A DNA stretch of 64,000 nucleotides from an uncultured virus (IMG/VR IMGVR_UViG_3300030118_002929) (taxonomy: Duplodnaviria > Heunggongvirae > Uroviricota > Caudoviricetes): the IMG/VR virus record IMGVR_UViG_3300030118_002929; one strand, given 5' to 3'. The position numbers were made by a program, and so were the translations under genes. The notes under the pieces are model-generated. The model worked only from the letters and a program-made list of their open reading frames with translations, was not told where the DNA came from and searched no databases. This document shows, piece by piece, positions 1 to 64,000 of this stretch (position 1 is its first letter; each line of letters begins with the position of its first letter).

Positions 1-999
1 AGTGCTACATTTGTTGGTGCAATGCTGGGAATATCAGCAGGATTAGTTGCATTTGCAATAGGTGAAACTGTGGCATCTACTTCACAAGCAATATCACAGT
101 TTTTGACACCCGACTTTGCACAACAAATAAAAGATAATGTTTTAACTCTTTTAAGTATATCTCAACTAGATGGTATCGGAATGGATACTGCAGGATTTGT
201 TGCAGTTATGGGAGGACTATCAGCAGGATTAATTGCATTTGCAATAGGTCAAACAGGAGCAAGTATGGCAGATGCTCTTTCTAGATTTATGACAGGCAAA
301 GATAAATTCTCAACTGCTATCGTAGATAATGTAAAAGAACTTATGACGATATATGATATACCTGTAATTAAAGATGGTTCAGCAACAGGAGAAACATTTG
401 CTGAATTAATGAGTGGTATAGGTAGAGGATTAAATGCTTTTGCAGGAGGTCAGTTAGGAAGTGCATTGAAAGGTGTAGGAACAAGTATTCTTAACTTCTT
501 AACAGGTAATGAAAGTCCTATTGAAGAAATGGTAAAACTTGCCGACAATGCAAAAGATTTAGATACTGCCTCAGATGCTATAGAAAAACTAGCAACTTCA
601 TTATCAGTTATTTCAGCAATGAAGTTTGATGGTTCTAATTTAAATTTCAAAGCATTTGCAAAAGATTTAAAAGAATCCGTACCTATCATTGAAGCGGCGA
701 TTATGGGTGATGATGGTGGTTTCTTTGGAAGTAAAATTGAAGGTCTTGCAAGTAGTAACATTAAATACGAAGATGCAGTAAAAAATATTAAGATGTTAAG
801 AGAGGCATTAGTTGCCATGCCTAGAACTGCAGGGTTACAAACTTCACAAGCAACTAATACTGCAGAAGGAGGAACAGGAAATAATACTATCGTTGCGCCT
901 ACTGTAGTGGATGCAAGTGTTAACGATAGTTCACAACCTGTTACTACAATTACAGGAAGAGATAGTTTTAATCAACCATCATACGCACAATATGTTTAA
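1..999 (+). CDS. C-terminal part of a tape-measure-like or baseplate-associated virion protein (5' end outside window)
   Basis: Frame is open from the window edge. Ala/Gly-rich helical repeats (GISAGLVAFAIGE, GLSAGLIAFAIGQ, GIGRGLNAFAGGQ). Lies upstream of the hub and gp5 genes. Confidence 0.5.
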   Translation, partial: SATFVGAMLGISAGLVAFAIGETVASTSQAISQFLTPDFAQQIKDNVLTLLSISQLDGIGMDTAGFVAVMGGLSAGLIAFAIGQTGASMADALSRFMTGKDKFSTAIVDNVKELMTIYDIPVIKDGSATGETFAELMSGIGRGLNAFAGGQLGSALKGVGTSILNFLTGNESPIEEMVKLADNAKDLDTASDAIEKLATSLSVISAMKFDGSNLNFKAFAKDLKESVPIIEAAIMGDDGGFFGSKIEGLASSNIKYEDAVKNIKMLREALVAMPRTAGLQTSQATNTAEGGTGNNTIVAPTVVDASVNDSSQPVTTITGRDSFNQPSYAQYV

Positions 1000-1012
1000 G
1001 GAGTGATGATAA

Positions 1013-2431
1013 ATGGCACAACAAAAAGATGTTACGAACTCACAAGCAATAGTAAAAAGTTTTAAAATATATCACAATACAGTTAAAGATTTTAAAAGTG
1101 CCAGAGAGTCCGATGCGTTTATTGATATAGTTGATATATACAATTCTTTTTCTATTCACGAAACTATTTTAAATCCTTTTATAACTGCAACAGTCAATGT
1201 TTCAGATACTAATAATATGTTAACTGAAATGCCTATTATAGGCGGTGAGATAGTTAGAGTTAGATTTTTACCACCAGGTGGTGATGATACAGACGAAAGA
1301 GATTTAGTATTTCGTATTGCTAAAATATCAAATGTTACGATAGTTGAGAAAAGACAACATTTTAATTTACATCTCTTATCTTATGCAGGATTTAAAAATA
1401 TAACAACTAGAATATCTAGAGCATTTAAAGGTGATGCAACAACTATTGTAGATGATATTTACTACAACTATCTGTTTACTAAAATGGATACAAGTGCAAC
1501 TAAAGATTTAAACTTTGATAATTCTCTTAGCACATTAAAATTTATTTGTCCTAATTGGTCACCGGCAAAAGCAATTCAATATGCAATGCGTTATGCATAT
1601 ACTAGAGATAAAGGTGTCAACTTACCTAATTTTTTCTTTTATGAAACTTTAAATGATTTTTATTTTCTAAACACTAATACTTTATTCGATAGAGAAAAAA
1701 ATGTTTGTGTAACAGATAAGTATGACGAAATACTTAACATAAGACCTGAAGGTAAAATCGCTAAAGGTTATCATTACAAACAACCAGGTATACCTGTAGT
1801 AGGGGCAGATGGATTACCTAGGTCAAATCTTGTAGGTGATGAAAGTTATCAGAATGTTGATGAGTTTATGATAGATGATGAAAATACATTTGCTGAAGAT
1901 TACATGTCTGGTAATATAACTACTAGTAATACAACGCATGATATTTTTCATAAAAGTTATAGTACACAATCATTTAATTACTATGATGACTTTGACAAAT
2001 TTCCTAGATTAGGAAACAATCAAAAATATGTAAGATATAACGATATGGGTGAGAGTTCAAATATTAATAAATCTTTTACACCTAAGCATTCTAGAAATCA
2101 TTCTAACTTAGTTAATCAAACAGGTGAAAGAGCAACATATTCAGATACAGTTGTTTTAAATAGAAGTCAAATAGTAAAACAAATGTTTGAAGAAGTAATA
2201 ACTAATTTTGAAGTGCCAGGTCATACACTTATAAATGCTGGTAAACTAGTAGATTTTAATTTTCCTTCTGCTAGAGAGATAAACAATTTAGCAAAAGCAT
2301 ATGATAAACATCGTAAAGGTTTATATTTAATTAGAGACTGCATACATAAAATTGTAAATCAAGGTTCAGGAAAAGCGATTTATAAGTGTAACATGAATAT
2401 TGTAAAGGATGGTTATCACGATGTCGAATAA
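1013..2431 (+). CDS. Baseplate hub protein, T4 gp27-like
   Basis: SD AAGGAG. Hub-type motifs (SIHETILNPF..MPIIGGE, VPGH..INAGKLV, GLYLI..CIH). Directly upstream of gp5. Confidence 0.65.
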   Translation: MAQQKDVTNSQAIVKSFKIYHNTVKDFKSARESDAFIDIVDIYNSFSIHETILNPFITATVNVSDTNNMLTEMPIIGGEIVRVRFLPPGGDDTDERDLVFRIAKISNVTIVEKRQHFNLHLLSYAGFKNITTRISRAFKGDATTIVDDIYYNYLFTKMDTSATKDLNFDNSLSTLKFICPNWSPAKAIQYAMRYAYTRDKGVNLPNFFFYETLNDFYFLNTNTLFDREKNVCVTDKYDEILNIRPEGKIAKGYHYKQPGIPVVGADGLPRSNLVGDESYQNVDEFMIDDENTFAEDYMSGNITTSNTTHDIFHKSYSTQSFNYYDDFDKFPRLGNNQKYVRYNDMGESSNINKSFTPKHSRNHSNLVNQTGERATYSDTVVLNRSQIVKQMFEEVITNFEVPGHTLINAGKLVDFNFPSAREINNLAKAYDKHRKGLYLIRDCIHKIVNQGSGKAIYKCNMNIVKDGYHDVE

Positions 2432-3386
2432 AGAAATGCCAATGTTAACTAAAGAACAACAAAAACATTTTATGGGATTCAATGGTTTTACTTGGTGGAT
2501 AGGTGTAGTAGAAGATAATAATGATCCTGAAAAACTTGGTAGAGTAAGAGTTAGATGTTTAGGTTTACACACAGAAAATAAAAACGAATTACCTACTGAA
2601 GACTTGCCATGGGCAACACCTATGATGCCTTTGACTTCAGGTTCTATATCACAAATAGGACAAGCACCTACAGGACTACAAAATGGTTCATGGGTTGTAG
2701 GTTTCTTTAGAGATAATGAAGATTGTCAAGACCCAGTTGTTATGGGTTCTTTTTATGGGTACCCTATGGAAAGACCTAATACTGATTTAGGATTTTGTGA
2801 TGCATCAGGAACACACCCTATAGAAATTGAAGAACCAGATACATCTAGATTAGCAAGAGGTTTAACAACTTCTAAAGTATATCAAGCAAAGAAGGCACTA
2901 TTAGATTTAGAAACACAAGACTTACATACTATTGCAAATGTAAGTGATACTTGGGCATCATTGTCTAACCCATATGCGGCAAGATATCCGTTTAATAAAG
3001 TAAATCAAACAGAGAGTGGTCATGTAATAGAGTTAGATGATACACCCAATGCAGAAAGAATTAATATTCAACATAAAAGTGGAACCTTTTTAGAGTTTCA
3101 CCCTAATGGTGATATTAGAGTTTTAGGTAAAAATGGTGAAGTGATTATTCAAGGAGGATTAAATGTTCATATTACTGGCAATGTTAATCTTACTTGTGAT
3201 AACGCATTTAATCATCATGTCAAAGGTAACTATAGTTTACAAATAGACGGAACTAAAACTGAAGTCGTAACAGGTCTTGTAAGTGAAACTTATAAGGCAA
3301 ATCAAACAACAAAAATAACAGGAAAATTAGATTTAGATGCATCTAGCGAAGTTGATGTAGATGCAGGAATTATTAATTTGAACTAG
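2421..3386 (+). CDS. gp5: Baseplate central spike gp5 (OB-fold plus beta-helix, no lysozyme domain)
   Basis: WWIGVVEDNNDPEKLGRVRVR..LPWA, YPFNKV..TESGHVIELDDTP..ERI..HKSGTF. Start could be 2409, 2421 or slightly downstream. Confidence 0.9.
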   Translation: MSNKEMPMLTKEQQKHFMGFNGFTWWIGVVEDNNDPEKLGRVRVRCLGLHTENKNELPTEDLPWATPMMPLTSGSISQIGQAPTGLQNGSWVVGFFRDNEDCQDPVVMGSFYGYPMERPNTDLGFCDASGTHPIEIEEPDTSRLARGLTTSKVYQAKKALLDLETQDLHTIANVSDTWASLSNPYAARYPFNKVNQTESGHVIELDDTPNAERINIQHKSGTFLEFHPNGDIRVLGKNGEVIIQGGLNVHITGNVNLTCDNAFNHHVKGNYSLQIDGTKTEVVTGLVSETYKANQTTKITGKLDLDASSEVDVDAGIINLN

Positions 3387-3393
3387 GACTAAA

Positions 3394-3528
3394 ATGGCAA
3401 AGAGAACATTATGGAGAGTTTTGATAGTGAAATTAAGAATGTGGTATGCAGACATAAGAGGACATCACGGACATAAATGGAACTATGAACCTTCAGATTA
3501 TTACATGGGTAGAAACAAAAGGAAATAA
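3394..3528 (+). CDS. Small basic hypothetical protein, 44 aa (MAKRTLWRVLIVKLRMWYADIRGHHGHKW...)
   Basis: SD AGGA, ATG 3394, TAA 3526-3528. Fills the gap after gp5. Below the ORF-track cutoff. Confidence 0.7.
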   Translation: MAKRTLWRVLIVKLRMWYADIRGHHGHKWNYEPSDYYMGRNKRK

Positions 3529-3530
3529 CT

Positions 3531-3674
3531 ATGGCAAAAGCACCAAGATTTGGAGTGCAAGTTGCGTACACTAAAACTAGCAAAGGCACTTCTATAGGAC
3601 GAAAACCGATTATGTCAACTATGAACAAATCGAAAAAACGAAGTTTTAAAAAGTACAGAGGACAAGGAAAATAA
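3531..3674 (+). CDS. Small basic protein, 47 aa, ending KKYRGQGK
   Basis: SD AAGGA, ATG 3531, TAA 3672-3674. I recall this C-terminus from small T4-like marine phage ORFs near gp25 (not searched). Confidence 0.75.
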   Translation: MAKAPRFGVQVAYTKTSKGTSIGRKPIMSTMNKSKKRSFKKYRGQGK

Positions 3675-3677
3675 ATC

Positions 3678-3869
3678 ATGGAATTTATATGGACACTATT
3701 ATTGACTGCATGTTTAACAGATACGAATTGCAAGTATCAAGATGTTCAATGGTTTGATACTGAAACAGAGTGTAATCAAAATAAACTATTACACGAAGAG
3801 ATACCTATAGACGGTAACTGGAAAACAGTCAGTTATGAATGCAAACCTGTAGGAAGTAAGGCGATATAA
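3678..3869 (+). CDS. Hypothetical 63-aa protein with hydrophobic N-terminus and four Cys
   Basis: SD AAGGA. TAATG overlap with the next gene. LLLTAC resembles a lipobox. Confidence 0.7.
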   Translation: MEFIWTLLLTACLTDTNCKYQDVQWFDTETECNQNKLLHEEIPIDGNWKTVSYECKPVGSKAI

Positions 3870-4279
3870 TGCCAGGTGTTGTACGAGTAGGTTTAGATAG
3901 TCATGTAGGTCATGCAAGTCCTACACCTAACCCTTTTCATAGAACATCTTACGCAACAGGTTCATCTAATGTATTTACGAATGGTGCGAAAACAGTTCGT
4001 ATAGGTGATACAACTTCCTGTGGAGATCCTGCAACTGCTGGATCGCCTAATGTGTTTGTGAACGGTATTAAAGTTCATAGATTAAGTGATGCTACAGGAG
4101 GTCATGGATCATGGGTATCAAATAGTGCCGCAACTGCATCAAGTAATGTGTTTGCAAACGGCGGAGGTTCTGCACCTGCTACATCTGGTGCTATAACCAC
4201 AGTTACTTCTAATAGTTTAGCAAATGGGGGTGCAGGTTGTGATAATTATGATTGGGCAAATCAAGTTTGTAAAGATTAA
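3869..4279 (+). CDS. PAAR-type spike tip protein (T4 gp5.4-like) with C-terminal extension
   Basis: RVGLDSHVGH, GSSNVFTNG..RIGD...CGD, GSPNVFVNG..HRLSD repeats. Confidence 0.85.
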   Translation: MPGVVRVGLDSHVGHASPTPNPFHRTSYATGSSNVFTNGAKTVRIGDTTSCGDPATAGSPNVFVNGIKVHRLSDATGGHGSWVSNSAATASSNVFANGGGSAPATSGAITTVTSNSLANGGAGCDNYDWANQVCKD

Positions 4280-4310
4280 AGAAATAAACGACTAGGGTAT
4301 AACAAATAGA

Positions 4311-4318
4311 TATAAATA
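4311..4318 (+). promoter_or_regulatory. T4-type late promoter
   Basis: TATAAATA, 5 nt before the gp25 ATG. Confidence 0.85.
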
Positions 4319-4323
4319 ATAAT

Positions 4324-4725
4324 ATGGCAACGATTACTAGACAAACTACAAATTTTAGTGATTTAGACTTAAATTTCACATTACTAGATGGTAGTAATGA
4401 TGTGGGTCTAAAAACAGATGTAGAGGCAGTCAAGCAATCTATTAGAAGTCTTATTCTGACTAGACACTATGAAAGACCTTTTCAATCGTATATAGGTTCA
4501 GCATTAGGTGATTTGTTATTTGAATTGAATACTCCTTTGACTAGAAGAATGATAGAAAAGACTATCAGAGAATGTATAGAAAACTTTGAACCTAGATGTA
4601 AACTTGTAAATATTACAGTAGATGACCAAGGTGACAGAAACGAATATAGAGTAAGAATATATTTCTATGTTGTAAATCACAATCAACAAGAAGTATTAGA
4701 AACATTTTTAGAGAGAATAAGATAA
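4324..4725 (+). CDS. gp25: Baseplate wedge subunit gp25
   Basis: FSDLDLNF..AVKQSIRSLILT...ERPF...LLFE...FEPR. Confidence 0.92.
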   Translation: MATITRQTTNFSDLDLNFTLLDGSNDVGLKTDVEAVKQSIRSLILTRHYERPFQSYIGSALGDLLFELNTPLTRRMIEKTIRECIENFEPRCKLVNITVDDQGDRNEYRVRIYFYVVNHNQQEVLETFLERIR

Positions 4726-4726
4726 T

Positions 4727-6715
4727 ATGGCAACTACAACTAAAAGAATTAGAGTTACCGAGTTAGACTTTACAGAGATTAAAAATAATCTTAAAAGTTA
4801 TCTAAAAGCACAACCTAAATTTGCTGATTATAATTTTGAAGGTTCTGCTATTAATACTTTGCTAGATGTTTTAGCATACAATACACATTATAGTGCCGTG
4901 TATTCTAATATGGTTGCTAACGAGATGTTTCTTGATAGTGCAGTCAAGAGAGATAGTATTGTATCACTAGCAAAACATTTAGGATATACACCAAGGTCTT
5001 CAACTGCACCAACGGCAGTAATCAATGTAACAATTAATAGTCCTGCAGGAAGTCCTGCAACACTAACGATGCCATCAGGAACAACTTTTTCTACCCAAGT
5101 AAATGGCACAAGTTATTCATATGTAACACAAAGCGATTTAACTATCGTACCTTCTTCTGGTGTTTATACTTTTACAAATGTTAATATAAAAGAAGGAACA
5201 TCTATTCGATATGAATATACAAAAGATAGTGCAGATTTTAATCAAAGATTTTTAATACAAGATGATAGAGCAGATACAAGCACATTAAAAGTATCAGTAC
5301 AAAATTCAACTACAGATGCCACAACAACTACATTTACAAGAGCAGAAAATATTTTAGATGTAAAAGATACCTCTGAAGTATATTTTTTAAATGCAGTAGA
5401 AGATGGTCAATACGAAGTTACTTTCGGTGATGGTATTTTAGGTAAAGCATTAAGTGATGGTAATATAATAGTTTTAGAATATCTTATAACAAATGAAGAA
5501 ACATCTAACGGTGCTAAAACATTTACATTATCTTCTACAGTAGGTGGTACTACTAATGCTACAATCACAACTGTTTCTAATTCACAAGGTGGAGCAGTAA
5601 GAGAAACTTTAGATAGTATAAAATTTAACGCACCTAAATATTACTCTTCACAAAATCGTGCAGTTACGGCAGAAGATTTTAAAGTTATACTTCCTAAACT
5701 ATACGGTAATGTTGATAGTATGCAAGTGTGGGGTGGTGAAGATAATGACCCACCTATCTATGGTAAAGTTTTTCTATCAATTAAACCTGTAACAGGAACA
5801 ACATTAACAGAAACTACAAAGGCAAGTATTACAAAAGATATTTTAGCATCTAAAACTATGGTATCAATTACACCTGAAATAGTTGATCCTTTATATATTT
5901 GTATTATGCCAACAATCAATGTATATTGGAATCCTAATTCAACTACCTCAACAGGAGGTGATATAGTAACTAAAGTCAAAGATGCAGTTACAAATTATTA
6001 TAATACTGAAATCAAAAATTTTGATAGTGTATTCAGATTTTCAAAGTTTCAAAAAATTATTGATGAATCCGATGTAGGTATTACAAGTAACATTACAACT
6101 TTTAGAATAGAACAACACTTTACTGCAGTTCTAAATGAAAAATATAAGTACACTACAAACTTCTATAATCCATTATTTACTCAAGGAGCAGGTGCACCTA
6201 CTAACTTATCATCGACAGGATTTTATCTAGCAGGTTCTACAAACTTACACTTCTTAGATGATGATGGTGCAGGTAATGTAAGGTCATATTATCTAGAGCA
6301 AGGTACATCAACAAGAGTATATACAAACTCTCAACAAGGATCAATTAACTATACTACAGGACAAATAATAGTAGACCAGTTAAATGTTACTTCAACTGTA
6401 TTAGATAACAACGAGGTAAAATTATATGTAACACCTAACAGTAATGATGTAGTATCTGTTAGAAATGTATTACTTATGATTAACCCAGCAAATGTTGTTG
6501 TTAATACTATTGTTGATAAAGTAGCAACAGGAGAAAGCACCGCAGGTGTTGACTATACTGTTTCATCAAGTCATAACTTATCTCAAACTGGACAAACAAC
6601 TACTACCTCTTCTTCAATATCCTCTGCAGGATCTTCTTCAAGTTCAAGTTCTAGTTCTTCAAGTTCAGGTTCTAGTTCTGGTTCTTCAGGATCGTCTAGC
6701 GGTTCTGGTTACTAA
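4727..6715 (+). CDS. gp6: Baseplate wedge subunit gp6
   Basis: ELDF..IK..L..YL...DYNFEGS....LLDVLAYNTHY, QNRAVTAED. Ser/Gly-rich C-terminal tail. Confidence 0.93.
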   Translation: MATTTKRIRVTELDFTEIKNNLKSYLKAQPKFADYNFEGSAINTLLDVLAYNTHYSAVYSNMVANEMFLDSAVKRDSIVSLAKHLGYTPRSSTAPTAVINVTINSPAGSPATLTMPSGTTFSTQVNGTSYSYVTQSDLTIVPSSGVYTFTNVNIKEGTSIRYEYTKDSADFNQRFLIQDDRADTSTLKVSVQNSTTDATTTTFTRAENILDVKDTSEVYFLNAVEDGQYEVTFGDGILGKALSDGNIIVLEYLITNEETSNGAKTFTLSSTVGGTTNATITTVSNSQGGAVRETLDSIKFNAPKYYSSQNRAVTAEDFKVILPKLYGNVDSMQVWGGEDNDPPIYGKVFLSIKPVTGTTLTETTKASITKDILASKTMVSITPEIVDPLYICIMPTINVYWNPNSTTSTGGDIVTKVKDAVTNYYNTEIKNFDSVFRFSKFQKIIDESDVGITSNITTFRIEQHFTAVLNEKYKYTTNFYNPLFTQGAGAPTNLSSTGFYLAGSTNLHFLDDDGAGNVRSYYLEQGTSTRVYTNSQQGSINYTTGQIIVDQLNVTSTVLDNNEVKLYVTPNSNDVVSVRNVLLMINPANVVVNTIVDKVATGESTAGVDYTVSSSHNLSQTGQTTTTSSSISSAGSSSSSSSSSSSSGSSSGSSGSSSGSGY

Positions 6716-6730
6716 ATGAGGTGATAACTT

Positions 6731-9661
6731 ATGGCACATATACTTGATAAAGATAATAGAAACCGTCTATCTAAATTAGTATCAGAGCAATTACCAGAAT
6801 TTATTAAAGGTGACCACACCACTCTTGTTGCTTTCATTGAAGCATATTACGAATATCTAGAACAAAATCAAAAACCTATAGAGATGAATAGGAATCTTCG
6901 TCTTTATAATGATATTGATATGACACTAGATTCCTTCGTTGATTATTTTAAAAAGAATTATCTTGTAGATATACCTGATACAATACTTGCAGACAAAAGA
7001 ACATTTTTAAAAAATGTAAGAGAATTTTATAAAGGAAAAGGTACAGATAAATCATTCATTCTACTATTCAGAATGTTATTTAATGAAACGGCAGAAATCT
7101 ACTATCCTAAAGTAGATATGTTAAAAGCATCTGATGGTATCTTCACTTCAGAAACAGTTTTAAACTTAAAAAGTCTTACAGGTGATGTTACTCAAATTAC
7201 AGGACAATTAGTTACACAACCTAATAATAAGAATGATGCTAATATTAACTTAGCAACTGCAACAATAGAAAGTGTTGTAGGATTTGTAGTTGGCGCTAAT
7301 CAAATTTATAGATTAACATTAACAGATAATACACTTGCAGGAAACTTTATTGCAGGTCAAACAGTAACTATTACAGGACAAGATGATAGTACAATTACAG
7401 GAGTTGTTGATAGTATTATCACAGGTGTTACTACAACGAATGATGGTAATTATTATACACAAGAAGATGCACTAGCAAGTTCAGGTGGGTCAGGTTCATC
7501 TGCCGCTTTTGATATTGAAGCGACAGGTAAAGGTGGTATTAATGACTTTCTTATTGATGTACCTGGTTCAAAATATAAAGTAGGTGACCCGATTGCTTTT
7601 GCTAATACAGGAGTTGGGGCAGGTTCGATTGCTGAAGTATCAAGAGTTCAAAATGCTTTTCTATTAGAAAACGGTTCTGATTTTATTAATTTAGAAAGCG
7701 GAGAAAAAATATTAGAAGAAACTTCTAACATCGTATTAGAAGGTGTTGCACCTACACAAATACATTTAGAAGATGGCGATAATCTTTTAACTGAAGATGG
7801 TAAAAGAATAATTGCAGACACACCTTTGAATCCTGAATCCTTAGGTTTTTTAAATTTAGAAACAGGTCATAGACTTTTATCAGAAACAAACCCAACAATA
7901 GGTGCAGTTAGAGATATTAATATTGTAAACACAGGTAGCAACTATACAACTTTACCTACAGTTTCAGTAACATCTACTACAGGTACAGGTGCAGTAATAT
8001 ATGCTAAAAGTAATGACATAGGAAAAATAACAAGTGTAAATCGAACTAATGTAGGAACAAACTATACAAGTGCACCTACTATTACACCTCTTAATAATCT
8101 TATACTAAAAAATGTAACAGGTGGTAGTTTTGTTCAAGGTAATACATTAACAACTTTACAATCTAGAATAACTTTAGAAAATGGCGATAGTATAAAAAAA
8201 GAAGATGGTGATTTTTTAAATAGTGAAGATACTTCAACTGTAAGTGGTACTATTTTATCTATTGATACAAACAGAGCATTATATAAAGTTACACCTGCAT
8301 CAAGTTCAAACTTTACAGGAACTCTAAGAGTTACAAACGGAAGTGGTGTATCGGCAGTAGTTGAACAAAATGATATTGCCGTCTTAACACCTACTGTAGG
8401 AACAGTATCAGTTAGTGAAGGAACACTTATAGGTTCAAGAGGAAGACTATCAGAAAGTTCTAAGAAAATTCAAGATAGTAAATATTATCAAGAGTTTTCT
8501 TATGTTATTAAAGTAGGTCAATCTGTAAACGAATGGCGAGATGCAGTTAAAAGAATATTGCACCCTGTAGGACTAGCAGTCTTTGGAGAAGTTGCCATAC
8601 GAACTTCATTAAAAGCAACTTTATATAAAGACAATTATGCATCTTCTTTAGTAGGTGTAGGAGTTAACTCAACATCACCTAGATATAAACAGATACAAGC
8701 ATTGCTACAAGCAACTGTAACAGGTAATAATGCGTTAATACCTACAACACCTTTTGAAAAAATAGAACTAGAAATCATGGCAGAGGCAGTAAAAGTTGCA
8801 ATGTTCCCAACTAGACTTCTTAAAGAAGACATGGGTGGTATATTACTTGAAGATAGTAATGTCGATTTATCTGGGCAAGGTCAAAACTTCTTACGAGGTG
8901 AAGATGAATATGTAGGAACAGAACCAGGTGCAGTAGTGCCTCAGTTGATATTCCCAAGAGCGGCACAACCATTCACAAATATAGATGCAACTATATTAAT
9001 GTTAGACCAGATAAACATACTACTGAAAAATATTCAAGTAGATACTAATGTCAATGTACCTAATTTCAGTAATATTCCTACTAGAACAAAGTCAACACCT
9101 GAAATATTAATACAAGCAGTTACTAAGTTTGGTGATTTAGTAGAAAATGCTCCTGTTGTTACTTTACAAAAAGTTGTAGAAATATTAAAACAATTAAATG
9201 TATCATCTTCAGTAGGTCAAAATGTAGTTACACTACTATTACCTACTATTCAGTCATCTCAAAAACTACAAGTAACATTTGGTAGTGGTTCAAGACCATC
9301 TATTCATACAATAGAAAAACAGTTAACATTATTAGATGACGAACTAGCGGCATCATTCGGAAGTGCAAAAATGGGTACTTCAGGATATACACTAGAAAGA
9401 ATGAAATTTTTATTCCCGCCTTATAGTGCAGGAGTAAGAAGTATTGATAGAGGAGGGCGAATAAATAGAAGTGCGTACACCTCTACGGTACTAACAAGTA
9501 ACTATTCGGGTAGTAATACATCGAATAATACTTACTGGGATACACACGGTAATACTGCAGTTAAGGACTTTCCTAATGTAACTGTAGATGATGTCGTAAA
9601 CTTCCCAGGCAGAAAACTAGATTTTGCTATAGATAGCGAGGTCTTTTTGAGGAGTAGTTAA
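6731..9661 (+). CDS. gp7: Baseplate wedge initiator gp7-like
   Basis: QLPEFI..FIEAYYEYLE, FYKGKGT..SF..LFR.LF, KIQDSKYYQEFSYVIK..HPVG. Lies between gp6 and gp8. Confidence 0.75.
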   Translation: MAHILDKDNRNRLSKLVSEQLPEFIKGDHTTLVAFIEAYYEYLEQNQKPIEMNRNLRLYNDIDMTLDSFVDYFKKNYLVDIPDTILADKRTFLKNVREFYKGKGTDKSFILLFRMLFNETAEIYYPKVDMLKASDGIFTSETVLNLKSLTGDVTQITGQLVTQPNNKNDANINLATATIESVVGFVVGANQIYRLTLTDNTLAGNFIAGQTVTITGQDDSTITGVVDSIITGVTTTNDGNYYTQEDALASSGGSGSSAAFDIEATGKGGINDFLIDVPGSKYKVGDPIAFANTGVGAGSIAEVSRVQNAFLLENGSDFINLESGEKILEETSNIVLEGVAPTQIHLEDGDNLLTEDGKRIIADTPLNPESLGFLNLETGHRLLSETNPTIGAVRDINIVNTGSNYTTLPTVSVTSTTGTGAVIYAKSNDIGKITSVNRTNVGTNYTSAPTITPLNNLILKNVTGGSFVQGNTLTTLQSRITLENGDSIKKEDGDFLNSEDTSTVSGTILSIDTNRALYKVTPASSSNFTGTLRVTNGSGVSAVVEQNDIAVLTPTVGTVSVSEGTLIGSRGRLSESSKKIQDSKYYQEFSYVIKVGQSVNEWRDAVKRILHPVGLAVFGEVAIRTSLKATLYKDNYASSLVGVGVNSTSPRYKQIQALLQATVTGNNALIPTTPFEKIELEIMAEAVKVAMFPTRLLKEDMGGILLEDSNVDLSGQGQNFLRGEDEYVGTEPGAVVPQLIFPRAAQPFTNIDATILMLDQINILLKNIQVDTNVNVPNFSNIPTRTKSTPEILIQAVTKFGDLVENAPVVTLQKVVEILKQLNVSSSVGQNVVTLLLPTIQSSQKLQVTFGSGSRPSIHTIEKQLTLLDDELAASFGSAKMGTSGYTLERMKFLFPPYSAGVRSIDRGGRINRSAYTSTVLTSNYSGSNTSNNTYWDTHGNTAVKDFPNVTVDDVVNFPGRKLDFAIDSEVFLRSS

Positions 9662-9669
9662 ACTCCTTG

Positions 9670-9677
9670 TATAAATA
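9670..9677 (+). promoter_or_regulatory. T4-type late promoter
   Basis: Intergenic TATAAATA before gp8. Confidence 0.8.
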
Positions 9678-9708
9678 TAATATAAGTCAAATATAAGAGA
9701 GGACTAAA

Positions 9709-11067
9709 ATGGCAGCAATTATAACGGATAAGTTTCGTATTCATAACGCCGAATCCTACATAGAAGGATTTAGCGAGAGTGCGGCAACTAACATATATCT
9801 TTTCATTGGTCGACCACAACCGTGGACTAATGATACCTCTCCTGATACACCAGTTGACAACCCAAACACTCACTTTAATGCATATGATGATATCGTAGCA
9901 TTGAAAAGAGTAAATACTGCGGATGTATCTCATGCAATCGTGAGAAGAAACTGGACATCGGGAACAACATATGATGCATATCAACATGATTATTCATCTT
10001 CAAATACTGCAAACTCTGGAGCAACTTCATTGTCTGCGGCGACATTCTATGTACTAACTGAAGATTTTAATGTTTACAAAGTTATCGACAACGATGGCAA
10101 TACTGCATCAACTGTAAAACCAACAGGTACTGGTACTGGAATTATCACTACTGGAGATGGATACAAATGGAAATTTATGTATACCATTTCTGCCTCAGAT
10201 GCAATTAAATTTTTATCAACAGACTTCATGCCTGTTAAATTTATAACATCTGACCCAGGTGCTGGACAACCATATAAAACGCAATTTGATGCCCAACAAG
10301 CGGCAGTCAATGGTGCGATTTATAGAATTAAAGTAACTGCAGGTGGATCTGGATATTCAGGAACACCAACTGTAACAATTTCAGGTAACGGTTCGTCTGC
10401 AACTGCAACTGCAACCGTGGCAGGAAATGCCGTAACTGCAATCACAGTAAACAATGTGGGTACTGGTTACAATCAAGCAACTGTTACAATATCAGGCGGT
10501 GGTGGATCAGGAGCAACTGCAGTAGCAGTTATTTCTCCAGAGGGTGGACATAGTTCTAACCCAGTTCACGAATTAGGCGGATTCTATGTAATGAATAATG
10601 TAAGACTTGAATACGCAGATGGTTCTGGTGACTTCCCAGTTTCTAACGATTATCGTAGAATAGGATTAATCAGAGATCCATTTGACTTCGGTACAACTAA
10701 TGTCGCAACTGCGGCAACATTAAGTGCTTGTAAGACAATTACTTTACAATCAGGCGGTCTATCTGGAACATTCCAAGTTGACGAAACAATTACTGGAGGT
10801 ACTTCAAGTGCCCAAGGTAAAGTTGTTAACTGGGATTCTACAAATAGAATATTGAAATACTACCAAGATATTAACACAGGGTTTGGAACTTTCCAAACAT
10901 CTGAAACTATATCAGGTGGAACTTCAAGTGCATCTGGAACTTCAAGTGCTTTAGGCAATCCTGAAGTAGCGGCAGATAGTGGAGATATTATGTATCTTGA
11001 ACATAGAAGACCTATCAACCGTGCGTCAGACCAGATTGAAGATATAAAATTAGTTGTAGAATTTTAA
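9709..11067 (+). CDS. gp8: Baseplate wedge subunit gp8
   Basis: MAAIITDKFRIHNA, YLFIGRPQPW, DGYKWKFMY, DQIEDIKLVVEF. Confidence 0.9.
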   Translation: MAAIITDKFRIHNAESYIEGFSESAATNIYLFIGRPQPWTNDTSPDTPVDNPNTHFNAYDDIVALKRVNTADVSHAIVRRNWTSGTTYDAYQHDYSSSNTANSGATSLSAATFYVLTEDFNVYKVIDNDGNTASTVKPTGTGTGIITTGDGYKWKFMYTISASDAIKFLSTDFMPVKFITSDPGAGQPYKTQFDAQQAAVNGAIYRIKVTAGGSGYSGTPTVTISGNGSSATATATVAGNAVTAITVNNVGTGYNQATVTISGGGGSGATAVAVISPEGGHSSNPVHELGGFYVMNNVRLEYADGSGDFPVSNDYRRIGLIRDPFDFGTTNVATAATLSACKTITLQSGGLSGTFQVDETITGGTSSAQGKVVNWDSTNRILKYYQDINTGFGTFQTSETISGGTSSASGTSSALGNPEVAADSGDIMYLEHRRPINRASDQIEDIKLVVEF

Positions 11068-11075
11068 TCTAAATA
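11068..11075 (+). promoter_or_regulatory. Late promoter variant TCTAAATA inside an 11-bp inverted repeat (11063-11087)
   Basis: tttaatctaaa-tac-tttagattaaa, upstream of SD GGAG. Confidence 0.55.
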
Positions 11076-11105
11076 CTTTAGATTAAACAGATATCGGAGA
11101 TTTAA

Positions 11106-14100
11106 ATGGCAGTCATTGACTTTAATGTATCACCTTATTATGATGATTTTGAAACAAATGCGAAAGGTAAAGGTTATCACCGAGTTCTCTTTCGACCAGG
11201 TTTTCCTGTTCAAGCGAGAGAGTTAACTCAGTTACAATCTATACTACAAAATCAAATTGATAGATTTGGTAAACATATGTTCGAAGATGGGAGCATGGTT
11301 ATACCAGGCGATATCAACTTTGATTTAGAATATGATTTTGTTAAGATACAATCAACATTCAACGCAACGAATGTTGAAAGTTATAGAACTGACTTTTTAA
11401 ATAAAATTATTATTGGCGGTACCACAGGTATTAGAGCAAAAGTTATTGGGACAGTCGCTGCCACATCCTCAGACCCATTAACTCTTTATATTAAATACGA
11501 AACTTCTGGTACTTCAGACAATAATTTCGATATTAAAAAATTTGAAAATGGTGAAATTATTACATCACTAAATGCAAATAATACTACAATTAAAAACCCA
11601 TTACTCTCAACTAATCAAACTACAGAAATCAGCGCCCAGTTACAAACCACAGACGCAACTGGGACTGGTTCTGCAGTAAAAATTAATTCTGGTGTTTATT
11701 TTATTAACGGATTCTTTGTAGCAAATTCACAACAAACAATATTACTAGACAAATATTCAGATAGACCTTCTTATAGAATAGGATTTGAAGTAACACAATC
11801 TACAGTTACTCCTGAAGAAGATACTCAACTAAATGATAATGCTCAAGGTTCATCAAACTATGCCGCACCAGGTGCCCATAGATATGACATTTCAGTAACC
11901 CTTGTAAAGAAAACTTTAACAGAAACTACAGATACAAACTTTGTTGAACTTGCAAGACTAGAGAATGGTACAATACAAAGATATTCTAAGTATGCCGATT
12001 ATGCAATACTAGAACAAACACTTGCAAGAAGAACTTTTGACGAGAGTGGTGATTATGAAGTTAAACCTTTTCAATTAGACATTAGAGAGCATTTACTTAG
12101 TGGTAATAATCGAGGTGTATTTACTACTGCAGACGGAGGTCTTGAAAGTAAACTTGCTTTAGGACTAGAACCTGGTAAAGCATATGTCAAAGGTTATGAA
12201 ATAGAAAGTTACGCAAAGAAATTTATTTCTGTAGATAAACCTAGAACTTTTGATAGAGAAACAGATAAACCTATACAAACACCAATAGGTAACTTTATTG
12301 TTGTTAAAAATGTTACAGGTATGCCTGATATTGATGAGTTCGAAGTATTAGATATTCACGATGATTTAAAAGGTGGTTCACCTGCCGTAATAGGAACATG
12401 TAGAGTAAGAGGTTTTATATTACATAGTGGTGATTATACTGGCACACAAGCAAACATGGAATTTAAACTTGGTATCTTTGATATCAAGATGAATGACGGA
12501 AAAGATTTTACAAGAGATGCAAGAGGTTTCGAAAACTCAGGCAATACATTTAATTGTGATATTAAACCTACTCTTAAAACACTACAAGGTACTGCAACAA
12601 CAACTTCAAGTTCAACTGCACTAGTTGGGCAAGGAACAAGTTTCTTAACAGAATTAAAAACTGGTGATGTAGTATTCATTGATGGAGAAAGAATAGGAGA
12701 GATTGCATCTGCCACAGGAAATAATTTAAGTAAAACATTAACTGCTAATGGATTGCAGGCAAAAACTGCAGGTGTCATTTCAAGATTTGAAGCACCTTTG
12801 ACAAGACCTGACCAAAAAATATTAGTATTTCCAACTAACTTCTTTAGAATGAGAAAAGTAAGAGGAGATAGTGTATCTAATCCAGATAATGTTAAATCGT
12901 CTTCATACACAGTTAGAAGAAAATTTGCAACGGCAACTGTAGCATCAGGTTCTGTATCATTTACTTGTGCAGGAACTAATGAAACATTTACATCAATCGC
13001 ATCACTCAAAAATTATACATTGATTGTTAACACAGGACAATCACCAACTACTGATGGAGAAATCGCAGATATAACATCAAGCAATCTAGCACTATCAGGA
13101 TCAGATAGAACACTTACAATATCAAATTTAGGAAGTTTATCTACTAATGCTTTAGCAGATGGAACCACAGTAGATTTAATTGCCTCAGTTAGAGTTGCTT
13201 CAGATGATGGTGTGGAAAAATCTAAAACTTTAAATAGTAATTCTACAGTACAAATTTCAACTGCAGTAGCGGCACAGAAAACAGAAATCACTTTAGGTAA
13301 AGCAGATGGATTTGCATTAAAATCTGTCAAGATGGCGGCAGACTTTAGTACAAATGCAGTATCAACTGATACAGATATTACAAACAGATTTACTTTTGAT
13401 GATGGTCAAAGAGATGCATTCTATGACTTATGTAGAATTAAATTAAAACCTGGTCAACCTGTACCAACAGGAAGACTATTAGTTACATTTGACTTCTTTA
13501 CTCATGGTGCTGGAGATTATTTCTCAGTAGATAGTTATGATGGTGTTGTAGATTATACTGTAATACCTCAATACAAATCTAAAGACCAAGATGGTAGAGT
13601 TTTTGATTTAAGAGATTGTTTAGATTTTAGACCAAGAGTAGCAGATAGCGGAACAAGTTTCACAGGTAGTGGAGGTTCTGTAGGAGAACTAGTTGAAATA
13701 GGAACTAATGTTGAGGCAGACTTCTCTTATTATTTACCGAGAGTAGATAAAGTTGTTATTGACTACTCAGGTAGAACTACAGTAGTTGAAGGTGTTCCTC
13801 AATTATCACCACACGCACCACAAGATATTGATGATGCAATGACACTATTTGAAGTATCATATTTACCATATGTTTTAAATACAAAAGAAGTTGTCGCTAA
13901 GAAAATAGACAACAAACGATACACAATGAGAGACATTGGTAAAATAGAAAAAAGAGTTACAAACTTAGAATACTATACTTCTCTAAACTTACTAGAAAAA
14001 GAAACTGCAGATTTAGTTGTTAAAGATGCAAATGGTTTAGATAGACTTAAAAACGGATTTATTGTAGATAACTTCTCAGGTCATAATATTGGTAATGTTC

Positions 14101-17100
14101 TAAACGAAGATTACAGAATAGCAATGGACTTTAAACAAAGAATAGTTAGACCTATGTCTAATACTGAAGTTATAGGATTTACTGAAACTGCATCTACAGA
14201 AACACAAAGAACAACTGCAGGATATAGAAAACATGCTGATGGAATTATAACACTTCCATACACAGATGTTGAATTTATTAAAAATCCTTACGCAACAGAT
14301 AGTGTTGATACTAACCCATATAAAGTTGCACCTTATGGGGGTGAAATATTTTTAACACCTGCCTCAGATGATTGGCACGATACTACAAGAAGACCTGATT
14401 TATTAGTAGAAGATGATTCCGCCTTTGATGCAATTAAGTTCTTAGCAGATGAAATCGGAGTTGAAGGAACTGTATGGAATGGTTGGCAAGATAACTGGTT
14501 CGGTCAAACTGAATGGACAGGTTGGCAAACAACTCAATCAGGAGTTCAACAAGGTAACTGGATAGGTAATGTTCAACAACAAGTAGGAACACTACAAGTT
14601 GGGCAAGTAAATTCAGGTATTCAAACAACATTACAATCTAGCACAGTAAATAAAAACTTAGGTGATAGAATTGTATCAATGTCAATGATACCTTTCATGA
14701 GATCCATACCTGTTCATGTAACTGCAACTAACATGAAACCTGATACAAAAGTTTTTGCATTCTTTGATGAAACAAATGTAAGTAATAATGTTTTGCAAGA
14801 TAATACATTTACTGTAACTTCAGATGCAAGAGCAAACTTTGAATTTAAAAACTTTCCTCCTGTAGGAGCAGAGGCACAAACAGATAGTGCTAGAAGTGTA
14901 AATGGTGACTTCCCACTAGCGATGGCATCAGGAGATGTAATTAGAAATCAAACTCATACTGCAACAACTTCTTCAAATGTTGCCGTAGATGGAGGAACAG
15001 GAGTTGTTACTGTAACAGTAGCATCAACAAATGGTATTTCAGTAGGACATCATGTTCAGTTTAGTAACCTAGCAGGAGAAAATGGTTCTGAATTAAACTT
15101 TGATACTACACAAAATAATAACTTCATAGTTTCAAGTGTTCCTAGTTCATCATCAATTACAGTTACTACACTTGCAGGTGGTAATCCTACAATCGCAAGT
15201 CCAGGCGCTCATACAGGAACAGTACAAAGACTTCAAGCAAGTGCGATTGTTGTATTTCAAATGCCTGATGACCAAACAACAGTAAATGACGGAACTGCAA
15301 CTGCAGGATTACCTATTGACATTAATGTAACAAATATTAAAAATGGATTTGCAATTAATGACATTTGCACAGGTACTTTAGCAAATGCAAATGGTAATAT
15401 TAACTCACTTACAATATCAGGAATTAATGGCAATACTACCGCAACAACTCTATCTACATTAAAAGGATTAACTGATAATCTAGTTATAAATGAGCATGGT
15501 GTATTTACAGGTGTCTTCACTATACCTAATAATAACACTACAAGATTTAGAACTGGAGAAAGAGTATTTAAATTAATTGATAATATTAACAATAATAATG
15601 AACTTGGATTACACTCTACAAAAGCAGAGAGAATATTCAGAGCAACAGGTATTAATGAAGAAAGAGAACAAACTATTCTTGCAATCAGAGTACCTGAGTT
15701 TGTAAGAGATAGAGTTCAAGATACAAGAACTATTTCTAGAACTGTAACAGGTGCAACTAGATTCCAAGGAACACAACAACTTGATCCTCCTGGAAGAGAT
15801 GATCCAGATCCAGGACCAAGCAGACACGATCCTTTAGCACAAACATTCACAGTAGATGGTGTAACTGAAGGTTGTTTCTTAACAAAAGTAGATTTATTCT
15901 TCTCAACTAAAGGTGTAAGACCTGTATTAGTACAATTAACAGATGTGTTTGATGGTCACCCAGGTAATAAAATTTTAGCAAGTAAAACTATTCAAGTAGA
16001 AGATGTAAATGTTTCAGATGATGCTCAAACGGCAACTACTGTAACTTTTGATAGTCCTGTTTTTGTAAAAGAAAACACAGATTATGCCATAGTGATAAAA
16101 TGTGATGAACCAGGATTAAAAGTTTACTTCTCAGAGGTAGGCGGTTCTAACATAAGTGATAATAGAACTGTATCATCAAATCCTCTCACAGGAACAATGT
16201 TCTTATCACAAAATGGTTCTACATGGACTCCACATCAACAAAGAGATGTTAAGTTTACACTTCACAGAGCAGACTTCGATGTATCTACAGGTACAGTAAC
16301 TTTAACTAATAACCAAGTTCCTTTACAAGAACTTGAAACAAATCCATTTGAAACAAATACTGGCACAAATAAAGTAAGAGTAAAACATAGAAATCACGGA
16401 TTTAAAGCAAACGATAAAGTTACAATTAGCGGAGTGCCTTCAGGAGTATATGGTGGTAATTCAGCAAGTAATGGTATACCTGCTACAGAATTAAATGGTC
16501 AACATGTCGTGCTAACACCTACGATTGATAGTTATGTAATCGAAGTAACAAGTTCAAATATCACAGGCACAACTTCAGCATTAGTTTCAGACTTTGTTGG
16601 AGGCACAACTGTCAAAGCATCTAGAAATGTAAAAGCAGATGTATTACAACCTACTATCGCATCAATTAAATTACCTAACACTTCATTGTCAACTGTATTA
16701 AATATTTCAGATACAAGTTACACAATGTCTGGTAATAAAACATTAATGCCGAATGATAACTTCTATTCAACTAAAACATTTTTAATTGCAAGTGCTGATA
16801 ACCAAGCAACTAATTTTGCAACACAAGGTCATTCAGCAAAAATGATTGTTACATTAGGAACAAATCATCGTACACTTTCACCTGTATTAGATAGTCAAAG
16901 AATTTCATTGTGTGCAATATCAAATAGAATTGATAACGAAACAGAGGCAACTGTTAATAATTCAGCATTCGATAATAGAACAGTATCAAATGCCGTAAAT
17001 ACAATAGCATTGTCAAACACTAATACGAATATGACTACTGCAAATGCAGATAGAAAAGCAGAATTTTTAACACTAGATATAGGTAAAACAATTACAGTAT

Positions 17101-17618
17101 CAGGAGCATCTAATTCTAATAACAATAAAGATTATGTTGTTACAAGTGTTTCCTCTGATGGCGCAAGTGTAGGACTAACACCTGCACCTGGCACGGACGA
17201 AAGTGCTAGTGCAAATATTACAGTAGTTCAAAAAGAAAGATTTAGAAGTGATATAGCACCTACGGGAGCAACTAACCAAGCAAACTATTTAACGAAGAGA
17301 TTTGTTTTAGAAAATCCTGCAACTGCTATTAAAATTTTATATGAAATGAACAGACCTAGTGGTACAATTTTAGATGTCTATTACAAAATTATTGAAGATG
17401 GTCAAGATTTAAAATTTGATGACATTGCATATAGAGTAGCGGCAACAGATGTAACCGATACTGCAGATGAAGAACCTAGTATCTTTAGAGAAAGAGTTCA
17501 TACTATAAGCGGACTAAATGCGTTTTCAACTATAGCAGTAAAACTTGTATTTAAATCTTCAAATAGTGCGTATGTACCACAAGTTAAAAATTTAAGAGTA
17601 TTAGCATTGGCAACTTAA
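11106..17618 (+). CDS. Large virion structural protein, VrlC/DUF4815-like (2170 aa)
   Basis: NVSPYYDDF..RVLFRPG..VQARELTQLQSILQ.Q, RRTFDESGDY, RYTMRDIGKIEKR, DPLAQTF. Confidence 0.85.
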   Translation: MAVIDFNVSPYYDDFETNAKGKGYHRVLFRPGFPVQARELTQLQSILQNQIDRFGKHMFEDGSMVIPGDINFDLEYDFVKIQSTFNATNVESYRTDFLNKIIIGGTTGIRAKVIGTVAATSSDPLTLYIKYETSGTSDNNFDIKKFENGEIITSLNANNTTIKNPLLSTNQTTEISAQLQTTDATGTGSAVKINSGVYFINGFFVANSQQTILLDKYSDRPSYRIGFEVTQSTVTPEEDTQLNDNAQGSSNYAAPGAHRYDISVTLVKKTLTETTDTNFVELARLENGTIQRYSKYADYAILEQTLARRTFDESGDYEVKPFQLDIREHLLSGNNRGVFTTADGGLESKLALGLEPGKAYVKGYEIESYAKKFISVDKPRTFDRETDKPIQTPIGNFIVVKNVTGMPDIDEFEVLDIHDDLKGGSPAVIGTCRVRGFILHSGDYTGTQANMEFKLGIFDIKMNDGKDFTRDARGFENSGNTFNCDIKPTLKTLQGTATTTSSSTALVGQGTSFLTELKTGDVVFIDGERIGEIASATGNNLSKTLTANGLQAKTAGVISRFEAPLTRPDQKILVFPTNFFRMRKVRGDSVSNPDNVKSSSYTVRRKFATATVASGSVSFTCAGTNETFTSIASLKNYTLIVNTGQSPTTDGEIADITSSNLALSGSDRTLTISNLGSLSTNALADGTTVDLIASVRVASDDGVEKSKTLNSNSTVQISTAVAAQKTEITLGKADGFALKSVKMAADFSTNAVSTDTDITNRFTFDDGQRDAFYDLCRIKLKPGQPVPTGRLLVTFDFFTHGAGDYFSVDSYDGVVDYTVIPQYKSKDQDGRVFDLRDCLDFRPRVADSGTSFTGSGGSVGELVEIGTNVEADFSYYLPRVDKVVIDYSGRTTVVEGVPQLSPHAPQDIDDAMTLFEVSYLPYVLNTKEVVAKKIDNKRYTMRDIGKIEKRVTNLEYYTSLNLLEKETADLVVKDANGLDRLKNGFIVDNFSGHNIGNVLNEDYRIAMDFKQRIVRPMSNTEVIGFTETASTETQRTTAGYRKHADGIITLPYTDVEFIKNPYATDSVDTNPYKVAPYGGEIFLTPASDDWHDTTRRPDLLVEDDSAFDAIKFLADEIGVEGTVWNGWQDNWFGQTEWTGWQTTQSGVQQGNWIGNVQQQVGTLQVGQVNSGIQTTLQSSTVNKNLGDRIVSMSMIPFMRSIPVHVTATNMKPDTKVFAFFDETNVSNNVLQDNTFTVTSDARANFEFKNFPPVGAEAQTDSARSVNGDFPLAMASGDVIRNQTHTATTSSNVAVDGGTGVVTVTVASTNGISVGHHVQFSNLAGENGSELNFDTTQNNNFIVSSVPSSSSITVTTLAGGNPTIASPGAHTGTVQRLQASAIVVFQMPDDQTTVNDGTATAGLPIDINVTNIKNGFAINDICTGTLANANGNINSLTISGINGNTTATTLSTLKGLTDNLVINEHGVFTGVFTIPNNNTTRFRTGERVFKLIDNINNNNELGLHSTKAERIFRATGINEEREQTILAIRVPEFVRDRVQDTRTISRTVTGATRFQGTQQLDPPGRDDPDPGPSRHDPLAQTFTVDGVTEGCFLTKVDLFFSTKGVRPVLVQLTDVFDGHPGNKILASKTIQVEDVNVSDDAQTATTVTFDSPVFVKENTDYAIVIKCDEPGLKVYFSEVGGSNISDNRTVSSNPLTGTMFLSQNGSTWTPHQQRDVKFTLHRADFDVSTGTVTLTNNQVPLQELETNPFETNTGTNKVRVKHRNHGFKANDKVTISGVPSGVYGGNSASNGIPATELNGQHVVLTPTIDSYVIEVTSSNITGTTSALVSDFVGGTTVKASRNVKADVLQPTIASIKLPNTSLSTVLNISDTSYTMSGNKTLMPNDNFYSTKTFLIASADNQATNFATQGHSAKMIVTLGTNHRTLSPVLDSQRISLCAISNRIDNETEATVNNSAFDNRTVSNAVNTIALSNTNTNMTTANADRKAEFLTLDIGKTITVSGASNSNNNKDYVVTSVSSDGASVGLTPAPGTDESASANITVVQKERFRSDIAPTGATNQANYLTKRFVLENPATAIKILYEMNRPSGTILDVYYKIIEDGQDLKFDDIAYRVAATDVTDTADEEPSIFRERVHTISGLNAFSTIAVKLVFKSSNSAYVPQVKNLRVLALAT

Positions 17619-17619
17619 A

Positions 17620-17838
17620 ATGAAAGTAAAAGTAGAAGGACATACAAATTTAGTTAGAGATATGAAAAGCGGAGCGATTATCTCTACAAGTCGAGTTGAA
17701 TATATGAATTATATGAAAGCGGTGAAATTAAAAGAAGAAGAAAAGCAACAAACTAAGAATATGTGTGATGAACTAAATAAACTTAAAGATGAGTTTGCTG
17801 AAATAAAAACTTTATTAAAACAGATTATAGAGAAGTAA
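17620..17838 (+). CDS. Hypothetical protein with coiled-coil C-terminus
   Basis: KVEGHTNLVRD..SGAII, a pattern I recall downstream of VrlC-like genes in marine T4-like phages. Confidence 0.8.
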   Translation: MKVKVEGHTNLVRDMKSGAIISTSRVEYMNYMKAVKLKEEEKQQTKNMCDELNKLKDEFAEIKTLLKQIIEK

Positions 17839-17839
17839 A

Positions 17840-17908
17840 ATGATTATTACAAACAAAAATACTTTACAAAAAATTGTGAATATACTGAAACAATTAAAAG
17901 AGAAATAA
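17840..17908 (+). CDS. Possible 22-aa micropeptide MIITNKNTLQKIVNILKQLKEK
   Basis: Exactly fills the intergenic gap. Resembles gp7 TLQKVVEILKQL (9161-9198), including synonymous substitutions. Confidence 0.45.
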   Translation: MIITNKNTLQKIVNILKQLKEK

Positions 17909-17909
17909 A

Positions 17910-18191
17910 ATGGCAATAACACAAATAAATGGTACAGATACTTTAGACCAATGGAGAGCAAAGACACAAACCATATCTACAAATATGGGTGACCTTGCAA
18001 CATTGACTACAAGTGCAAGTAACTTAGTAGCGGCAGTAAATGAATTAGATAATGAGCAAGGTACATTGTCTAGTTTAGCAACTACAAACAAAGGTAATTT
18101 AGTTGCGGCGATAAACGAATTAAATACAGATATTAATAATCTATCTGGTTTATCAGCGATTGAAAGACCTGTATTAGTGGCATTAGCATAG
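17910..18191 (+). CDS. Fibre or whisker-like virion protein with NLVAA(V/I)NEL repeats
   Basis: DTLDQWR N-terminus and tandem L.TL.T...NLVAA.NEL repeats. Confidence 0.6.
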   Translation: MAITQINGTDTLDQWRAKTQTISTNMGDLATLTTSASNLVAAVNELDNEQGTLSSLATTNKGNLVAAINELNTDINNLSGLSAIERPVLVALA

Positions 18192-18198
18192 GAATAAA

Positions 18199-18552
18199 AT
18201 GGCGGTAATAGATTTTAGTAGAACAATAACTTTTTCAACTTGGTTTACTGGGTCTAATACTTTAGGAACAGGATTAGGAGATGCCGCTTTAATTAATGGT
18301 AGTCTTTCTTCTACAAATGTTTCACAAGGAATAAATGCAGTCGCAAGTCAACAAGGTAATGTTGCATCTTTGGCGATGTCTGCAGATGCAGATGGTGACG
18401 GAACTAATAGTTTAGTAGATGGCATCAATACTGTAGCAGACGAGGCAGGAAGAAAAAGAATATCAGAGGCAGAACCTTTTGCTTATGATATGACACCTTT
18501 AAATGTATTTGGGACAGAAAATGATTTTGATGCCCATGGACATTATGAATAA
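18199..18552 (+). CDS. Virion protein, probable paralog of 17910..18191
   Basis: SD AGGA. Similar pattern (TFSTW..GD..L..NVSQGIN..QG.V.SL..SLVDGIN). Confidence 0.55.
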   Translation: MAVIDFSRTITFSTWFTGSNTLGTGLGDAALINGSLSSTNVSQGINAVASQQGNVASLAMSADADGDGTNSLVDGINTVADEAGRKRISEAEPFAYDMTPLNVFGTENDFDAHGHYE

Positions 18553-18555
18553 ATA
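18548..18555 (+). promoter_or_regulatory. Late promoter variant AATAAATA
   Basis: Overlaps the preceding stop codon, upstream of SD GAGGA. Confidence 0.55.
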
Positions 18556-18575
18556 TAGAGAGATAGAGGAATAAA

Positions 18576-18911
18576 ATGGCAAACGATTTTCAAAACGCAA
18601 TATTTTCTGCGATAGGAACTGCAAGACAAGACCTATATACAACTCCTAGTGCCTCTGGTAAAAGAAGTATGTTAATAGGATTAGAACTTGCAAACACCTC
18701 AGGTGGTGCTATCACAGTTGATATTGAAATTTTTGATAACTCAGCATCCTCGTATGTAGTGATAGGAAATGACATACCGATTCCTGCTAATTCAACATTA
18801 TCTTTTATAACAGGACAAAAAATTGTCCTCGCAGAAAGTGATAAAGTAGCAGTAAAATCTAGTTCAGCATCTTCACTAAATGCGATTGCTAGTATATTAG
18901 AGGATATTTAA
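18576..18911 (+). CDS. ~110-aa virion (putative fibre adaptor) protein
   Basis: F.NA......LYT.PS....LIGL.LAN....IPANSTL....KIVL...D...V...L...SILE. Paralog of 20646..20975. Confidence 0.65.
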   Translation: MANDFQNAIFSAIGTARQDLYTTPSASGKRSMLIGLELANTSGGAITVDIEIFDNSASSYVVIGNDIPIPANSTLSFITGQKIVLAESDKVAVKSSSASSLNAIASILEDI

Positions 18912-18914
18912 TAA

Positions 18915-20603
18915 ATGAGATATATAGGTAACCAACCTAGAGTAACAGGAAACAGAATAGGCGGTGGTACAATCACTACCTTTGCATCTACTGGTATAGA
19001 TGATAACGCAACTGGTAATAAATTAACTATTACAGATGCAACATCTACATTCGGTAATGCCTTAGCAGTAACAGGTAATGCAACAATTACTGGTAATGTT
19101 CTTCCTGAAGCAGATAGTTCTAGAGACTTGGGTACTACCTCAGTTCGTTTTGCAAATTTATTTGTTGATGATATTACAACAACAACTGCCATAACTGCTC
19201 CTACAATTAATGTAGAAACTGCATTACTACCAGATGCCTCTGATGGTGCATCGTTAGGAAGTGCAAGTCATGAATTTTCAGATTTATTTTTAGCAGATGG
19301 TGCCGTAATTAATTTTGGTGATGACCAAGATGTTACACTTACACATAATCACGATGTAGGACTTACACTTAATACTAAACTAGTAGTACAAGGTGCTTTT
19401 GAGGCAACAGGATTATCTGCAGACCTACAAGGAACTACACCTGTTCTTACATTAAAAGATACTGATACAAGTGGTGCATCGGCAGATGCAGAGATTGTAT
19501 TTAAAGATAGTGCTAATACAAATCAAGCAATATTAGGTATCGAAGGAAACAAATTACAATTAGTTACTGAAGATAATGGTTCAGGTGCATCGGGTATTAC
19601 ATTAGGATTAGGAACTAGAACATCAAACAAATCTTTCATAGAGATGACAGAGAGTGGTGGTGTTAATGTTAGAGTTAACGCAAGTAACACTATCGCTTTT
19701 AGTAACGCAGGAACAATCACAGGTTCAGGTTCTCAATTTTCTGCAGTTACAGTTGGTGCAGTAATTACAGTATCAGGTGCAGGTCAGGCGGCGAACAATA
19801 CAGAGTTTAGAGTTATTAATAAAGTAGGTGATGCACTTACCGTTGTAAACAGAGATGGTGGTAATCCTACAACTGAAAGTGCAGGTGCTTCAGTAACAGT
19901 TACCGAAGATAGAAAAAGATTAATTACAATACCAGATGTCGTTGAGACTGCGGCATTTACGGCACCTCAATCAGATAGTTCAACTAAGATTGCGACCACA
20001 GAGTATGTTAGAACTGCTATTACAAACCTCATAGGGGGTGCTCCAGGGGCGCTAGATACATTAGATGAACTTGCTAGTGCATTGAGTGATGACGCCTCAT
20101 TTGCGAGTACAACTACTGCCGCAATCGCAGATAGATTAGATAGAGATTTTTCAACTCTTACAACTGCAGGTATTGAAAGTCTTAATGACAAAGTTGCAGA
20201 TGTATTTGTGGCAAACGGAACTCATACAGTTCAAGGAGCAGGTAATACTTTAACTGCTACAGATAACGATGCCGCTGATGGTGTCGATTTAGCAATCGTA
20301 CTAAATGATCCTACAATAACACTATCAGGAAATGTAACAGGTTCTGCTACAATGACAGATTTACAAGATGTCTCAATAACTACTACATTAGGTGCAGTTG
20401 TTGACCATAGTAAACTTGTAAATCTTGCTAACACGAATAATATAGTAACAGGACTAACTGCTAAATCAAGTATCGCTAGTAATGATGCTTTGATTATTGC
20501 AGATAGTGCCGATGATTTTAAATTGAAAAAAGTAAATAGAAGTATTGTTGCCCCACCAGCATTCACAGAAGACTTAGGATTCTTCACGATAGCGATGGCG
20601 TAA
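18915..20603 (+). CDS. Tail fibre protein
   Basis: YIGNQP N-terminus, KIATTEYV..GAPGALDTLDELA.AL.DD..FA fibre motif, Thr/Gly-rich. Confidence 0.75.
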   Translation: MRYIGNQPRVTGNRIGGGTITTFASTGIDDNATGNKLTITDATSTFGNALAVTGNATITGNVLPEADSSRDLGTTSVRFANLFVDDITTTTAITAPTINVETALLPDASDGASLGSASHEFSDLFLADGAVINFGDDQDVTLTHNHDVGLTLNTKLVVQGAFEATGLSADLQGTTPVLTLKDTDTSGASADAEIVFKDSANTNQAILGIEGNKLQLVTEDNGSGASGITLGLGTRTSNKSFIEMTESGGVNVRVNASNTIAFSNAGTITGSGSQFSAVTVGAVITVSGAGQAANNTEFRVINKVGDALTVVNRDGGNPTTESAGASVTVTEDRKRLITIPDVVETAAFTAPQSDSSTKIATTEYVRTAITNLIGGAPGALDTLDELASALSDDASFASTTTAAIADRLDRDFSTLTTAGIESLNDKVADVFVANGTHTVQGAGNTLTATDNDAADGVDLAIVLNDPTITLSGNVTGSATMTDLQDVSITTTLGAVVDHSKLVNLANTNNIVTGLTAKSSIASNDALIIADSADDFKLKKVNRSIVAPPAFTEDLGFFTIAMA

Positions 20604-20606
20604 TAT

Positions 20607-20614
20607 TATAAATA
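20607..20614 (+). promoter_or_regulatory. T4-type late promoter
   Basis: Intergenic TATAAATA. Confidence 0.8.
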
Positions 20615-20645
20615 TGTATAGAATAATTAAAGATAAGGAATAATA

Positions 20646-20975
20646 ATGGCAACCGCAGTATTCAAAAATGCAAAAACGGCGAATGTAGCAACTTCAGGTT
20701 CAACTGTATATACAGTTCCTAGTGGAAAATATTCAGTCATACATGCAATTTATGTAACTAACATTTATAACCTTGAAGATTTATATGTAAATATTGAAGT
20801 AGTAGACGCAAGTTCTGCCCCATTTAATATTGCGTATCTATATCCTATTCCTGCAAACTTAGGTGCAGTATGGGAAAGACCAATTAATTTAATGTCGCAA
20901 GAAGTTTTGAAGATAACATCATCAAGAGCAAATTCTTTAGATGTATTTGTTTCTTATCTAGAGTTTACACCGTAA
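20646..20975 (+). CDS. ~110-aa virion (putative fibre adaptor) protein
   Basis: FKNA.....VYTVPS....IPAN....PINL...E.L.I....SLDV.VSYLE. Paralog of 18576..18911. Confidence 0.65.
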   Translation: MATAVFKNAKTANVATSGSTVYTVPSGKYSVIHAIYVTNIYNLEDLYVNIEVVDASSAPFNIAYLYPIPANLGAVWERPINLMSQEVLKITSSRANSLDVFVSYLEFTP

Positions 20976-20989
20976 GGAGAATATAGACT

Positions 20990-23386
20990 ATGCCGATGAT
21001 AGGAAGAACCACGAATGCTCGTTCAAGAATGCAAAAGTTTCTTGGTACAGGTTCGGACAAAATATTTTCATTAGACTTCATACCTCAATCAGACCATCAA
21101 ATGATGGTTTATATTCAAGGTGTCTATCAAGATGACCATAGTTATGTTTTCAAACACCCTAACAAAATTTTCTTTGCAGATACACCTTCTGACGGAGCAG
21201 AAATAACTGTAGTAGCAATTAAATCTGCAGACTATCAATCTCATAGAACTAACTTTTTTAGATGTGATGGTGTTCAAAGAATTTTCAATCTAGGATATAC
21301 TCCACCTAATGAACAATCTATTTTAGTTACTAAAAATGGTGATATATTACAAGATAAAGATTATGTTCTACAAGGCAATAAAATTGTTATGACACATACA
21401 CCTGCACAAGGTGTTGAGTTAGAAACAAGAGCATTGTATGATATTATTGATCCTTCTGGTAATGCTCAGGCATCAAACAGTTTATCAATTCAAAGAACAA
21501 GACAAACTGCAGATGGATATCAAAATATATTTCCTATGCACCAAAAACCAAGTGCAGAAAATAATCTGTTAGTGTTTAGAGGTTCAGGTAATCATTCAAG
21601 TATTGTATCAAATGATTCCGAGTATGCAATAGTTAACGAATACAAATATGTTCATAATAATGTTTTACCTGATGGTGAAGAATTAGAATTTAGAGGACTT
21701 ACAGGATCAACATATTCGAATTTAAATAGAAGAGTTATAACTACTACAGATGTTGATGGTGTACCTGCCGCAATATCAGTAACAAGTGGTGGTACTTCAG
21801 GATACTCAGTAGCAAATAATCTAGAAACAACTGGCGGTTCAGGAACAGGATTCAGAGTTAATATTACAAGTGTCTCTTCAGGAACAGTTACAGGTGTTTC
21901 AATCAATACAGATTTAGGTGCAGGAACTTTTGCTAGAAATTATAATTCATCTGAAGTTTTAACAATCAAACAATCAGGTTCTACAAATGATGCAACTATT
22001 ACAATCGGAAGTGTAACAAATAGCACAGGTCAAAGATACTTTGATATAAACAATCATATCTTTGATGTTCAAAACAATGCATTTCAAAAAGAAACTTCAT
22101 ATGTTTTATCTGCAGACGAACAAGATTTATTGGTATCAGTAGATGGTATTATTCAACCATACAATCAATATACAGTTATGGCGGCAGATTTTAATGAAGG
22201 TTCTGGATCATCAAATCAAATTGTAGATATAGGATCAGTTGTAGGTCATAGTAATAATCCTGCAAATGTAGAAATTAGAGATTTAAAAGAATTAGTAAGT
22301 AATGCAGATGTTGTATTAGATGCTGATACTGGCATTGAAAGAGCAATATGGACAACAACAGGTGGCGGTACAACTTTCACAGTAGGTAACGGTTCATCAA
22401 CTGTAGAGACTTCAAACTTTGCAACTGCAATGGGTAACGATGCCGCTAATGAACAAAAGTTCATGGTAATTGTTAACGGTATTATTCAGGACGAAGATAC
22501 ATGGTCAATATCAGGTGGCACATTAACAGTAGGCGCCGCCGTTGGATCTTCAGATGATAGTGGTGCTGGTCAATCAGTATTTGTAGAATTAATTTTCTTT
22601 ACTGGATTGGATTCTTCAAATCAAAATGCTAAACAAGTTACAATGACAGGTAATTCACAAACAGGAGCAGGTGACCATAAATTTATTAGACTTTATGATA
22701 GAGCAACAGGACTTAAAGAATTACACCCAAGTTCAGATGCCTGCGTAATCGTGGATATCAATGGGGTATATCAAAACGATAGAACATATTTCGTAAAGAA
22801 TAACAAACTATGTTTCTATGATGAATTTCCTGCATTTGGATCAGAGATTAATGTTAAAATTCTTAAATGTACTGAAGTTGTTGCCGCTAATAGAAGAAAA
22901 GATATGAGAAGAGGTGATGGTTCAACTACAACATTCAGTTTACCATTTAACTCTACAACAACACCTAAAGACATTGGGTATCATATATCAGTTAATGGTA
23001 AAGTTTTAAGAGATAATGAGTTTTCAATTAATACCGCAGGAACAGTAGTAACATTCTCAACTGCACCTGCCAACGATGCATTTATTGAAATTGTAGGTAT
23101 TTTTGATATTACAACATTCGCAGGATCTTCTTCAGATACAGATTTAGATATTAGAAAGAAAGTATTCGATTGTGATGGTGTAAGACAACTCTTTGATTTA
23201 GGAGATTTAGTATTTGAAAGACATGCTTTCGGTACAGTACAAGACAGTTACAACGAACAAAAACTACTAGTGTTTATAAATGGTGAACTTCAATCAAATG
23301 ATAAATATATCATAGTAGGATCTAGACTTTATATGACTACCGTACCAGGTGGATCAGATGTTCTAGAAGTAATAAGATTTATATAA
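20990..23386 (+). CDS. Virion protein with tandem beta-rich repeats
   Basis: Repeated DG....F.L...P......V..NG..Q....Y......F...P..G.EI.V units. SD AAGGAG. Confidence 0.7.
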   Translation: MPMIGRTTNARSRMQKFLGTGSDKIFSLDFIPQSDHQMMVYIQGVYQDDHSYVFKHPNKIFFADTPSDGAEITVVAIKSADYQSHRTNFFRCDGVQRIFNLGYTPPNEQSILVTKNGDILQDKDYVLQGNKIVMTHTPAQGVELETRALYDIIDPSGNAQASNSLSIQRTRQTADGYQNIFPMHQKPSAENNLLVFRGSGNHSSIVSNDSEYAIVNEYKYVHNNVLPDGEELEFRGLTGSTYSNLNRRVITTTDVDGVPAAISVTSGGTSGYSVANNLETTGGSGTGFRVNITSVSSGTVTGVSINTDLGAGTFARNYNSSEVLTIKQSGSTNDATITIGSVTNSTGQRYFDINNHIFDVQNNAFQKETSYVLSADEQDLLVSVDGIIQPYNQYTVMAADFNEGSGSSNQIVDIGSVVGHSNNPANVEIRDLKELVSNADVVLDADTGIERAIWTTTGGGTTFTVGNGSSTVETSNFATAMGNDAANEQKFMVIVNGIIQDEDTWSISGGTLTVGAAVGSSDDSGAGQSVFVELIFFTGLDSSNQNAKQVTMTGNSQTGAGDHKFIRLYDRATGLKELHPSSDACVIVDINGVYQNDRTYFVKNNKLCFYDEFPAFGSEINVKILKCTEVVAANRRKDMRRGDGSTTTFSLPFNSTTTPKDIGYHISVNGKVLRDNEFSINTAGTVVTFSTAPANDAFIEIVGIFDITTFAGSSSDTDLDIRKKVFDCDGVRQLFDLGDLVFERHAFGTVQDSYNEQKLLVFINGELQSNDKYIIVGSRLYMTTVPGGSDVLEVIRFI

Positions 23387-23395
23387 GAGGAACTA

Positions 23396-23893
23396 ATGGC
23401 ACTTACAAAACTCACAAAACATATTGTTCACGGAGCGACAATCGTTCAAGTTAGATTTAAAGATTTGGGTGATTTTTCATTTAACAATACAAGTGTTAAT
23501 GATGCCGGTAATATTACAATTACTCCTCAATATGCTGATAGTATATTAGAAATACATTATACTGCCTCAGTAGCAACACCTACTAACAATGATTCCGCAA
23601 ATACAGATTTATATCTAGATGTTAACGGTACAGATGAATACACTTTAGATAGTGTAAATGATCCAGGAAACTTTACATATTCATTTAACTCTCATGGTAG
23701 AGAAGATGGTTCTTCAGTAAATGCTTTTCATAGACATTTACCAGGTACGACAAACCTACAAACTATTACAGTTCAATATCAAAAAAATAGTACAAACGGT
23801 GGTACTACACAAGTTAGAGAGCAATTTATTTGTGTAAAAGAAATAGCAGGTGGTCTTACTACTGGTACACCAGGGAATGCATATGTTAACTAG
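23396..23893 (+). CDS. Fibre-tip-like protein, paralog 1 of 3 (MALTK...)
   Basis: MALTKLTKHIVHG..ITPQYADSILE..PGTTNLQTI..VKEI. Confidence 0.65.
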   Translation: MALTKLTKHIVHGATIVQVRFKDLGDFSFNNTSVNDAGNITITPQYADSILEIHYTASVATPTNNDSANTDLYLDVNGTDEYTLDSVNDPGNFTYSFNSHGREDGSSVNAFHRHLPGTTNLQTITVQYQKNSTNGGTTQVREQFICVKEIAGGLTTGTPGNAYVN

Positions 23894-23917
23894 AATTAAA
23901 GAGTTTTTTAAAAGCAT

Positions 23918-23925
23918 TATAAATA
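23918..23925 (+). promoter_or_regulatory. T4-type late promoter
   Basis: Intergenic TATAAATA. Confidence 0.8.
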
Positions 23926-23949
23926 GAATTAAAGGGTGGAGAAAATAAA

Positions 23950-24477
23950 ATGGCATTAACAAAAGTAACTAAACATATAGTTTTTGGTTCTACATTGATA
24001 GCACACTATGGTAGAGATATAAGCGATACAACTTCATCTTCATCTTCATTAACTCAATGGGGAGAAGACATTGTATTTACTCCTCAGTATGCAGACAGTC
24101 ATATAGAAATTTGCGTAACAGGAACAGTATTTTCTAGCACACAATTTACCACTTCAGATAGATTTGGTAATTTAGCAATCAATGTAAACGGTACTACAGA
24201 ATATACTCAAAACGGTGTCATAGGTGGAAGAACTACCCAAGCATCTACAAGAACATGGCATAACCCAAGACATCAACAACATAATGGTAGACAACAGTTT
24301 CATTATGATAACTTTGGTAACTCAATCTATATGAACCATATTCACGCACCAGGAAATACTAACCAATTAACAATAGAAATAATGATGAGTTCAGATAGTG
24401 GGCATTTAAGCATTCAATGTAAAGACGGATTCGTAACTGTTTCAGAGATATCTGGTGACCACTACAACAAGACATAG
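23950..24477 (+). CDS. Fibre-tip-like protein, paralog 2 of 3, with His/Gln-rich insert
   Basis: MALTKVTKHIVFG..FTPQYADSHIE..WHNPRHQQHNGRQQFH..PGNTN. Confidence 0.65.
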   Translation: MALTKVTKHIVFGSTLIAHYGRDISDTTSSSSSLTQWGEDIVFTPQYADSHIEICVTGTVFSSTQFTTSDRFGNLAINVNGTTEYTQNGVIGGRTTQASTRTWHNPRHQQHNGRQQFHYDNFGNSIYMNHIHAPGNTNQLTIEIMMSSDSGHLSIQCKDGFVTVSEISGDHYNKT

Positions 24478-24485
24478 GATTTAAC

Positions 24486-25025
24486 ATGGCATTAACAAAA
24501 GTAACAAAACACATTTTACACGGATCCATGCTTGTGCAATTCAAGTATGCAGATTTATCTGATACAAGTAATAGTTCTAGTACACAAACTTTCCAAGCAA
24601 TGGGTAGTAATATTGTAATAACACCTTTATATGCTGATAGTATATTAGAATGCACATTCTCAGGTTCATTTCAAGATGAAAGTTCAAACAACGATGGTCA
24701 AAATGCTATGTTTAGTTTATTTGTAAACGACAACGAAGAATATACACAAGGTCACTTATTTGGGGGACCTTATAGTGGTAATCAACATCAACAACATGGT
24801 GGTGACCATAATCGTATTCAACACGGTATTACACACGCACACTTCCACAACTTTAAGAAAAGTGTAGGATTTACTCACAGTTTCTTACCAGGAACTACAA
24901 ATGCACAGACTATCAATGTTCGTATTAAAAACCAAGATAGTAATAGTAGAACGGTAACTATGAGAGAAGGATTTCTAATAGTGAAAGAAATCTCAATAGG
25001 ACTAGCAACATCAGGTTCTGTATAA
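24486..25025 (+). CDS. Fibre-tip-like protein, paralog 3 of 3, with His-rich insert
   Basis: MALTKVTKHILHG..ITPLYADSILE..HQQHGGDHNRIQHGITHAHFH..PGTTN. Confidence 0.65.
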   Translation: MALTKVTKHILHGSMLVQFKYADLSDTSNSSSTQTFQAMGSNIVITPLYADSILECTFSGSFQDESSNNDGQNAMFSLFVNDNEEYTQGHLFGGPYSGNQHQQHGGDHNRIQHGITHAHFHNFKKSVGFTHSFLPGTTNAQTINVRIKNQDSNSRTVTMREGFLIVKEISIGLATSGSV

Positions 25026-25033
25026 TATAAATA
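25026..25033 (+). promoter_or_regulatory. T4-type late promoter
   Basis: Intergenic TATAAATA. Confidence 0.8.
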
Positions 25034-25072
25034 TGTTATGTTACAAATTAAGATTAAAAGAGGTTAACTAAA

Positions 25073-25960
25073 ATGGCAACAACTAACAATACAAACAATC
25101 AGATCCTGAAAAAAGCAGGACCTAAGTCGGTTGAAGAGTTGCAAAGAAAAGGACCACCTACAAGAGAAGAAATTGAAGCGATTTCAGAAAAGTACGGAAT
25201 GGGTGTTGCACTAACTGCCGATGAAAATAATAGATTTTTAGACTACTTTCAGCAAAGAAGAAATGCTTGGGATATCGGAACATTTTTATCCGTAGCATAT
25301 CCTAACTGTGAGTGGTCAATTCAACCACAAACAAGAATGGATAGAATGCCGGATGATGGTTCAGGACAATCAGCAAACGACCTAGACTTACTTGTATGGG
25401 ACGAAGATAATCCACTTCCTAAACCAACTAAAGCAGAAATCGACAAAATGAGACCTTTTGTTCAAGATATTCTTGACCAACAAGCATACTTGACATTAAG
25501 AGCAAAAGCATATCCACCTGAAAGTGAACTTGTAAAAGCACTATGGGAATATGTTGTCGAAGGCGATGATGAACTTATGAATGCCCTTCAAGCAAGAAGA
25601 ATTGCAGTTAAGAAAAGATTTCCAAAACCAGAAAACAAACATTGGATGGTACAATCTAGCGAATACTTGCAAATCATTCCTAATTCACCAGAAGATTTAC
25701 TTAGAGATTTAGATGAAAAAGAAGCAAAAGAAATTGCTTTCAAACCTGGTGTTCAAGCAAAAGATGCCGAACCACTAGCAACAACTAAATCTTTATCTGA
25801 AAGAGCAGACGAAATACTTGCTAAAAGAAAGAAAGCACTACAAGATTCCAACAAGAAAGTTACAAGTATTGACAAAATGAATACTGTAGAGCAAAAAGTA
25901 ACTGTAGCAGATATTGATAAAGCAAAAGCAGAAAAAGAAAAAGCAGAAAAATCTGAGTAA
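25073..25960 (+). CDS. Probable tail-fibre assembly chaperone with charged extensions
   Basis: W.....PKPT.AEI....Y...RA.AYP....L..LW....AVK.RFPKP core resembles fibre-assembly proteins that follow fibre genes. Confidence 0.55.
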   Translation: MATTNNTNNQILKKAGPKSVEELQRKGPPTREEIEAISEKYGMGVALTADENNRFLDYFQQRRNAWDIGTFLSVAYPNCEWSIQPQTRMDRMPDDGSGQSANDLDLLVWDEDNPLPKPTKAEIDKMRPFVQDILDQQAYLTLRAKAYPPESELVKALWEYVVEGDDELMNALQARRIAVKKRFPKPENKHWMVQSSEYLQIIPNSPEDLLRDLDEKEAKEIAFKPGVQAKDAEPLATTKSLSERADEILAKRKKALQDSNKKVTSIDKMNTVEQKVTVADIDKAKAEKEKAEKSE

Positions 25961-25975
25961 TTGAGGAGATATTAA

Positions 25976-26377
25976 ATGCCTTTAAAAAATGGAAAACTAA
26001 TTCTTGAAAGACAAGTTTCAGACTTTGCAGAAAGATTTACGATAGATCCAAATAACCTCTTATCTATCGGTACTGCCGTAAGAGCAACAACAGGCACTTA
26101 CGAAATAGAAGTTACTCAGTCTTCAAGTGATGATAACTACATAGGCGTTATATATGCGTTACCGAGAACATCTTTTCCTTATGTTGCCTTAATGGGTAGA
26201 TGTATTGTAAATGTTAGAAACTCAGTTACTAAAGGCGATAATATTCAATTAGATACTTCCAAAGGATTCTTTACATCTGGCGGTGGTGGTGGAACAGGTT
26301 GCAGAGGTGTAGCATTAACATCTCAATCGCAAGAACACGGACAAGTAGAAGCAATACTGTTTCCAGGACCTAGATAA
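25976..26377 (+). CDS. Hypothetical protein resembling the C-terminal chaperone-type domain of fibres
   Basis: YIGVI....VALMGR..V.V...V.KGD.I.....G....GVAL. SD GAGGAG. Confidence 0.5.
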   Translation: MPLKNGKLILERQVSDFAERFTIDPNNLLSIGTAVRATTGTYEIEVTQSSSDDNYIGVIYALPRTSFPYVALMGRCIVNVRNSVTKGDNIQLDTSKGFFTSGGGGGTGCRGVALTSQSQEHGQVEAILFPGPR

Positions 26378-26403
26378 TAATAAGAAACTACTAATTTTAT
26401 TCT

Positions 26404-26453
26404 ACTCCAAGGTTATATAAATACTTAAAGAATTATAACCTTGGAGTTTTTTT
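26404..26453 (+). promoter_or_regulatory. 14-bp hairpin enclosing the late promoter TATAAATA (26416-26423) and pairing the gp13 SD; also terminator-like
   Basis: actccaaggttata (26404-26417) pairs with tataaccttggagt (26434-26447), followed by TTTTTT and ATG. Confidence 0.8.
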
Positions 26454-27407
26454 ATGGCAAACCCTACAAGTAGAAGTACATTACAAGACTATTGCAAGAG
26501 AGCATTGGGTGATGGTGTCATTGATATCAACATATCTACAAATCAACTTGAAGATAGAACAGATGAGGCACTTCAATTCTTTCAAGAATATCACTTTGAT
26601 GGTGTAGAAAAGACACTATTAAAGCATAAGATAACTGCAACTACAATCACACTTTCTGCGGCAGTATCAGGAAACTTTAATGCTGGTGAAAAAATTACAG
26701 GCGGCACTTCAGGTGCTACTGCTACTATCATAGATGCTCCTACGACAACGACAATCAGAATTAAAAATCATATAGGCACTTTTCAAGCAAGTGAAACTAT
26801 AACAGGTGCAGTAACAAGTTCAACTGCAACAATATCATCTATATCTTTAGGTGACATATCTAATGGATACATTCCTATTACAAGTGATTTAATCACAGGT
26901 GTTGTAAAAATATTTCCATTTACAAATCGTTCAGACTTAAATATGTTTGATGTAAACTATCAACTTAGATTAAATGAAGTTTTTGATTTTACTTCAACTT
27001 CAGTAATCTATTATACGATGGTACAAAGACACATAAGTTTGCTTAACGAAGTGTTAGTAGGTAAGAAACCTTTTAGATTTAGCAGACATCAAGACCAGTT
27101 ACACATAGATATGGACTGGGATAATGATGTTGATGTAGATAGTTTTTTAGTTGTAGAGGCATATAGAATACTAGACCCACAAACATATACAGATGTTTAC
27201 AATGATATGTTTTTAAAAAGATATCTAATAGCATTAATTAAATTGCAATGGGGTAATAATTTAATTAAGTTTCAAGGTGTTCAAATGCCAGGTGGTGTTA
27301 CACTAAATGGTGAACAAATATATAATGAGGCAAAAGAAGAAAAACGACAAATAGAAGAAGAGGTATCTTTGAAATACGAGTTACCTGTAGATTTTATAAC
27401 AGGATAA
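26454..27407 (+). CDS. gp13: Neck protein gp13
   Basis: L.DYC.R.LG..VI.IN....QLEDR.DEALQFF.EYHFDG, QWG.NL.KF.GVQMPGGVTLNG. Confidence 0.92.
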   Translation: MANPTSRSTLQDYCKRALGDGVIDINISTNQLEDRTDEALQFFQEYHFDGVEKTLLKHKITATTITLSAAVSGNFNAGEKITGGTSGATATIIDAPTTTTIRIKNHIGTFQASETITGAVTSSTATISSISLGDISNGYIPITSDLITGVVKIFPFTNRSDLNMFDVNYQLRLNEVFDFTSTSVIYYTMVQRHISLLNEVLVGKKPFRFSRHQDQLHIDMDWDNDVDVDSFLVVEAYRILDPQTYTDVYNDMFLKRYLIALIKLQWGNNLIKFQGVQMPGGVTLNGEQIYNEAKEEKRQIEEEVSLKYELPVDFITG

Positions 27408-27414
27408 TGACTAA

Positions 27415-28200
27415 ATGGCACTTAATACTATATTCAATCAAGGTGGTGGATTAAGTAGTGGTCTGTCAAACGAACAGACTTTAATTAATAATCTATATAC
27501 TGAGGCAATCAAAATATATGGTTTTGATGTGTTCTATATTCCTAGAACACTTGTAAATCTAGATAAAGTATTTCAAGAAGATGAATTATCTAAGTTTACT
27601 TCAGCACATGCGATTGAAATGTATTTACAAAGTGTCGATGGGTATGAAGGAGAAGGTGACTTCTTATCTAAGTTTGGTGTTGAAATAAGAGATAGAGCAA
27701 GTTTTGTTGTAGTCAAAGATAGATGGACTGCCGAAGTCGATAACAACGCATCATTAATTGTAGAAGGTAGACCTAACGAAGGTGATTTAATTTATTTACC
27801 TTTAACAAAAGGTCTATTCGAAATTAAGTTTGTAGAGCATGAAAATATATTCTATCAACTAAATCAAATATACACTTATAGATTAGATGTAGAGAAATTT
27901 GTATATTCAAGCGAAGTATTTAACACAGGAGTTTCTGCCGTTGATGCTATTGAAGATGCAAGGTCTACAGATATGTTTAACTATGAAGTTAGACTTGAAG
28001 ACAATAGCGGTGCTATATTACTTGAAAACGGATTTAAACTTATCAAAGAAGATTATAAACTTGTTGATACAACTACAACTGCAACAACATCACAATCTAT
28101 TGCACCTTTGGCACAAAATAGAGAGTTTGGATTAAATGCTGATAGTATAGTGGACTTTAGTGTCTCTAATCCTTTCGGTGATATTAGTCAGAATAAATAG
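27415..28200 (+). CDS. gp14: Neck protein gp14
   Basis: EQ.LI..L..E.IKIYG.DV.YIPR, SKFG.EIRD, RPNEGDLIY.P, NPFG. Confidence 0.92.
   Translation: MALNTIFNQGGGLSSGLSNEQTLINNLYTEAIKIYGFDVFYIPRTLVNLDKVFQEDELSKFTSAHAIEMYLQSVDGYEGEGDFLSKFGVEIRDRASFVVVKDRWTAEVDNNASLIVEGRPNEGDLIYLPLTKGLFEIKFVEHENIFYQLNQIYTYRLDVEKFVYSSEVFNTGVSAVDAIEDARSTDMFNYEVRLEDNSGAILLENGFKLIKEDYKLVDTTTTATTSQSIAPLAQNREFGLNADSIVDFSVSNPFGDISQNK
28192..28199 (+). promoter_or_regulatory. Late promoter variant AATAAATA
   Basis: 9 nt before the gp15 ATG. Confidence 0.5.
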
Positions 28201-28208
28201 GTACTAAG

Positions 28209-28982
28209 ATGTTTGGAACTCATTTTTATCATTCAACAATAAGAAAAACTGTCGTAGCATTCGGTACTATTTTCAACAATATTCAAATAAGAAGAGTTGA
28301 TGGTAGCGGTAATGTTGCTCAAAGTCTTAGAGTGCCACTAGCATATGGTCCTAAAGGTAAATTTTTAGCAAGACTATTTGAAAATCCTAGTTTTAGTAAT
28401 AAAGTACAAACTACAGTTCCTAGAATGGGTTTTGATATATCTTCTTTTTCATATGATAGTACAAGAAAATTAAATACATTAAATAAAAGAAGAAAGATAG
28501 ATAGTGCAGATAATAGTAAATTAGATTTTCAATATCTATCTGTACCTTATAATATAGATTTTAACTTATACATTTTCGCTAAACAACAAGACGATGCATT
28601 ACAATGTGTTGAACAAATATTACCATACTTTACACCTGCATATACATTAACAATTAATGCAGTACCTGAGATGGGTATCAAACAAGACTTTCCTGTAATA
28701 TTAAATAGTTTAACATATGAAGATGATTACGAAGGTGATTTTGCTACAAGAAGAAGTATAGTATATACTTTAACATTTACAGTAAAAACTAATTTTTATG
28801 GACCTGTAGATAAACAAGGCGTAGTTAAGAAAGTAAGAATAGACCAATATACAAATGTTACAGATGCGCCTACAGATGTTGATGATATAAGATACGAAGT
28901 CGTACCTAATCCAACAACTGCAGATGCAGATGATGACTTTGGATTTACAGAAACAATAACTGAAAATCCTTCTAGTGCTTAA
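28209..28982 (+). CDS. gp15: Tail sheath stabilizer/terminator gp15
   Basis: FYH.TIRK.V.AFG..FN, VPLAYGP..KFL, EQILPYF.P, DDYEGDF..RR. Confidence 0.93.
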   Translation: MFGTHFYHSTIRKTVVAFGTIFNNIQIRRVDGSGNVAQSLRVPLAYGPKGKFLARLFENPSFSNKVQTTVPRMGFDISSFSYDSTRKLNTLNKRRKIDSADNSKLDFQYLSVPYNIDFNLYIFAKQQDDALQCVEQILPYFTPAYTLTINAVPEMGIKQDFPVILNSLTYEDDYEGDFATRRSIVYTLTFTVKTNFYGPVDKQGVVKKVRIDQYTNVTDAPTDVDDIRYEVVPNPTTADADDDFGFTETITENPSSA

Positions 28983-28993
28983 GGAGATATAAC

Positions 28994-29380
28994 ATGGCAA
29001 TAAAAACAGTCTTAGCAACAACCCCAACAACTGCAACTATATCTGTATCAGGAGATTTAACTTTTGATAACTTTGTAGATATTGACATAGATGTAGATAC
29101 ATTGGGAAGAGATGAAACTGCAACTAATCCTGAAGTATTAATTAATCAAGTAGATTATGATATTAATGCAGGTTCAGGACTAGGTGCAAGAGTAGAAAGA
29201 GTTACAGAACCTAACCCTACAGTTGTTCTTAGAATAGCATCAACGGCAGGTGTTGGTACTATAGAAAATCAAGGTCAAGAAAATTTAGCGGCAGAAGGTG
29301 ATAAGAATATTAGAGTTTATATTGAAGATGGTTCTATGATTATCACATTGAAGAAGGTGAGTGGTTTCACTCAAAACTAA
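28994..29380 (+). CDS. Hypothetical protein, paralog of 37377..37736
   Basis: SD AAGGAG. MAI...T.T...SV.G....IDID...P.V.I...LKKVSGF. Confidence 0.7.
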   Translation: MAIKTVLATTPTTATISVSGDLTFDNFVDIDIDVDTLGRDETATNPEVLINQVDYDINAGSGLGARVERVTEPNPTVVLRIASTAGVGTIENQGQENLAAEGDKNIRVYIEDGSMIITLKKVSGFTQN

Positions 29381-29381
29381 C

Positions 29382-29861
29382 ATGAGCAAAAGCGAAGATA
29401 AACTTAACGATATTTTTGATTTGCCTAAGCAAATTAAACAAGAATTTAACAACGAGATAGTTCCTGAACTAGTTTCTCCTAAACCTGTAATAAATGAAAC
29501 AGAAAGTGAAAAACTACAGAATGAACTTGAACCTATTACAGATAAAGAAGATGTCGATAATGACTATGAGAATGCTAGAAAAAACTTCTACTCTTTAATA
29601 AATAAAGGCAATACTGCTATTGATGGTATACTAAACTTAGCAAAAGAAAGTGAACATCCTAGGTCATATGAAGTTGCAGGACAACTAATTAAAGTAGTAG
29701 GAGATACTACACAAGAACTATTAAAGTTACAAAAGAACTTAAAAGAACTGAAAAAAGTCGATGATAAAGCACCTAGAAATGTAACTAATGCATTGTTTGT
29801 AGGTTCAACAAGTGAATTACAAAAACTAATCAATGGCAAGAAGGAAGGTAAAGATGAATAA
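29382..29861 (+). CDS. gp16: Terminase small subunit gp16
   Basis: DYE.AR..FY.LI.KG..AI..IL.LA.ESEHPR.YEVAGQLIK, NALFVGST.ELQK. ATG at 29382. Confidence 0.9.
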   Translation: MSKSEDKLNDIFDLPKQIKQEFNNEIVPELVSPKPVINETESEKLQNELEPITDKEDVDNDYENARKNFYSLINKGNTAIDGILNLAKESEHPRSYEVAGQLIKVVGDTTQELLKLQKNLKELKKVDDKAPRNVTNALFVGSTSELQKLINGKKEGKDE

Positions 29862-30114
29862 AGATTTTGATTTTGGGTTTACTGCAGTTGACGAAGACGA
29901 GTTAGAGGCAGTTCAACAAACACAAGCAAGTGCAGAGAATGTAAAAGCAAGAGCAAGTAAATTAGAAGGTAAAGTAGATAAACTTTATAATGCGATTACA
30001 CCTCTATTAGCAAACTTAAAAAAGAATCCTGAAAAAGAATACATATATTGGCCCAACCGTACTATTAAGATTGAGCAATTTGAAAATATTATTACGAAGA
30101 TAATCAATGAATAA
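29854..30114 (+). CDS. Hypothetical protein between gp16 and gp17
   Basis: DFDFGFTAVDEDEL..PLL.NLKKNPEKEYIYWPNR. ATG 29854 follows GGAAGG. Confidence 0.75.
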   Translation: MNKDFDFGFTAVDEDELEAVQQTQASAENVKARASKLEGKVDKLYNAITPLLANLKKNPEKEYIYWPNRTIKIEQFENIITKIINE

Positions 30115-31738
30115 TGAAAACTATTTAGGTAATCCTAATCTTAAAAAAACAAATGTAGCACAAGAATTTACTAAAGAGCAAATCGAAGAATATGTTAAAT
30201 GCTCTAAAGATCCTGTGTACTTTGTTGAAAAGTATATAAAGATAGTAAACCTTGACGAAGGGTTTGTTAACTTTAATCTATACCCATTTCAAGAAAAAAT
30301 GGTAAAGACTTTTCATAAGAATAGATTTTCTATATGTAAGATACCTAGACAATCAGGTAAATCTACTACAGTTTGCTCATATATTTTATGGTATTCGTTA
30401 TTTAACGAAAATGTTAATTGTGCCATTCTAGCAAACAAAGGTGCGTTAGCGAGAGACCTATTAGCAAAGATACATATGTCATACGAGGCATTACCTTCTT
30501 GGTTGCAACAAGGTATCAAAGTTTGGAACAAAGGTTCTATAGAATTAGAAAATGGTAGTAAAATAGTTGCCGCCGCTACATCATCAAGTGCAGTTAGAGG
30601 TGGTTCATACAACCTAGTATTTCTAGATGAGTTTGCATTCGTACCTTATCATTATGCAGAGGATTTTTTTCGTTCAGTTTATCCTACAATTACTGCAGGA
30701 CAATCTACAAAAGTTATAGTTGTTTCTACACCTAATGGTATGAACATGTTTTATAAGATGTGGGTAGATGCAGAAAACAAAAGAAACTTATATAAAGCAA
30801 TAGATGTTAGTTGGAAAGATGTACCTGGGCGTAACGCAAAGTTTAAAGAAGAAACAATAAAGAACACAAGTTTAGAACAATGGCAACAAGAATTTGAATG
30901 TGAGTTTTTAGGTTCATCTAATACATTAATTAGTCCTAACACATTAAGAGTTTTGCCTTACGAAGAACCTATATACAAAAAAGATGGTGTAGTTCAATAT
31001 AAAGAACCTCAAAAAGATAAGACCTATGTTCTAGTGGCAGATGTTGCGAGAGGTGTAGGATTAGATTATTCTGCTTTTGTAGTAGTAGATGTAACATCAA
31101 TGCCTTTTGAAATAGTTGCAGTATTTAGAGATAATCAGTTATCTCCTATGATGTTTCCTACAGTAATTAATAAGATAGGTACACTATACAATCAGGCATA
31201 TGTTCTAACAGAGATAAATGATATAGGTCAACAAGTTGTGGATATTCTAAATAATGAGATAGAATACGAAAATATACTGTCTTCTCAAATTAAAGGTAGA
31301 GCAGGACAAGTTATAGGAGGAGGGTTTGCGTCTAAGAACCAATTAGGTATTAGAACAACCGCTCAGTTAAAAAGACTAGGATGTAGTAATCTAAAGTCTT
31401 TAGTAGAAGAACAAAAATTTATTATTAGAGATTTTGATATAATTAATGAACTTTCGACTTTTGTTGCCCGAGGTCAAAGTTATGAGGCGGAAGAAGGATC
31501 ACATGATGATTTAGCGATGTGTCTAGTAATGTTTGCCTTCTTATCAAGTCAACCATATTTTAAAGAGTTGACTGATACAGATATAAGACGAAAACTATAC
31601 GATGACAAGATGAGGGCAATAGAAGATGGGTTAACACCCTTCGGCATCATAGACGATGGATCACCTAGGGTAGAACAGAGTAGTTTTGTTGATACCTCAG
31701 GAGATAGATGGTTCTATAATGATGATGAGTTAAATTAG
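30107..31738 (+). CDS. gp17: Terminase large subunit gp17
   Basis: YLGNPNLK, PRQSGKST (Walker A), FLDEFAF (Walker B), STPNG, DVARG.G.DYS, HDDLAM. Confidence 0.96.
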   Translation: MNNENYLGNPNLKKTNVAQEFTKEQIEEYVKCSKDPVYFVEKYIKIVNLDEGFVNFNLYPFQEKMVKTFHKNRFSICKIPRQSGKSTTVCSYILWYSLFNENVNCAILANKGALARDLLAKIHMSYEALPSWLQQGIKVWNKGSIELENGSKIVAAATSSSAVRGGSYNLVFLDEFAFVPYHYAEDFFRSVYPTITAGQSTKVIVVSTPNGMNMFYKMWVDAENKRNLYKAIDVSWKDVPGRNAKFKEETIKNTSLEQWQQEFECEFLGSSNTLISPNTLRVLPYEEPIYKKDGVVQYKEPQKDKTYVLVADVARGVGLDYSAFVVVDVTSMPFEIVAVFRDNQLSPMMFPTVINKIGTLYNQAYVLTEINDIGQQVVDILNNEIEYENILSSQIKGRAGQVIGGGFASKNQLGIRTTAQLKRLGCSNLKSLVEEQKFIIRDFDIINELSTFVARGQSYEAEEGSHDDLAMCLVMFAFLSSQPYFKELTDTDIRRKLYDDKMRAIEDGLTPFGIIDDGSPRVEQSSFVDTSGDRWFYNDDELN

Positions 31739-31745
31739 TGAGAAT

Positions 31746-31753
31746 TATAAATA
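31746..31753 (+). promoter_or_regulatory. T4-type late promoter
   Basis: Intergenic TATAAATA before gp18. Confidence 0.85.
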
Positions 31754-31793
31754 TTCTTACAAAATAGAAGAATAGTTAAACGGGAGTAATAAC

Positions 31794-33701
31794 ATGGCAT
31801 TTCAACTTTCACCAGGAGTTTTAGTCCAAGAACAAGACCTAACTCACATAGTGCCAGCAGTTGCAACTACACCAGGTGGGTTTGCCGGTGTATTTAATTG
31901 GGGTCCAGTTGATGAAATTATTAATATAAGTTCTCAAAACGAACTAGTAGAAACTTTTCAAAAACCAGACGACAATACATTTTCATCATTTTTTACTGCG
32001 GCGAACTTTTTAGACTATGGTTCAAACCTACAAGTAGTTAGAGTTGCAACAGGAAACTTAAACTCTTCAGCATCAGGAAGTGGTATTCTAGTTAAAAATA
32101 CTACAGACTGGACTACAAAGACTAGTGCATTAAGTAGTGGTAATCATTTCTATATCGGAAGATATCCAGGTACATTAGGAAACTCAATCAGAGTATCACA
32201 ATGTCAAAATGCGGCGGCATTTTCAACATCTAATGTAACTACTACAACGCAAAATAATTCAGCAGGAGCAACTTCAGTTGTTGTTGTCGCTGGAAATACT
32301 CTTGCGATTGGAGATTTAATCACATTTGCTGGTCATACAACAAAATACGAAATAACAAATATAGCAACAAATACCTTAACAATTAGAGAAAAAGGGAAAA
32401 CAACTGGACTAACAGTAGCAGTTGACGGATCCTCTACACCTGTTCAGGTATCTAGAGAGTGGTACTATGCAGACCAATTTGATGCGGCACCAGGCACTTC
32501 AGCACAAGCAACTGCAAGAAGTGGTTCAGGTGATGAAATTCATCTTATCGTAGTTGACGAAGATGGATTGTGGACTGGAACTGCAGGAACAATTCTAGAA
32601 AAATATTCAAATCTATCAGTTGCCTCAGATGCAAAATCATCTAATGGTTCAGTAAACTTCTATAAAGAAGTTGTTTACGCACAATCAGAATACATCTTTT
32701 GGGGAAAACATCATACTTCACTAGATGCAGATGTAGGGGCAGCGGCAGGAACTTTAGGAAACGCATTCTCTCACGCAACGAACTTACCTATGTATAGTTC
32801 ACTTGCTGGAGGAACAGACGATAACGCACCAACAGATGGTGAATTGCAAACAGGATTTGCAAAATTTGCCAACGATGAAGCAGTAGATGTATCATTGATA
32901 CCTACAGGTGCCGTATCTGCAACAGTATCTAAATATGTTGTTGAGAATGTTGCTGAAGTAAGAAAAGACTGTATGGTATTCATATCACCAGAACTTGCTG
33001 ATGCTCAATCATCAACACCTGCAACTGATATTAAAGATTTTAGAACTACGCAAAATATCAATTCATCTTTTGCAGTTATGGATAGTGGTTACAAATATCA
33101 GTTTGACAGATACAATGATGTCTTCAGATATGTACCGCTAAACGGTGATGTAGCAGGATGTCTAGTAAGAACTGATTTAGTCGCTGATCCTTTCTTCAGT
33201 CCAGCAGGATTTAACAGAGGTCAGATTAAAAATGCAGTTAAACTAGCATATAGTCCAGACAAAGCAGACAGAGATACATTGTATAAAAATGCAATTAACC
33301 CAGTTGTATCATTCCCAGGGCAAGGCACAGTTCTCTTCGGAGACAAAACTATGCTTTCTGCACCTAGTGCCTTTGATAGAATTAATGTAAGAAGACTTTT
33401 CATTATTCTAGAAAAAGCAATAGCAACTGCGGCGAAGTTTCAACTGTTTGAATTTAACGATACATTCACTAGAGCAAACTTTAGAAATCTAGTAGAACCT
33501 TTCCTTAGAGATATCCAAGGAAGACGAGGTTTAACAGACTTTAAAGTAGTGTGTGATACAACTAATAATACTGCGGCAGTTATTGATGCAAATGAATTTA
33601 GAGCAGACATTTTTGTGAAACCTGCAAGGTCAATCAACTTTATCACTCTAAAATTTGTAGCAACAAGAACTGGAATTAGTTTCGAAGAGACTGGCGTATA
33701 A
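31794..33701 (+). CDS. gp18: Tail sheath protein gp18
   Basis: SPGVLVQE.DLT, F.WGP, SPAGFNRGQI, FDRINVRRLF, KPARSINFI.L.FVA.R.G..F.E. Confidence 0.96.
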   Translation: MAFQLSPGVLVQEQDLTHIVPAVATTPGGFAGVFNWGPVDEIINISSQNELVETFQKPDDNTFSSFFTAANFLDYGSNLQVVRVATGNLNSSASGSGILVKNTTDWTTKTSALSSGNHFYIGRYPGTLGNSIRVSQCQNAAAFSTSNVTTTTQNNSAGATSVVVVAGNTLAIGDLITFAGHTTKYEITNIATNTLTIREKGKTTGLTVAVDGSSTPVQVSREWYYADQFDAAPGTSAQATARSGSGDEIHLIVVDEDGLWTGTAGTILEKYSNLSVASDAKSSNGSVNFYKEVVYAQSEYIFWGKHHTSLDADVGAAAGTLGNAFSHATNLPMYSSLAGGTDDNAPTDGELQTGFAKFANDEAVDVSLIPTGAVSATVSKYVVENVAEVRKDCMVFISPELADAQSSTPATDIKDFRTTQNINSSFAVMDSGYKYQFDRYNDVFRYVPLNGDVAGCLVRTDLVADPFFSPAGFNRGQIKNAVKLAYSPDKADRDTLYKNAINPVVSFPGQGTVLFGDKTMLSAPSAFDRINVRRLFIILEKAIATAAKFQLFEFNDTFTRANFRNLVEPFLRDIQGRRGLTDFKVVCDTTNNTAAVIDANEFRADIFVKPARSINFITLKFVATRTGISFEETGV

Positions 33702-33703
33702 CA

Positions 33704-33711
33704 GATAAATA
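33704..33711 (+). promoter_or_regulatory. Late promoter variant GATAAATA
   Basis: Upstream of SD AGGAG of gp19. Confidence 0.6.
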
Positions 33712-33732
33712 TAAGTAATAGGAGTTAAACAA

Positions 33733-34302
33733 ATGGCAACAATCTCAGATTTTAAATCTAGAATGATTGGAGGGGGTAGCAGAGCAAATCAGTTCAAAGT
33801 TACTCTAACTTTTCCTTCTTATGTTTCAGGTGCAGTCTCAGGTAGTGCTGGTAGAGATAGTGAGTTTTTATGTAAAGGTGCTGAACTTCCTGGTTCAACT
33901 ATCGGTAACACACCAGTTAACTACAGAGGTCGTATCGTAAACTTCGGAGGAGAAAGAACCTTCAGTCCTTGGACAGTAACAATTTACAACGATACATCTT
34001 TTGCTATCAGAGATGCTTTAGAAATATGGCAGAATGGTATCAACAATGTAGAAACTAATAGAGGTAGAGTATTTCCTGCAGAATATCTAGTAGACCTACA
34101 AGTTGACCAACTTGATAGAAATGATTCCATCATTAAGTCTTACATAATTAAGGATTCGTATCCGACTAACATCGGACCGATTGCTCTTGATTTTGGAACT
34201 AATGATGCAGTTGCAGAATTTACTTGTGAATTTACATATCAGTATTTTGAAAGTACAGGTGGAAGTCTTGGTGGTACTACAACTACCGATACTACTGTCT
34301 AA
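33733..34302 (+). CDS. gp19: Tail tube protein gp19
   Basis: GG.R.NQF.V, FLCK.A.LPGS, GERTF.PWT.TI.ND. Confidence 0.94.
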   Translation: MATISDFKSRMIGGGSRANQFKVTLTFPSYVSGAVSGSAGRDSEFLCKGAELPGSTIGNTPVNYRGRIVNFGGERTFSPWTVTIYNDTSFAIRDALEIWQNGINNVETNRGRVFPAEYLVDLQVDQLDRNDSIIKSYIIKDSYPTNIGPIALDFGTNDAVAEFTCEFTYQYFESTGGSLGGTTTTDTTV

Positions 34303-34349
34303 TTTACTTTTCATTTTTCTGATATATTAATGTTAAGAGTGGAGAAAAC

Positions 34350-35885
34350 ATGGCATTCAAATTATTCGGTTTCACGATAAGAGGAAATGAAGAAGAGAAG
34401 AGTTTAAGTAAGCAGGACATAATTCTTCCTTCACCGGACGATGGTCAATCGACTATAGGTGGAGGAGGTGCTTACGGCACTTATCTTAATCAAGACTATT
34501 CAGCAAAAAACGAACACGATTTAATTAAACGATATCGTGAGATAGCACTATTTCCTGAGTGTGAATCCGCTATTGATGATATTATTAATGAAGCAATTAT
34601 TTCAGATAGTGAAGAAGGTGCTCCTATTAATATCATAACTGATAATATTCAGTTTTCAGATAAAATCAAAAAACAGATACAAGAAGAATTTAAATTTATC
34701 ATGGGTCTTTTAGACTTTAATAAAAGGTCTCATGAACTATTTAAAAGATGGTATGTTGACGGCAGAATTTATTTTCATAAAGTCGTTGATACATCTAATC
34801 AAAAAGAGGGAATACAAAAACTTAGATTGATTGATCCTAGAAGTATCAAGTTTGTTAGAGAAGTTAAGAAAAGCAAACCTGATGGTGAAATAGGAACACA
34901 AACTATAACAGGAATCAAAGAATATTTTCTATATTCTGAAGGCAAACAAATAGGTAATAATATATCTATCAAGGCGGCGAATGCAATCGCATTAACAAAA
35001 GATAGTGTATGTTATGTGCCTAGTGGTATAGTCAATGCTAACAATAATATTGTATTAGGATATTTACACAAAGCAATCAAACCTGTCAATCAGTTAAGAA
35101 TGATGGAAGATGCTTTAGTAGTTTATCGTATCGCAAGAGCACCTGAAAGAAGAATATTCTATGTAGATGTAGGTAACTTACCTAAATTAAAAGCAGAGCA
35201 ATATCTTAATGATATAATGGTTAAGTTTAAAAATAAACTTGTCTATGATGGTGATACAGGTGAAGTAAAAGACGATAGAAAATTCATGAACATGCTAGAA
35301 GACTTTTGGATGCCACGAAGAGAAGGCGGCAGAGGTACTGAGATTACTACACTAGGGGGAGGTCAGAACCTAGGTGAAATCGAAGATGTAGAATATTTTA
35401 AAAAGAAAATGTTCTTAGCATTAAATGTGCCACAGTCTAGAATGCAACCTGAAAGTGGTTTTCAACTAGGTAGAGCAACAGAGATTAATAGAGATGAACT
35501 TAAATTTACTAAGTTTGTTCAAAGACTAAGAAAAAGATTTGCTGAGTTATTTCATGACTTACTCAAAACACAATTAATACTAAAAGGTATTGTGTCTGAA
35601 GATGATTGGGAAACTATCAAGCAAGATATTAGATATGACTTTGTAAAAGATAATCAGTTTACTGAACTTAAAAATCAAGAGATATTAAGAGAAAGAATAG
35701 GATTATTGAGAGATACACTAGAGTTTGTAAACGGTGAACAACCTAAATTCTACTCTCAAACATGGGTAAGAAAGAATATCTTAAAACTTACCGATGACGA
35801 AATAGAAGTCATAAATAATCAAATAAAGCAAGAGATTGAACTAGAACAACCACCAGAAGGTGAAGAAGGCGAGGAGCAATTCTAA
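34350..35885 (+). CDS. gp20: Portal protein gp20
   Basis: QLRMMEDALVVYRIARAPERRIFYVDVGNLP, EDFWMPRREGGRGTEITTL. Confidence 0.97.
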   Translation: MAFKLFGFTIRGNEEEKSLSKQDIILPSPDDGQSTIGGGGAYGTYLNQDYSAKNEHDLIKRYREIALFPECESAIDDIINEAIISDSEEGAPINIITDNIQFSDKIKKQIQEEFKFIMGLLDFNKRSHELFKRWYVDGRIYFHKVVDTSNQKEGIQKLRLIDPRSIKFVREVKKSKPDGEIGTQTITGIKEYFLYSEGKQIGNNISIKAANAIALTKDSVCYVPSGIVNANNNIVLGYLHKAIKPVNQLRMMEDALVVYRIARAPERRIFYVDVGNLPKLKAEQYLNDIMVKFKNKLVYDGDTGEVKDDRKFMNMLEDFWMPRREGGRGTEITTLGGGQNLGEIEDVEYFKKKMFLALNVPQSRMQPESGFQLGRATEINRDELKFTKFVQRLRKRFAELFHDLLKTQLILKGIVSEDDWETIKQDIRYDFVKDNQFTELKNQEILRERIGLLRDTLEFVNGEQPKFYSQTWVRKNILKLTDDEIEVINNQIKQEIELEQPPEGEEGEEQF

Positions 35886-36058
35886 TGAGTGAAGAGAATA
35901 TCAAAGATTTTATAAACGATGTATCAGACGGAGAGTTAAGTGCCGCTAATGATAAATTCGAAAAAATCATGAACAGTAAAGTAGCAGATGCTTTAGAACA
36001 ACAAAAAGAAAAAGTATCTAAAAATTTATTTAAAGATAAAGAAGAAACAGAGGAATAA
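35885..36058 (+). CDS. Prohead core protein, gp67-like (57 aa)
   Basis: TAATG overlap with gp20. SD GAGGAG. Acidic helical MSEENIKDFIND..A.D.F..IM..KV.DAL. Occupies the gp67 position. Confidence 0.75.
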   Translation: MSEENIKDFINDVSDGELSAANDKFEKIMNSKVADALEQQKEKVSKNLFKDKEETEE

Positions 36059-37327
36059 ATGTCAATTACACTTTCACAGGTCAAAAAAACTATTGAACTT
36101 TATGAAAAGGTCAAAATCGGACCTGGCGAAAAAGTAGTTAAGACAGATAAAGTCGGTCGTAAGAAAAATATCGAAATGACTTTAACTAAAAAGGGAAGAC
36201 AATTTTTTATTTACTTTGATGGCGAAAAATATGCTAGACCAGTAAATAAAGAAAAAGATGCAGAAAAACTTGTAAAAGATTATCTTAAATTAGTAGGAGA
36301 AGAAGTTGCTAATGTATTTGATATCTTAGAAGTACGAGGTAAAGCAGGATCAGACGATGGTGATGAAGATGCAGATAAAAACATCATCATGCAACTATAC
36401 AAAGTAATATCTCTCAGAGGTATGAAACCTGTAGAGTTTGACGATGGTAAAAAAGTAAAAATTAAACCTCAAGATGCAAAAAGAATTTTAGACTATTATG
36501 GTAGACTAAGAAAACCATCAGACAAATTAAATTTACAAAAACTTATTACTCGTAGCAAAAAAGATTTTGATAAAGGTCTTAAAGCAGTAATGGGAGAAGA
36601 AGTAGAGATATGGGAACAAGCAGTAGAAGTTGCTGAAGATGTTCAAGACATATTTGTAAAACAAGGTGATGTAAATAAGATTGCAAGTCAGATAGCAAGA
36701 AGTGCCAAAGGTTTAGGATTAAAATCTGCCTTGATGGGTAATCAAGTTAGAGTAAAAGGACCTAAAGGAAAAGTAAATGACTTTTTAAGAGCAGTTATTG
36801 GTAAGTCTTCAATGGGTAACGCAACACAAGTTGGAAAAAGCACACCTCAAATAGATAAGATGCTAAACAAACAACTTAAAGCACAATACGATATTACAGA
36901 ATTTAAAAAAATGAAAGTTACCATTAGAGATATGGACAATAGAAAAAAAGCAATCTCTGATTTGAAAAAACAAAGATTAAATGTAGCAGTTTCAGGTGGG
37001 GTAATTAAAGTAGATGGTAGAGGTAAAGATTTAAATAATATTGCTAAAGACTTAATGAATTTTTATGGTGCTAATGTAGTTGCCGAAGAAGTTGAACTTG
37101 ATGAAAAACAAGAGCAAGGATTCTTAGTTAAAATTCCAGGCATTGGGGAGTTGATAATAAAAGCAAAGAATAAAGCAGAAATTCGAAAGATGCTAATTAA
37201 GAAGTTTAAAAAGATAGATGATTTCGAAATCAATCCCAAAAGAATGCTTGAACCACAAATAAAAATGTGGCATCGTAAGAAAGGTGGTATGGCACCTGAA
37301 GATGAAGAAGACAATAATGAAGAATAA
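36059..37327 (+). CDS. Putative internal head (core) polyprotein of basic modules
   Basis: Occupies the gp68 position. Lys-rich, Glu-poor blocks separated by Glu-rich linkers (GEEV, AEEV) carrying L/I/V-x-E sites. Confidence 0.55.
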   Translation: MSITLSQVKKTIELYEKVKIGPGEKVVKTDKVGRKKNIEMTLTKKGRQFFIYFDGEKYARPVNKEKDAEKLVKDYLKLVGEEVANVFDILEVRGKAGSDDGDEDADKNIIMQLYKVISLRGMKPVEFDDGKKVKIKPQDAKRILDYYGRLRKPSDKLNLQKLITRSKKDFDKGLKAVMGEEVEIWEQAVEVAEDVQDIFVKQGDVNKIASQIARSAKGLGLKSALMGNQVRVKGPKGKVNDFLRAVIGKSSMGNATQVGKSTPQIDKMLNKQLKAQYDITEFKKMKVTIRDMDNRKKAISDLKKQRLNVAVSGGVIKVDGRGKDLNNIAKDLMNFYGANVVAEEVELDEKQEQGFLVKIPGIGELIIKAKNKAEIRKMLIKKFKKIDDFEINPKRMLEPQIKMWHRKKGGMAPEDEEDNNEE

Positions 37328-37340
37328 AAGTGAATTTTTT

Positions 37341-37348
37341 TATAAATA
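37341..37348 (+). promoter_or_regulatory. T4-type late promoter
   Basis: Intergenic TATAAATA. Confidence 0.85.
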
Positions 37349-37376
37349 ATAGTAGTAAAAGATAAAAGGATAAAAG

Positions 37377-37736
37377 ATGGCAATAGGACAACGATTTCTG
37401 AAGGTTACCAAAACAACCAATGTGGTTAGTGTAACTGGAGGTGCTGGGAATACGACTATTGATATAGACGGAGCAAATTTCAGAGCGCCTAGTCAAACTG
37501 CATCATCACCTACTGTAGGAATTAAAGAAATCTTTTGGTCAGGAGATGTAACAGTAGAGAGTGCCACTACAGGTACTATCAGATTTGATAGTGGTAATGT
37601 AGGCACATCTGGTCACTTTATACTGCCTGCTTTAGAAAACTCTGATAGCGATGAAGATATCAAAGTTACTGTAGGCACAGGAAGTGGCACTTGTATTTTA
37701 GTGTTAAAGAAACTAACAGGATATGCAGGTATCTAA
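37377..37736 (+). CDS. Hypothetical protein, paralog of 28994..29380
   Basis: MAI...T.T..VSVTG...IDID...P.V.I...LKKLTGY. Confidence 0.7.
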   Translation: MAIGQRFLKVTKTTNVVSVTGGAGNTTIDIDGANFRAPSQTASSPTVGIKEIFWSGDVTVESATTGTIRFDSGNVGTSGHFILPALENSDSDEDIKVTVGTGSGTCILVLKKLTGYAGI

Positions 37737-38383
37737 TGAAACTAATAAGAGAAGAAATTAACGATGTAAACTTTCTCAGAGAAGAGAAAGACGGGAAGAA
37801 AGACTACTTCATAGAAGGCGTTTTTATGCAGTCTAATGTGAAGAATAAAAATGGTCGTATCTATCCTAAAAATGTAATCGAAAGAGAAGTCTCTAGGTAC
37901 AATAAAGAGTTTGTATCTAAGAACAGGGCGTTTGGTGAGTTGGGACATCCAGATGGACCAACAGTCAATCTTGAAAGAGTATCACACATGATTAAAGACC
38001 TTTCTATGGAAGGTGATAATGTCATGGGTAAAGCAAAGATAATGGATACTCCTTATGGTAAGATTGTGAAAAACTTGATGGACGAAGGCGCTACTTTGGG
38101 GGTAAGTTCTAGAGGAATGGGATCTCTTAAACCTAAGAAAGAGGCACAAGAGGTTCAAAATGATTTCTATTTAGCGACTGCCGCCGATATAGTTGCGGAC
38201 CCATCTGCTCCAGAGGCGTTTGTAAATGGCGTCATGGAAGGTAAAGAGTGGGTTTGGGATAACGGAATCGTAAGAGAAGAAGTTGTCTCAAATTATAAAA
38301 AACAACTTACTGAAACTAAACTTTCAGACTTAGAAGAAAAGAAACTAGCAGTATTTGATAGTTTCATTAAAAGTCTGAAATAA
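37736..38383 (+). CDS. gp21: Prohead protease gp21
   Basis: MKLIRE, N.NGRIYP, GELGHP, LGVSSRGMGSL, D.VADPSAP.AFV. ATG 37736 via TAATG overlap. Confidence 0.95.
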   Translation: MKLIREEINDVNFLREEKDGKKDYFIEGVFMQSNVKNKNGRIYPKNVIEREVSRYNKEFVSKNRAFGELGHPDGPTVNLERVSHMIKDLSMEGDNVMGKAKIMDTPYGKIVKNLMDEGATLGVSSRGMGSLKPKKEAQEVQNDFYLATAADIVADPSAPEAFVNGVMEGKEWVWDNGIVREEVVSNYKKQLTETKLSDLEEKKLAVFDSFIKSLK

Positions 38384-38391
38384 CATAAATA
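38384..38391 (+). promoter_or_regulatory. Late promoter variant CATAAATA
   Basis: Intergenic, before gp22. Confidence 0.6.
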
Positions 38392-38424
38392 TAATTACTA
38401 ATTAAATATAGGGAGTAACATCAA

Positions 38425-39762
38425 ATGTCAGTAGAAGAAAAAATCAGAGAACTTTTAGAGGCAACTGCTCCTGGTAAATCTGGTGTAAAAGCAGAACCTA
38501 TGCCAAAAATCGCTAAGAATAAAGAAGATGGCGATATGGAAGACACAGGTCCAGCAGTAACAGATCCAGAACAAGCAAAAGGACCAGACGCATCTAAAAA
38601 AGTTAAAAAAGCGGCAGTACCTGGTGGGGAAGCAAACAAAGGCGAACCATCAATCAAACCTGGCGCAACTAAAGTAAAAGCAGAAGAAGTTGAAGAAGAC
38701 GAAGACAAAGATGAAATCGTTGAAACTGCTAAAGATGATGAAGAAATGAAAGAAAAGAAAAAGAAACTTGCGGCGATGAAACATGATGATGAAGAAATGA
38801 AAGAAGAAGATGATGAAGTTTCTGATGAAAAAGAAGATGACAAAGAAGACGATGATGCTAAAGAAGAAGACATGGATGACGAAATGAAAGAAACCATGAA
38901 GAAAACTAAGCAAGACATCGTTGCTATGTACGGCAAGAAGTTAATGTCTATGAATAAAAAAGACTTAGCGGCATCTTATCATAACATGGCATCTGGCAAA
39001 ATGCCTATGAATGCTATGAAACACAATAAAGAAGATGTTGATATGTCTGCAGATGTAGATGCATTAACTGAAGGCGAAAATCTTTCAGATGAGTATAAAG
39101 CAAAAGCAAAAACGATTTTTGAAAGTGCAGTTAACTCAAAACTAGCAGAAAAAGTTGTAGAGTTAGAAGAGCATTACGACAATCAACTTGCAGAGCAAAC
39201 TGAAAAAGTTAAAGAAGACTTGGTAGAAAAAGTTGACGATTATCTTTCTTACATTGTTGAGCAATGGACTAAAGAAAACGAACTTGCTATCGAAAAAGGT
39301 CTTAAAACAGAAATCACAGAAGACTTTATTGTATCTTTGAAGAAAGTATTCGAAGAGCATTATGTTGATGTACCAGAAGATAAGTACGATGTTCTAACTT
39401 CTCAGCAAGAAAAAATTGCTGAATTAGAAGGTAAACTTAATGAAGAAATTGAAAAGAATGTCAACACTTCTAAAGAAATCAACGAGCAAAAGAAGTCAGA
39501 TATGATTAAAGAGCATGGAAGTGATTTAGCAGAAACACAAAAAGAAAAGTTTCAATCACTTGCAGAAGGAATTCAATATGAGAATGATGATAAGTTTGCG
39601 GAAGAACTAAAGACTATAAAAGAGTCCTACTTCCCAAAGGTTGCCAAACCAATCGAAGACGCCGAAGTTGCTGAGGAAAACGAAGAGAAATCTGAAGTCA
39701 ACTTATCGGGTGATATGAAAGCATATGCATCTTTCATTTCCAAAAGCACTAAGGCAAACTAA
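38425..39762 (+). CDS. gp22: Prohead scaffold protein gp22
   Basis: LS.EYK.KAKTIFE.AV, VD.YL.Y..EQW..ENELAIE.GL..EI.E.F, YVDVP, IKESYF. Confidence 0.92.
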   Translation: MSVEEKIRELLEATAPGKSGVKAEPMPKIAKNKEDGDMEDTGPAVTDPEQAKGPDASKKVKKAAVPGGEANKGEPSIKPGATKVKAEEVEEDEDKDEIVETAKDDEEMKEKKKKLAAMKHDDEEMKEEDDEVSDEKEDDKEDDDAKEEDMDDEMKETMKKTKQDIVAMYGKKLMSMNKKDLAASYHNMASGKMPMNAMKHNKEDVDMSADVDALTEGENLSDEYKAKAKTIFESAVNSKLAEKVVELEEHYDNQLAEQTEKVKEDLVEKVDDYLSYIVEQWTKENELAIEKGLKTEITEDFIVSLKKVFEEHYVDVPEDKYDVLTSQQEKIAELEGKLNEEIEKNVNTSKEINEQKKSDMIKEHGSDLAETQKEKFQSLAEGIQYENDDKFAEELKTIKESYFPKVAKPIEDAEVAEENEEKSEVNLSGDMKAYASFISKSTKAN

Positions 39763-39765
39763 TAT

Positions 39766-39773
39766 TATAAATA
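39766..39773 (+). promoter_or_regulatory. T4-type late promoter
   Basis: TATAAATA before gp23. SD GAGGAG. Confidence 0.85.
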
Positions 39774-39806
39774 TAAGAAGTAAAAATAAAAACGAGGAGA
39801 ACTAAG

Positions 39807-41084
39807 ATGTTTTTAACAGAAAACCTTCAAAGTAAGTGGCAACCAGTTCTAGAGCATCCTGATTTACCAGAAATTAAGGATTCTTATAGAAAAGCGGTTA
39901 CTACTGTTATCTTGGAAAACCAAGAAAAAGCGATGAGGGAAGATAGAGCAACACTTACAGAGGCAGCACCTGTCAACGATGCGGCGGCGATGCCTGATAC
40001 TGGTGGAGTTGCGAAATTCGACCCAATTCTTATCTCACTTGTAAGACGAGCAATGCCTAACTTGATTGCATACGACATTTGTGGCGTGCAACCAATGACT
40101 GGTCCAACTGGTCTTATATTTGCGATGAAATCTAGATTTAGTACACAAGGTGGTACTGAAGCATTATTCAACAAAGCAGACACAGACTTTTCTGGTGTTG
40201 GCACACATGCTAACTCAAACCCAGTTGAGTCCCCTTATACTTCAGGTACTGCGGCATCAACCGCAAACGGTGAAGCACTAGGAGATGGTTCAGTTTCTAT
40301 GGGTGATAGTGGTCAGTTTAACCAAATGGCATTCTCAATCGAGAAAACTACGGTTACTGCTAAAACTAGAGCATTAAAGGCAGAATACACTCTTGAACTT
40401 GCACAAGACTTGAAAGCAGTTCATGGGTTAGATGCAGAGACAGAATTAGCAAATATTCTTTCTGCAGAAATTCTTGCTGAAATCAATAGAGAAGTTGTAA
40501 GAACTATCTATACTTCAGCAAAAGCAGGTGCCCAAGCGGGTGCAGTTGCTAGTGCCGGTACTTTTGACTTAGACACAGATTCCAATGGAAGATGGTCAGT
40601 TGAAAGATTTAAAGGTCTTTTATTCCAAATCGAAAGAGATGCGAACCATATCGCACAAGACACAAGAAGAGGTAAAGGTAACTTTATCATCACTTCTTCA
40701 GATGTGGCATCTGCTCTTTCAATGGCAGGAGTTCTAGACTATGCTCCAGCATTACAATCTAACTTGAATGTTGATGATACTGGAAACACTTTCGCAGGAA
40801 CATTAAATGGTAAAATCAAAGTATATGTTGATCCATATTCAGCAAATGCTTCAGATAGCAACCAATACTACTGCGTAGGTTATAAAGGTTCATCTCCATA
40901 CGATAGTGGATTGTTCTACTGCCCATATGTTCCACTACAAATGGTGAGAGCAGTTGGTGAGAATACTTTCCAACCGAAAATTGGTTTCAAAACTAGATAT
41001 GGTATTGTTGCTAATCCGTTTACTTCAATCTCAGCGGATTCAAACAGTTACTACAGACTAGTTAAAGTAACTAATTTGATGTAA
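39807..41084 (+). CDS. gp23: Major capsid protein gp23
   Basis: DICGVQPMTGPTGLIFAM, RALKAEYTLELAQDLKAVHGLDAE, FQPKIGFKTRYG. Confidence 0.98.
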   Translation: MFLTENLQSKWQPVLEHPDLPEIKDSYRKAVTTVILENQEKAMREDRATLTEAAPVNDAAAMPDTGGVAKFDPILISLVRRAMPNLIAYDICGVQPMTGPTGLIFAMKSRFSTQGGTEALFNKADTDFSGVGTHANSNPVESPYTSGTAASTANGEALGDGSVSMGDSGQFNQMAFSIEKTTVTAKTRALKAEYTLELAQDLKAVHGLDAETELANILSAEILAEINREVVRTIYTSAKAGAQAGAVASAGTFDLDTDSNGRWSVERFKGLLFQIERDANHIAQDTRRGKGNFIITSSDVASALSMAGVLDYAPALQSNLNVDDTGNTFAGTLNGKIKVYVDPYSANASDSNQYYCVGYKGSSPYDSGLFYCPYVPLQMVRAVGENTFQPKIGFKTRYGIVANPFTSISADSNSYYRLVKVTNLM

Positions 41085-41114
41085 TCTTAAAGATTGCAAT
41101 AAACTTTGCATTAG

Positions 41115-41139
41115 AGGGGGTCTTCGGACCCCCTTTTTT
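41115..41139 (+). terminator. Rho-independent terminator after gp23
   Basis: agggggtc-TTCG-gaccccct followed by a T-run; cUUCGg tetraloop. Confidence 0.92.
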
Positions 41140-41148
41140 ATTTGTGAT

Positions 41149-41619
41149 TTAAAGTTTTCCTAAAGCACCTGCGACTAAGAATATAATAAGACCACCTATA
41201 GCAATAATCAATAATAGTATCATAAATCCTTCAAAGATATCTTTTCTCATTCGTCTTTGTTTCCATATTGCTTTTTCTCGTTGGTCTCTTATGTCTCTTC
41301 TCATTTGTAGCATTTCTTCATATGCTTTTACGCCATAGGTATATGTGATGAGAGTTCGAAGTTCTTTTTCTTGTTCTTGAATTTTCTTTTGAGCAATAAG
41401 TAGATTAAGTGCCTCTTGCTCTATAGAACCTTTGTATAGAACTTTACCGAAGACTGTAGGATTATTATTTTCTTGTTTAAGTTTTTGTATGTCAGTACAC
41501 GCACTAAACCACCTACCGAGTTGCTTACTACAATTCTCGATATCTTGTCCTGCACTTATTAATCTCTTACAGGCATTAAACGCCGTGGTGGCACCTGCTA
41601 GTATAGTTAATGGGTCTAT
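41149..41619 (-). CDS. 156-aa protein with C-terminal transmembrane helix and non-canonical ATA start
   Basis: Minus strand reads AGGAGG-gtatc-ATA GAC CCA..., open to TAA at 41151-41149. An in-frame TAG lies 4 codons upstream. Translation (M)DPLTILAGATTAFNACKRLISAG...ILLLIIAIGGLIIFLVAGALGKL. Confidence 0.75.
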   Translation of the reverse strand: MDPLTILAGATTAFNACKRLISAGQDIENCSKQLGRWFSACTDIQKLKQENNNPTVFGKVLYKGSIEQEALNLLIAQKKIQEQEKELRTLITYTYGVKAYEEMLQMRRDIRDQREKAIWKQRRMRKDIFEGFMILLLIIAIGGLIIFLVAGALGKL

Positions 41620-41644
41620 GATACCCTCCTACAACTGGTACTAG

Positions 41645-41652
41645 TATTTAGT
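41645..41652 (-). promoter_or_regulatory. Late promoter variant ACTAAATA for the minus-strand gene
   Basis: 14 nt upstream of SD AGGAGG on the minus strand. Confidence 0.55.
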
Positions 41653-41744
41653 TTTATGAAGTTTTTATTATGCCGTTAATATAAGAATAAATAGTATCGA
41701 AGTGAGTTTTTTATAATCTAAACAATTCTATCAAGAGGTTACTC

Positions 41745-41918
41745 ATGTCAGAAATAGACGAGAAGAAAAACAAGATTGAAGATTTAGATGAAAGACTTGA
41801 AGAACTTGAAAATAAAATCCAAAACATCGAAGATATATTAGACATTCAGGACGATGAAGAAGACGATACTGAATGGGAAAATAATGAACAAAATGAAGAA
41901 GACGAAGATAAAGAGTAA
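41745..41918 (+). CDS. Small, very acidic protein (57 aa)
   Basis: AATAAATA at 41686-41693, SD GAGG. MSEIDEKKNKIEDLDERLEELENKIQNIEDILDIQDDEEDDTEW... Confidence 0.75.
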   Translation: MSEIDEKKNKIEDLDERLEELENKIQNIEDILDIQDDEEDDTEWENNEQNEEDEDKE

Positions 41919-41930
41919 AGCATAGTTTGA

Positions 41931-41955
41931 GGAGGGCGGTGTTCTATCGCCCTCC
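41931..41955 (+). terminator. GC-rich hairpin without a U-tract
   Basis: ggagggcggt-gttct-atcgccctcc. Confidence 0.5.
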
Positions 41956-41963
41956 ATAACTCA

Positions 41964-41971
41964 TATAAATA
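41964..41971 (+). promoter_or_regulatory. T4-type late promoter
   Basis: TATAAATA, 5 nt before the gp3 ATG. Confidence 0.85.
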
Positions 41972-41976
41972 GTAAT

Positions 41977-42558
41977 ATGGTATTTACAAACAACACAAAC
42001 ATAACAAACTGGACAGGTGATACACCTTCAAATCTAAATCACCTGCAACCTAATAATTTTGTTTTCACAATGAACAGAATTAGAAATGTATCGTTTGCCT
42101 GTCAAACTGCAAACATACCTTCACTTCAATTAGGACAATCAAGACAATTTACAAGACTAAAAGATTTAAATATACCAGGCGATAAAGTAGAGTTTGGTTC
42201 TTTAGATATAACTTTTTTAGTTGATGAGAATATGGAAAACTTTAGAAAGTTGTATGATTGGATTAAAGATATAGGTACGGCACAAAACTCGGCAGACTAT
42301 GATGCATATATTAATAGACATAAAGATAGATTTCCTGGCACGAATACTGCTAAAAATTTACCGATTGCACCAACGATGAGTGATGCAATTATGACTATTA
42401 CCGATAGCAACAATGTCTCTAACTTAGAAATAAGATTTAAAGACTTATACCCAACCTCTCTAGAAGGATTAAGATTTGATACTACAGATACAAGTCTTCA
42501 ATACCTAACTGCGGCGGCAAGTTTTCAATATAATATTTACGAAATCGTTAAATTATAA
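41977..42558 (+). CDS. gp3: Tail tube terminator/completion protein gp3
   Basis: N.L.P.NF.F, F.CQ.ANIP...LG, PGD...F..L...FLVDE.M.N...Y.W. Confidence 0.9.
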   Translation: MVFTNNTNITNWTGDTPSNLNHLQPNNFVFTMNRIRNVSFACQTANIPSLQLGQSRQFTRLKDLNIPGDKVEFGSLDITFLVDENMENFRKLYDWIKDIGTAQNSADYDAYINRHKDRFPGTNTAKNLPIAPTMSDAIMTITDSNNVSNLEIRFKDLYPTSLEGLRFDTTDTSLQYLTAAASFQYNIYEIVKL

Positions 42559-42569
42559 TAGGATTTGCC

Positions 42570-42598
42570 TTGACAAACAATAGTCTTTGTGCTATTGT
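42570..42598 (+). promoter_or_regulatory. Sigma70-type promoter for the uvsY operon
   Basis: TTGACA-17 nt-TATTGT with TG extension. Confidence 0.75.
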
Positions 42599-42623
42599 GA
42601 TAACTAAACCTTAAGGATTAATA

Positions 42624-43067
42624 ATGATAGAACTAGAGAAATTACAAACGATGTGGAAGAATGATGCACCTATCAACGATGTTGAGTTAGGTAAAGAAGC
42701 GGCATTAGTTCCTAATCTACATGCTAAGTACATTGAAATACTTTCAACAGTTAGACTTAATCTTAGAAAAGAACAAAGCGAATACTTTAAACTTAGAAGA
42801 CATAAGTGGAGATATTATCGTGGTGAAATGTCAGATACAGAATTAAAAGAATTAGGTTGGCAACAATATCTAGGTGCTAAACCTTTAAAGAATGAAATGG
42901 AAGAACATTTACAAGGTGATTTTGATTTAATTAAAAAGCAAGACAGAATATCATATTATGAAACGGTTGTATCTTTTTTAGAAAGTGTTTTGCGTAGTAT
43001 TCATTCAAGAGGATGGGATATTAAGAATGCAATCGAATGGCATAAATTCACAAACGGAATATCGTAA
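42624..43067 (+). CDS. uvsY: Recombination mediator UvsY
   Basis: W..D..I....L......P.LHAKY, YY.G, R.WDIKNAIEW.KF. Confidence 0.9.
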   Translation: MIELEKLQTMWKNDAPINDVELGKEAALVPNLHAKYIEILSTVRLNLRKEQSEYFKLRRHKWRYYRGEMSDTELKELGWQQYLGAKPLKNEMEEHLQGDFDLIKKQDRISYYETVVSFLESVLRSIHSRGWDIKNAIEWHKFTNGIS

Positions 43068-43221
43068 ATATATTTGCTCTATATGTGGAGAGATATATGA
43101 TGAAGAAAAAGGTGACCCTAACGCAGGTCTGCCGCCGGGCACCAAATATGAAGATATACCTGATTATTGGAAATGTCCTGAATGCGGAGCAACAAAGCAG
43201 AGTTTAATGTTAGATGAATAA
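43027..43221 (+). CDS. Rubredoxin
   Basis: YICSICGEIYDEEKGDP..G.PPGT.YEDIPD.W.CPECG (two CxxCG motifs). First ATG at 43027. Confidence 0.9.
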   Translation: MQSNGINSQTEYRKYICSICGEIYDEEKGDPNAGLPPGTKYEDIPDYWKCPECGATKQSLMLDE

Positions 43222-44674
43222 TAACTATATAATACTAGAAAAAATCAATGAAGTTTATATGAAAGTTGATTGTGCTGATACAGGCATGACATATGAACTA
43301 TCAGAATATTTTACATTCAAAGTACCAGGTGCAGAGTTTATGCCTACATACAGAAATCGTATGTGGGATGGTAAGATAAGATTATTCAATATGTGGAATA
43401 AATCTTTGTATGTGGGATTGACACATAAGTTAGAAGAGTTTTGTAAGGAGAGAGGTTATGAACTACTTGGTCTTGATGATATTCTTAATCGCAATAAGTT
43501 TACTATAGAAGATGTTGTAAAAGAAATTACAGATTTAAAATTACCATTCAATCCTAGAAACTATCAGGTTGATGCAGTATTAGATGGTCTTAATAACAAT
43601 CGTATGGTAATGTTATCACCTACTGCATCTGGTAAGTCTCTCATCATTTATTGTCTAACACAACTAGCAACTGAAGGTAGATGTCTAATTGTAGTGCCTA
43701 CTACTTCACTTGTAGAACAAATGTATAAAGACTTTGCAGATTATGGTTGCGATGTAGAAAATCAATGTCATAGAATATACTCAGGTCGTGATAAAGAAAC
43801 AGACAAAAGAATTATAATTACTACATGGCAGTCTGTATATAAATTACCGAAGTCATGGTATGAAGGTATTAAATGTGTGATAGGTGATGAAGCACATTTG
43901 TTTAAAGCAACATCATTAAAAACTCTAATGGAAAAATGCGTAGATGCTGATAAGAGATACGGTACTACAGGTACTTTAGATGGTAGTAAAACACATGCGT
44001 TAATGTTAGAAGGTTTGTTTGGTGAAGTAAGACAGTTTACAACTTCTAAAAAACTTATGAAAGAAGGTAAACTAGCAAACTTAGATATTAGTTGTATTAT
44101 GTTAAACTACAATGATAAAGTAAAACAAGAAACAAAAAAATATACTTATCAAGAAGAAATGGATTTTATCTGTAGTTTCGAACCTAGAAATAATTTTATA
44201 AGTAATTTAGCACTAGACCAAAAAGGTAATACTTTATTGTTATTTCAGTATGTAGAAAAACATGGTAAATTATTATATGAGCAAATCATAGAAAAGAAAA
44301 AGAAGAATAGAAAAGTATTTTTTGTATATGGTGGAGTTAATGCTGATAAACGAGAAGAAATTAGAGCAATTACTGAAAAAGAAAAAGATGCAATTATTGT
44401 CGCATCTTACGGTACTTTCTCTACTGGTATTAATATACGAAACTTGCATAATATTATTTTTTCTAGTCCTAGTAAGTCTCGTATAAGAAATCTACAAAGT
44501 ATCGGTAGAGGTTTGCGTTTAGGTGATAAAAAGACAAGTGCCAAGTTATTTGATATTGCAGATGACCTAACATGGAAAGCACATAAGAATTATACACTAG
44601 AACATGCAATCGAAAGAATTAAGATTTATAACGAAGAAAAATTTAACTATAAAACAACAAAGATAAATATATGA
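43214..44674 (+). CDS. uvsW: DNA helicase UvsW
   Basis: WDGKIRLF, PRNYQ, SPTASGKS, GDEAH, QSIGRGLR. Confidence 0.95.
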   Translation: MNNNYIILEKINEVYMKVDCADTGMTYELSEYFTFKVPGAEFMPTYRNRMWDGKIRLFNMWNKSLYVGLTHKLEEFCKERGYELLGLDDILNRNKFTIEDVVKEITDLKLPFNPRNYQVDAVLDGLNNNRMVMLSPTASGKSLIIYCLTQLATEGRCLIVVPTTSLVEQMYKDFADYGCDVENQCHRIYSGRDKETDKRIIITTWQSVYKLPKSWYEGIKCVIGDEAHLFKATSLKTLMEKCVDADKRYGTTGTLDGSKTHALMLEGLFGEVRQFTTSKKLMKEGKLANLDISCIMLNYNDKVKQETKKYTYQEEMDFICSFEPRNNFISNLALDQKGNTLLLFQYVEKHGKLLYEQIIEKKKKNRKVFFVYGGVNADKREEIRAITEKEKDAIIVASYGTFSTGINIRNLHNIIFSSPSKSRIRNLQSIGRGLRLGDKKTSAKLFDIADDLTWKAHKNYTLEHAIERIKIYNEEKFNYKTTKINI

Positions 44675-45165
44675 TAATGACAGTTAAACTTATCAAACTT
44701 TCTAACGGTGATACCGTGATTAGTTCAGTTAAGGCAAATGAAAACGACAACTACATTACCTTAAACGAACCTATTAAGATGATAAGAATATCACAACAAA
44801 ATCCACTTAGTGGTAAAATGTACGAAAATGTATCTTTCGGACCTTGGGAACCTATGGCGAAAACTCAACTATTTAATATTAGAAAAAAAGATGTTCTAAC
44901 TATAAGTGAACCTAGACCTGATATGATAAGATATTATGAGACCTTGAAGTTAAGATTAAAAGAAGAAATTGAATTAGATAAACAGTTAACAAAACAAAGT
45001 GAACAAGCATTAAAAGAAGATATCAGACAGTTACCTGGTACCGATGATAAACAAAAAATATCTAACCTTGCTAGAATACTGGAAGAAATCGAACATATGA
45101 AAGAACTAGAACATGAAGAGTTTAATGGTGAAATACCTAAGAGAAAGAAACCAACAGTACACTAA
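44671..45165 (+). CDS. Hypothetical protein (Sm-like N-terminus) between uvsW and gp55
   Basis: KLIKLSNGDTVI....ITL.EP...F.PW; C-terminal PTVH. Confidence 0.75.
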   Translation: MIMTVKLIKLSNGDTVISSVKANENDNYITLNEPIKMIRISQQNPLSGKMYENVSFGPWEPMAKTQLFNIRKKDVLTISEPRPDMIRYYETLKLRLKEEIELDKQLTKQSEQALKEDIRQLPGTDDKQKISNLARILEEIEHMKELEHEEFNGEIPKRKKPTVH

Positions 45166-45196
45166 AGGTATTGTTCTTGAAGGGACTACACCGTAG

Positions 45197-45225
45197 ATTA
45201 TACACACGGTTTATTGATGTGTCAA
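45197..45225 (-). promoter_or_regulatory. Perfect sigma70 promoter, antisense, just upstream of gp55
   Basis: Minus strand TTGACA-catcaataaaccgtgtg (17 nt)-TATAAT. Confidence 0.75.
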
Positions 45226-45244
45226 GAAGAAATATGGAGAAATC

Positions 45245-45811
45245 ATGGCAAAAACCAAAGCACGAAAAGAGCATTATGTAAACAACAAGGAGTTTCTTGT
45301 TGCTCTTATAGAATATCGAAAAGCGGTAGATAAAGCAGAAAAGCAAAAGAAAGAAAAACCACCTGTTACAAAGTATATAGGTGAATGCTTTCTAAAGATT
45401 GCACAGCATCTATCATACAGACCTAACTTTATAAACTATACATACAAGCATGATATGATATCAGACGGCATAGAAAACTGTTTGATGTATATACATAACT
45501 TCAATCCAGACAAGTCGCAAAATCCATTCGCATACTTTACACAAATTATATACTACGCATTTTTGAGAAGAATACAGAAAGAAAAGAAACAAACAGAATT
45601 GAAACAAAAATTAATCGGTGAAATGATGATGTCAGATGCCGTTACAACTTTAGAGGGCGATGATGCCGAATATAGAAATCAGTATCTACAATTCTTACAA
45701 GAAAATCAAATACCGACAGATAAGGAACAAGCAATCGCTAAAGCAAAAGATGATAAACGAGTTGCAGAGCAACAATCAAAAGAAGGTGCTTTAGACGAGT
45801 TTATGGAGTAA
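45245..45811 (+). CDS. gp55: Late-transcription sigma factor gp55
   Basis: HYVNNKEFL, YIGECF.KIA.HLS.RPNF.NY, NPFAYFTQI.YYAFLRRI.KEK. Confidence 0.95.
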   Translation: MAKTKARKEHYVNNKEFLVALIEYRKAVDKAEKQKKEKPPVTKYIGECFLKIAQHLSYRPNFINYTYKHDMISDGIENCLMYIHNFNPDKSQNPFAYFTQIIYYAFLRRIQKEKKQTELKQKLIGEMMMSDAVTTLEGDDAEYRNQYLQFLQENQIPTDKEQAIAKAKDDKRVAEQQSKEGALDEFME

Positions 45812-45813
45812 TT

Positions 45814-47298
45814 ATGAATATTATTGTATTGGGTGCCGGTTCTGCTGGTTTAATGTCAGCAATATTAATAAAACGATTTTATAAAAATAGTCCTTTTGAT
45901 GTCAAAATAATTCAATCAGGCAAAGCACCTATTCTAGGTGTAGGTGAAGGTACAACGGAACATGTTCAGCATTTTATTCAACATGCTAGAATAGATGAGG
46001 CAGAGTTTATAAGAGAAAGTAAAGCAACACTAAAAGCAGGTGTTCAGTTTGACGATTGGTTATACCCAGGTCATAGATATATTCATAGTTTAGATAGTTA
46101 TCATGTAGAAGTTACACACGATGATGACAACTTATATACTTCAGGTAGACCTATTCATAATCAAGGTTATAATTTAGGAATGTATGCTAGTATAATAAGT
46201 GAGGGTATAGACACATATAAAAATCAATCACAATCTGAAGGTTATACAGTAGGATATCCTTCTCAATTTCATTTTAATAACTTTGCCTTAAATGATTATC
46301 TCAAAAGAAAATGTGCAGAGTTTGATATAGAAATTATAGATGATTATATTAATGATTTTAAATATGATGAACAAGGTTATATGAGATGTCTTATAGGTAG
46401 CAAAGAATATCATGCAGACTTCTTTTTTGATTGCTCAGGTTTTAAAGGTTTACTAATTAATCAATTTAAACCTAACTTCATAGATTACTCAGACCAGTTA
46501 ATTGTTGATAGAGCATTATTCTTTCCATATAAAACATTAGATAATCCTAGAATGTTTACTTTATCAAAAGCAATGCAGAGTGGTTGGTTCTGGCAAGCAC
46601 CTACACAAGATAGAACAGGTAATGGTTATGTTTACAGTTCACAATATTGCACACCTGAAAAAGCATTAGATGAAGTAAGAGGTTTAGGTTTTGATTTAAA
46701 AGATGATGTAGTTAATAATATAAAAGAGTTTCGTAGTGGTCATTTAGAAAAGAGTTGGATTAAAAATGTTGTAGCGATAGGTATAGCATCTAGTTTCTTT
46801 GAACCTATGGAAGCGGCGGCATTAAGCACAGGTATATTACAAACAATAAATGTATTAGAATATTTACATGCGTTTGATAAGAATGATGAACTCATAGCAG
46901 ACTTGTATAATGATAGAATGAAAGACTTCTATTATAATGCATTTGAATTTATTCGATTGCACTATGTTACAGGTAGAGAAGATACACCTTTCTGGCAAGA
47001 GTATAAGTATAAACCTTTACCTAAAAGTCTAAAACAAAAGTTAAAACTATGGGGTAGAAAACCTCCTGTGCCTGAAGAGTTTAATATACAACAACCTCAA
47101 GCACTATATGGTAATTTAAACTTTATGCAAGTAATGAATGGTTTAAATCTTATAGATAAACAAGCATATAAAAATTATATAAGTAAATGGGGTTTAGATA
47201 ATCGCTTGATGAGTAAACTTATCGAACTAGATATTTTAGTAAATAAAAATTTAAAACAAAATACACACAATGATGTATTATCGGAGATAAACAAATGA
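45814..47298 (+). CDS. Flavin-dependent (tryptophan-halogenase-family) halogenase 1
   Basis: GAGSAG, GVGEGT, ATLK, FFDCSGF, WFWQAP, FFEPMEA. Confidence 0.85.
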   Translation: MNIIVLGAGSAGLMSAILIKRFYKNSPFDVKIIQSGKAPILGVGEGTTEHVQHFIQHARIDEAEFIRESKATLKAGVQFDDWLYPGHRYIHSLDSYHVEVTHDDDNLYTSGRPIHNQGYNLGMYASIISEGIDTYKNQSQSEGYTVGYPSQFHFNNFALNDYLKRKCAEFDIEIIDDYINDFKYDEQGYMRCLIGSKEYHADFFFDCSGFKGLLINQFKPNFIDYSDQLIVDRALFFPYKTLDNPRMFTLSKAMQSGWFWQAPTQDRTGNGYVYSSQYCTPEKALDEVRGLGFDLKDDVVNNIKEFRSGHLEKSWIKNVVAIGIASSFFEPMEAAALSTGILQTINVLEYLHAFDKNDELIADLYNDRMKDFYYNAFEFIRLHYVTGREDTPFWQEYKYKPLPKSLKQKLKLWGRKPPVPEEFNIQQPQALYGNLNFMQVMNGLNLIDKQAYKNYISKWGLDNRLMSKLIELDILVNKNLKQNTHNDVLSEINK

Positions 47299-48788
47299 AA
47301 ACAGTAGTAGTTTTAGGTGCAGGTAATTCAGGTCTTTTTGCATCTATTCTGTTAAAAAAATTTAGACCTGGTATTAATATTATGTGTATAGGGTCACCTG
47401 AAATAGGTATTGTAGGTGTAGGTGAAAGTAGTACAGAGCATTTTAATTCGTTTAGAAAACTATTAAAACTAAGTCATAAAGAAATAGTTCAAAAGTGTAA
47501 TGCTACATTTAAGTATGGTGTTCATTTTGAAAACTGGAATGGTAGTGATTATATTCATGCTTTATTAGGACAAAATGTATCTATGCAACACTACGATGAT
47601 GATTATTCTTTATATGGTGTTCTAGCAGATGGAGAACCTGCAGTAAATACTATACCTAAAAACTTTAGAGAACCACATATAAAAATAGATGTTTCAGATG
47701 GTCTACCTAATCAATTTCATTTTGATACTGCTAAGTTAAATGAATTTTTACGAGAACAATGTAAAGAGGTGGGTGTTATATTATTTGACGATACAATAGA
47801 TGAGATAACTTATCACGATAATGGTAATGTTAAATCTGTTATTAGTAATAAAAATGAAAATGAATATGAAGGTGATTTATTTGTAGATGCATCAGGATTT
47901 AAAAGAATATTAGTAAACGAAATAAAAGAGTTTAATTTTATATCAAAACAAGATGAGTTATTTGTAAACTCAGCAATCGCATTTCAATGTCCTCATGAAG
48001 GAGATAATTATAGATGTTTTACTACTGCAAAGAAAATGAATGCAGGTTGGATGTGGCGAATACCTACATACACACGAATGGGTAATGGTTATGCATACAA
48101 CGATAAATTTATTACCGAAGAAGAGGCAATCAAAGAGATTGAAGAGAAACTAGGTTTCACACCTAACATCGGTAGAAGATTTAAATTTGAAGCAGGATAT
48201 TATGAAAATACATGGCAAAGAAATGTAGTTGCAATAGGATTATCATCACACTTCTTTGAACCTTTAGAGGCAACGGCAATAGGTATAGGTTTATTACAAG
48301 CAAAACTTTTAAGTGATTACTTACAAGCAGATAAACAAAAAGATAGTTATAATTCTAAAATAAGAGACTTAATGAAGAATGTTTATAACTTTATCAGATT
48401 ACATTATTGTAACTGTAATGCCGATACACCTTTCTGGGAACATGTATCTCAATCTGTTTTGCCGGCAGAAGTTCAAAAAATCATTGACATAGCACAAGAA
48501 AGAATGATAGTATCTGAAGATATTAATTGTAATAATGACTGGAATATGTTTACACCTCATTCATACAATCAGGTGTTGTATGCGTTAGGTTATCTTAAAC
48601 CTGAGAAGGCAAGAGAACATATGGATTTATTGAGAAAGTACGAAGACTGGCAAGTGAAAAAAGAATACGCACTCAAAAGACAGGATCATGTCATCAACAC
48701 ATGTTTACCACATAAGGCACAAATAGAAGAATGGATGAATGATACTACCCCAACACAAACAGATAATGTAGTGATAGGAACTAAATGA
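47295..48788 (+). CDS. Flavin-dependent (tryptophan-halogenase-family) halogenase 2
   Basis: GAGNSG, GVGESS, ATFK, FVDASGF, WMWRIP, FFEPLEAT. Confidence 0.87.
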   Translation: MKTVVVLGAGNSGLFASILLKKFRPGINIMCIGSPEIGIVGVGESSTEHFNSFRKLLKLSHKEIVQKCNATFKYGVHFENWNGSDYIHALLGQNVSMQHYDDDYSLYGVLADGEPAVNTIPKNFREPHIKIDVSDGLPNQFHFDTAKLNEFLREQCKEVGVILFDDTIDEITYHDNGNVKSVISNKNENEYEGDLFVDASGFKRILVNEIKEFNFISKQDELFVNSAIAFQCPHEGDNYRCFTTAKKMNAGWMWRIPTYTRMGNGYAYNDKFITEEEAIKEIEEKLGFTPNIGRRFKFEAGYYENTWQRNVVAIGLSSHFFEPLEATAIGIGLLQAKLLSDYLQADKQKDSYNSKIRDLMKNVYNFIRLHYCNCNADTPFWEHVSQSVLPAEVQKIIDIAQERMIVSEDINCNNDWNMFTPHSYNQVLYALGYLKPEKAREHMDLLRKYEDWQVKKEYALKRQDHVINTCLPHKAQIEEWMNDTTPTQTDNVVIGTK

Positions 48789-49846
48789 AAATAGCATTAA
48801 TTACTGATACTCACTTCGGTGCAAGAAACGATAGTGAAGTATTTAATAATTACTTTTTTAAATTTTATGATAATGTGTTCTTTCCTTATTTAAAAGAACA
48901 TAATATAAAACATTGTATTCATCTAGGTGATATTACAGATAGAAGAAAGTTTATAAACTTTAAAACACTAGATAAATTCAGACATGACTTTGTATATAAG
49001 TTAGGTCGATACGATGTAGATACACATGTTATAATCGGTAATCATGATACCTATTATAAAAACACAAATGAAATAAACAGTATGAATACATTGTTTACTT
49101 CTTTCGATGGTAAGTATGAACCTTACATTTATACAAAAGCAACCGAAGTAGATTTTGATGGTTGTAAAATGTTATTTCTACCTTGGATATGTGATGACAA
49201 TAGAGATGAAACAATGCAGATGATTAAAGATACAGATGCACAAATTGTTATGGGTCATCTAGAAGTCAAAGGTTTTACAATGTATAAAGGTTTCACAAAC
49301 TTTGACCATGGTTTAGATAGACAGACATTTGATAAATTTGATTGTGTATATACAGGTCATTTTCATCACAAATCAACGCAAGGTAATATAACTTATCTAG
49401 GTAATCCTTATCAAATTACTTGGTCAGACTACGGCGATAAAAGAGGTTTTCATATTTTCGATACTGAAACAAGAGAAATTGAATTTATAGAAAATCCTTA
49501 TTCTATATTTGCTAAGTTAAATTATGATGATAGAGAAAAGAACTATGAAGACTTTGATGTATCAGAATATAAAGATAAGCATGTGAAAGTAGTTGTATTG
49601 AATAAGATAAACAATGTTCAGTTTGATAAACTCATAGACAAGTTATATGCAGTAGGTGTTGCAGAGTTAACAATCATAGAAGATTTTACAGACTTTGATG
49701 CAACATTTGTAGATGATAAAAATCTAAAGTTAGACGATACTTTATCTTTATTACATACCTATGTAGATGAAGTCGATACTACTGCAGACAAAACAAGAAT
49801 AAAAGATGATATGAAAAGATTGTATGTTGAGGCAAGTAATCAATGA
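48785..49846 (+). CDS. gp47: Recombination nuclease gp47 (Mre11-like)
   Basis: DTHFG, HLGD..DRR, GNHD, GHFH. Confidence 0.94.
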   Translation: MKIALITDTHFGARNDSEVFNNYFFKFYDNVFFPYLKEHNIKHCIHLGDITDRRKFINFKTLDKFRHDFVYKLGRYDVDTHVIIGNHDTYYKNTNEINSMNTLFTSFDGKYEPYIYTKATEVDFDGCKMLFLPWICDDNRDETMQMIKDTDAQIVMGHLEVKGFTMYKGFTNFDHGLDRQTFDKFDCVYTGHFHHKSTQGNITYLGNPYQITWSDYGDKRGFHIFDTETREIEFIENPYSIFAKLNYDDREKNYEDFDVSEYKDKHVKVVVLNKINNVQFDKLIDKLYAVGVAELTIIEDFTDFDATFVDDKNLKLDDTLSLLHTYVDEVDTTADKTRIKDDMKRLYVEASNQ

Positions 49847-51552
49847 TAGTATTTGAAAAAGTTAGATGGCGTAATTTCTTATCAACAGGCAATGCATTTA
49901 CTGAAATAGATATCGGTAAGTCACCTACTACTTTAATAGTAGGTTCAAATGGTTCAGGTAAATCTACACTCATTGATGCATTGACTTTTGCTTTATTTAA
50001 TAAACCTTTTAGAAAAATTAAAGTAGCACAATTAATAAATTCTATTAATCAGAAAGATGGTTTAGTAGAAGTAGAATTTTCGATAGGTGCATCGAAGTAT
50101 AAAATTCGTAGAGGTATTAAACCTAATATCTTTGAGATATATCAAAATAATATCTTAGTTAATCAAGATGCACATAGTAAAGACTATCAACAGTTTCTAG
50201 AGAAACAAATATTAAAACTAAACTATAAATCATTTACTCAGATTGTAGTTTTAGGTTCATCATCATTTATACCTTTCATGCAGTTACCAGCACCTCATCG
50301 AAGAGAAGTGATAGAAGACCTACTTGATATTCAAATTTTTACTAGAATGAACGATATCTTAAAAGTTGAAATGACAACATTAGCACAAAACTTTAAAGAT
50401 ACTGAAAAAGACTTAGATGTTGTAATTCAAAAGAGAGATTTACAAGAACAATACATAGGGAGGTTAGATGAGCAACGCAAGAAATCAGCACATGAAATCA
50501 ACGATAAGATTAGCAAATCGAAGAAGAACATTGATGGATATCAAAGAGACATCACAGATTTACAAGAGCAAATCGACACCTTACAAAAAGGAATCATTGA
50601 TGAAGAAGTTGTCTCAAAAAGATTAAAGAAGATTACATCTTTACAAGATGCACTAGAAAAGAACAAAGGTAGAATTGCTAAAGATATTACATTCTACTTA
50701 GAAAACGATGAGTGTAATACTTGTAAACAATCTATTGATCCTGCGTTTAAAACTAAAATTTTAGATGCAAGACAAGATAAAGCAAAAGAGATTGAACTGG
50801 CATCAATAGAGTTAGATAATAAGTTTAATGATGTAAACAATCGCATAAATGAGATAGTTGATACACAAAACAAGATAACTCAAATACAGTACAATATTAA
50901 CTCTTTAAACGCAAATATCCAGGCGGAGAACAGGTCTATTGATAGTTATAACATTGACATCACAAAAATAAATGAAGTCGAAAATAGCGAAGATGAGATG
51001 CTAAAACTACAAGATTACCGACAAGAAGAAACTAAACTTAGAGATGAAAAGACTAAGTTAAATGATGAAAGATATTATGCAGAGATATCTGGCAATCTAT
51101 TAAAAGATACAGGTATTAAAACTAAAATTATAAATCAATATTTACCTGTAATCAATCACTATGTAAATCATTATTTACAATCTTTAGACTTCTTTGTTCA
51201 GTTTAATTTAGATAACTCTTTCAAAGAAACAATTAAGTCTAGACATAGAGATGAGTTTTCATATGCATCATTTTCTGAAGGTGAAAAGTTGCGTATTGAT
51301 TTATCTTTATTGTTTACTTGGCGAACTATTGCTAAAATGAAAAATAGTACAAACACAAACCTACTAATCTTAGATGAAGTATTTGATAGTTCTTTAGATA
51401 ACAATGGTACAGATGAGTTTCTAAAAATCCTAAATACTATGGCGAAAGGTATTAATGCTTTTGTTATATCACACAAAGGCGATATACTGATAGATAAGTT
51501 TAGTAACACATTAAAATTTGAGAAGGCGAATAATTATTCGAGACTAGTATGA
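49843..51552 (+). CDS. gp46: Recombination ATPase gp46 (Rad50-like)
   Basis: GSNGSGKST, CNTC zinc hook, FSEGEK.RIDL, LILDEVFDSSLD. Confidence 0.95.
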   Translation: MIVFEKVRWRNFLSTGNAFTEIDIGKSPTTLIVGSNGSGKSTLIDALTFALFNKPFRKIKVAQLINSINQKDGLVEVEFSIGASKYKIRRGIKPNIFEIYQNNILVNQDAHSKDYQQFLEKQILKLNYKSFTQIVVLGSSSFIPFMQLPAPHRREVIEDLLDIQIFTRMNDILKVEMTTLAQNFKDTEKDLDVVIQKRDLQEQYIGRLDEQRKKSAHEINDKISKSKKNIDGYQRDITDLQEQIDTLQKGIIDEEVVSKRLKKITSLQDALEKNKGRIAKDITFYLENDECNTCKQSIDPAFKTKILDARQDKAKEIELASIELDNKFNDVNNRINEIVDTQNKITQIQYNINSLNANIQAENRSIDSYNIDITKINEVENSEDEMLKLQDYRQEETKLRDEKTKLNDERYYAEISGNLLKDTGIKTKIINQYLPVINHYVNHYLQSLDFFVQFNLDNSFKETIKSRHRDEFSYASFSEGEKLRIDLSLLFTWRTIAKMKNSTNTNLLILDEVFDSSLDNNGTDEFLKILNTMAKGINAFVISHKGDILIDKFSNTLKFEKANNYSRLV

Positions 51553-52097
51553 CAAAAATATTACCGTTAATAGTTCCTACAAAAGCGAACTTTGAACCTA
51601 AGCAATTTGATTTTGATAATCCTATACAAGATCCTGTAGAATTAGCAGACCAACTATGGGAGAATATGAAACACTATAAAGGTGTTGGGTTGTCAGCAAA
51701 TCAGATAGGTATAGATGCAAAAGTATTTGTCATGGGTATGGGTGAAGGCAAAGATGAATTTAGATTAAATGTTTTCAATCCTATGATAATGGCAATATCA
51801 GATGAGATGTCAGAATATACAGAGGGTTGCTTAACCTACCCTGGTCTGTTTATGAAAGTTAAAAGACCTAAAACTTGTACTGTTCAATATTATAATGAGA
51901 AAGGTGAAGACCAAAAGTTTACATTTGATGCATTAACATCTAGAGTATGGTTACATGAATATGACCATATGGTAGGTAGAGACTTTACAAGTAGAGTTTC
52001 TAAAATGGTTTTTGATAGAGCAATCAAGAAAAGAGATAAACTTATAAAGAAGATGGTGAGAGAAGGTAAACTACAACCACCACCTAAGAGTGTATAA
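51549..52097 (+). CDS. def: Peptide deformylase
   Basis: GVGLSANQIG, EGCL, HEYDH. Confidence 0.92.
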   Translation: MTKILPLIVPTKANFEPKQFDFDNPIQDPVELADQLWENMKHYKGVGLSANQIGIDAKVFVMGMGEGKDEFRLNVFNPMIMAISDEMSEYTEGCLTYPGLFMKVKRPKTCTVQYYNEKGEDQKFTFDALTSRVWLHEYDHMVGRDFTSRVSKMVFDRAIKKRDKLIKKMVREGKLQPPPKSV

Positions 52098-52588
52098 TGA
52101 TTAAGTTGCCTAAAGCAGGAGAGATAGTTGAATATGATGTAATGACATTTCCAACATTTGACTGGAATGATTTATTTAAAAGTAGAACTATAGAAAAAAG
52201 TATTGATAGTTTAGGTGATGAAGGTATAAGATTAATTCATGACAAAGAGAAGTTACCTAGTTTAGTTGTTCATGATGCTACACATATACCACAAGTAAAC
52301 TTAATGAAACAAGAAATAAAGCATGTACGAAGACCTACACAACCTTTCGATGTAAATTGTCATGCTTATATATCTTTTGCTAGAAACTCAGATGTTTTTG
52401 GATTTCATGATGATTTAGACGATGTTTATATTTGGCAATGTTATGGAACTACAGATTGGGAAGTGCCTAAATATAACATACAGAATACTTTATTACCTGG
52501 TCAGATGATTTATATTCCTGCAGGTGTAAAGCATAGAGCAATAGTAACTGGTCCTAGAATATCAGTTAGTTTTAGTATAGGGACATAA
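52097..52588 (+). CDS. JmjC/cupin-type oxygenase
   Basis: FGFHDD.DDVYIWQ..G...W, PG.MIYIP.G..H.A....R.SVSF. Confidence 0.8.
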   Translation: MIKLPKAGEIVEYDVMTFPTFDWNDLFKSRTIEKSIDSLGDEGIRLIHDKEKLPSLVVHDATHIPQVNLMKQEIKHVRRPTQPFDVNCHAYISFARNSDVFGFHDDLDDVYIWQCYGTTDWEVPKYNIQNTLLPGQMIYIPAGVKHRAIVTGPRISVSFSIGT

Positions 52589-52589
52589 T

Positions 52590-53708
52590 ATGGAAGAGAT
52601 GAAAGCATGGCAACACGGATATCCTATGGACTATCTTGTCAATATACAAGACCGATATGCAGAATATAATAAGTATGCATTAGGTCCTTTTTTAGAAGTT
52701 AAGAAGAATAAAGTAGCACAAAGTTTACACGAAAAGAAACTTAAAGTTACAGATTACAATGCAATAGAAATTTCTGAAACTAAAGTTAAATCTGCTATTA
52801 AAATGCATGGTGATACTGTAATAGGTCATAAGTTACCAGGTGATATTACTTTTACAAAGATATCAAACTTTGATGATGATATCATGAGTATCATTAGATT
52901 GTATTCAGATAAAAATTGTTGGTTATATACATGGGCAGAATGGGGTGAAGCAAAACAATTTGCTAAGTTAAATAAGTTTAAATATATAGGTTGTAAAGTA
53001 AGTTCATTTGCTGAAGTACAAGCGATATACTTTAGAGATGCAAACAATGTATTAGAACCAAGAGAACATCCAACTTTACTTGGGGCAGAGACAGTAAATA
53101 TATCTAAATGTCAATTTATTGACATAGATACTAAAAAATTACAAGAAGAATTAGCACAATTAGATGTAGAATATACTAATCATTATTCGAACTATAATAA
53201 AGGTAAATCTTGGTCAGCAATATCATTAAGAGGATACAAAGATGATGTAAACTGTATTGTTAAACCTTTAGAGATGGATAAAAAATGGAAAGCAAAGAAT
53301 GAAGGTTGGGAAGATTGGCAACTTCAAGATGTAAGTATTCGAAATAAATTTCCTTATGTAAATGAGATTGTAGAAAAGTTACCTACTTCACAAGTTCATA
53401 GAATTAGATTTATGGCACTAGGACCTGGTGGGGGTGAGTTGTCTAGACACACAGACCAAGTAGACCCAACATTAGGTGTAGAAGATGGTAAGTTAATGAG
53501 ATTGCATATACCTGTCGTTACAAATCCTAATATGATTTTTAGTTCTTGGGACATGCATGGACATAAACATGACCATAATATGAAAGAAAGTGAAATGTGG
53601 TATCTAGATATTCGTAAACCTCACATGGCGATTAACAATGGTGATGCAACAAGAATACATTTAGTTATTGATGTTGAGGCAACTAAAGAAATGAGAGAAA
53701 TGTTATAA
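52590..53708 (+). CDS. Asp/Asn beta-hydroxylase-family protein with GNAT-like N-terminal half
   Basis: C-terminal HTD..RLHIP..TN..PH.A.N.G...RIHLV.D. N-terminal WLYTWAE..EA..F.....F.YIG resembles GNAT motif B (weak). Confidence 0.7.
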   Translation: MEEMKAWQHGYPMDYLVNIQDRYAEYNKYALGPFLEVKKNKVAQSLHEKKLKVTDYNAIEISETKVKSAIKMHGDTVIGHKLPGDITFTKISNFDDDIMSIIRLYSDKNCWLYTWAEWGEAKQFAKLNKFKYIGCKVSSFAEVQAIYFRDANNVLEPREHPTLLGAETVNISKCQFIDIDTKKLQEELAQLDVEYTNHYSNYNKGKSWSAISLRGYKDDVNCIVKPLEMDKKWKAKNEGWEDWQLQDVSIRNKFPYVNEIVEKLPTSQVHRIRFMALGPGGGELSRHTDQVDPTLGVEDGKLMRLHIPVVTNPNMIFSSWDMHGHKHDHNMKESEMWYLDIRKPHMAINNGDATRIHLVIDVEATKEMREML

Positions 53709-54238
53709 TGAAAGAAGTATTAACAATAGATGAATTAGTTGAACCTGATTTAATTAAATCTATGCATCATGAGTATGCACATAATTATTATTGGCAATAT
53801 GGTCATCATGGTTCAGATGATGCACCTAGATTTTTTGTTGCTCAACATAATATGAATGGTGGTAAGATATTTAATTGTCCTTTTCAAATATATCTTAAAA
53901 CAAAAATAGAAGATGAACTAAACTGTAAATTTACATATATTGATGACATATACTTAAATGGTCAGACAAAAGGATTTGATGGTGGTGAACATATAGATGT
54001 TTTACCTAGTGATAAAAAAGCATTAGAAAAAATTACAGTATTATATATGGTCAATCATGAACATACAGAGACAATAGGTAATTTTCATTGTGCAGGTCAA
54101 GAAATAAAATTTAAACCTGGTAGAGTTGTATTATTTCCATCTGTAATGCAACATGAAGGCAAAGCACCTACTAATAATCATTTAAGAATAACACTTGCCT
54201 GGAAAGCATGTGATATCAGTTTTGCCGAGACAAAGTAG
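53708..54238 (+). CDS. 2OG-Fe(II) oxygenase
   Basis: NGQT...G..HID, F.PGR.VLF.S...H...P....R.TLAWK. Confidence 0.8.
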   Translation: MKEVLTIDELVEPDLIKSMHHEYAHNYYWQYGHHGSDDAPRFFVAQHNMNGGKIFNCPFQIYLKTKIEDELNCKFTYIDDIYLNGQTKGFDGGEHIDVLPSDKKALEKITVLYMVNHEHTETIGNFHCAGQEIKFKPGRVVLFPSVMQHEGKAPTNNHLRITLAWKACDISFAETK

Positions 54239-54253
54239 AAAGTTTATGTTATT

Positions 54254-54481
54254 ATGAAAACTTATATACATGTAAATCAACATAAGATAAGAGCAAATAA
54301 GAAACATGGAACAAATGAACCTGTCATTACTGTTAAGCGAGGTAAAGAAAACACTTACTGCCATGAAGTCAAAGTTCTCGGTCCTAGTACCGTGGTATAC
54401 GGCGGTAATGATAAACCTCTTCTTTCTTGTGGTGCTAGAGTTGTCATTATGACTGAAGGAGAAGTTGAGGTTGTTAAGTGA
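54254..54481 (+). CDS. Hypothetical protein (75 aa)
   Basis: IHVNQHKIR.N....EPVITVK.G..N.Y..EV...GPS..VY..KPLLSCGARV. GTGA overlap with the next gene. Confidence 0.8.
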   Translation: MKTYIHVNQHKIRANKKHGTNEPVITVKRGKENTYCHEVKVLGPSTVVYGGNDKPLLSCGARVVIMTEGEVEVVK

Positions 54482-56025
54482 AACATTTTTACGAAAAGAA
54501 TAGTTATCTTTTAAATCATGAAGTAAACAAAACATTTGAAGAAGTTTTGTGGATGTCAGATGATGAGTTTAAACAATGGTTAAGAGATATGAGACAAGCA
54601 GTAATACATGCTTGGGATAATCTAGGTATACCTCCTAGAGTAGGTTATAACGAGCAAGAGATTATTGACCAGTTTAATAAGATGAGTTCTTTTCCTGTTC
54701 ATGAGTTCGAATGCTTTAATGAAGAAACACAAAAGAATGATGTAATTAGAAATACTTCAGTTGTAGGTAATGCCGCTAATCAATGGTTTCCTACAATGAT
54801 GAAAACTAAAATAGTTTACAATAAAGTCGAAGATGCAAAATCAATATATGACCACTTTGTAGATGAAGACTTATTTCAAAAAGTTTACACATATGGTCAT
54901 AGACATTTTAAAAGAGATAGTTTTTATCACTATTCTAATCCTATACAACAAGGCAAACAAATAAAGATAGGTACTAAACTATACGAGACTACTACAGGTA
55001 GAGATTTTATCAACTGGTTTGAAAAAGAAGGTAGAGAATACGACACTCATGATTACTGGTTGAAACCTGACAAAGAGCAAGAATATACAGGTTACGATGA
55101 TAAACTTAGAAACTTAAAATTTCTACAGTTAACAAAAGATGAAATGCATGAGATGTCAGAATGGATACCTTCTAAATGTTTAGTTAATCTAAAAGATGAT
55201 ATAGATGTTTATCAAATTATGTTATTTGAAAAAGGTCAAAAGATATTTCCTTTAGGTTTTAAACCTTTTAGAATATCTTGGTGTCAATACGCAGTTAACT
55301 TTCCACCACTTACTGCAAAGTTTTTATATGAAAAATATACAGAGCATTTTAAAGACCAAGAACAAATTCGTATCTGGGATCCTAGTGCAGGTTGGGGTGG
55401 TCGTATTCTAGGTGCAATGTCAGTAAAAGATGATAGAAATATACACTACATCGGCACAGACCCTAATACAGACCATACGATTGAAGGTGGTACTAAGTAT
55501 GAAGACTTAGCAAAGTTCTTTAATGATAAGACATATAGAGGCAATGGTTTATTTCCTCACACAAACACATATGAAATACATCAAATAGGTTCTGAAGAAT
55601 ATAAAACTGATAATGAAAGTTTAGACATGATATTTACTTCACCGCCTTATTTTGCAAAAGAGGCATATAGTGAAGATGAAACACAATCTTATAAAAAGTT
55701 TGGTCAATACCAATCTTGGGTAGATGGTTTTTTAAGACCTACACTAACAAACTGTTACAACTATCTTAAATCCGACAGGTATCTATTATGGAATATCGCA
55801 GATGCGAAGTTCGGTAATGATATGCTACCTCTTGAACAAGATAGTATAAATATATGTAAAGAACTTGGATTTGAGTATATAGAGACATTGAAGATGGCAC
55901 TTGCTCAAATGCCTGGCGGTAACAGAGTAGATGAGGAAACAGGTAAACCTAGAGCAAAGAATTTTTGCAAAGTGAATGGGATATGGTTAAAATATGAACC
56001 AATATTTGTCTTTTATAAAAAGTAA
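54478..56025 (+). CDS. Amino-type DNA methyltransferase (N4-C or N6-A)
   Basis: GTG start. Motif I WDPSAGWGGR followed by motif IV FTSPPY. C-terminal EPIFVF.K. Confidence 0.8.
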   Translation: MKHFYEKNSYLLNHEVNKTFEEVLWMSDDEFKQWLRDMRQAVIHAWDNLGIPPRVGYNEQEIIDQFNKMSSFPVHEFECFNEETQKNDVIRNTSVVGNAANQWFPTMMKTKIVYNKVEDAKSIYDHFVDEDLFQKVYTYGHRHFKRDSFYHYSNPIQQGKQIKIGTKLYETTTGRDFINWFEKEGREYDTHDYWLKPDKEQEYTGYDDKLRNLKFLQLTKDEMHEMSEWIPSKCLVNLKDDIDVYQIMLFEKGQKIFPLGFKPFRISWCQYAVNFPPLTAKFLYEKYTEHFKDQEQIRIWDPSAGWGGRILGAMSVKDDRNIHYIGTDPNTDHTIEGGTKYEDLAKFFNDKTYRGNGLFPHTNTYEIHQIGSEEYKTDNESLDMIFTSPPYFAKEAYSEDETQSYKKFGQYQSWVDGFLRPTLTNCYNYLKSDRYLLWNIADAKFGNDMLPLEQDSINICKELGFEYIETLKMALAQMPGGNRVDEETGKPRAKNFCKVNGIWLKYEPIFVFYKK

Positions 56026-56644
56026 AGCAAACTTTAATAACCCTCCAGTAGATTTTGATACATGGGGTCAGTACGATTACGATGTACTGAAACATGAAAA
56101 GTATTGCTATAACACATATAGACACTTTTTAAAAAGTTACTTAGTTAATCCTAAAGAGAATACTGTATTTGATATCAACTGTGGTAAAGGATATGGCATA
56201 TCACATTTAGAAAAAGAGTTTGGTTTTAAAAAGTGTATAGGGTTTCAGTATAACAACGAACTACTTAACATATGTAAAGATACACACGATAATGTATCTT
56301 TTTATAAAGACTTCATACTATCAGCAAAAAAGAATGCAGATTTCATATTAGCATTTAACAGTTTACAACTACAAGACAATAAGACTGCCTTACTTATGAA
56401 GGTAGCACAATCTTTAAACAAAAACGGCACATTGATTATTGTTAATCAAGTTAACAATGAACATGAATATGACAGTTATATTAATATATTAGTTAAAACA
56501 CATGGGTTAACATTATTAGAAAATTATGATATTAGTCCTCATGTTGTTCAGGCAACTGATAGAATTTTTGAAATGAACAATTTACAGGCGGGTAATTATG
56601 CTTTCAATGGCAAGTTTATGGTCAGTATATTACAAAATCAGTAG
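55994..56644 (+). CDS. Class I SAM-dependent methyltransferase-like protein
   Basis: VFDINCGKGYG (variant motif I), L.K.G.LII. Confidence 0.6.
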   Translation: MNQYLSFIKSKANFNNPPVDFDTWGQYDYDVLKHEKYCYNTYRHFLKSYLVNPKENTVFDINCGKGYGISHLEKEFGFKKCIGFQYNNELLNICKDTHDNVSFYKDFILSAKKNADFILAFNSLQLQDNKTALLMKVAQSLNKNGTLIIVNQVNNEHEYDSYINILVKTHGLTLLENYDISPHVVQATDRIFEMNNLQAGNYAFNGKFMVSILQNQ

Positions 56645-56664
56645 CATAGTAAAATCTTTAACGA

Positions 56665-57111
56665 ATGAAACCTGAAATGTCTAAAAAGTTTCTAGATTGG
56701 ATAGAAACACAAGATACAAAAGATAAAACAGTAGTAGAAATAGGTACTGGTTATTCTTTAGCATATTGGACTAAACTTTTTGGTACTGCAATAGGATATG
56801 ACCATGATAATAAATGGATTGATATAGCGAGTAAGTTTGGCACAGTTAGAAAGTTTGATAAAGATATTTTTGAAAGTAAAAGATTTAAAACAGATATAGA
56901 AAATGCAGATTATGTTATTATAGATAATCACCCGATGAGTATTCGTAGAGAATATTTTGCAAATTATGTTATGAAAAATAGTAATGCGATTATAGTTTTA
57001 GACAATACAGAAACAAATCAACAAGCATACAATATATTATTTTCTAATTATTATATGAGAGATTTTCCTGATGTCGAGAATACTAGTGTTTTCTTTGAGA
57101 GGAGAAAGTAA
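56665..57111 (+). CDS. Class I SAM-dependent methyltransferase-like protein
   Basis: VVEIGTGYS, GYDHD..W, VIID, IIVLDN. Confidence 0.65.
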   Translation: MKPEMSKKFLDWIETQDTKDKTVVEIGTGYSLAYWTKLFGTAIGYDHDNKWIDIASKFGTVRKFDKDIFESKRFKTDIENADYVIIDNHPMSIRREYFANYVMKNSNAIIVLDNTETNQQAYNILFSNYYMRDFPDVENTSVFFERRK

Positions 57112-57776
57112 TGAAGATATTTAATAGTTTACATCCTACTAGCACAGTTTTAGGTACAAAACATATTCAAAGTGGTGTAGTAGAAAATTTCCCACAAGTG
57201 AGTGATATACTAAGAAAGTCTTGGCAGAGATTTCAAGATAAGAAAATTTTAAATAATAAGAATACAAATCTAACAGGAAAGATGAGTCCTTACTTTTCAG
57301 ATTTATATGATCCTTCAATGAAACATATTATTAACATATTTAAACCATATGTTCAAAATTTTATGCTACAAGGAAAACAGTATTTTCCTGGTGTTATGGA
57401 ATATGTTGAATGTGGTGAAATATGGATTAGCGAATACAACGAAGGGCATAAAGCACACTCTCATACACACTATCCTTTTCATATAGCGATGTCGTATTAC
57501 TTTGATATAGAAGATGCAACACCTATACAATTTGAAGTATTTGATCCTGAACAGGCACATTTTCCTAACAATCTACAAAATAACTCAACAGTAACAATTA
57601 CACCTACTGAAGGATTATATGTTTTATTTGATGGTGATATTAAACATAGTGTTCCTGAATGTAGGGGTAAACGAATAGTAGTGGCAAGTAACTGGTATTT
57701 CGACCTTAAAGGATATTGTGAAAAGGGTAAAAAAACTACTAAAGCAGAGACCGATGATTGGTTAGAACATAAGTAG
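57111..57776 (+). CDS. Putative 2OG-Fe(II) oxygenase
   Basis: W...Y.EG.....HTH....SYY, P.EG..VLF.....H.V......RIV...N. Confidence 0.75.
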   Translation: MKIFNSLHPTSTVLGTKHIQSGVVENFPQVSDILRKSWQRFQDKKILNNKNTNLTGKMSPYFSDLYDPSMKHIINIFKPYVQNFMLQGKQYFPGVMEYVECGEIWISEYNEGHKAHSHTHYPFHIAMSYYFDIEDATPIQFEVFDPEQAHFPNNLQNNSTVTITPTEGLYVLFDGDIKHSVPECRGKRIVVASNWYFDLKGYCEKGKKTTKAETDDWLEHK

Positions 57777-57780
57777 AACA
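57764..57780. promoter_or_regulatory. Alphaproteobacterial-type LexA box GAAC-N7-GAAC
   Basis: AGAACAtaagtAGAACA, about 20 bp upstream of a -35 element. Confidence 0.55.
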
Positions 57781-57799
57781 AAATAATTTAAAATAACCC

Positions 57800-57829
57800 T
57801 TGACAAATAAACCTGTTCCATGCTAAATT
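57800..57829 (+). promoter_or_regulatory. Early sigma70-type promoter
   Basis: taaccc-TTGACA-18 nt-(TGc)TAAATT with AT-rich upstream element. Confidence 0.7.
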
Positions 57830-57835
57830 AATATT

Positions 57836-57985
57836 ATGATGATATTGAAAGCACTATTCTTGCCATTTACACTACTGTTCAAATTAGGTAAGTGGTTCGT
57901 ATATTTTATATTTTTCATGTTAGGATGCTATTTATTCCTAGTTTTTCTGATTTATTTTGCCGCCTTTGTTGCAAATATTTTATAA
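57836..57985 (+). CDS. 49-aa hydrophobic membrane peptide, probably leaderless
   Basis: MMILKALFLPFTLLFKLGKWFVYFIFFMLGCYLFLVFLIYFAAFVANIL. ATG lies 6 nt after the -10 box. Confidence 0.6.
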   Translation: MMILKALFLPFTLLFKLGKWFVYFIFFMLGCYLFLVFLIYFAAFVANIL

Positions 57986-57995
57986 ATCGTTGATT
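57983..57995. promoter_or_regulatory. IHF consensus site
   Basis: TAAatcgTTGATT is the reverse complement of WATCAANNNNTTR; followed by T-tracts. Confidence 0.5.
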
Positions 57996-58023
57996 TTACT
58001 AGGTTTTTTAATGCATTTTTTTC

Positions 58024-58053
58024 TTGACATATAAAACTGTTTCGTGCTAATAT
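58024..58053 (+). promoter_or_regulatory. Early sigma70-type promoter
   Basis: TTGACA-18 nt-(TGc)TAATAT. Confidence 0.7.
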
Positions 58054-58062
58054 GATTATATA

Positions 58063-60372
58063 ATGATGATAAAGAGTGAAAATATGAATATACAAAATAC
58101 CAAATCAAGTCTAGCAAAATTACTTGCTACAGAAAATATTACTGTAGAATTTGCTAATGTGCAAACTGCACAATTCGATGTAAAAAACAGAATTTTAGTC
58201 TGCCCTCAATATAAAGATATGACTAATGAGATGTACGATTTATTCGTAGGGCATGAAGTTTCTCATGCTTTATATACTCCTTCAGATGGTCATGAGCAAT
58301 ATCCAGTTAAAGACAAAAACTTTCACTCTTTTGTCAATGTAGTTGAAGATGCTAGAATTGAGAGATTTATTCAAGATAAGTATCCTGGTCTTAAAAAAGA
58401 TTTCTACAAAGGTTACTCTCAGTTAAAAGAAAAAGATTTCTTCAGCATTAAAGATAAAGATGTTAATTCTTTATTGCTTATTGATAGATTAAATCTTAAA
58501 GCAAAATTAGGTACTCAAATTGATATTGAGTTCAATGAAACTGAACAAAAGTTTTTTGATGCTATGATGACTAGCAAAACTTTTGATGAAGTTCTAAAAA
58601 TTTCTAAAGACCTTTTTGACTATTGTGGTAAAGAGTTAGAAGAAAAAGAAAAAGAAGGTAAAGATGTTTCCGCTTATACTATTAAGCAAGATGAGAATGG
58701 TGTCGAAGTAGAGCAATCAGAAACTTCTACACAAGAAGAAAATCAAGAAGAAGAAAAAAATAATATGGGTGCTGGCGATAGTACCGATAACGATACTACT
58801 GAAACTGACCAAGAAGAAAAAGCAGATACTACTAGCAACGAAAATTCAGATGATGAAAAATCAGATGATGATAGTTCTAAAACTGCTACCGAAGATAATA
58901 AGAACAAAGGCAAACAATCAGATACCGATGAGGCAACTAAACCAGGTGCTAAGTCGATTACTGATACTGCAAGTCAACAATCTCTAAAAGAACAATTAGA
59001 AGATGATGAAAGCAAGATTTTTGACTATTGCGATTTCCCTAAAACTTTAGATTATAAAAAGTTCATTGTTGACAATGCTACAGTTATTAAAGAGTTAACT
59101 CAATATTGGGCACAAACTAACAATGATTATAAAAGCATTCTTCAGAGAAATGCTAAGAAATTTAAAGATGACAACCAAAAAGTTGTTAATTACTTGCACA
59201 AAGAATTTGAAATGAAAAAAGCGGCAGATAGTTATGCCAGAGCAAGTGAGAGTAAAACTGGTGTTATCAATACTAACAAGTTATTTTCTTACAAGTACAA
59301 TGAAGACTTGTTTCAAAAAGTAATGACTACTCCTGATGCTAAAAATCACGGTATGATTTTCTATCTTGATTGGTCAGGCAGTATGCATGATAATATGAAA
59401 GGTACTATTATGCAGTTGTTGAACCTAGTTCTATTCTGTAAAAAAGTAAATATACCTTTTAGTGTTTATGCATTTAGTTCTCATTATAGAAAATATTCTA
59501 GTGAGTTTGCAAATATTAATAATACTAATGCACAATCTAAAAACTTGAATGAGATGATTATTCACCCTTACAAGTTTTCACTTCTAGAGTTGATTACTAG
59601 TGATTGTAAAACTGCTCAATTCAACCAAGCATTTGAGTGTTTAGTTGCTTTAATGAATATCTACTCACACGATAAAAGATATGAAGGCGACTTTTGTTAT
59701 TTCGATTTGCCTAGCAGTTATTACCTAGGGCAGACACCTTTGAATGATGCAATCGTATGTTCTAAGTATATGATACAAGATTTTCAATCTAAGCATAAAG
59801 TTCAAATTATGAATGCAGTATTCTTAACTGATGGTTCTAGTCATTGTCTAGAAGGTAAGTTCGCTATTGAGAACGGCACGATGACCGCTAAAGATGTTGG
59901 GTATACTAATGCAGTTATCAGAGATAAAAAGTCTAGAGTTGAGATATCTGATTTATCTAAAGGCAAATATTATAGAAGAGCAGATTTTACCAAGAAGTTG
60001 TACCTAGCAGTAAAACAAGTTACTGGTGCTAATATGATTGGTTTCTTTGTTGCCTCTAGAAGAGATTTAGAATATGCATATTGGGATGCTCAGAGTTGCC
60101 CTAATATGAAAAAAGCAAAAATCAGATATTCAGATGATTTCAAAAAGTATGTTAAGAAAAACAAATTTTTTGCTTCTACTGTTAGCGGTCTTGATACCTT
60201 GTTTGTAGTGCAAGGGGGTAAAGATTTGCATGTTGATAATAGTTCAGTTCTAGATGAATTACAATCAGATGCTAAAAAAAGTCAGATCCAAAGTGCCTTC
60301 AAAAAAGCAAGTAAAGGCAAATTGCAATCTAGAATTATGCTAAACAAGTTTATTGAGAATATTGCCGCCTAA
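58063..60372 (+). CDS. CobT-like vWA protein with N-terminal HExxH domain
   Basis: HEVSH, NVVEDARIE, acidic linker, MIDAS DWSGSM, TPLN, FLTDG. Confidence 0.85.
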   Translation: MMIKSENMNIQNTKSSLAKLLATENITVEFANVQTAQFDVKNRILVCPQYKDMTNEMYDLFVGHEVSHALYTPSDGHEQYPVKDKNFHSFVNVVEDARIERFIQDKYPGLKKDFYKGYSQLKEKDFFSIKDKDVNSLLLIDRLNLKAKLGTQIDIEFNETEQKFFDAMMTSKTFDEVLKISKDLFDYCGKELEEKEKEGKDVSAYTIKQDENGVEVEQSETSTQEENQEEEKNNMGAGDSTDNDTTETDQEEKADTTSNENSDDEKSDDDSSKTATEDNKNKGKQSDTDEATKPGAKSITDTASQQSLKEQLEDDESKIFDYCDFPKTLDYKKFIVDNATVIKELTQYWAQTNNDYKSILQRNAKKFKDDNQKVVNYLHKEFEMKKAADSYARASESKTGVINTNKLFSYKYNEDLFQKVMTTPDAKNHGMIFYLDWSGSMHDNMKGTIMQLLNLVLFCKKVNIPFSVYAFSSHYRKYSSEFANINNTNAQSKNLNEMIIHPYKFSLLELITSDCKTAQFNQAFECLVALMNIYSHDKRYEGDFCYFDLPSSYYLGQTPLNDAIVCSKYMIQDFQSKHKVQIMNAVFLTDGSSHCLEGKFAIENGTMTAKDVGYTNAVIRDKKSRVEISDLSKGKYYRRADFTKKLYLAVKQVTGANMIGFFVASRRDLEYAYWDAQSCPNMKKAKIRYSDDFKKYVKKNKFFASTVSGLDTLFVVQGGKDLHVDNSSVLDELQSDAKKSQIQSAFKKASKGKLQSRIMLNKFIENIAA

Positions 60373-60433
60373 AAAATGACGGAATATATAGGGAAAATGA
60401 CGAAAAAAAAATTAAAAAAAACCGGAATAACCC

Positions 60434-60463
60434 TTGACAAACTCAATATAAAAATGTTAATAT
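60434..60463 (+). promoter_or_regulatory. Early sigma70-type promoter
   Basis: taaccc-TTGACA-18 nt-(TGt)TAATAT with upstream A-tracts. Confidence 0.7.
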
Positions 60464-60470
60464 GAATTAT

Positions 60471-61694
60471 ATGATGAAAAAAGAAAACAATGTGAAAGGT
60501 GATATCTATATGATGTTAGATGATAAACAAAAATCCTTTGTTGACTTAGCAGTATCAGAATACGGTACTCAGTTAAAAAGGTCTGAACTGATTGCAGTAC
60601 ATAAAAAGCATAAAGTTCCGTTCCCATATTGGTTAGTTAATAGTGACCAATTTAAATTAGGCAAAGGTCTTTATCAGATGCCTGTTGAGGGTACTCCTCT
60701 TCAAGCGACTGGTCATGAAGTTGCCAACTCTCCTATAAATACTGTAGAAGAGGCACCTGCTATGAAGAAAAAAATATCAGTAGCAGATACTACTATCATG
60801 AATTTGATACCTAGCAAATATACTAACTATGTTCCTTTCGGGCAGTTTAGTGATGTTAAGAGTATCGTAAAATCTAAAATGTTCTATCCTGTCTTTATTA
60901 CTGGTCTCTCTGGTAATGGTAAGACTATGATGGTTGAGCAAGTATGTGCCCAACTCAATAGAGAGTTTTTTAGAGTTAACATAACTATTGAAACCGATGA
61001 AGATGATTTACTCGGAGGTTACAGATTGCAAGATGGTGAGACCGTATGGTTTGATGGTCCCGTTGTTCAAGCAATGAAGAAAGGTGCCGTACTTCTTTTA
61101 GATGAAGTTGACTTAGCATCTAATAAGATTATGTGTATTCAACCTATCCTCGAAGGTAAGGGTGTTCTTCTTAAAAAGATAAATCAGTTTGTAGAACCAG
61201 CACCTGGTTTTCAGATTATCGCAACTGCTAATACAAAAGGTAAAGGTAGTGAAGATGGTAGATTTATCGGAACGAATGTACTTAATGAAGCATTCCTTGA
61301 GAGATTTCCTATCACAATCGAACAAGAGTATCCTTCAGTTGCTATTGAGAAAAAAATTCTCACTAAAGAATTAGCATCTGCTGGGAAACCTGATGAAGAT
61401 TTTGCCGACAAGTTAACCAAGTGGGCAGACATTATCAGAAAAACTTTTCTAGATGGAGGCATTGATGAAATCATTGCCACTAGAAGACTTGTTCATATCG
61501 CTAAGGCATATGCCATGTTTGGCAATAAAATGAAAGCGATTGAATTGTGCATTAACAGATTTGATGACGAAACAAAGTCATCATTTAAAGACCTTTACAC
61601 AAAGGTCGATGCCGATGCCATTCAAACTGATCCATCAGTTGATGGCGAAAGTGTAGTCAATCCTAAAGTAGAGATTGACAAAGCACCGTTTTAA
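60471..61694 (+). CDS. CobS/MoxR-like AAA+ ATPase
   Basis: GLSGNGKT, DEDDLLGG, LLLDEVD, ATANTKG.G, NEAFLERF. Start at 60471 or at the SD-led ATG near 60510. Confidence 0.88.
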   Translation: MMKKENNVKGDIYMMLDDKQKSFVDLAVSEYGTQLKRSELIAVHKKHKVPFPYWLVNSDQFKLGKGLYQMPVEGTPLQATGHEVANSPINTVEEAPAMKKKISVADTTIMNLIPSKYTNYVPFGQFSDVKSIVKSKMFYPVFITGLSGNGKTMMVEQVCAQLNREFFRVNITIETDEDDLLGGYRLQDGETVWFDGPVVQAMKKGAVLLLDEVDLASNKIMCIQPILEGKGVLLKKINQFVEPAPGFQIIATANTKGKGSEDGRFIGTNVLNEAFLERFPITIEQEYPSVAIEKKILTKELASAGKPDEDFADKLTKWADIIRKTFLDGGIDEIIATRRLVHIAKAYAMFGNKMKAIELCINRFDDETKSSFKDLYTKVDADAIQTDPSVDGESVVNPKVEIDKAPF

Positions 61695-61703
61695 GTTTAT
61701 TAT
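61675..61703 (+). promoter_or_regulatory. Sigma70-type promoter overlapping the ATPase 3' end
   Basis: TTGACA-17 nt-TATTAT, followed by hairpin gcgaggagg-acaa-cctcctcgt (61717-61738). Confidence 0.65.
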
Positions 61704-61759
61704 GAACTTGAATATAGCGAGGAGGACAACCTCCTCGTTCAACATTATAAAGGAGCATT

Positions 61760-62014
61760 ATGATGCCAGCAAAAACAAAAAGTCAACTTAATAAGTTGCT
61801 TAATTTCTTTCAAAAAGGTGGAACTCTAACTGCCGCTCAGGCAGAGAAGAAGTTCGGTGTAAATCGAATGTCTGCTAGGGTTTACGATTTGAGAGACCAA
61901 GGTTACTGTATCTACGGTAATACTAAGAAGGGTAGCAATGTCGTTTCATATAGACTTGGTACTCCATCAAGAGAAATTATCAAAGCAGGTTTTAAAGCAT
62001 TAAGAACTGCATAA
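61760..62014 (+). CDS. Small winged-helix DNA-binding protein
   Basis: LL..F..G.TLT..QA...FGV..MSARV.DLR..GY.I. SD AAGGAG. Confidence 0.8.
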   Translation: MMPAKTKSQLNKLLNFFQKGGTLTAAQAEKKFGVNRMSARVYDLRDQGYCIYGNTKKGSNVVSYRLGTPSREIIKAGFKALRTA

Positions 62015-62041
62015 GATAAAAGTATCACCTTTATCATCATA

Positions 62042-62070
62042 GGGAGGGTGCAATGCCCTCCCACTTTTTT
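62042..62070 (+). terminator. Rho-independent terminator
   Basis: gggagggt-gcaat-gccctccc followed by acTTTTTT. Confidence 0.75.
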
Positions 62071-62087
62071 AATATGAGGTTATTAAT

Positions 62088-62366
62088 TTGAAAAAATTAC
62101 AAGATAAAATTGAATATAAGTTTAGTGAAGATAAGATATTCGAAGATATAATGGAACATATTAATGGAACTTACGATGCCCATTATTCTAAAAACAAATT
62201 TCAATCTACCGAGTTCATTGTAGATTGCGGTCATGCTGAAGGTTTCTGTATAGGTAATATTATTAAGTATGCACAAAGGTTTGGCAAAAAAGAAGGAATG
62301 AACAAAAAAGACTTGTATAAGATAGTACATTATTGTATTATCTTACTATCAACTTTAGAAAACTAA
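62088..62366 (+). CDS. DUF3310/SaV-like protein
   Basis: TTG start after GAGG. HY......EFI......GFC.GNIIKYA.R.GKK....DL.K..HY. Confidence 0.75.
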   Translation: MKKLQDKIEYKFSEDKIFEDIMEHINGTYDAHYSKNKFQSTEFIVDCGHAEGFCIGNIIKYAQRFGKKEGMNKKDLYKIVHYCIILLSTLEN

Positions 62367-62379
62367 TGAGGACTATATT

Positions 62380-63042
62380 ATGCAAATAAGCAAAAACACT
62401 TTTGAAGTTTTGAAAAACTTCTCAGAGATAAATGAGAACTTACTGATTAAACCTGGTAATGAACTCAAAACTATTTCTGTAATGAAAAATGTATTAGCGA
62501 AGGCGACTATAGAAGAAACTTTTGATAAAGAGTTTGCTATCTATGATTTGAACTCCTTCTTAAATGTATTATCACTATATGATAATCCTGAGATTACACT
62601 AAATGATGATTATCTTACTATATCAAAAGGTAACTCATCTACAAAATTCTGGTATGCTGATCCTAGTTTAGTAGTAGCACCTACTAAAGATATCAATATG
62701 CCTAGTAAAGATATTGAAGTAAACATTACACAAGGTAATTATACAGACCTATTGAAAGCATCTAATATCATGCAACTACCTGATATCGCACTAGTGAGTG
62801 AAGAAGGTAAAATCAAAATGGTTGCTACAGATAAAAAGAATAAAACTAGTAATGTTTATGAAGTAGAAGTAGGAACAACGACTTCTAAATTCAGTATGTA
62901 TTTCAAAAGAGATAATTTGAGAATGATACCTGGCGATTATGACCTAGCGATATCACACAAAAATATATCTCATTGGTCTAACAAAAATAAATCTCTACAG
63001 TATTGGGTAGCATTAGAAACCGATAGTAAGTTTGAGGGTTAA
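62380..63042 (+). CDS. gp45: Sliding clamp gp45
   Basis: LKNFS.IN..L....GN.L.T.S..KN.LA.A, F.IYDL..FL, YW.ALE.DS. Confidence 0.93.
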   Translation: MQISKNTFEVLKNFSEINENLLIKPGNELKTISVMKNVLAKATIEETFDKEFAIYDLNSFLNVLSLYDNPEITLNDDYLTISKGNSSTKFWYADPSLVVAPTKDINMPSKDIEVNITQGNYTDLLKASNIMQLPDIALVSEEGKIKMVATDKKNKTSNVYEVEVGTTTSKFSMYFKRDNLRMIPGDYDLAISHKNISHWSNKNKSLQYWVALETDSKFEG

Positions 63043-63044
63043 TA

Positions 63045-63992
63045 ATGAATAAACTTAATGATGAATATTTGTGGGTTGAGAAATATCGACCTCAAACTGT
63101 AAGTGATTGTATCTTACCTAAACATCTAGAAGATACATTTTTAAACTTTGTAGAGAACGGCGAGATACCTAATTTGTTACTATGTGGTACTGCAGGTGTT
63201 GGTAAGACAACGATTGCAAAAGCACTATGTCAGCAAATGGGTTATGACTGGATAATCTTAAATGGTTCTAGTGAAGGTGACATTGATACCTTACGAACTA
63301 AGATAGTTAACTTTGCATCTACTGTATCCTTTTCAGGCAAAGGTAAAGTTGTTATCTATGATGAGGCAGATTACTTAACTGCAGTAACACAACCTGCACT
63401 AAGAAATTTTATTGAAGAGTTTAGTAAGAATTGTAGATTTATATTTACATGTAACTATAAGAATAAAATTATACCTGCTCTCCATTCTAGATGTTCAGTT
63501 ATAGAGTTTTCTGTACCTAAGAATGAGAAACCTAAAATAGCAACTAGGTTCTTAAACAGATTAGAAGATATTTTTAAAGAAGAAAAAATAAAGTATCAAG
63601 AACAATCTATTGCAGAGGTTGTTACTAAATTTTTTCCTGATTTTAGAAGAACATTAAACGAGTTACAAAAACTTTCTATCGGCGGCAGTATAGATGCTGA
63701 GGCAATCAAAGGTGCTGGTGATGTAAGTATTAAAGAGGTCATTGAATATTGTAAAGTTAAAGACTTCAAGAATATGAGAAAGTGGGTAGCAGATAATATC
63801 CATGTAAACGATGCGAATACTATTTTCAGAAAGATTTACGATACAATGTATGAATATCTTAAACCACAATCTGTACCTGTTGCAGTTTTAAAGATTGCAG
63901 ACTATCAGTACAAGAATGTGCATGTAGCAGACCCAGAGGTCAATCTAACTGCCTTCTTTACTGAAATAATGGTCGATTGTGAGTTTATGTAA
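63045..63992 (+). CDS. gp44: Clamp loader large subunit gp44
   Basis: LWVEKYRP, GTAGVGKTT, DEADY, ALHSRC, FPDFRR. Confidence 0.95.
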   Translation: MNKLNDEYLWVEKYRPQTVSDCILPKHLEDTFLNFVENGEIPNLLLCGTAGVGKTTIAKALCQQMGYDWIILNGSSEGDIDTLRTKIVNFASTVSFSGKGKVVIYDEADYLTAVTQPALRNFIEEFSKNCRFIFTCNYKNKIIPALHSRCSVIEFSVPKNEKPKIATRFLNRLEDIFKEEKIKYQEQSIAEVVTKFFPDFRRTLNELQKLSIGGSIDAEAIKGAGDVSIKEVIEYCKVKDFKNMRKWVADNIHVNDANTIFRKIYDTMYEYLKPQSVPVAVLKIADYQYKNVHVADPEVNLTAFFTEIMVDCEFM

Positions 63993-64000
63993 TGCCTACA

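Follow-up and report, generated by a model that had tools for sequence, protein, structure and literature searches.

Flank-dependent survival of G...C palindromes in a marine T4-like phage: evidence for a probable CC/GG-context DNA mark

A cytosine mark at DCC has been listed for one marine virus: in the Myoviridae MAG CM1_5m.V27 (93.7 kb, 31.65% GC), m4C was called at 2496 of 4409 DCC sites (Hiraoka et al. 2022, Supplementary Data S2, PMC8919816). That marine SMRT survey covered 233 prokaryote MAGs, 108 of them with motifs; DCC occurs nowhere else in Supplementary Data S2 and is thus listed there for no prokaryote MAG (PMC8919816). The signal is a supplementary-table row absent from the main text, and the two methylase genes listed for V27 are both Dam-like, with no enzyme assigned to DCC (PMC8919816). 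M.CviPII and M.CviQIX of chloroviruses methylate the first C of CC(D), at very many sites and with resistance of overlapping restriction sites (PMC9636781), and CmoX of Synechococcus phage S-B43 marks cytosine at GC, blocking HhaI (PMC12783734). These two systems are precedents for viral marks on two-base motifs. DpdA partially replaces bases with 7-deazaguanine at short motifs such as GA, the case in Pseudomonas phage iggy (PMC10484667).

The window analyzed here is a 64-kb stretch of an uncultured virus that we place as a marine T4-like, cyanophage-type myovirus (33% GC). It resembles V27, also a marine myovirus (31.65% GC; PMC8919816), and the DCC motif of V27 corresponds to the shield that we infer. 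Scaled to 93.7 kb, the DCC density of the window gives 4212 sites, compared with 4409 in V27. The listed methylases of V27 are Dam-like; the candidate in the window is the protein MT515. The chlorovirus enzymes share a viral origin and the first C of CC as target with the system proposed here, but are C5-methyltransferases (PF00145 type) of eukaryotic algal viruses with a nicking-enzyme partner, whereas MT515 is an SPPY amino-methyltransferase; C5-methylation at CC gives HaeIII resistance (PMC9636781), whereas the window phage has GGCC purged. The CmoX/CmoA/CmoY system for 5-carboxymethylcytosine in S-B43 is similar in its T4-like cyanophage setting, its two-base motif and the presence of a second SAM-fold enzyme beside the transferase; it differs in that CmoX is a C5-methyltransferase homologue using Cx-SAM (PMC12783734), compared with an amino-methyltransferase type and a proposed CC motif here. 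In addition, the 216-aa SAM-fold neighbour of MT515 has only a weak CmoA match, which falls far short of the cut-off (E 4e-4; BioC was the best of its weak NCBIfam matches). DpdA systems share short-motif base modification and broad restriction protection (PMC10484667), but no TGT/DpdA family protein was found in the 54 scanned ORFs of the window, in the complete relative G007 or in the records of four other relatives. The 7-deazaguanine pathway that the first-pass annotation had offered as an alternative thus gained no support.

Exact counting revealed that G...C palindromes persist across the window (1..64000) only when their 5' neighbour is G or their 3' neighbour is C, hereafter flanked: seven classes gave 133 flanked and 0 unflanked sites. 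The flanked/unflanked counts were 50/0 for GATC, 39/0 for GANTC, 21/0 for GTSAC, 11/0 for GCGC, 7/0 for GTATAC, 4/0 for GCWGC and 1/0 for GAATTC (at 39569). GTGCAC (2/0) and GTCGAC (1/0) also obeyed the rule, and no constraint on further bases was found in the window beyond the single flanking G or C. A near-identical contig extended the rule 5.3 kb past the window end (GATC 2/0, GANTC 2/0, GCGC 1/0). The first-pass annotation had described this pattern by eye, from about 40 GATC sites together with GANTC, 11 GCGC sites and one GAATTC, all flanked, and from the absence of AGCT. The counts confirm the pattern and make it stronger than first described: the GCGC sites lie exactly where reported, AGCT is absent (0), and the positions quoted are correct within 1 base. 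GCWGC is always flanked, as claimed, but occurs four times and not three, the fourth copy lying at 9712 (GGCAGCA).

The footprint was then compared with synonymous codon shuffles within the 54 ORFs (300 shuffles in one run, 200 in another), a check that the annotation had suggested. The seven classes summed to 0 unflanked sites compared with ~290 expected, and to 133 flanked sites compared with ~144 expected. For GATC the null was 62.2±5.2 flanked and 94.3±7.2 unflanked, with a minimum of 78 unflanked in any shuffle; the flanked/unflanked expectations were 30.6/100.6 for GANTC, 12.6/13.3 for GCGC, 10.5/36.5 for GCWGC, 3.8/14.9 for GAATTC, 20.1/20.9 for GTSAC and 4.5/9.3 for GTATAC. The purge of unflanked copies is therefore complete, and flanked copies remain near neutral expectation. 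Control sites were neutral, including GTWAC (42/126 compared with a null of 44.5/111.5), GTTAAC (4/24), GGWCC (5/18) and CCWGG (17/44), and TCGA, CATG, CTAG and TGCA behaved likewise in the window. The codon habits noted at first reading were also borne out. Asp before a C-starting codon was written GAC 61 times and GAT 25 times, against 287 GAC and 1105 GAT overall, and 24 of these 25 GAT cases were flanked. Ser after a GAN codon was AGY in 99 cases and TCN in 20 (overall 453 and 930), and Ala-Ala was written GCG-GCA 25 times but GCA-GCA only twice, although GCA makes up 811 of the 1242 Ala codons.

We also searched 2.18 Mb of related sequence, in 112 entries, for palindromes with one and the same flank at every copy (n ≥ 5, P < 1e-3). 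This analysis revealed 32 events, in 26 sequences, of G-initial palindromes with a G flank (2 of the 32 from G001, the same phage as the window), compared with 14 in total, and 0-4 apiece, for the remaining 15 combinations of base and flank. Rescue is thus a specific property of G...C palindromes that have a G/C flank. Which sites follow the rule differs between relatives (GTAC, GCGC, GCWGC, GATC and GANTC). Among carriers of MT515, GTAC counts were 37/0 in L121, 20/0, 18/0 and 16/0 in L018-L020 and 14/0 in L001; GATC was 11/0 in L064, GCGC 7/0 in L037, and GCWGC 21/0 in G007, a complete 150-kb genome.

MT515 (54478..56025, + strand) is a 515-aa SPPY amino-methyltransferase and a candidate writer of a CC mark; it matches PF01555 at 30.1 bits (cut-off 26.7) with the profile partly covered. 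Motif I (DPSAGWGGR, around residue 301) and motif IV (FTSPPYF, around residue 386) show no variation across the 19 homologues aligned, which are 59-80% identical to the window protein. The TSPPY form of motif IV is typical of N4-cytosine methyltransferases, and among the distant relatives from tblastn is a gene of a Vibrio phage that carries the annotation N-4 cytosine-specific DNA methylase. The N-terminal region of ~290 aa is conserved and has no family match. IMG/VR has 226 relatives, and the protein collection gave 2486 clusters, all of these unnamed. Across lineages MT515 is 54-84% identical end to end, N-terminal region included, and this conservation fits one shared short specificity, not one cognate methylase per site. 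The fold is that of a class I methyltransferase, with best matches to the m2G RNA amino-methyltransferases Trm11/TrmN/Trm14 (Z 14.4-15.7) and generic methyltransferases within ~2 Z units of these. A DNA substrate for MT515 is thus putative. Neither the 54 scanned ORFs nor the records of five relatives yielded a PF00145 protein.

The gene lies in a variable slot between gp46 (SbcC-like; 49843..51552, conserved order) and a CobT-like 'peptidase' (58063..60372; phrog_459, E 1e-198); the order gp46, cassette, CobT-like, CobS is conserved in 84 loci and in S-PM2. All cassette genes are on the + strand, as are both borders. They comprise a JmjC-like small protein (52097..52588; PF08007, in 7 of 84 MT515 loci), a 372-aa protein whose C-terminal domain is of the Asp/Arg beta-hydroxylase type (cupin/2OG) (52590..53708; PF05118, E 1.7e-14), a 176-aa 2OG-Fe(II) oxygenase-like protein (53708..54238; weak PF13759/PF13640 matches, phrog_274), the 216-aa class I SAM-methyltransferase-fold protein (55994..56644; Methyltransf_23/31/12/25/11) and a second 2OG-Fe(II) oxygenase (57111..57776; PF13759). 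The 372-aa hydroxylase-type protein is a gene partner of MT515: among 76 gp46-CobT slot loci, 33 carried both, 11 MT515 alone, 32 neither and none the hydroxylase alone. The gene for the 216-aa protein shares 32 bases with the end of MT515 and is confined to the closest relatives; it stands next to MT515 in 7 of the 84 loci. Directly upstream of MT515, the 176-aa oxygenase-like gene occupies the place where most relatives have a PLP-like gene of 255 aa; the latter was found in 57 loci, every one with MT515, and is absent from the window.

On this evidence the shield is probably a CC/GG-context mark. Once its DNA has been replicated, the phage would mark it at a very short motif, most likely on the exocyclic N4 of the first C of (D)CC, with the paired G a less likely target. 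Where the final C of a site has a second C after it (equivalently, where the initial G has a G before it), the outermost base of one strand would be marked, and this mark would protect GATC, GANTC, GCGC, GCWGC, GTSAC, GTATAC and similar sites from host enzymes. Selection would delete unflanked copies and leave flanked copies at neutral frequency, because the mark would protect flanked copies only. Sites unable to end in such a C (ACGT, AGCT, CGCG, CASTG, AGTACT, TGTACA, CAATTG and ATCGAT) would be fully removed, and in the window the counts of ACGT, CGCG, CASTG, AGTACT, TGTACA, CAATTG and ATCGAT were all 0, absences that the first-pass annotation had not remarked on. MT515 is the most likely writer, with roughly even odds. 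MT515 travels with Asp/Arg-hydroxylase-type and PLP-like proteins in most relatives, so in those phages the mark may exceed a methyl group in size. We put the full reading, a phage-written (D)CC mark with MT515 as its likely writer that shields overlapping sites, at roughly 55%.

The proposed shield is not universal. In the window, AGCC/GGCT were absent (0 compared with nulls of about 64 and 44), GGCC occurred once compared with ~23, and CCGG was also low (10 compared with ~26 expected). RGCY (AGCC, GGCT, GGCC and AGCT) is thus purged despite the CC inside it, and the purged GGCC would bear the proposed mark on both strands. G007, which carries MT515, had 0/0 for GAGCTC, GTCGAC, GCATGC and GACGTC, with ~6 flanked copies of each expected from base composition. 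Likewise GATC was 0/0 in the MT515 loci L009 and L059 (expected 16/36 and 13/25) and missing from L023 and L053. These absent flanked sites indicate that the shield fails against some enzymes. The protective CC/GG mark proposed in the first-pass annotation is partly supported: the neutral flanked counts, the zero unflanked counts, the flank specificity, the recurrence of the rule on other palindromes in relatives, the conserved MT515 and the m4C listed at DCC agree with it, and the RGCY purge and the relatives that follow the rule without MT515 limit it.

Those relatives speak for an unlikely alternative, that a CC/GG-context mark is the shield but is not written by MT515 or is not m4C. Another phage enzyme, possibly outside the window and possibly different in each lineage, could be the writer, or the mark could consist of a bulky adduct or lie on the guanine of GG, at N2 for instance. 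The first-pass annotation had suggested asking whether the rule is confined to relatives with the methyltransferase at 54478 or a 7-deazaguanine pathway; it extends to G002 (156.6 kb, 81% complete; GCGC 65/4), where the only methylases found were two of the D12 adenine class, to the L084/L087 clade (GANTC 8/1, 6/0, 6/0 and 2/0), where the slot holds two TET-associated glycosyltransferase genes, and to loci with a DruA-like gene (GCGC 20/4 summed), all without MT515. The gp46-CobT slot of relatives holds alternative DNA-modification genes. The m2G fold matches and the PLP-like and hydroxylase partners of MT515 in most relatives point the same way, as does G007, where a C on the 5' side rescues C...G palindromes (CASTG 28/0, CACGTG 9/0, CAGCTG 4/0), which needs a mark or bulk acting one base outside the site. 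Against this alternative, searches of G007 for PF01555, PF00145 and PF02086 identified no DNA methyltransferase other than MT515, and no other DNA-modifying gene was recognized in 69 kb of the window phage. For classes of G...C sites with less than 0.4 of the expected number, 583 flanked and 134 unflanked residual sites (81%, 81 classes) were counted in MT515-bearing sequences, compared with 49 and 69 (42%, 12 classes) where the syntenic slot was spanned without MT515, a comparison that ignores relatedness and uses MT515 loci chosen through the gene itself. Non-depleted classes were 35% and 36% flanked with and without MT515 (expectation 33%). The published DCC signal, moreover, is typed m4C in the supplementary table (PMC8919816).

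There is a small chance that no modification exists and that the selecting agents ignore flanked copies, being extended H-G...C-D enzymes or one nuclease family. Some restriction enzymes do read degenerate flanks, and sequence alone cannot separate an unrecognized site from one that is recognized but blocked. However, the same odd flank demand would be needed for at least seven unrelated sites and many hosts, other flank rules were rare in the 112-sequence scan, and relatives lacking MT515 showed depletion without rescue (GTAC 1/10 in L151 and 3/1 in L104, GCGC 1/5 in L110). Slightly less credible is a host CC-type methyltransferase that marks progeny DNA, so that the shield is host-derived and not phage-encoded. 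The rule spans lineages differing in cassette contents, and the window by itself is compatible with a host enzyme; but the rule also spans marine and other IMG/VR viral contigs whose hosts probably differ, the bias follows MT515 presence, and DCC is listed for one viral MAG and no prokaryote MAG in Supplementary Data S2 (PMC8919816). Least probable by our estimate is a historical footprint, left by an ancestral shield in a phage now unmarked and protected otherwise: L134 and L131, which lack MT515 but match MT515-bearing L121 at 90-93% identity in their flanks, retain GTAC 30/0 and 16/0 after a recent cassette swap, and the PLP-like partner gene present in the nearest relatives has been lost from the window, but its MT515 is intact with all motifs present, flanked sites would endanger an unshielded phage as long as it still met the same host enzymes, and not one of the ~290 expected unflanked sites has re-arisen.

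The first-pass annotation had proposed that every GATC, GANTC, GCGC, GCWGC and GAATTC site in the window is flanked by a G on its 5' side or a C on its 3' side, and exact counts bore this out, with 50, 39, 11, 4 and 1 flanked copies, respectively, and no unflanked copy of any class. AGCT, described as absent, was counted at 0, and the accompanying remarks on codon usage were correct on recount. Further classes in the window obeyed the same flank rule, namely GTSAC (21 flanked/0 unflanked), GTATAC (7/0), GTGCAC (2/0) and GTCGAC (1/0). Comparison with synonymous-codon shuffles, in which every protein and the codon usage of each gene were preserved, revealed that the unflanked copies of seven classes had been purged: approximately 94 GATC, 101 GANTC, 13 GCGC, 37 GCWGC, 15 GAATTC, 21 GTSAC and 9 GTATAC were expected and none was observed, and for the larger classes no shuffle gave an unflanked count near zero. 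The corresponding expectations for flanked copies were 62 GATC, 31 GANTC, 13 GCGC, 10.5 GCWGC, 4 GAATTC, 20 GTSAC and 4.5 GTATAC. The sites GTWAC, GTTAAC, GGWCC, CCWGG, TCGA, CATG, CTAG and TGCA, used as controls, fitted the null for flanked and unflanked copies alike. No constraint was detected past the single flanking base at any position tested. For non-palindromic words of the window, rescue on one side went no further than what follows trivially from AGCC and AGCT being absent. The flank rule persisted 5.3 kb past the window end. An assembly or library artefact was ruled out, since the lost sites were replaced by synonymous codons within intact genes and the same sequence was found in many independent runs. 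We conclude that the flank rule is genuine, and that it is both extreme and specific.

The analysis of relatives covered 160 IMG/VR loci around relatives of gp46 or of the methyltransferase encoded at 54478-56025, together with four large related records. Every 4- and 5-base palindrome was scanned with each of the four flanks in 112 non-duplicate sequences (2.18 Mb), and an event was scored when all copies were flanked (n at least 5, P < 1e-3). This revealed 32 events in 26 sequences for G-initial palindromes with a G flank, compared with 0-4 events for each of the remaining 15 base/flank combinations (14 altogether). Two of the 32 events came from G001, a record of the same phage as the window (99.86% identity to window 26366-45902), and are thus not independent support. 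Both GATC and GANTC were rescued in the nearest relatives of the window (L002-L006, L008 and L046), GTAC in L018-L020 (20/0, 18/0 and 16/0), L121 (37/0), L001, L014, L015, L025, L031 and L032, GATC alone in L063 and L064, GCGC in L037, and GCWGC in the complete 150-kb genome G007 (21/0). Such a pattern, in which many unrelated sites follow one flank rule in many lineages, is predicted by a short shared shield and not by site-specific causes. Other flank rules were also observed: GCGC occurred solely as TGCGC/GCGCA in L104 (17 sites), GATC solely with a 5' T or a 3' A in L086 (12 sites), GGCC solely as TGGCC/GGCCA in the cyanophage record G002 (12 sites), and ACGT solely as AACGT/ACGTT in L004 (17 sites) and L014 (19 sites). 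These rules may be traces left by modification at other motifs. GAGCT/AGCTC was avoided in G007 (AGCT 2/146) and likewise in many relatives.

In the rescued classes, the final C of the site is the first C of CC and the base before it is T, G or A, giving the motif DCC (TCC, GCC or ACC); equivalently, on the opposite strand, the first G of the rescued site is the second G of GG. The C-initial palindromes CASTG, CGCG and CAATTG were not rescued by a 5' C in the window and were plainly absent. The simplest model would place the mark inside the site, at the leading C of CC or at the G paired with it, and N4 of that first C would be its most likely position. A mark of this kind, written by the phage, would shield overlapping G...C restriction sites, and we estimate a probability of about 70% that a CC/GG-context DNA mark acts as such a shield. 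In G007, CASTG (28/0), CACGTG (9/0) and CAGCTG (4/0) survived only with a different flank, C 5' or G 3'; the CC step would thus protect even when the marked base is one position outside the site, which suggests that the mark may be bulky or that the enzymes may read their flanks. On the two strands together G007 has 31 CCASTG words, and A, G or T precedes 30 of them.

The likeliest writer of the CC/GG mark would be MT515, the 515-aa SPPY amino-methyltransferase encoded at 54478-56025 (+), a candidate assignment to which we give about even odds. MT515 contains the SAM-binding motif DPSAGWGGR followed by FTSPPYF, an amino-methyltransferase catalytic motif, in the order motif I then motif IV with a spacing of approximately 85 residues. 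The S-form of the (D/N/S)PP(Y/F) motif is typical of N4-cytosine enzymes. Both DPSxGWGGR and FTSPPYF were invariant in 19/19 aligned homologues, which share 59-80% identity with the window protein over its full length. The profile PF01555 (N6_N4_Mtase) matched MT515 at 30.1 bits (cut-off 26.7) over positions 2-70 of 221 only, and the homologues scored 21.7 to 32.9 bits; MT515 is thus a borderline, very divergent member of this family. Sequence comparison with solved structures and with NCBIfam gave no match, and 50,697 phage records contained no close homologue, with matches only at 26-48% coverage and 28-35% identity. The AlphaFold model (pLDDT 77) displayed a class I methyltransferase fold, with the RNA N2-guanine amino-methyltransferases Trm11, TrmN and Trm14 as its best fold matches (Z 14.4-15.7); Foldseek and VIA-align returned generic class I methyltransferase folds, with these three marginally on top and too near generic to settle the substrate. 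The predicted fold allows C-N4, A-N6 or G-N2 chemistry, with DNA as a putative substrate. The family, which has no name, is large (226 viral contigs; 2486 clusters at 90% identity), and in 84 loci its position is fixed between gp46 and a CobT-like gene.

The region between gp46 (49843-51552) and the CobT-like gene (58063-60372) forms a variable slot. Among 76 slot-spanning loci, an Asp/Arg-hydroxylase-type gene was present together with MT515 in 33, MT515 was present alone in 11, neither was found in 32, and the hydroxylase alone was never found (0 loci). The window carries the hydroxylase-type gene at 52590-53708. A PLP-like 255-aa gene (weak PALP match) was identified in 57 loci, all 57 of which contain MT515; it is absent from the window though present in its nearest relatives (L002-L006 and L008), and window 53708-54478 holds a 176-aa 2OG oxygenase-like gene and a 240-base gap where these relatives have the PLP-like gene. 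A dCMP-deaminase-type gene was located close to MT515 in 27/74 clustered neighbourhoods. The 216-aa SAM-fold protein encoded downstream of MT515 in the window was rejected as an obligatory cofactor-maker or general partner, since its gene adjoins MT515 in only 7/84 loci.

To relate the rule to MT515, G...C site classes below 0.4 of their composition expectation were defined as depleted and their residual sites were pooled. Depleted classes retained 583 flanked and 134 unflanked sites in sequences with MT515 (81%; 81 classes), compared with 49 flanked and 69 unflanked sites in slot-spanning sequences without it (42%; 12 classes), whereas non-depleted classes were 35% and 36% flanked, respectively, against an expectation of 33%. 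The difference between 81% and 42% supports a probable link between the rule and MT515, in a comparison of sequences that are related to each other and with an MT515 set chosen through the gene. It was visible only after classes were chosen by total depletion and residual sites pooled; plain counts of rescued, partly rescued and not rescued classes revealed no separation by MT515 (46/25/15 with and 7/4/4 without).

The first-pass annotation had proposed testing whether related genomes show the rule only when they carry this methyltransferase or a 7-deazaguanine pathway. The rule was not confined to sequences with MT515 and was also identified in G002, in a clade with TET-associated glycosyltransferase (TAGT) genes and in loci with a DruA-like gene, which lowers our confidence in MT515 as the sole writer. 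G002 (81% complete, with cpeT genes) showed GCGC at 65/4 and encodes two D12-class adenine methylases; no PF01555 gene, no PF00145 gene and no cytosine methylase was found in this record. The D12 methylases, found in G002 only, were rejected as the cause of GCGC rescue because GCGC contains no A. One of the two D12-class genes adjoins a helicase; GATC is enriched in G002 (329/355 compared with 166/347 expected) and CCGG is absent. In the TAGT clade (L084, L085, L087 and L088), two PF20691 genes (L087:8890-11285) replace the methyltransferase in the slot, and GANTC was 8/1, 6/0, 6/0 and 2/0 and GCWGC 4/0, 2/0, 5/0 and 2/0, respectively. CGCG in this clade survives solely with C 5' or G 3'. A 464-aa gene for a DruA-like protein (Druantia protein, PF14236) occupies the slot in L134 (L134:12285-14656), L131, L158, L143, L101, L124, L154 and L083, and these eight loci had GCGC at 20/4 in sum. 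L134 and L131 carry an additional 326-aa gene with no family match; their flanks are 90-93% identical to those of the MT515-bearing L121, and the GTAC footprint of L121 is retained. A footprint can be inherited across a recent cassette swap, and marks of other kinds may be written by other cassettes. Phage S-PM2 (50 kb, without MT515) displayed no clear flank rule (GCGC 16/12).

Other known modification systems were also considered as the source of the mark. Enzymes of the M.CviPII/M.CviQIX type contain a C5-methyltransferase domain (PF00145) and protect GGCC; in contrast, GGCC is purged in the window, and PF00145 had no match in the 54 window ORFs scanned nor in G002, G007, G008, G009 or G010. 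A 7-deazaguanine pathway, named earlier as an alternative, found no backing: no TGT/DpdA-type protein was detected, with the TGT-family transglycosylase profile PF01702 matching none of the window ORFs and 0/5 related records, including the complete G007, compared with 14/14 control genomes. A Pfam scan of window ORFs identified neither TET/JBP nor TAGT (PF20691) genes, and tblastn with the L087 TAGT proteins matched L084, L085, L087 and L088 only, leaving the window unmatched.

Short-motif modification is already a known strategy of viral DNA, and the MT515 family is uncharacterised and very widespread. Marks with a two-base motif are known in viruses, since CmoX of cyanophage S-B43 produces 5-carboxymethyl-C at GC and blocks HhaI (PMC12783734). 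SMRT metagenomics has reported that marine Myoviridae-like MAGs often have several m4C motifs (RGCY, CCWGG, GGWCC, CCNGG, GGHCC) unmatched to known enzymes (PMC8919816). In Supplementary Data S2 of that study, the marine Myoviridae MAG CM1_5m.V27 (LC629481; 93.7 kb, 31.65% GC, 50% complete) is listed with m4C at DCC (2496/4409 sites), with 'GCT' and GANTC motifs, and with Dam-like methylases only; DCC has no other entry in this data set and no mention in the main text (PMC8919816). The DCC motif of CM1_5m.V27 is thus unassigned and undiscussed. In the sequences analysed here, a C of every rescued site falls in a DCC context. Abstracts retrieved by literature search contained no description of flank-dependent restriction-site survival or of a CC-context mark in T4-like marine phages.

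The proposed shield does not save every site. More than 15 specificities are purged in the window, where ACGT, AGCT, CGCG, AGCC/GGCT, CASTG, AGTACT, TGTACA, CAATTG and ATCGAT are absent and GGCC occurs once compared with approximately 23 expected; HaeIII-type sites are thus not spared. RGCY as a whole (AGCC/GGCT 0, GGCC 1, AGCT 0) has been purged from the window and likewise from its nearest relatives, yet the first C of CC is part of AGCC on one strand and of GGCC on both strands. The enzyme that attacks RGCY may be indifferent to the mark, the writer may pass over R-G-C-C contexts, or RGCY may be avoided for some different reason. In marine viral MAGs, methylation is most frequent at RGCY (PMC8919816), which clearly marks this site as contested in these communities. 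Certain sites are missing entirely from some MT515 phages, so the shield fails against some enzymes: GATC is wholly missing in the MT515 loci L009 and L059 (expected 16/36 and 13/25), L023 and L053, and four 6-base sites are missing from the MT515-bearing G007. Loss of GATC would be expected if, for example, the GATC enzyme were blocked solely by adenine methylation.

A wider interpretation, which we regard as tentative and rather doubtful, is that a very large uncultured T4-like clade from marine and other environments (2486 MT515 clusters) employs the undescribed SPPY transferase, together with partners of the hydroxylase and PLP types, to mark one base of every (D)CC/GG step, perhaps with a group larger than methyl. 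Such 'partial hypermodification' at the dinucleotide level would neutralise a whole range of restriction specificities simultaneously. If the reading of a shielding mark is right, a single short-motif mark would let a phage retain roughly one third of the restriction sites that would otherwise be lethal, and it would account for a very clean evolutionary pattern in the sequence. A widespread enzyme family without a name, found in T4-like phages of the ocean and other environments, would gain a motif and a biological role. The flank that rescues purged palindromes would also permit computational detection of modification motifs in uncultured viruses: the target motif would be readable from surviving sites and the restriction enzymes met in nature from fully purged ones. 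For thousands of metagenomic phages, both the modification motifs and the restriction repertoires of their hosts might then be inferred. Footprinting or epigenome mapping could also make use of a CC-specific N4 (or larger) DNA transferase, as they already do of the chlorovirus CC C5 enzymes.

The phage itself is a common, probably uncultured marine T4-like (cyanophage-type) myovirus. No close cultured relative was found in the phage collection searched, and when window 43000-58000 was compared with cultured phages for near-identity, only four matches of 60-80 bases each appeared. Window 50000-59000 was present in 18 public metagenome runs of marine or seawater origin, which belong to 9 studies, and the phage is thus widespread; 14 of these runs (2014-2025) contain the segment nearly whole (0.91-0.97 of sampled words) and 4 more contain it in part. 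The window has a G+C content of 33%, and an ORF and family scan placed all of its large ORFs on the + strand. These encode T4-type baseplate, neck, terminase, sheath, tube, portal, prohead protease, scaffold and major capsid proteins, followed by UvsY, UvsW, gp55, gp47/46, the CobT-like protein, CobS, gp45 and gp44, in the gene order of Synechococcus phage S-PM2. The window also carries one peptide deformylase, several 2OG oxygenases and two tryptophan halogenases, whose adjacent genes lie at 45814-48788 between gp55 and gp47 (494 and 497 aa; PF04820, E 1e-93 to 1e-94). A 2170-aa protein with a DUF4815 domain is encoded in the baseplate/tail-fibre region at 11106-17618.
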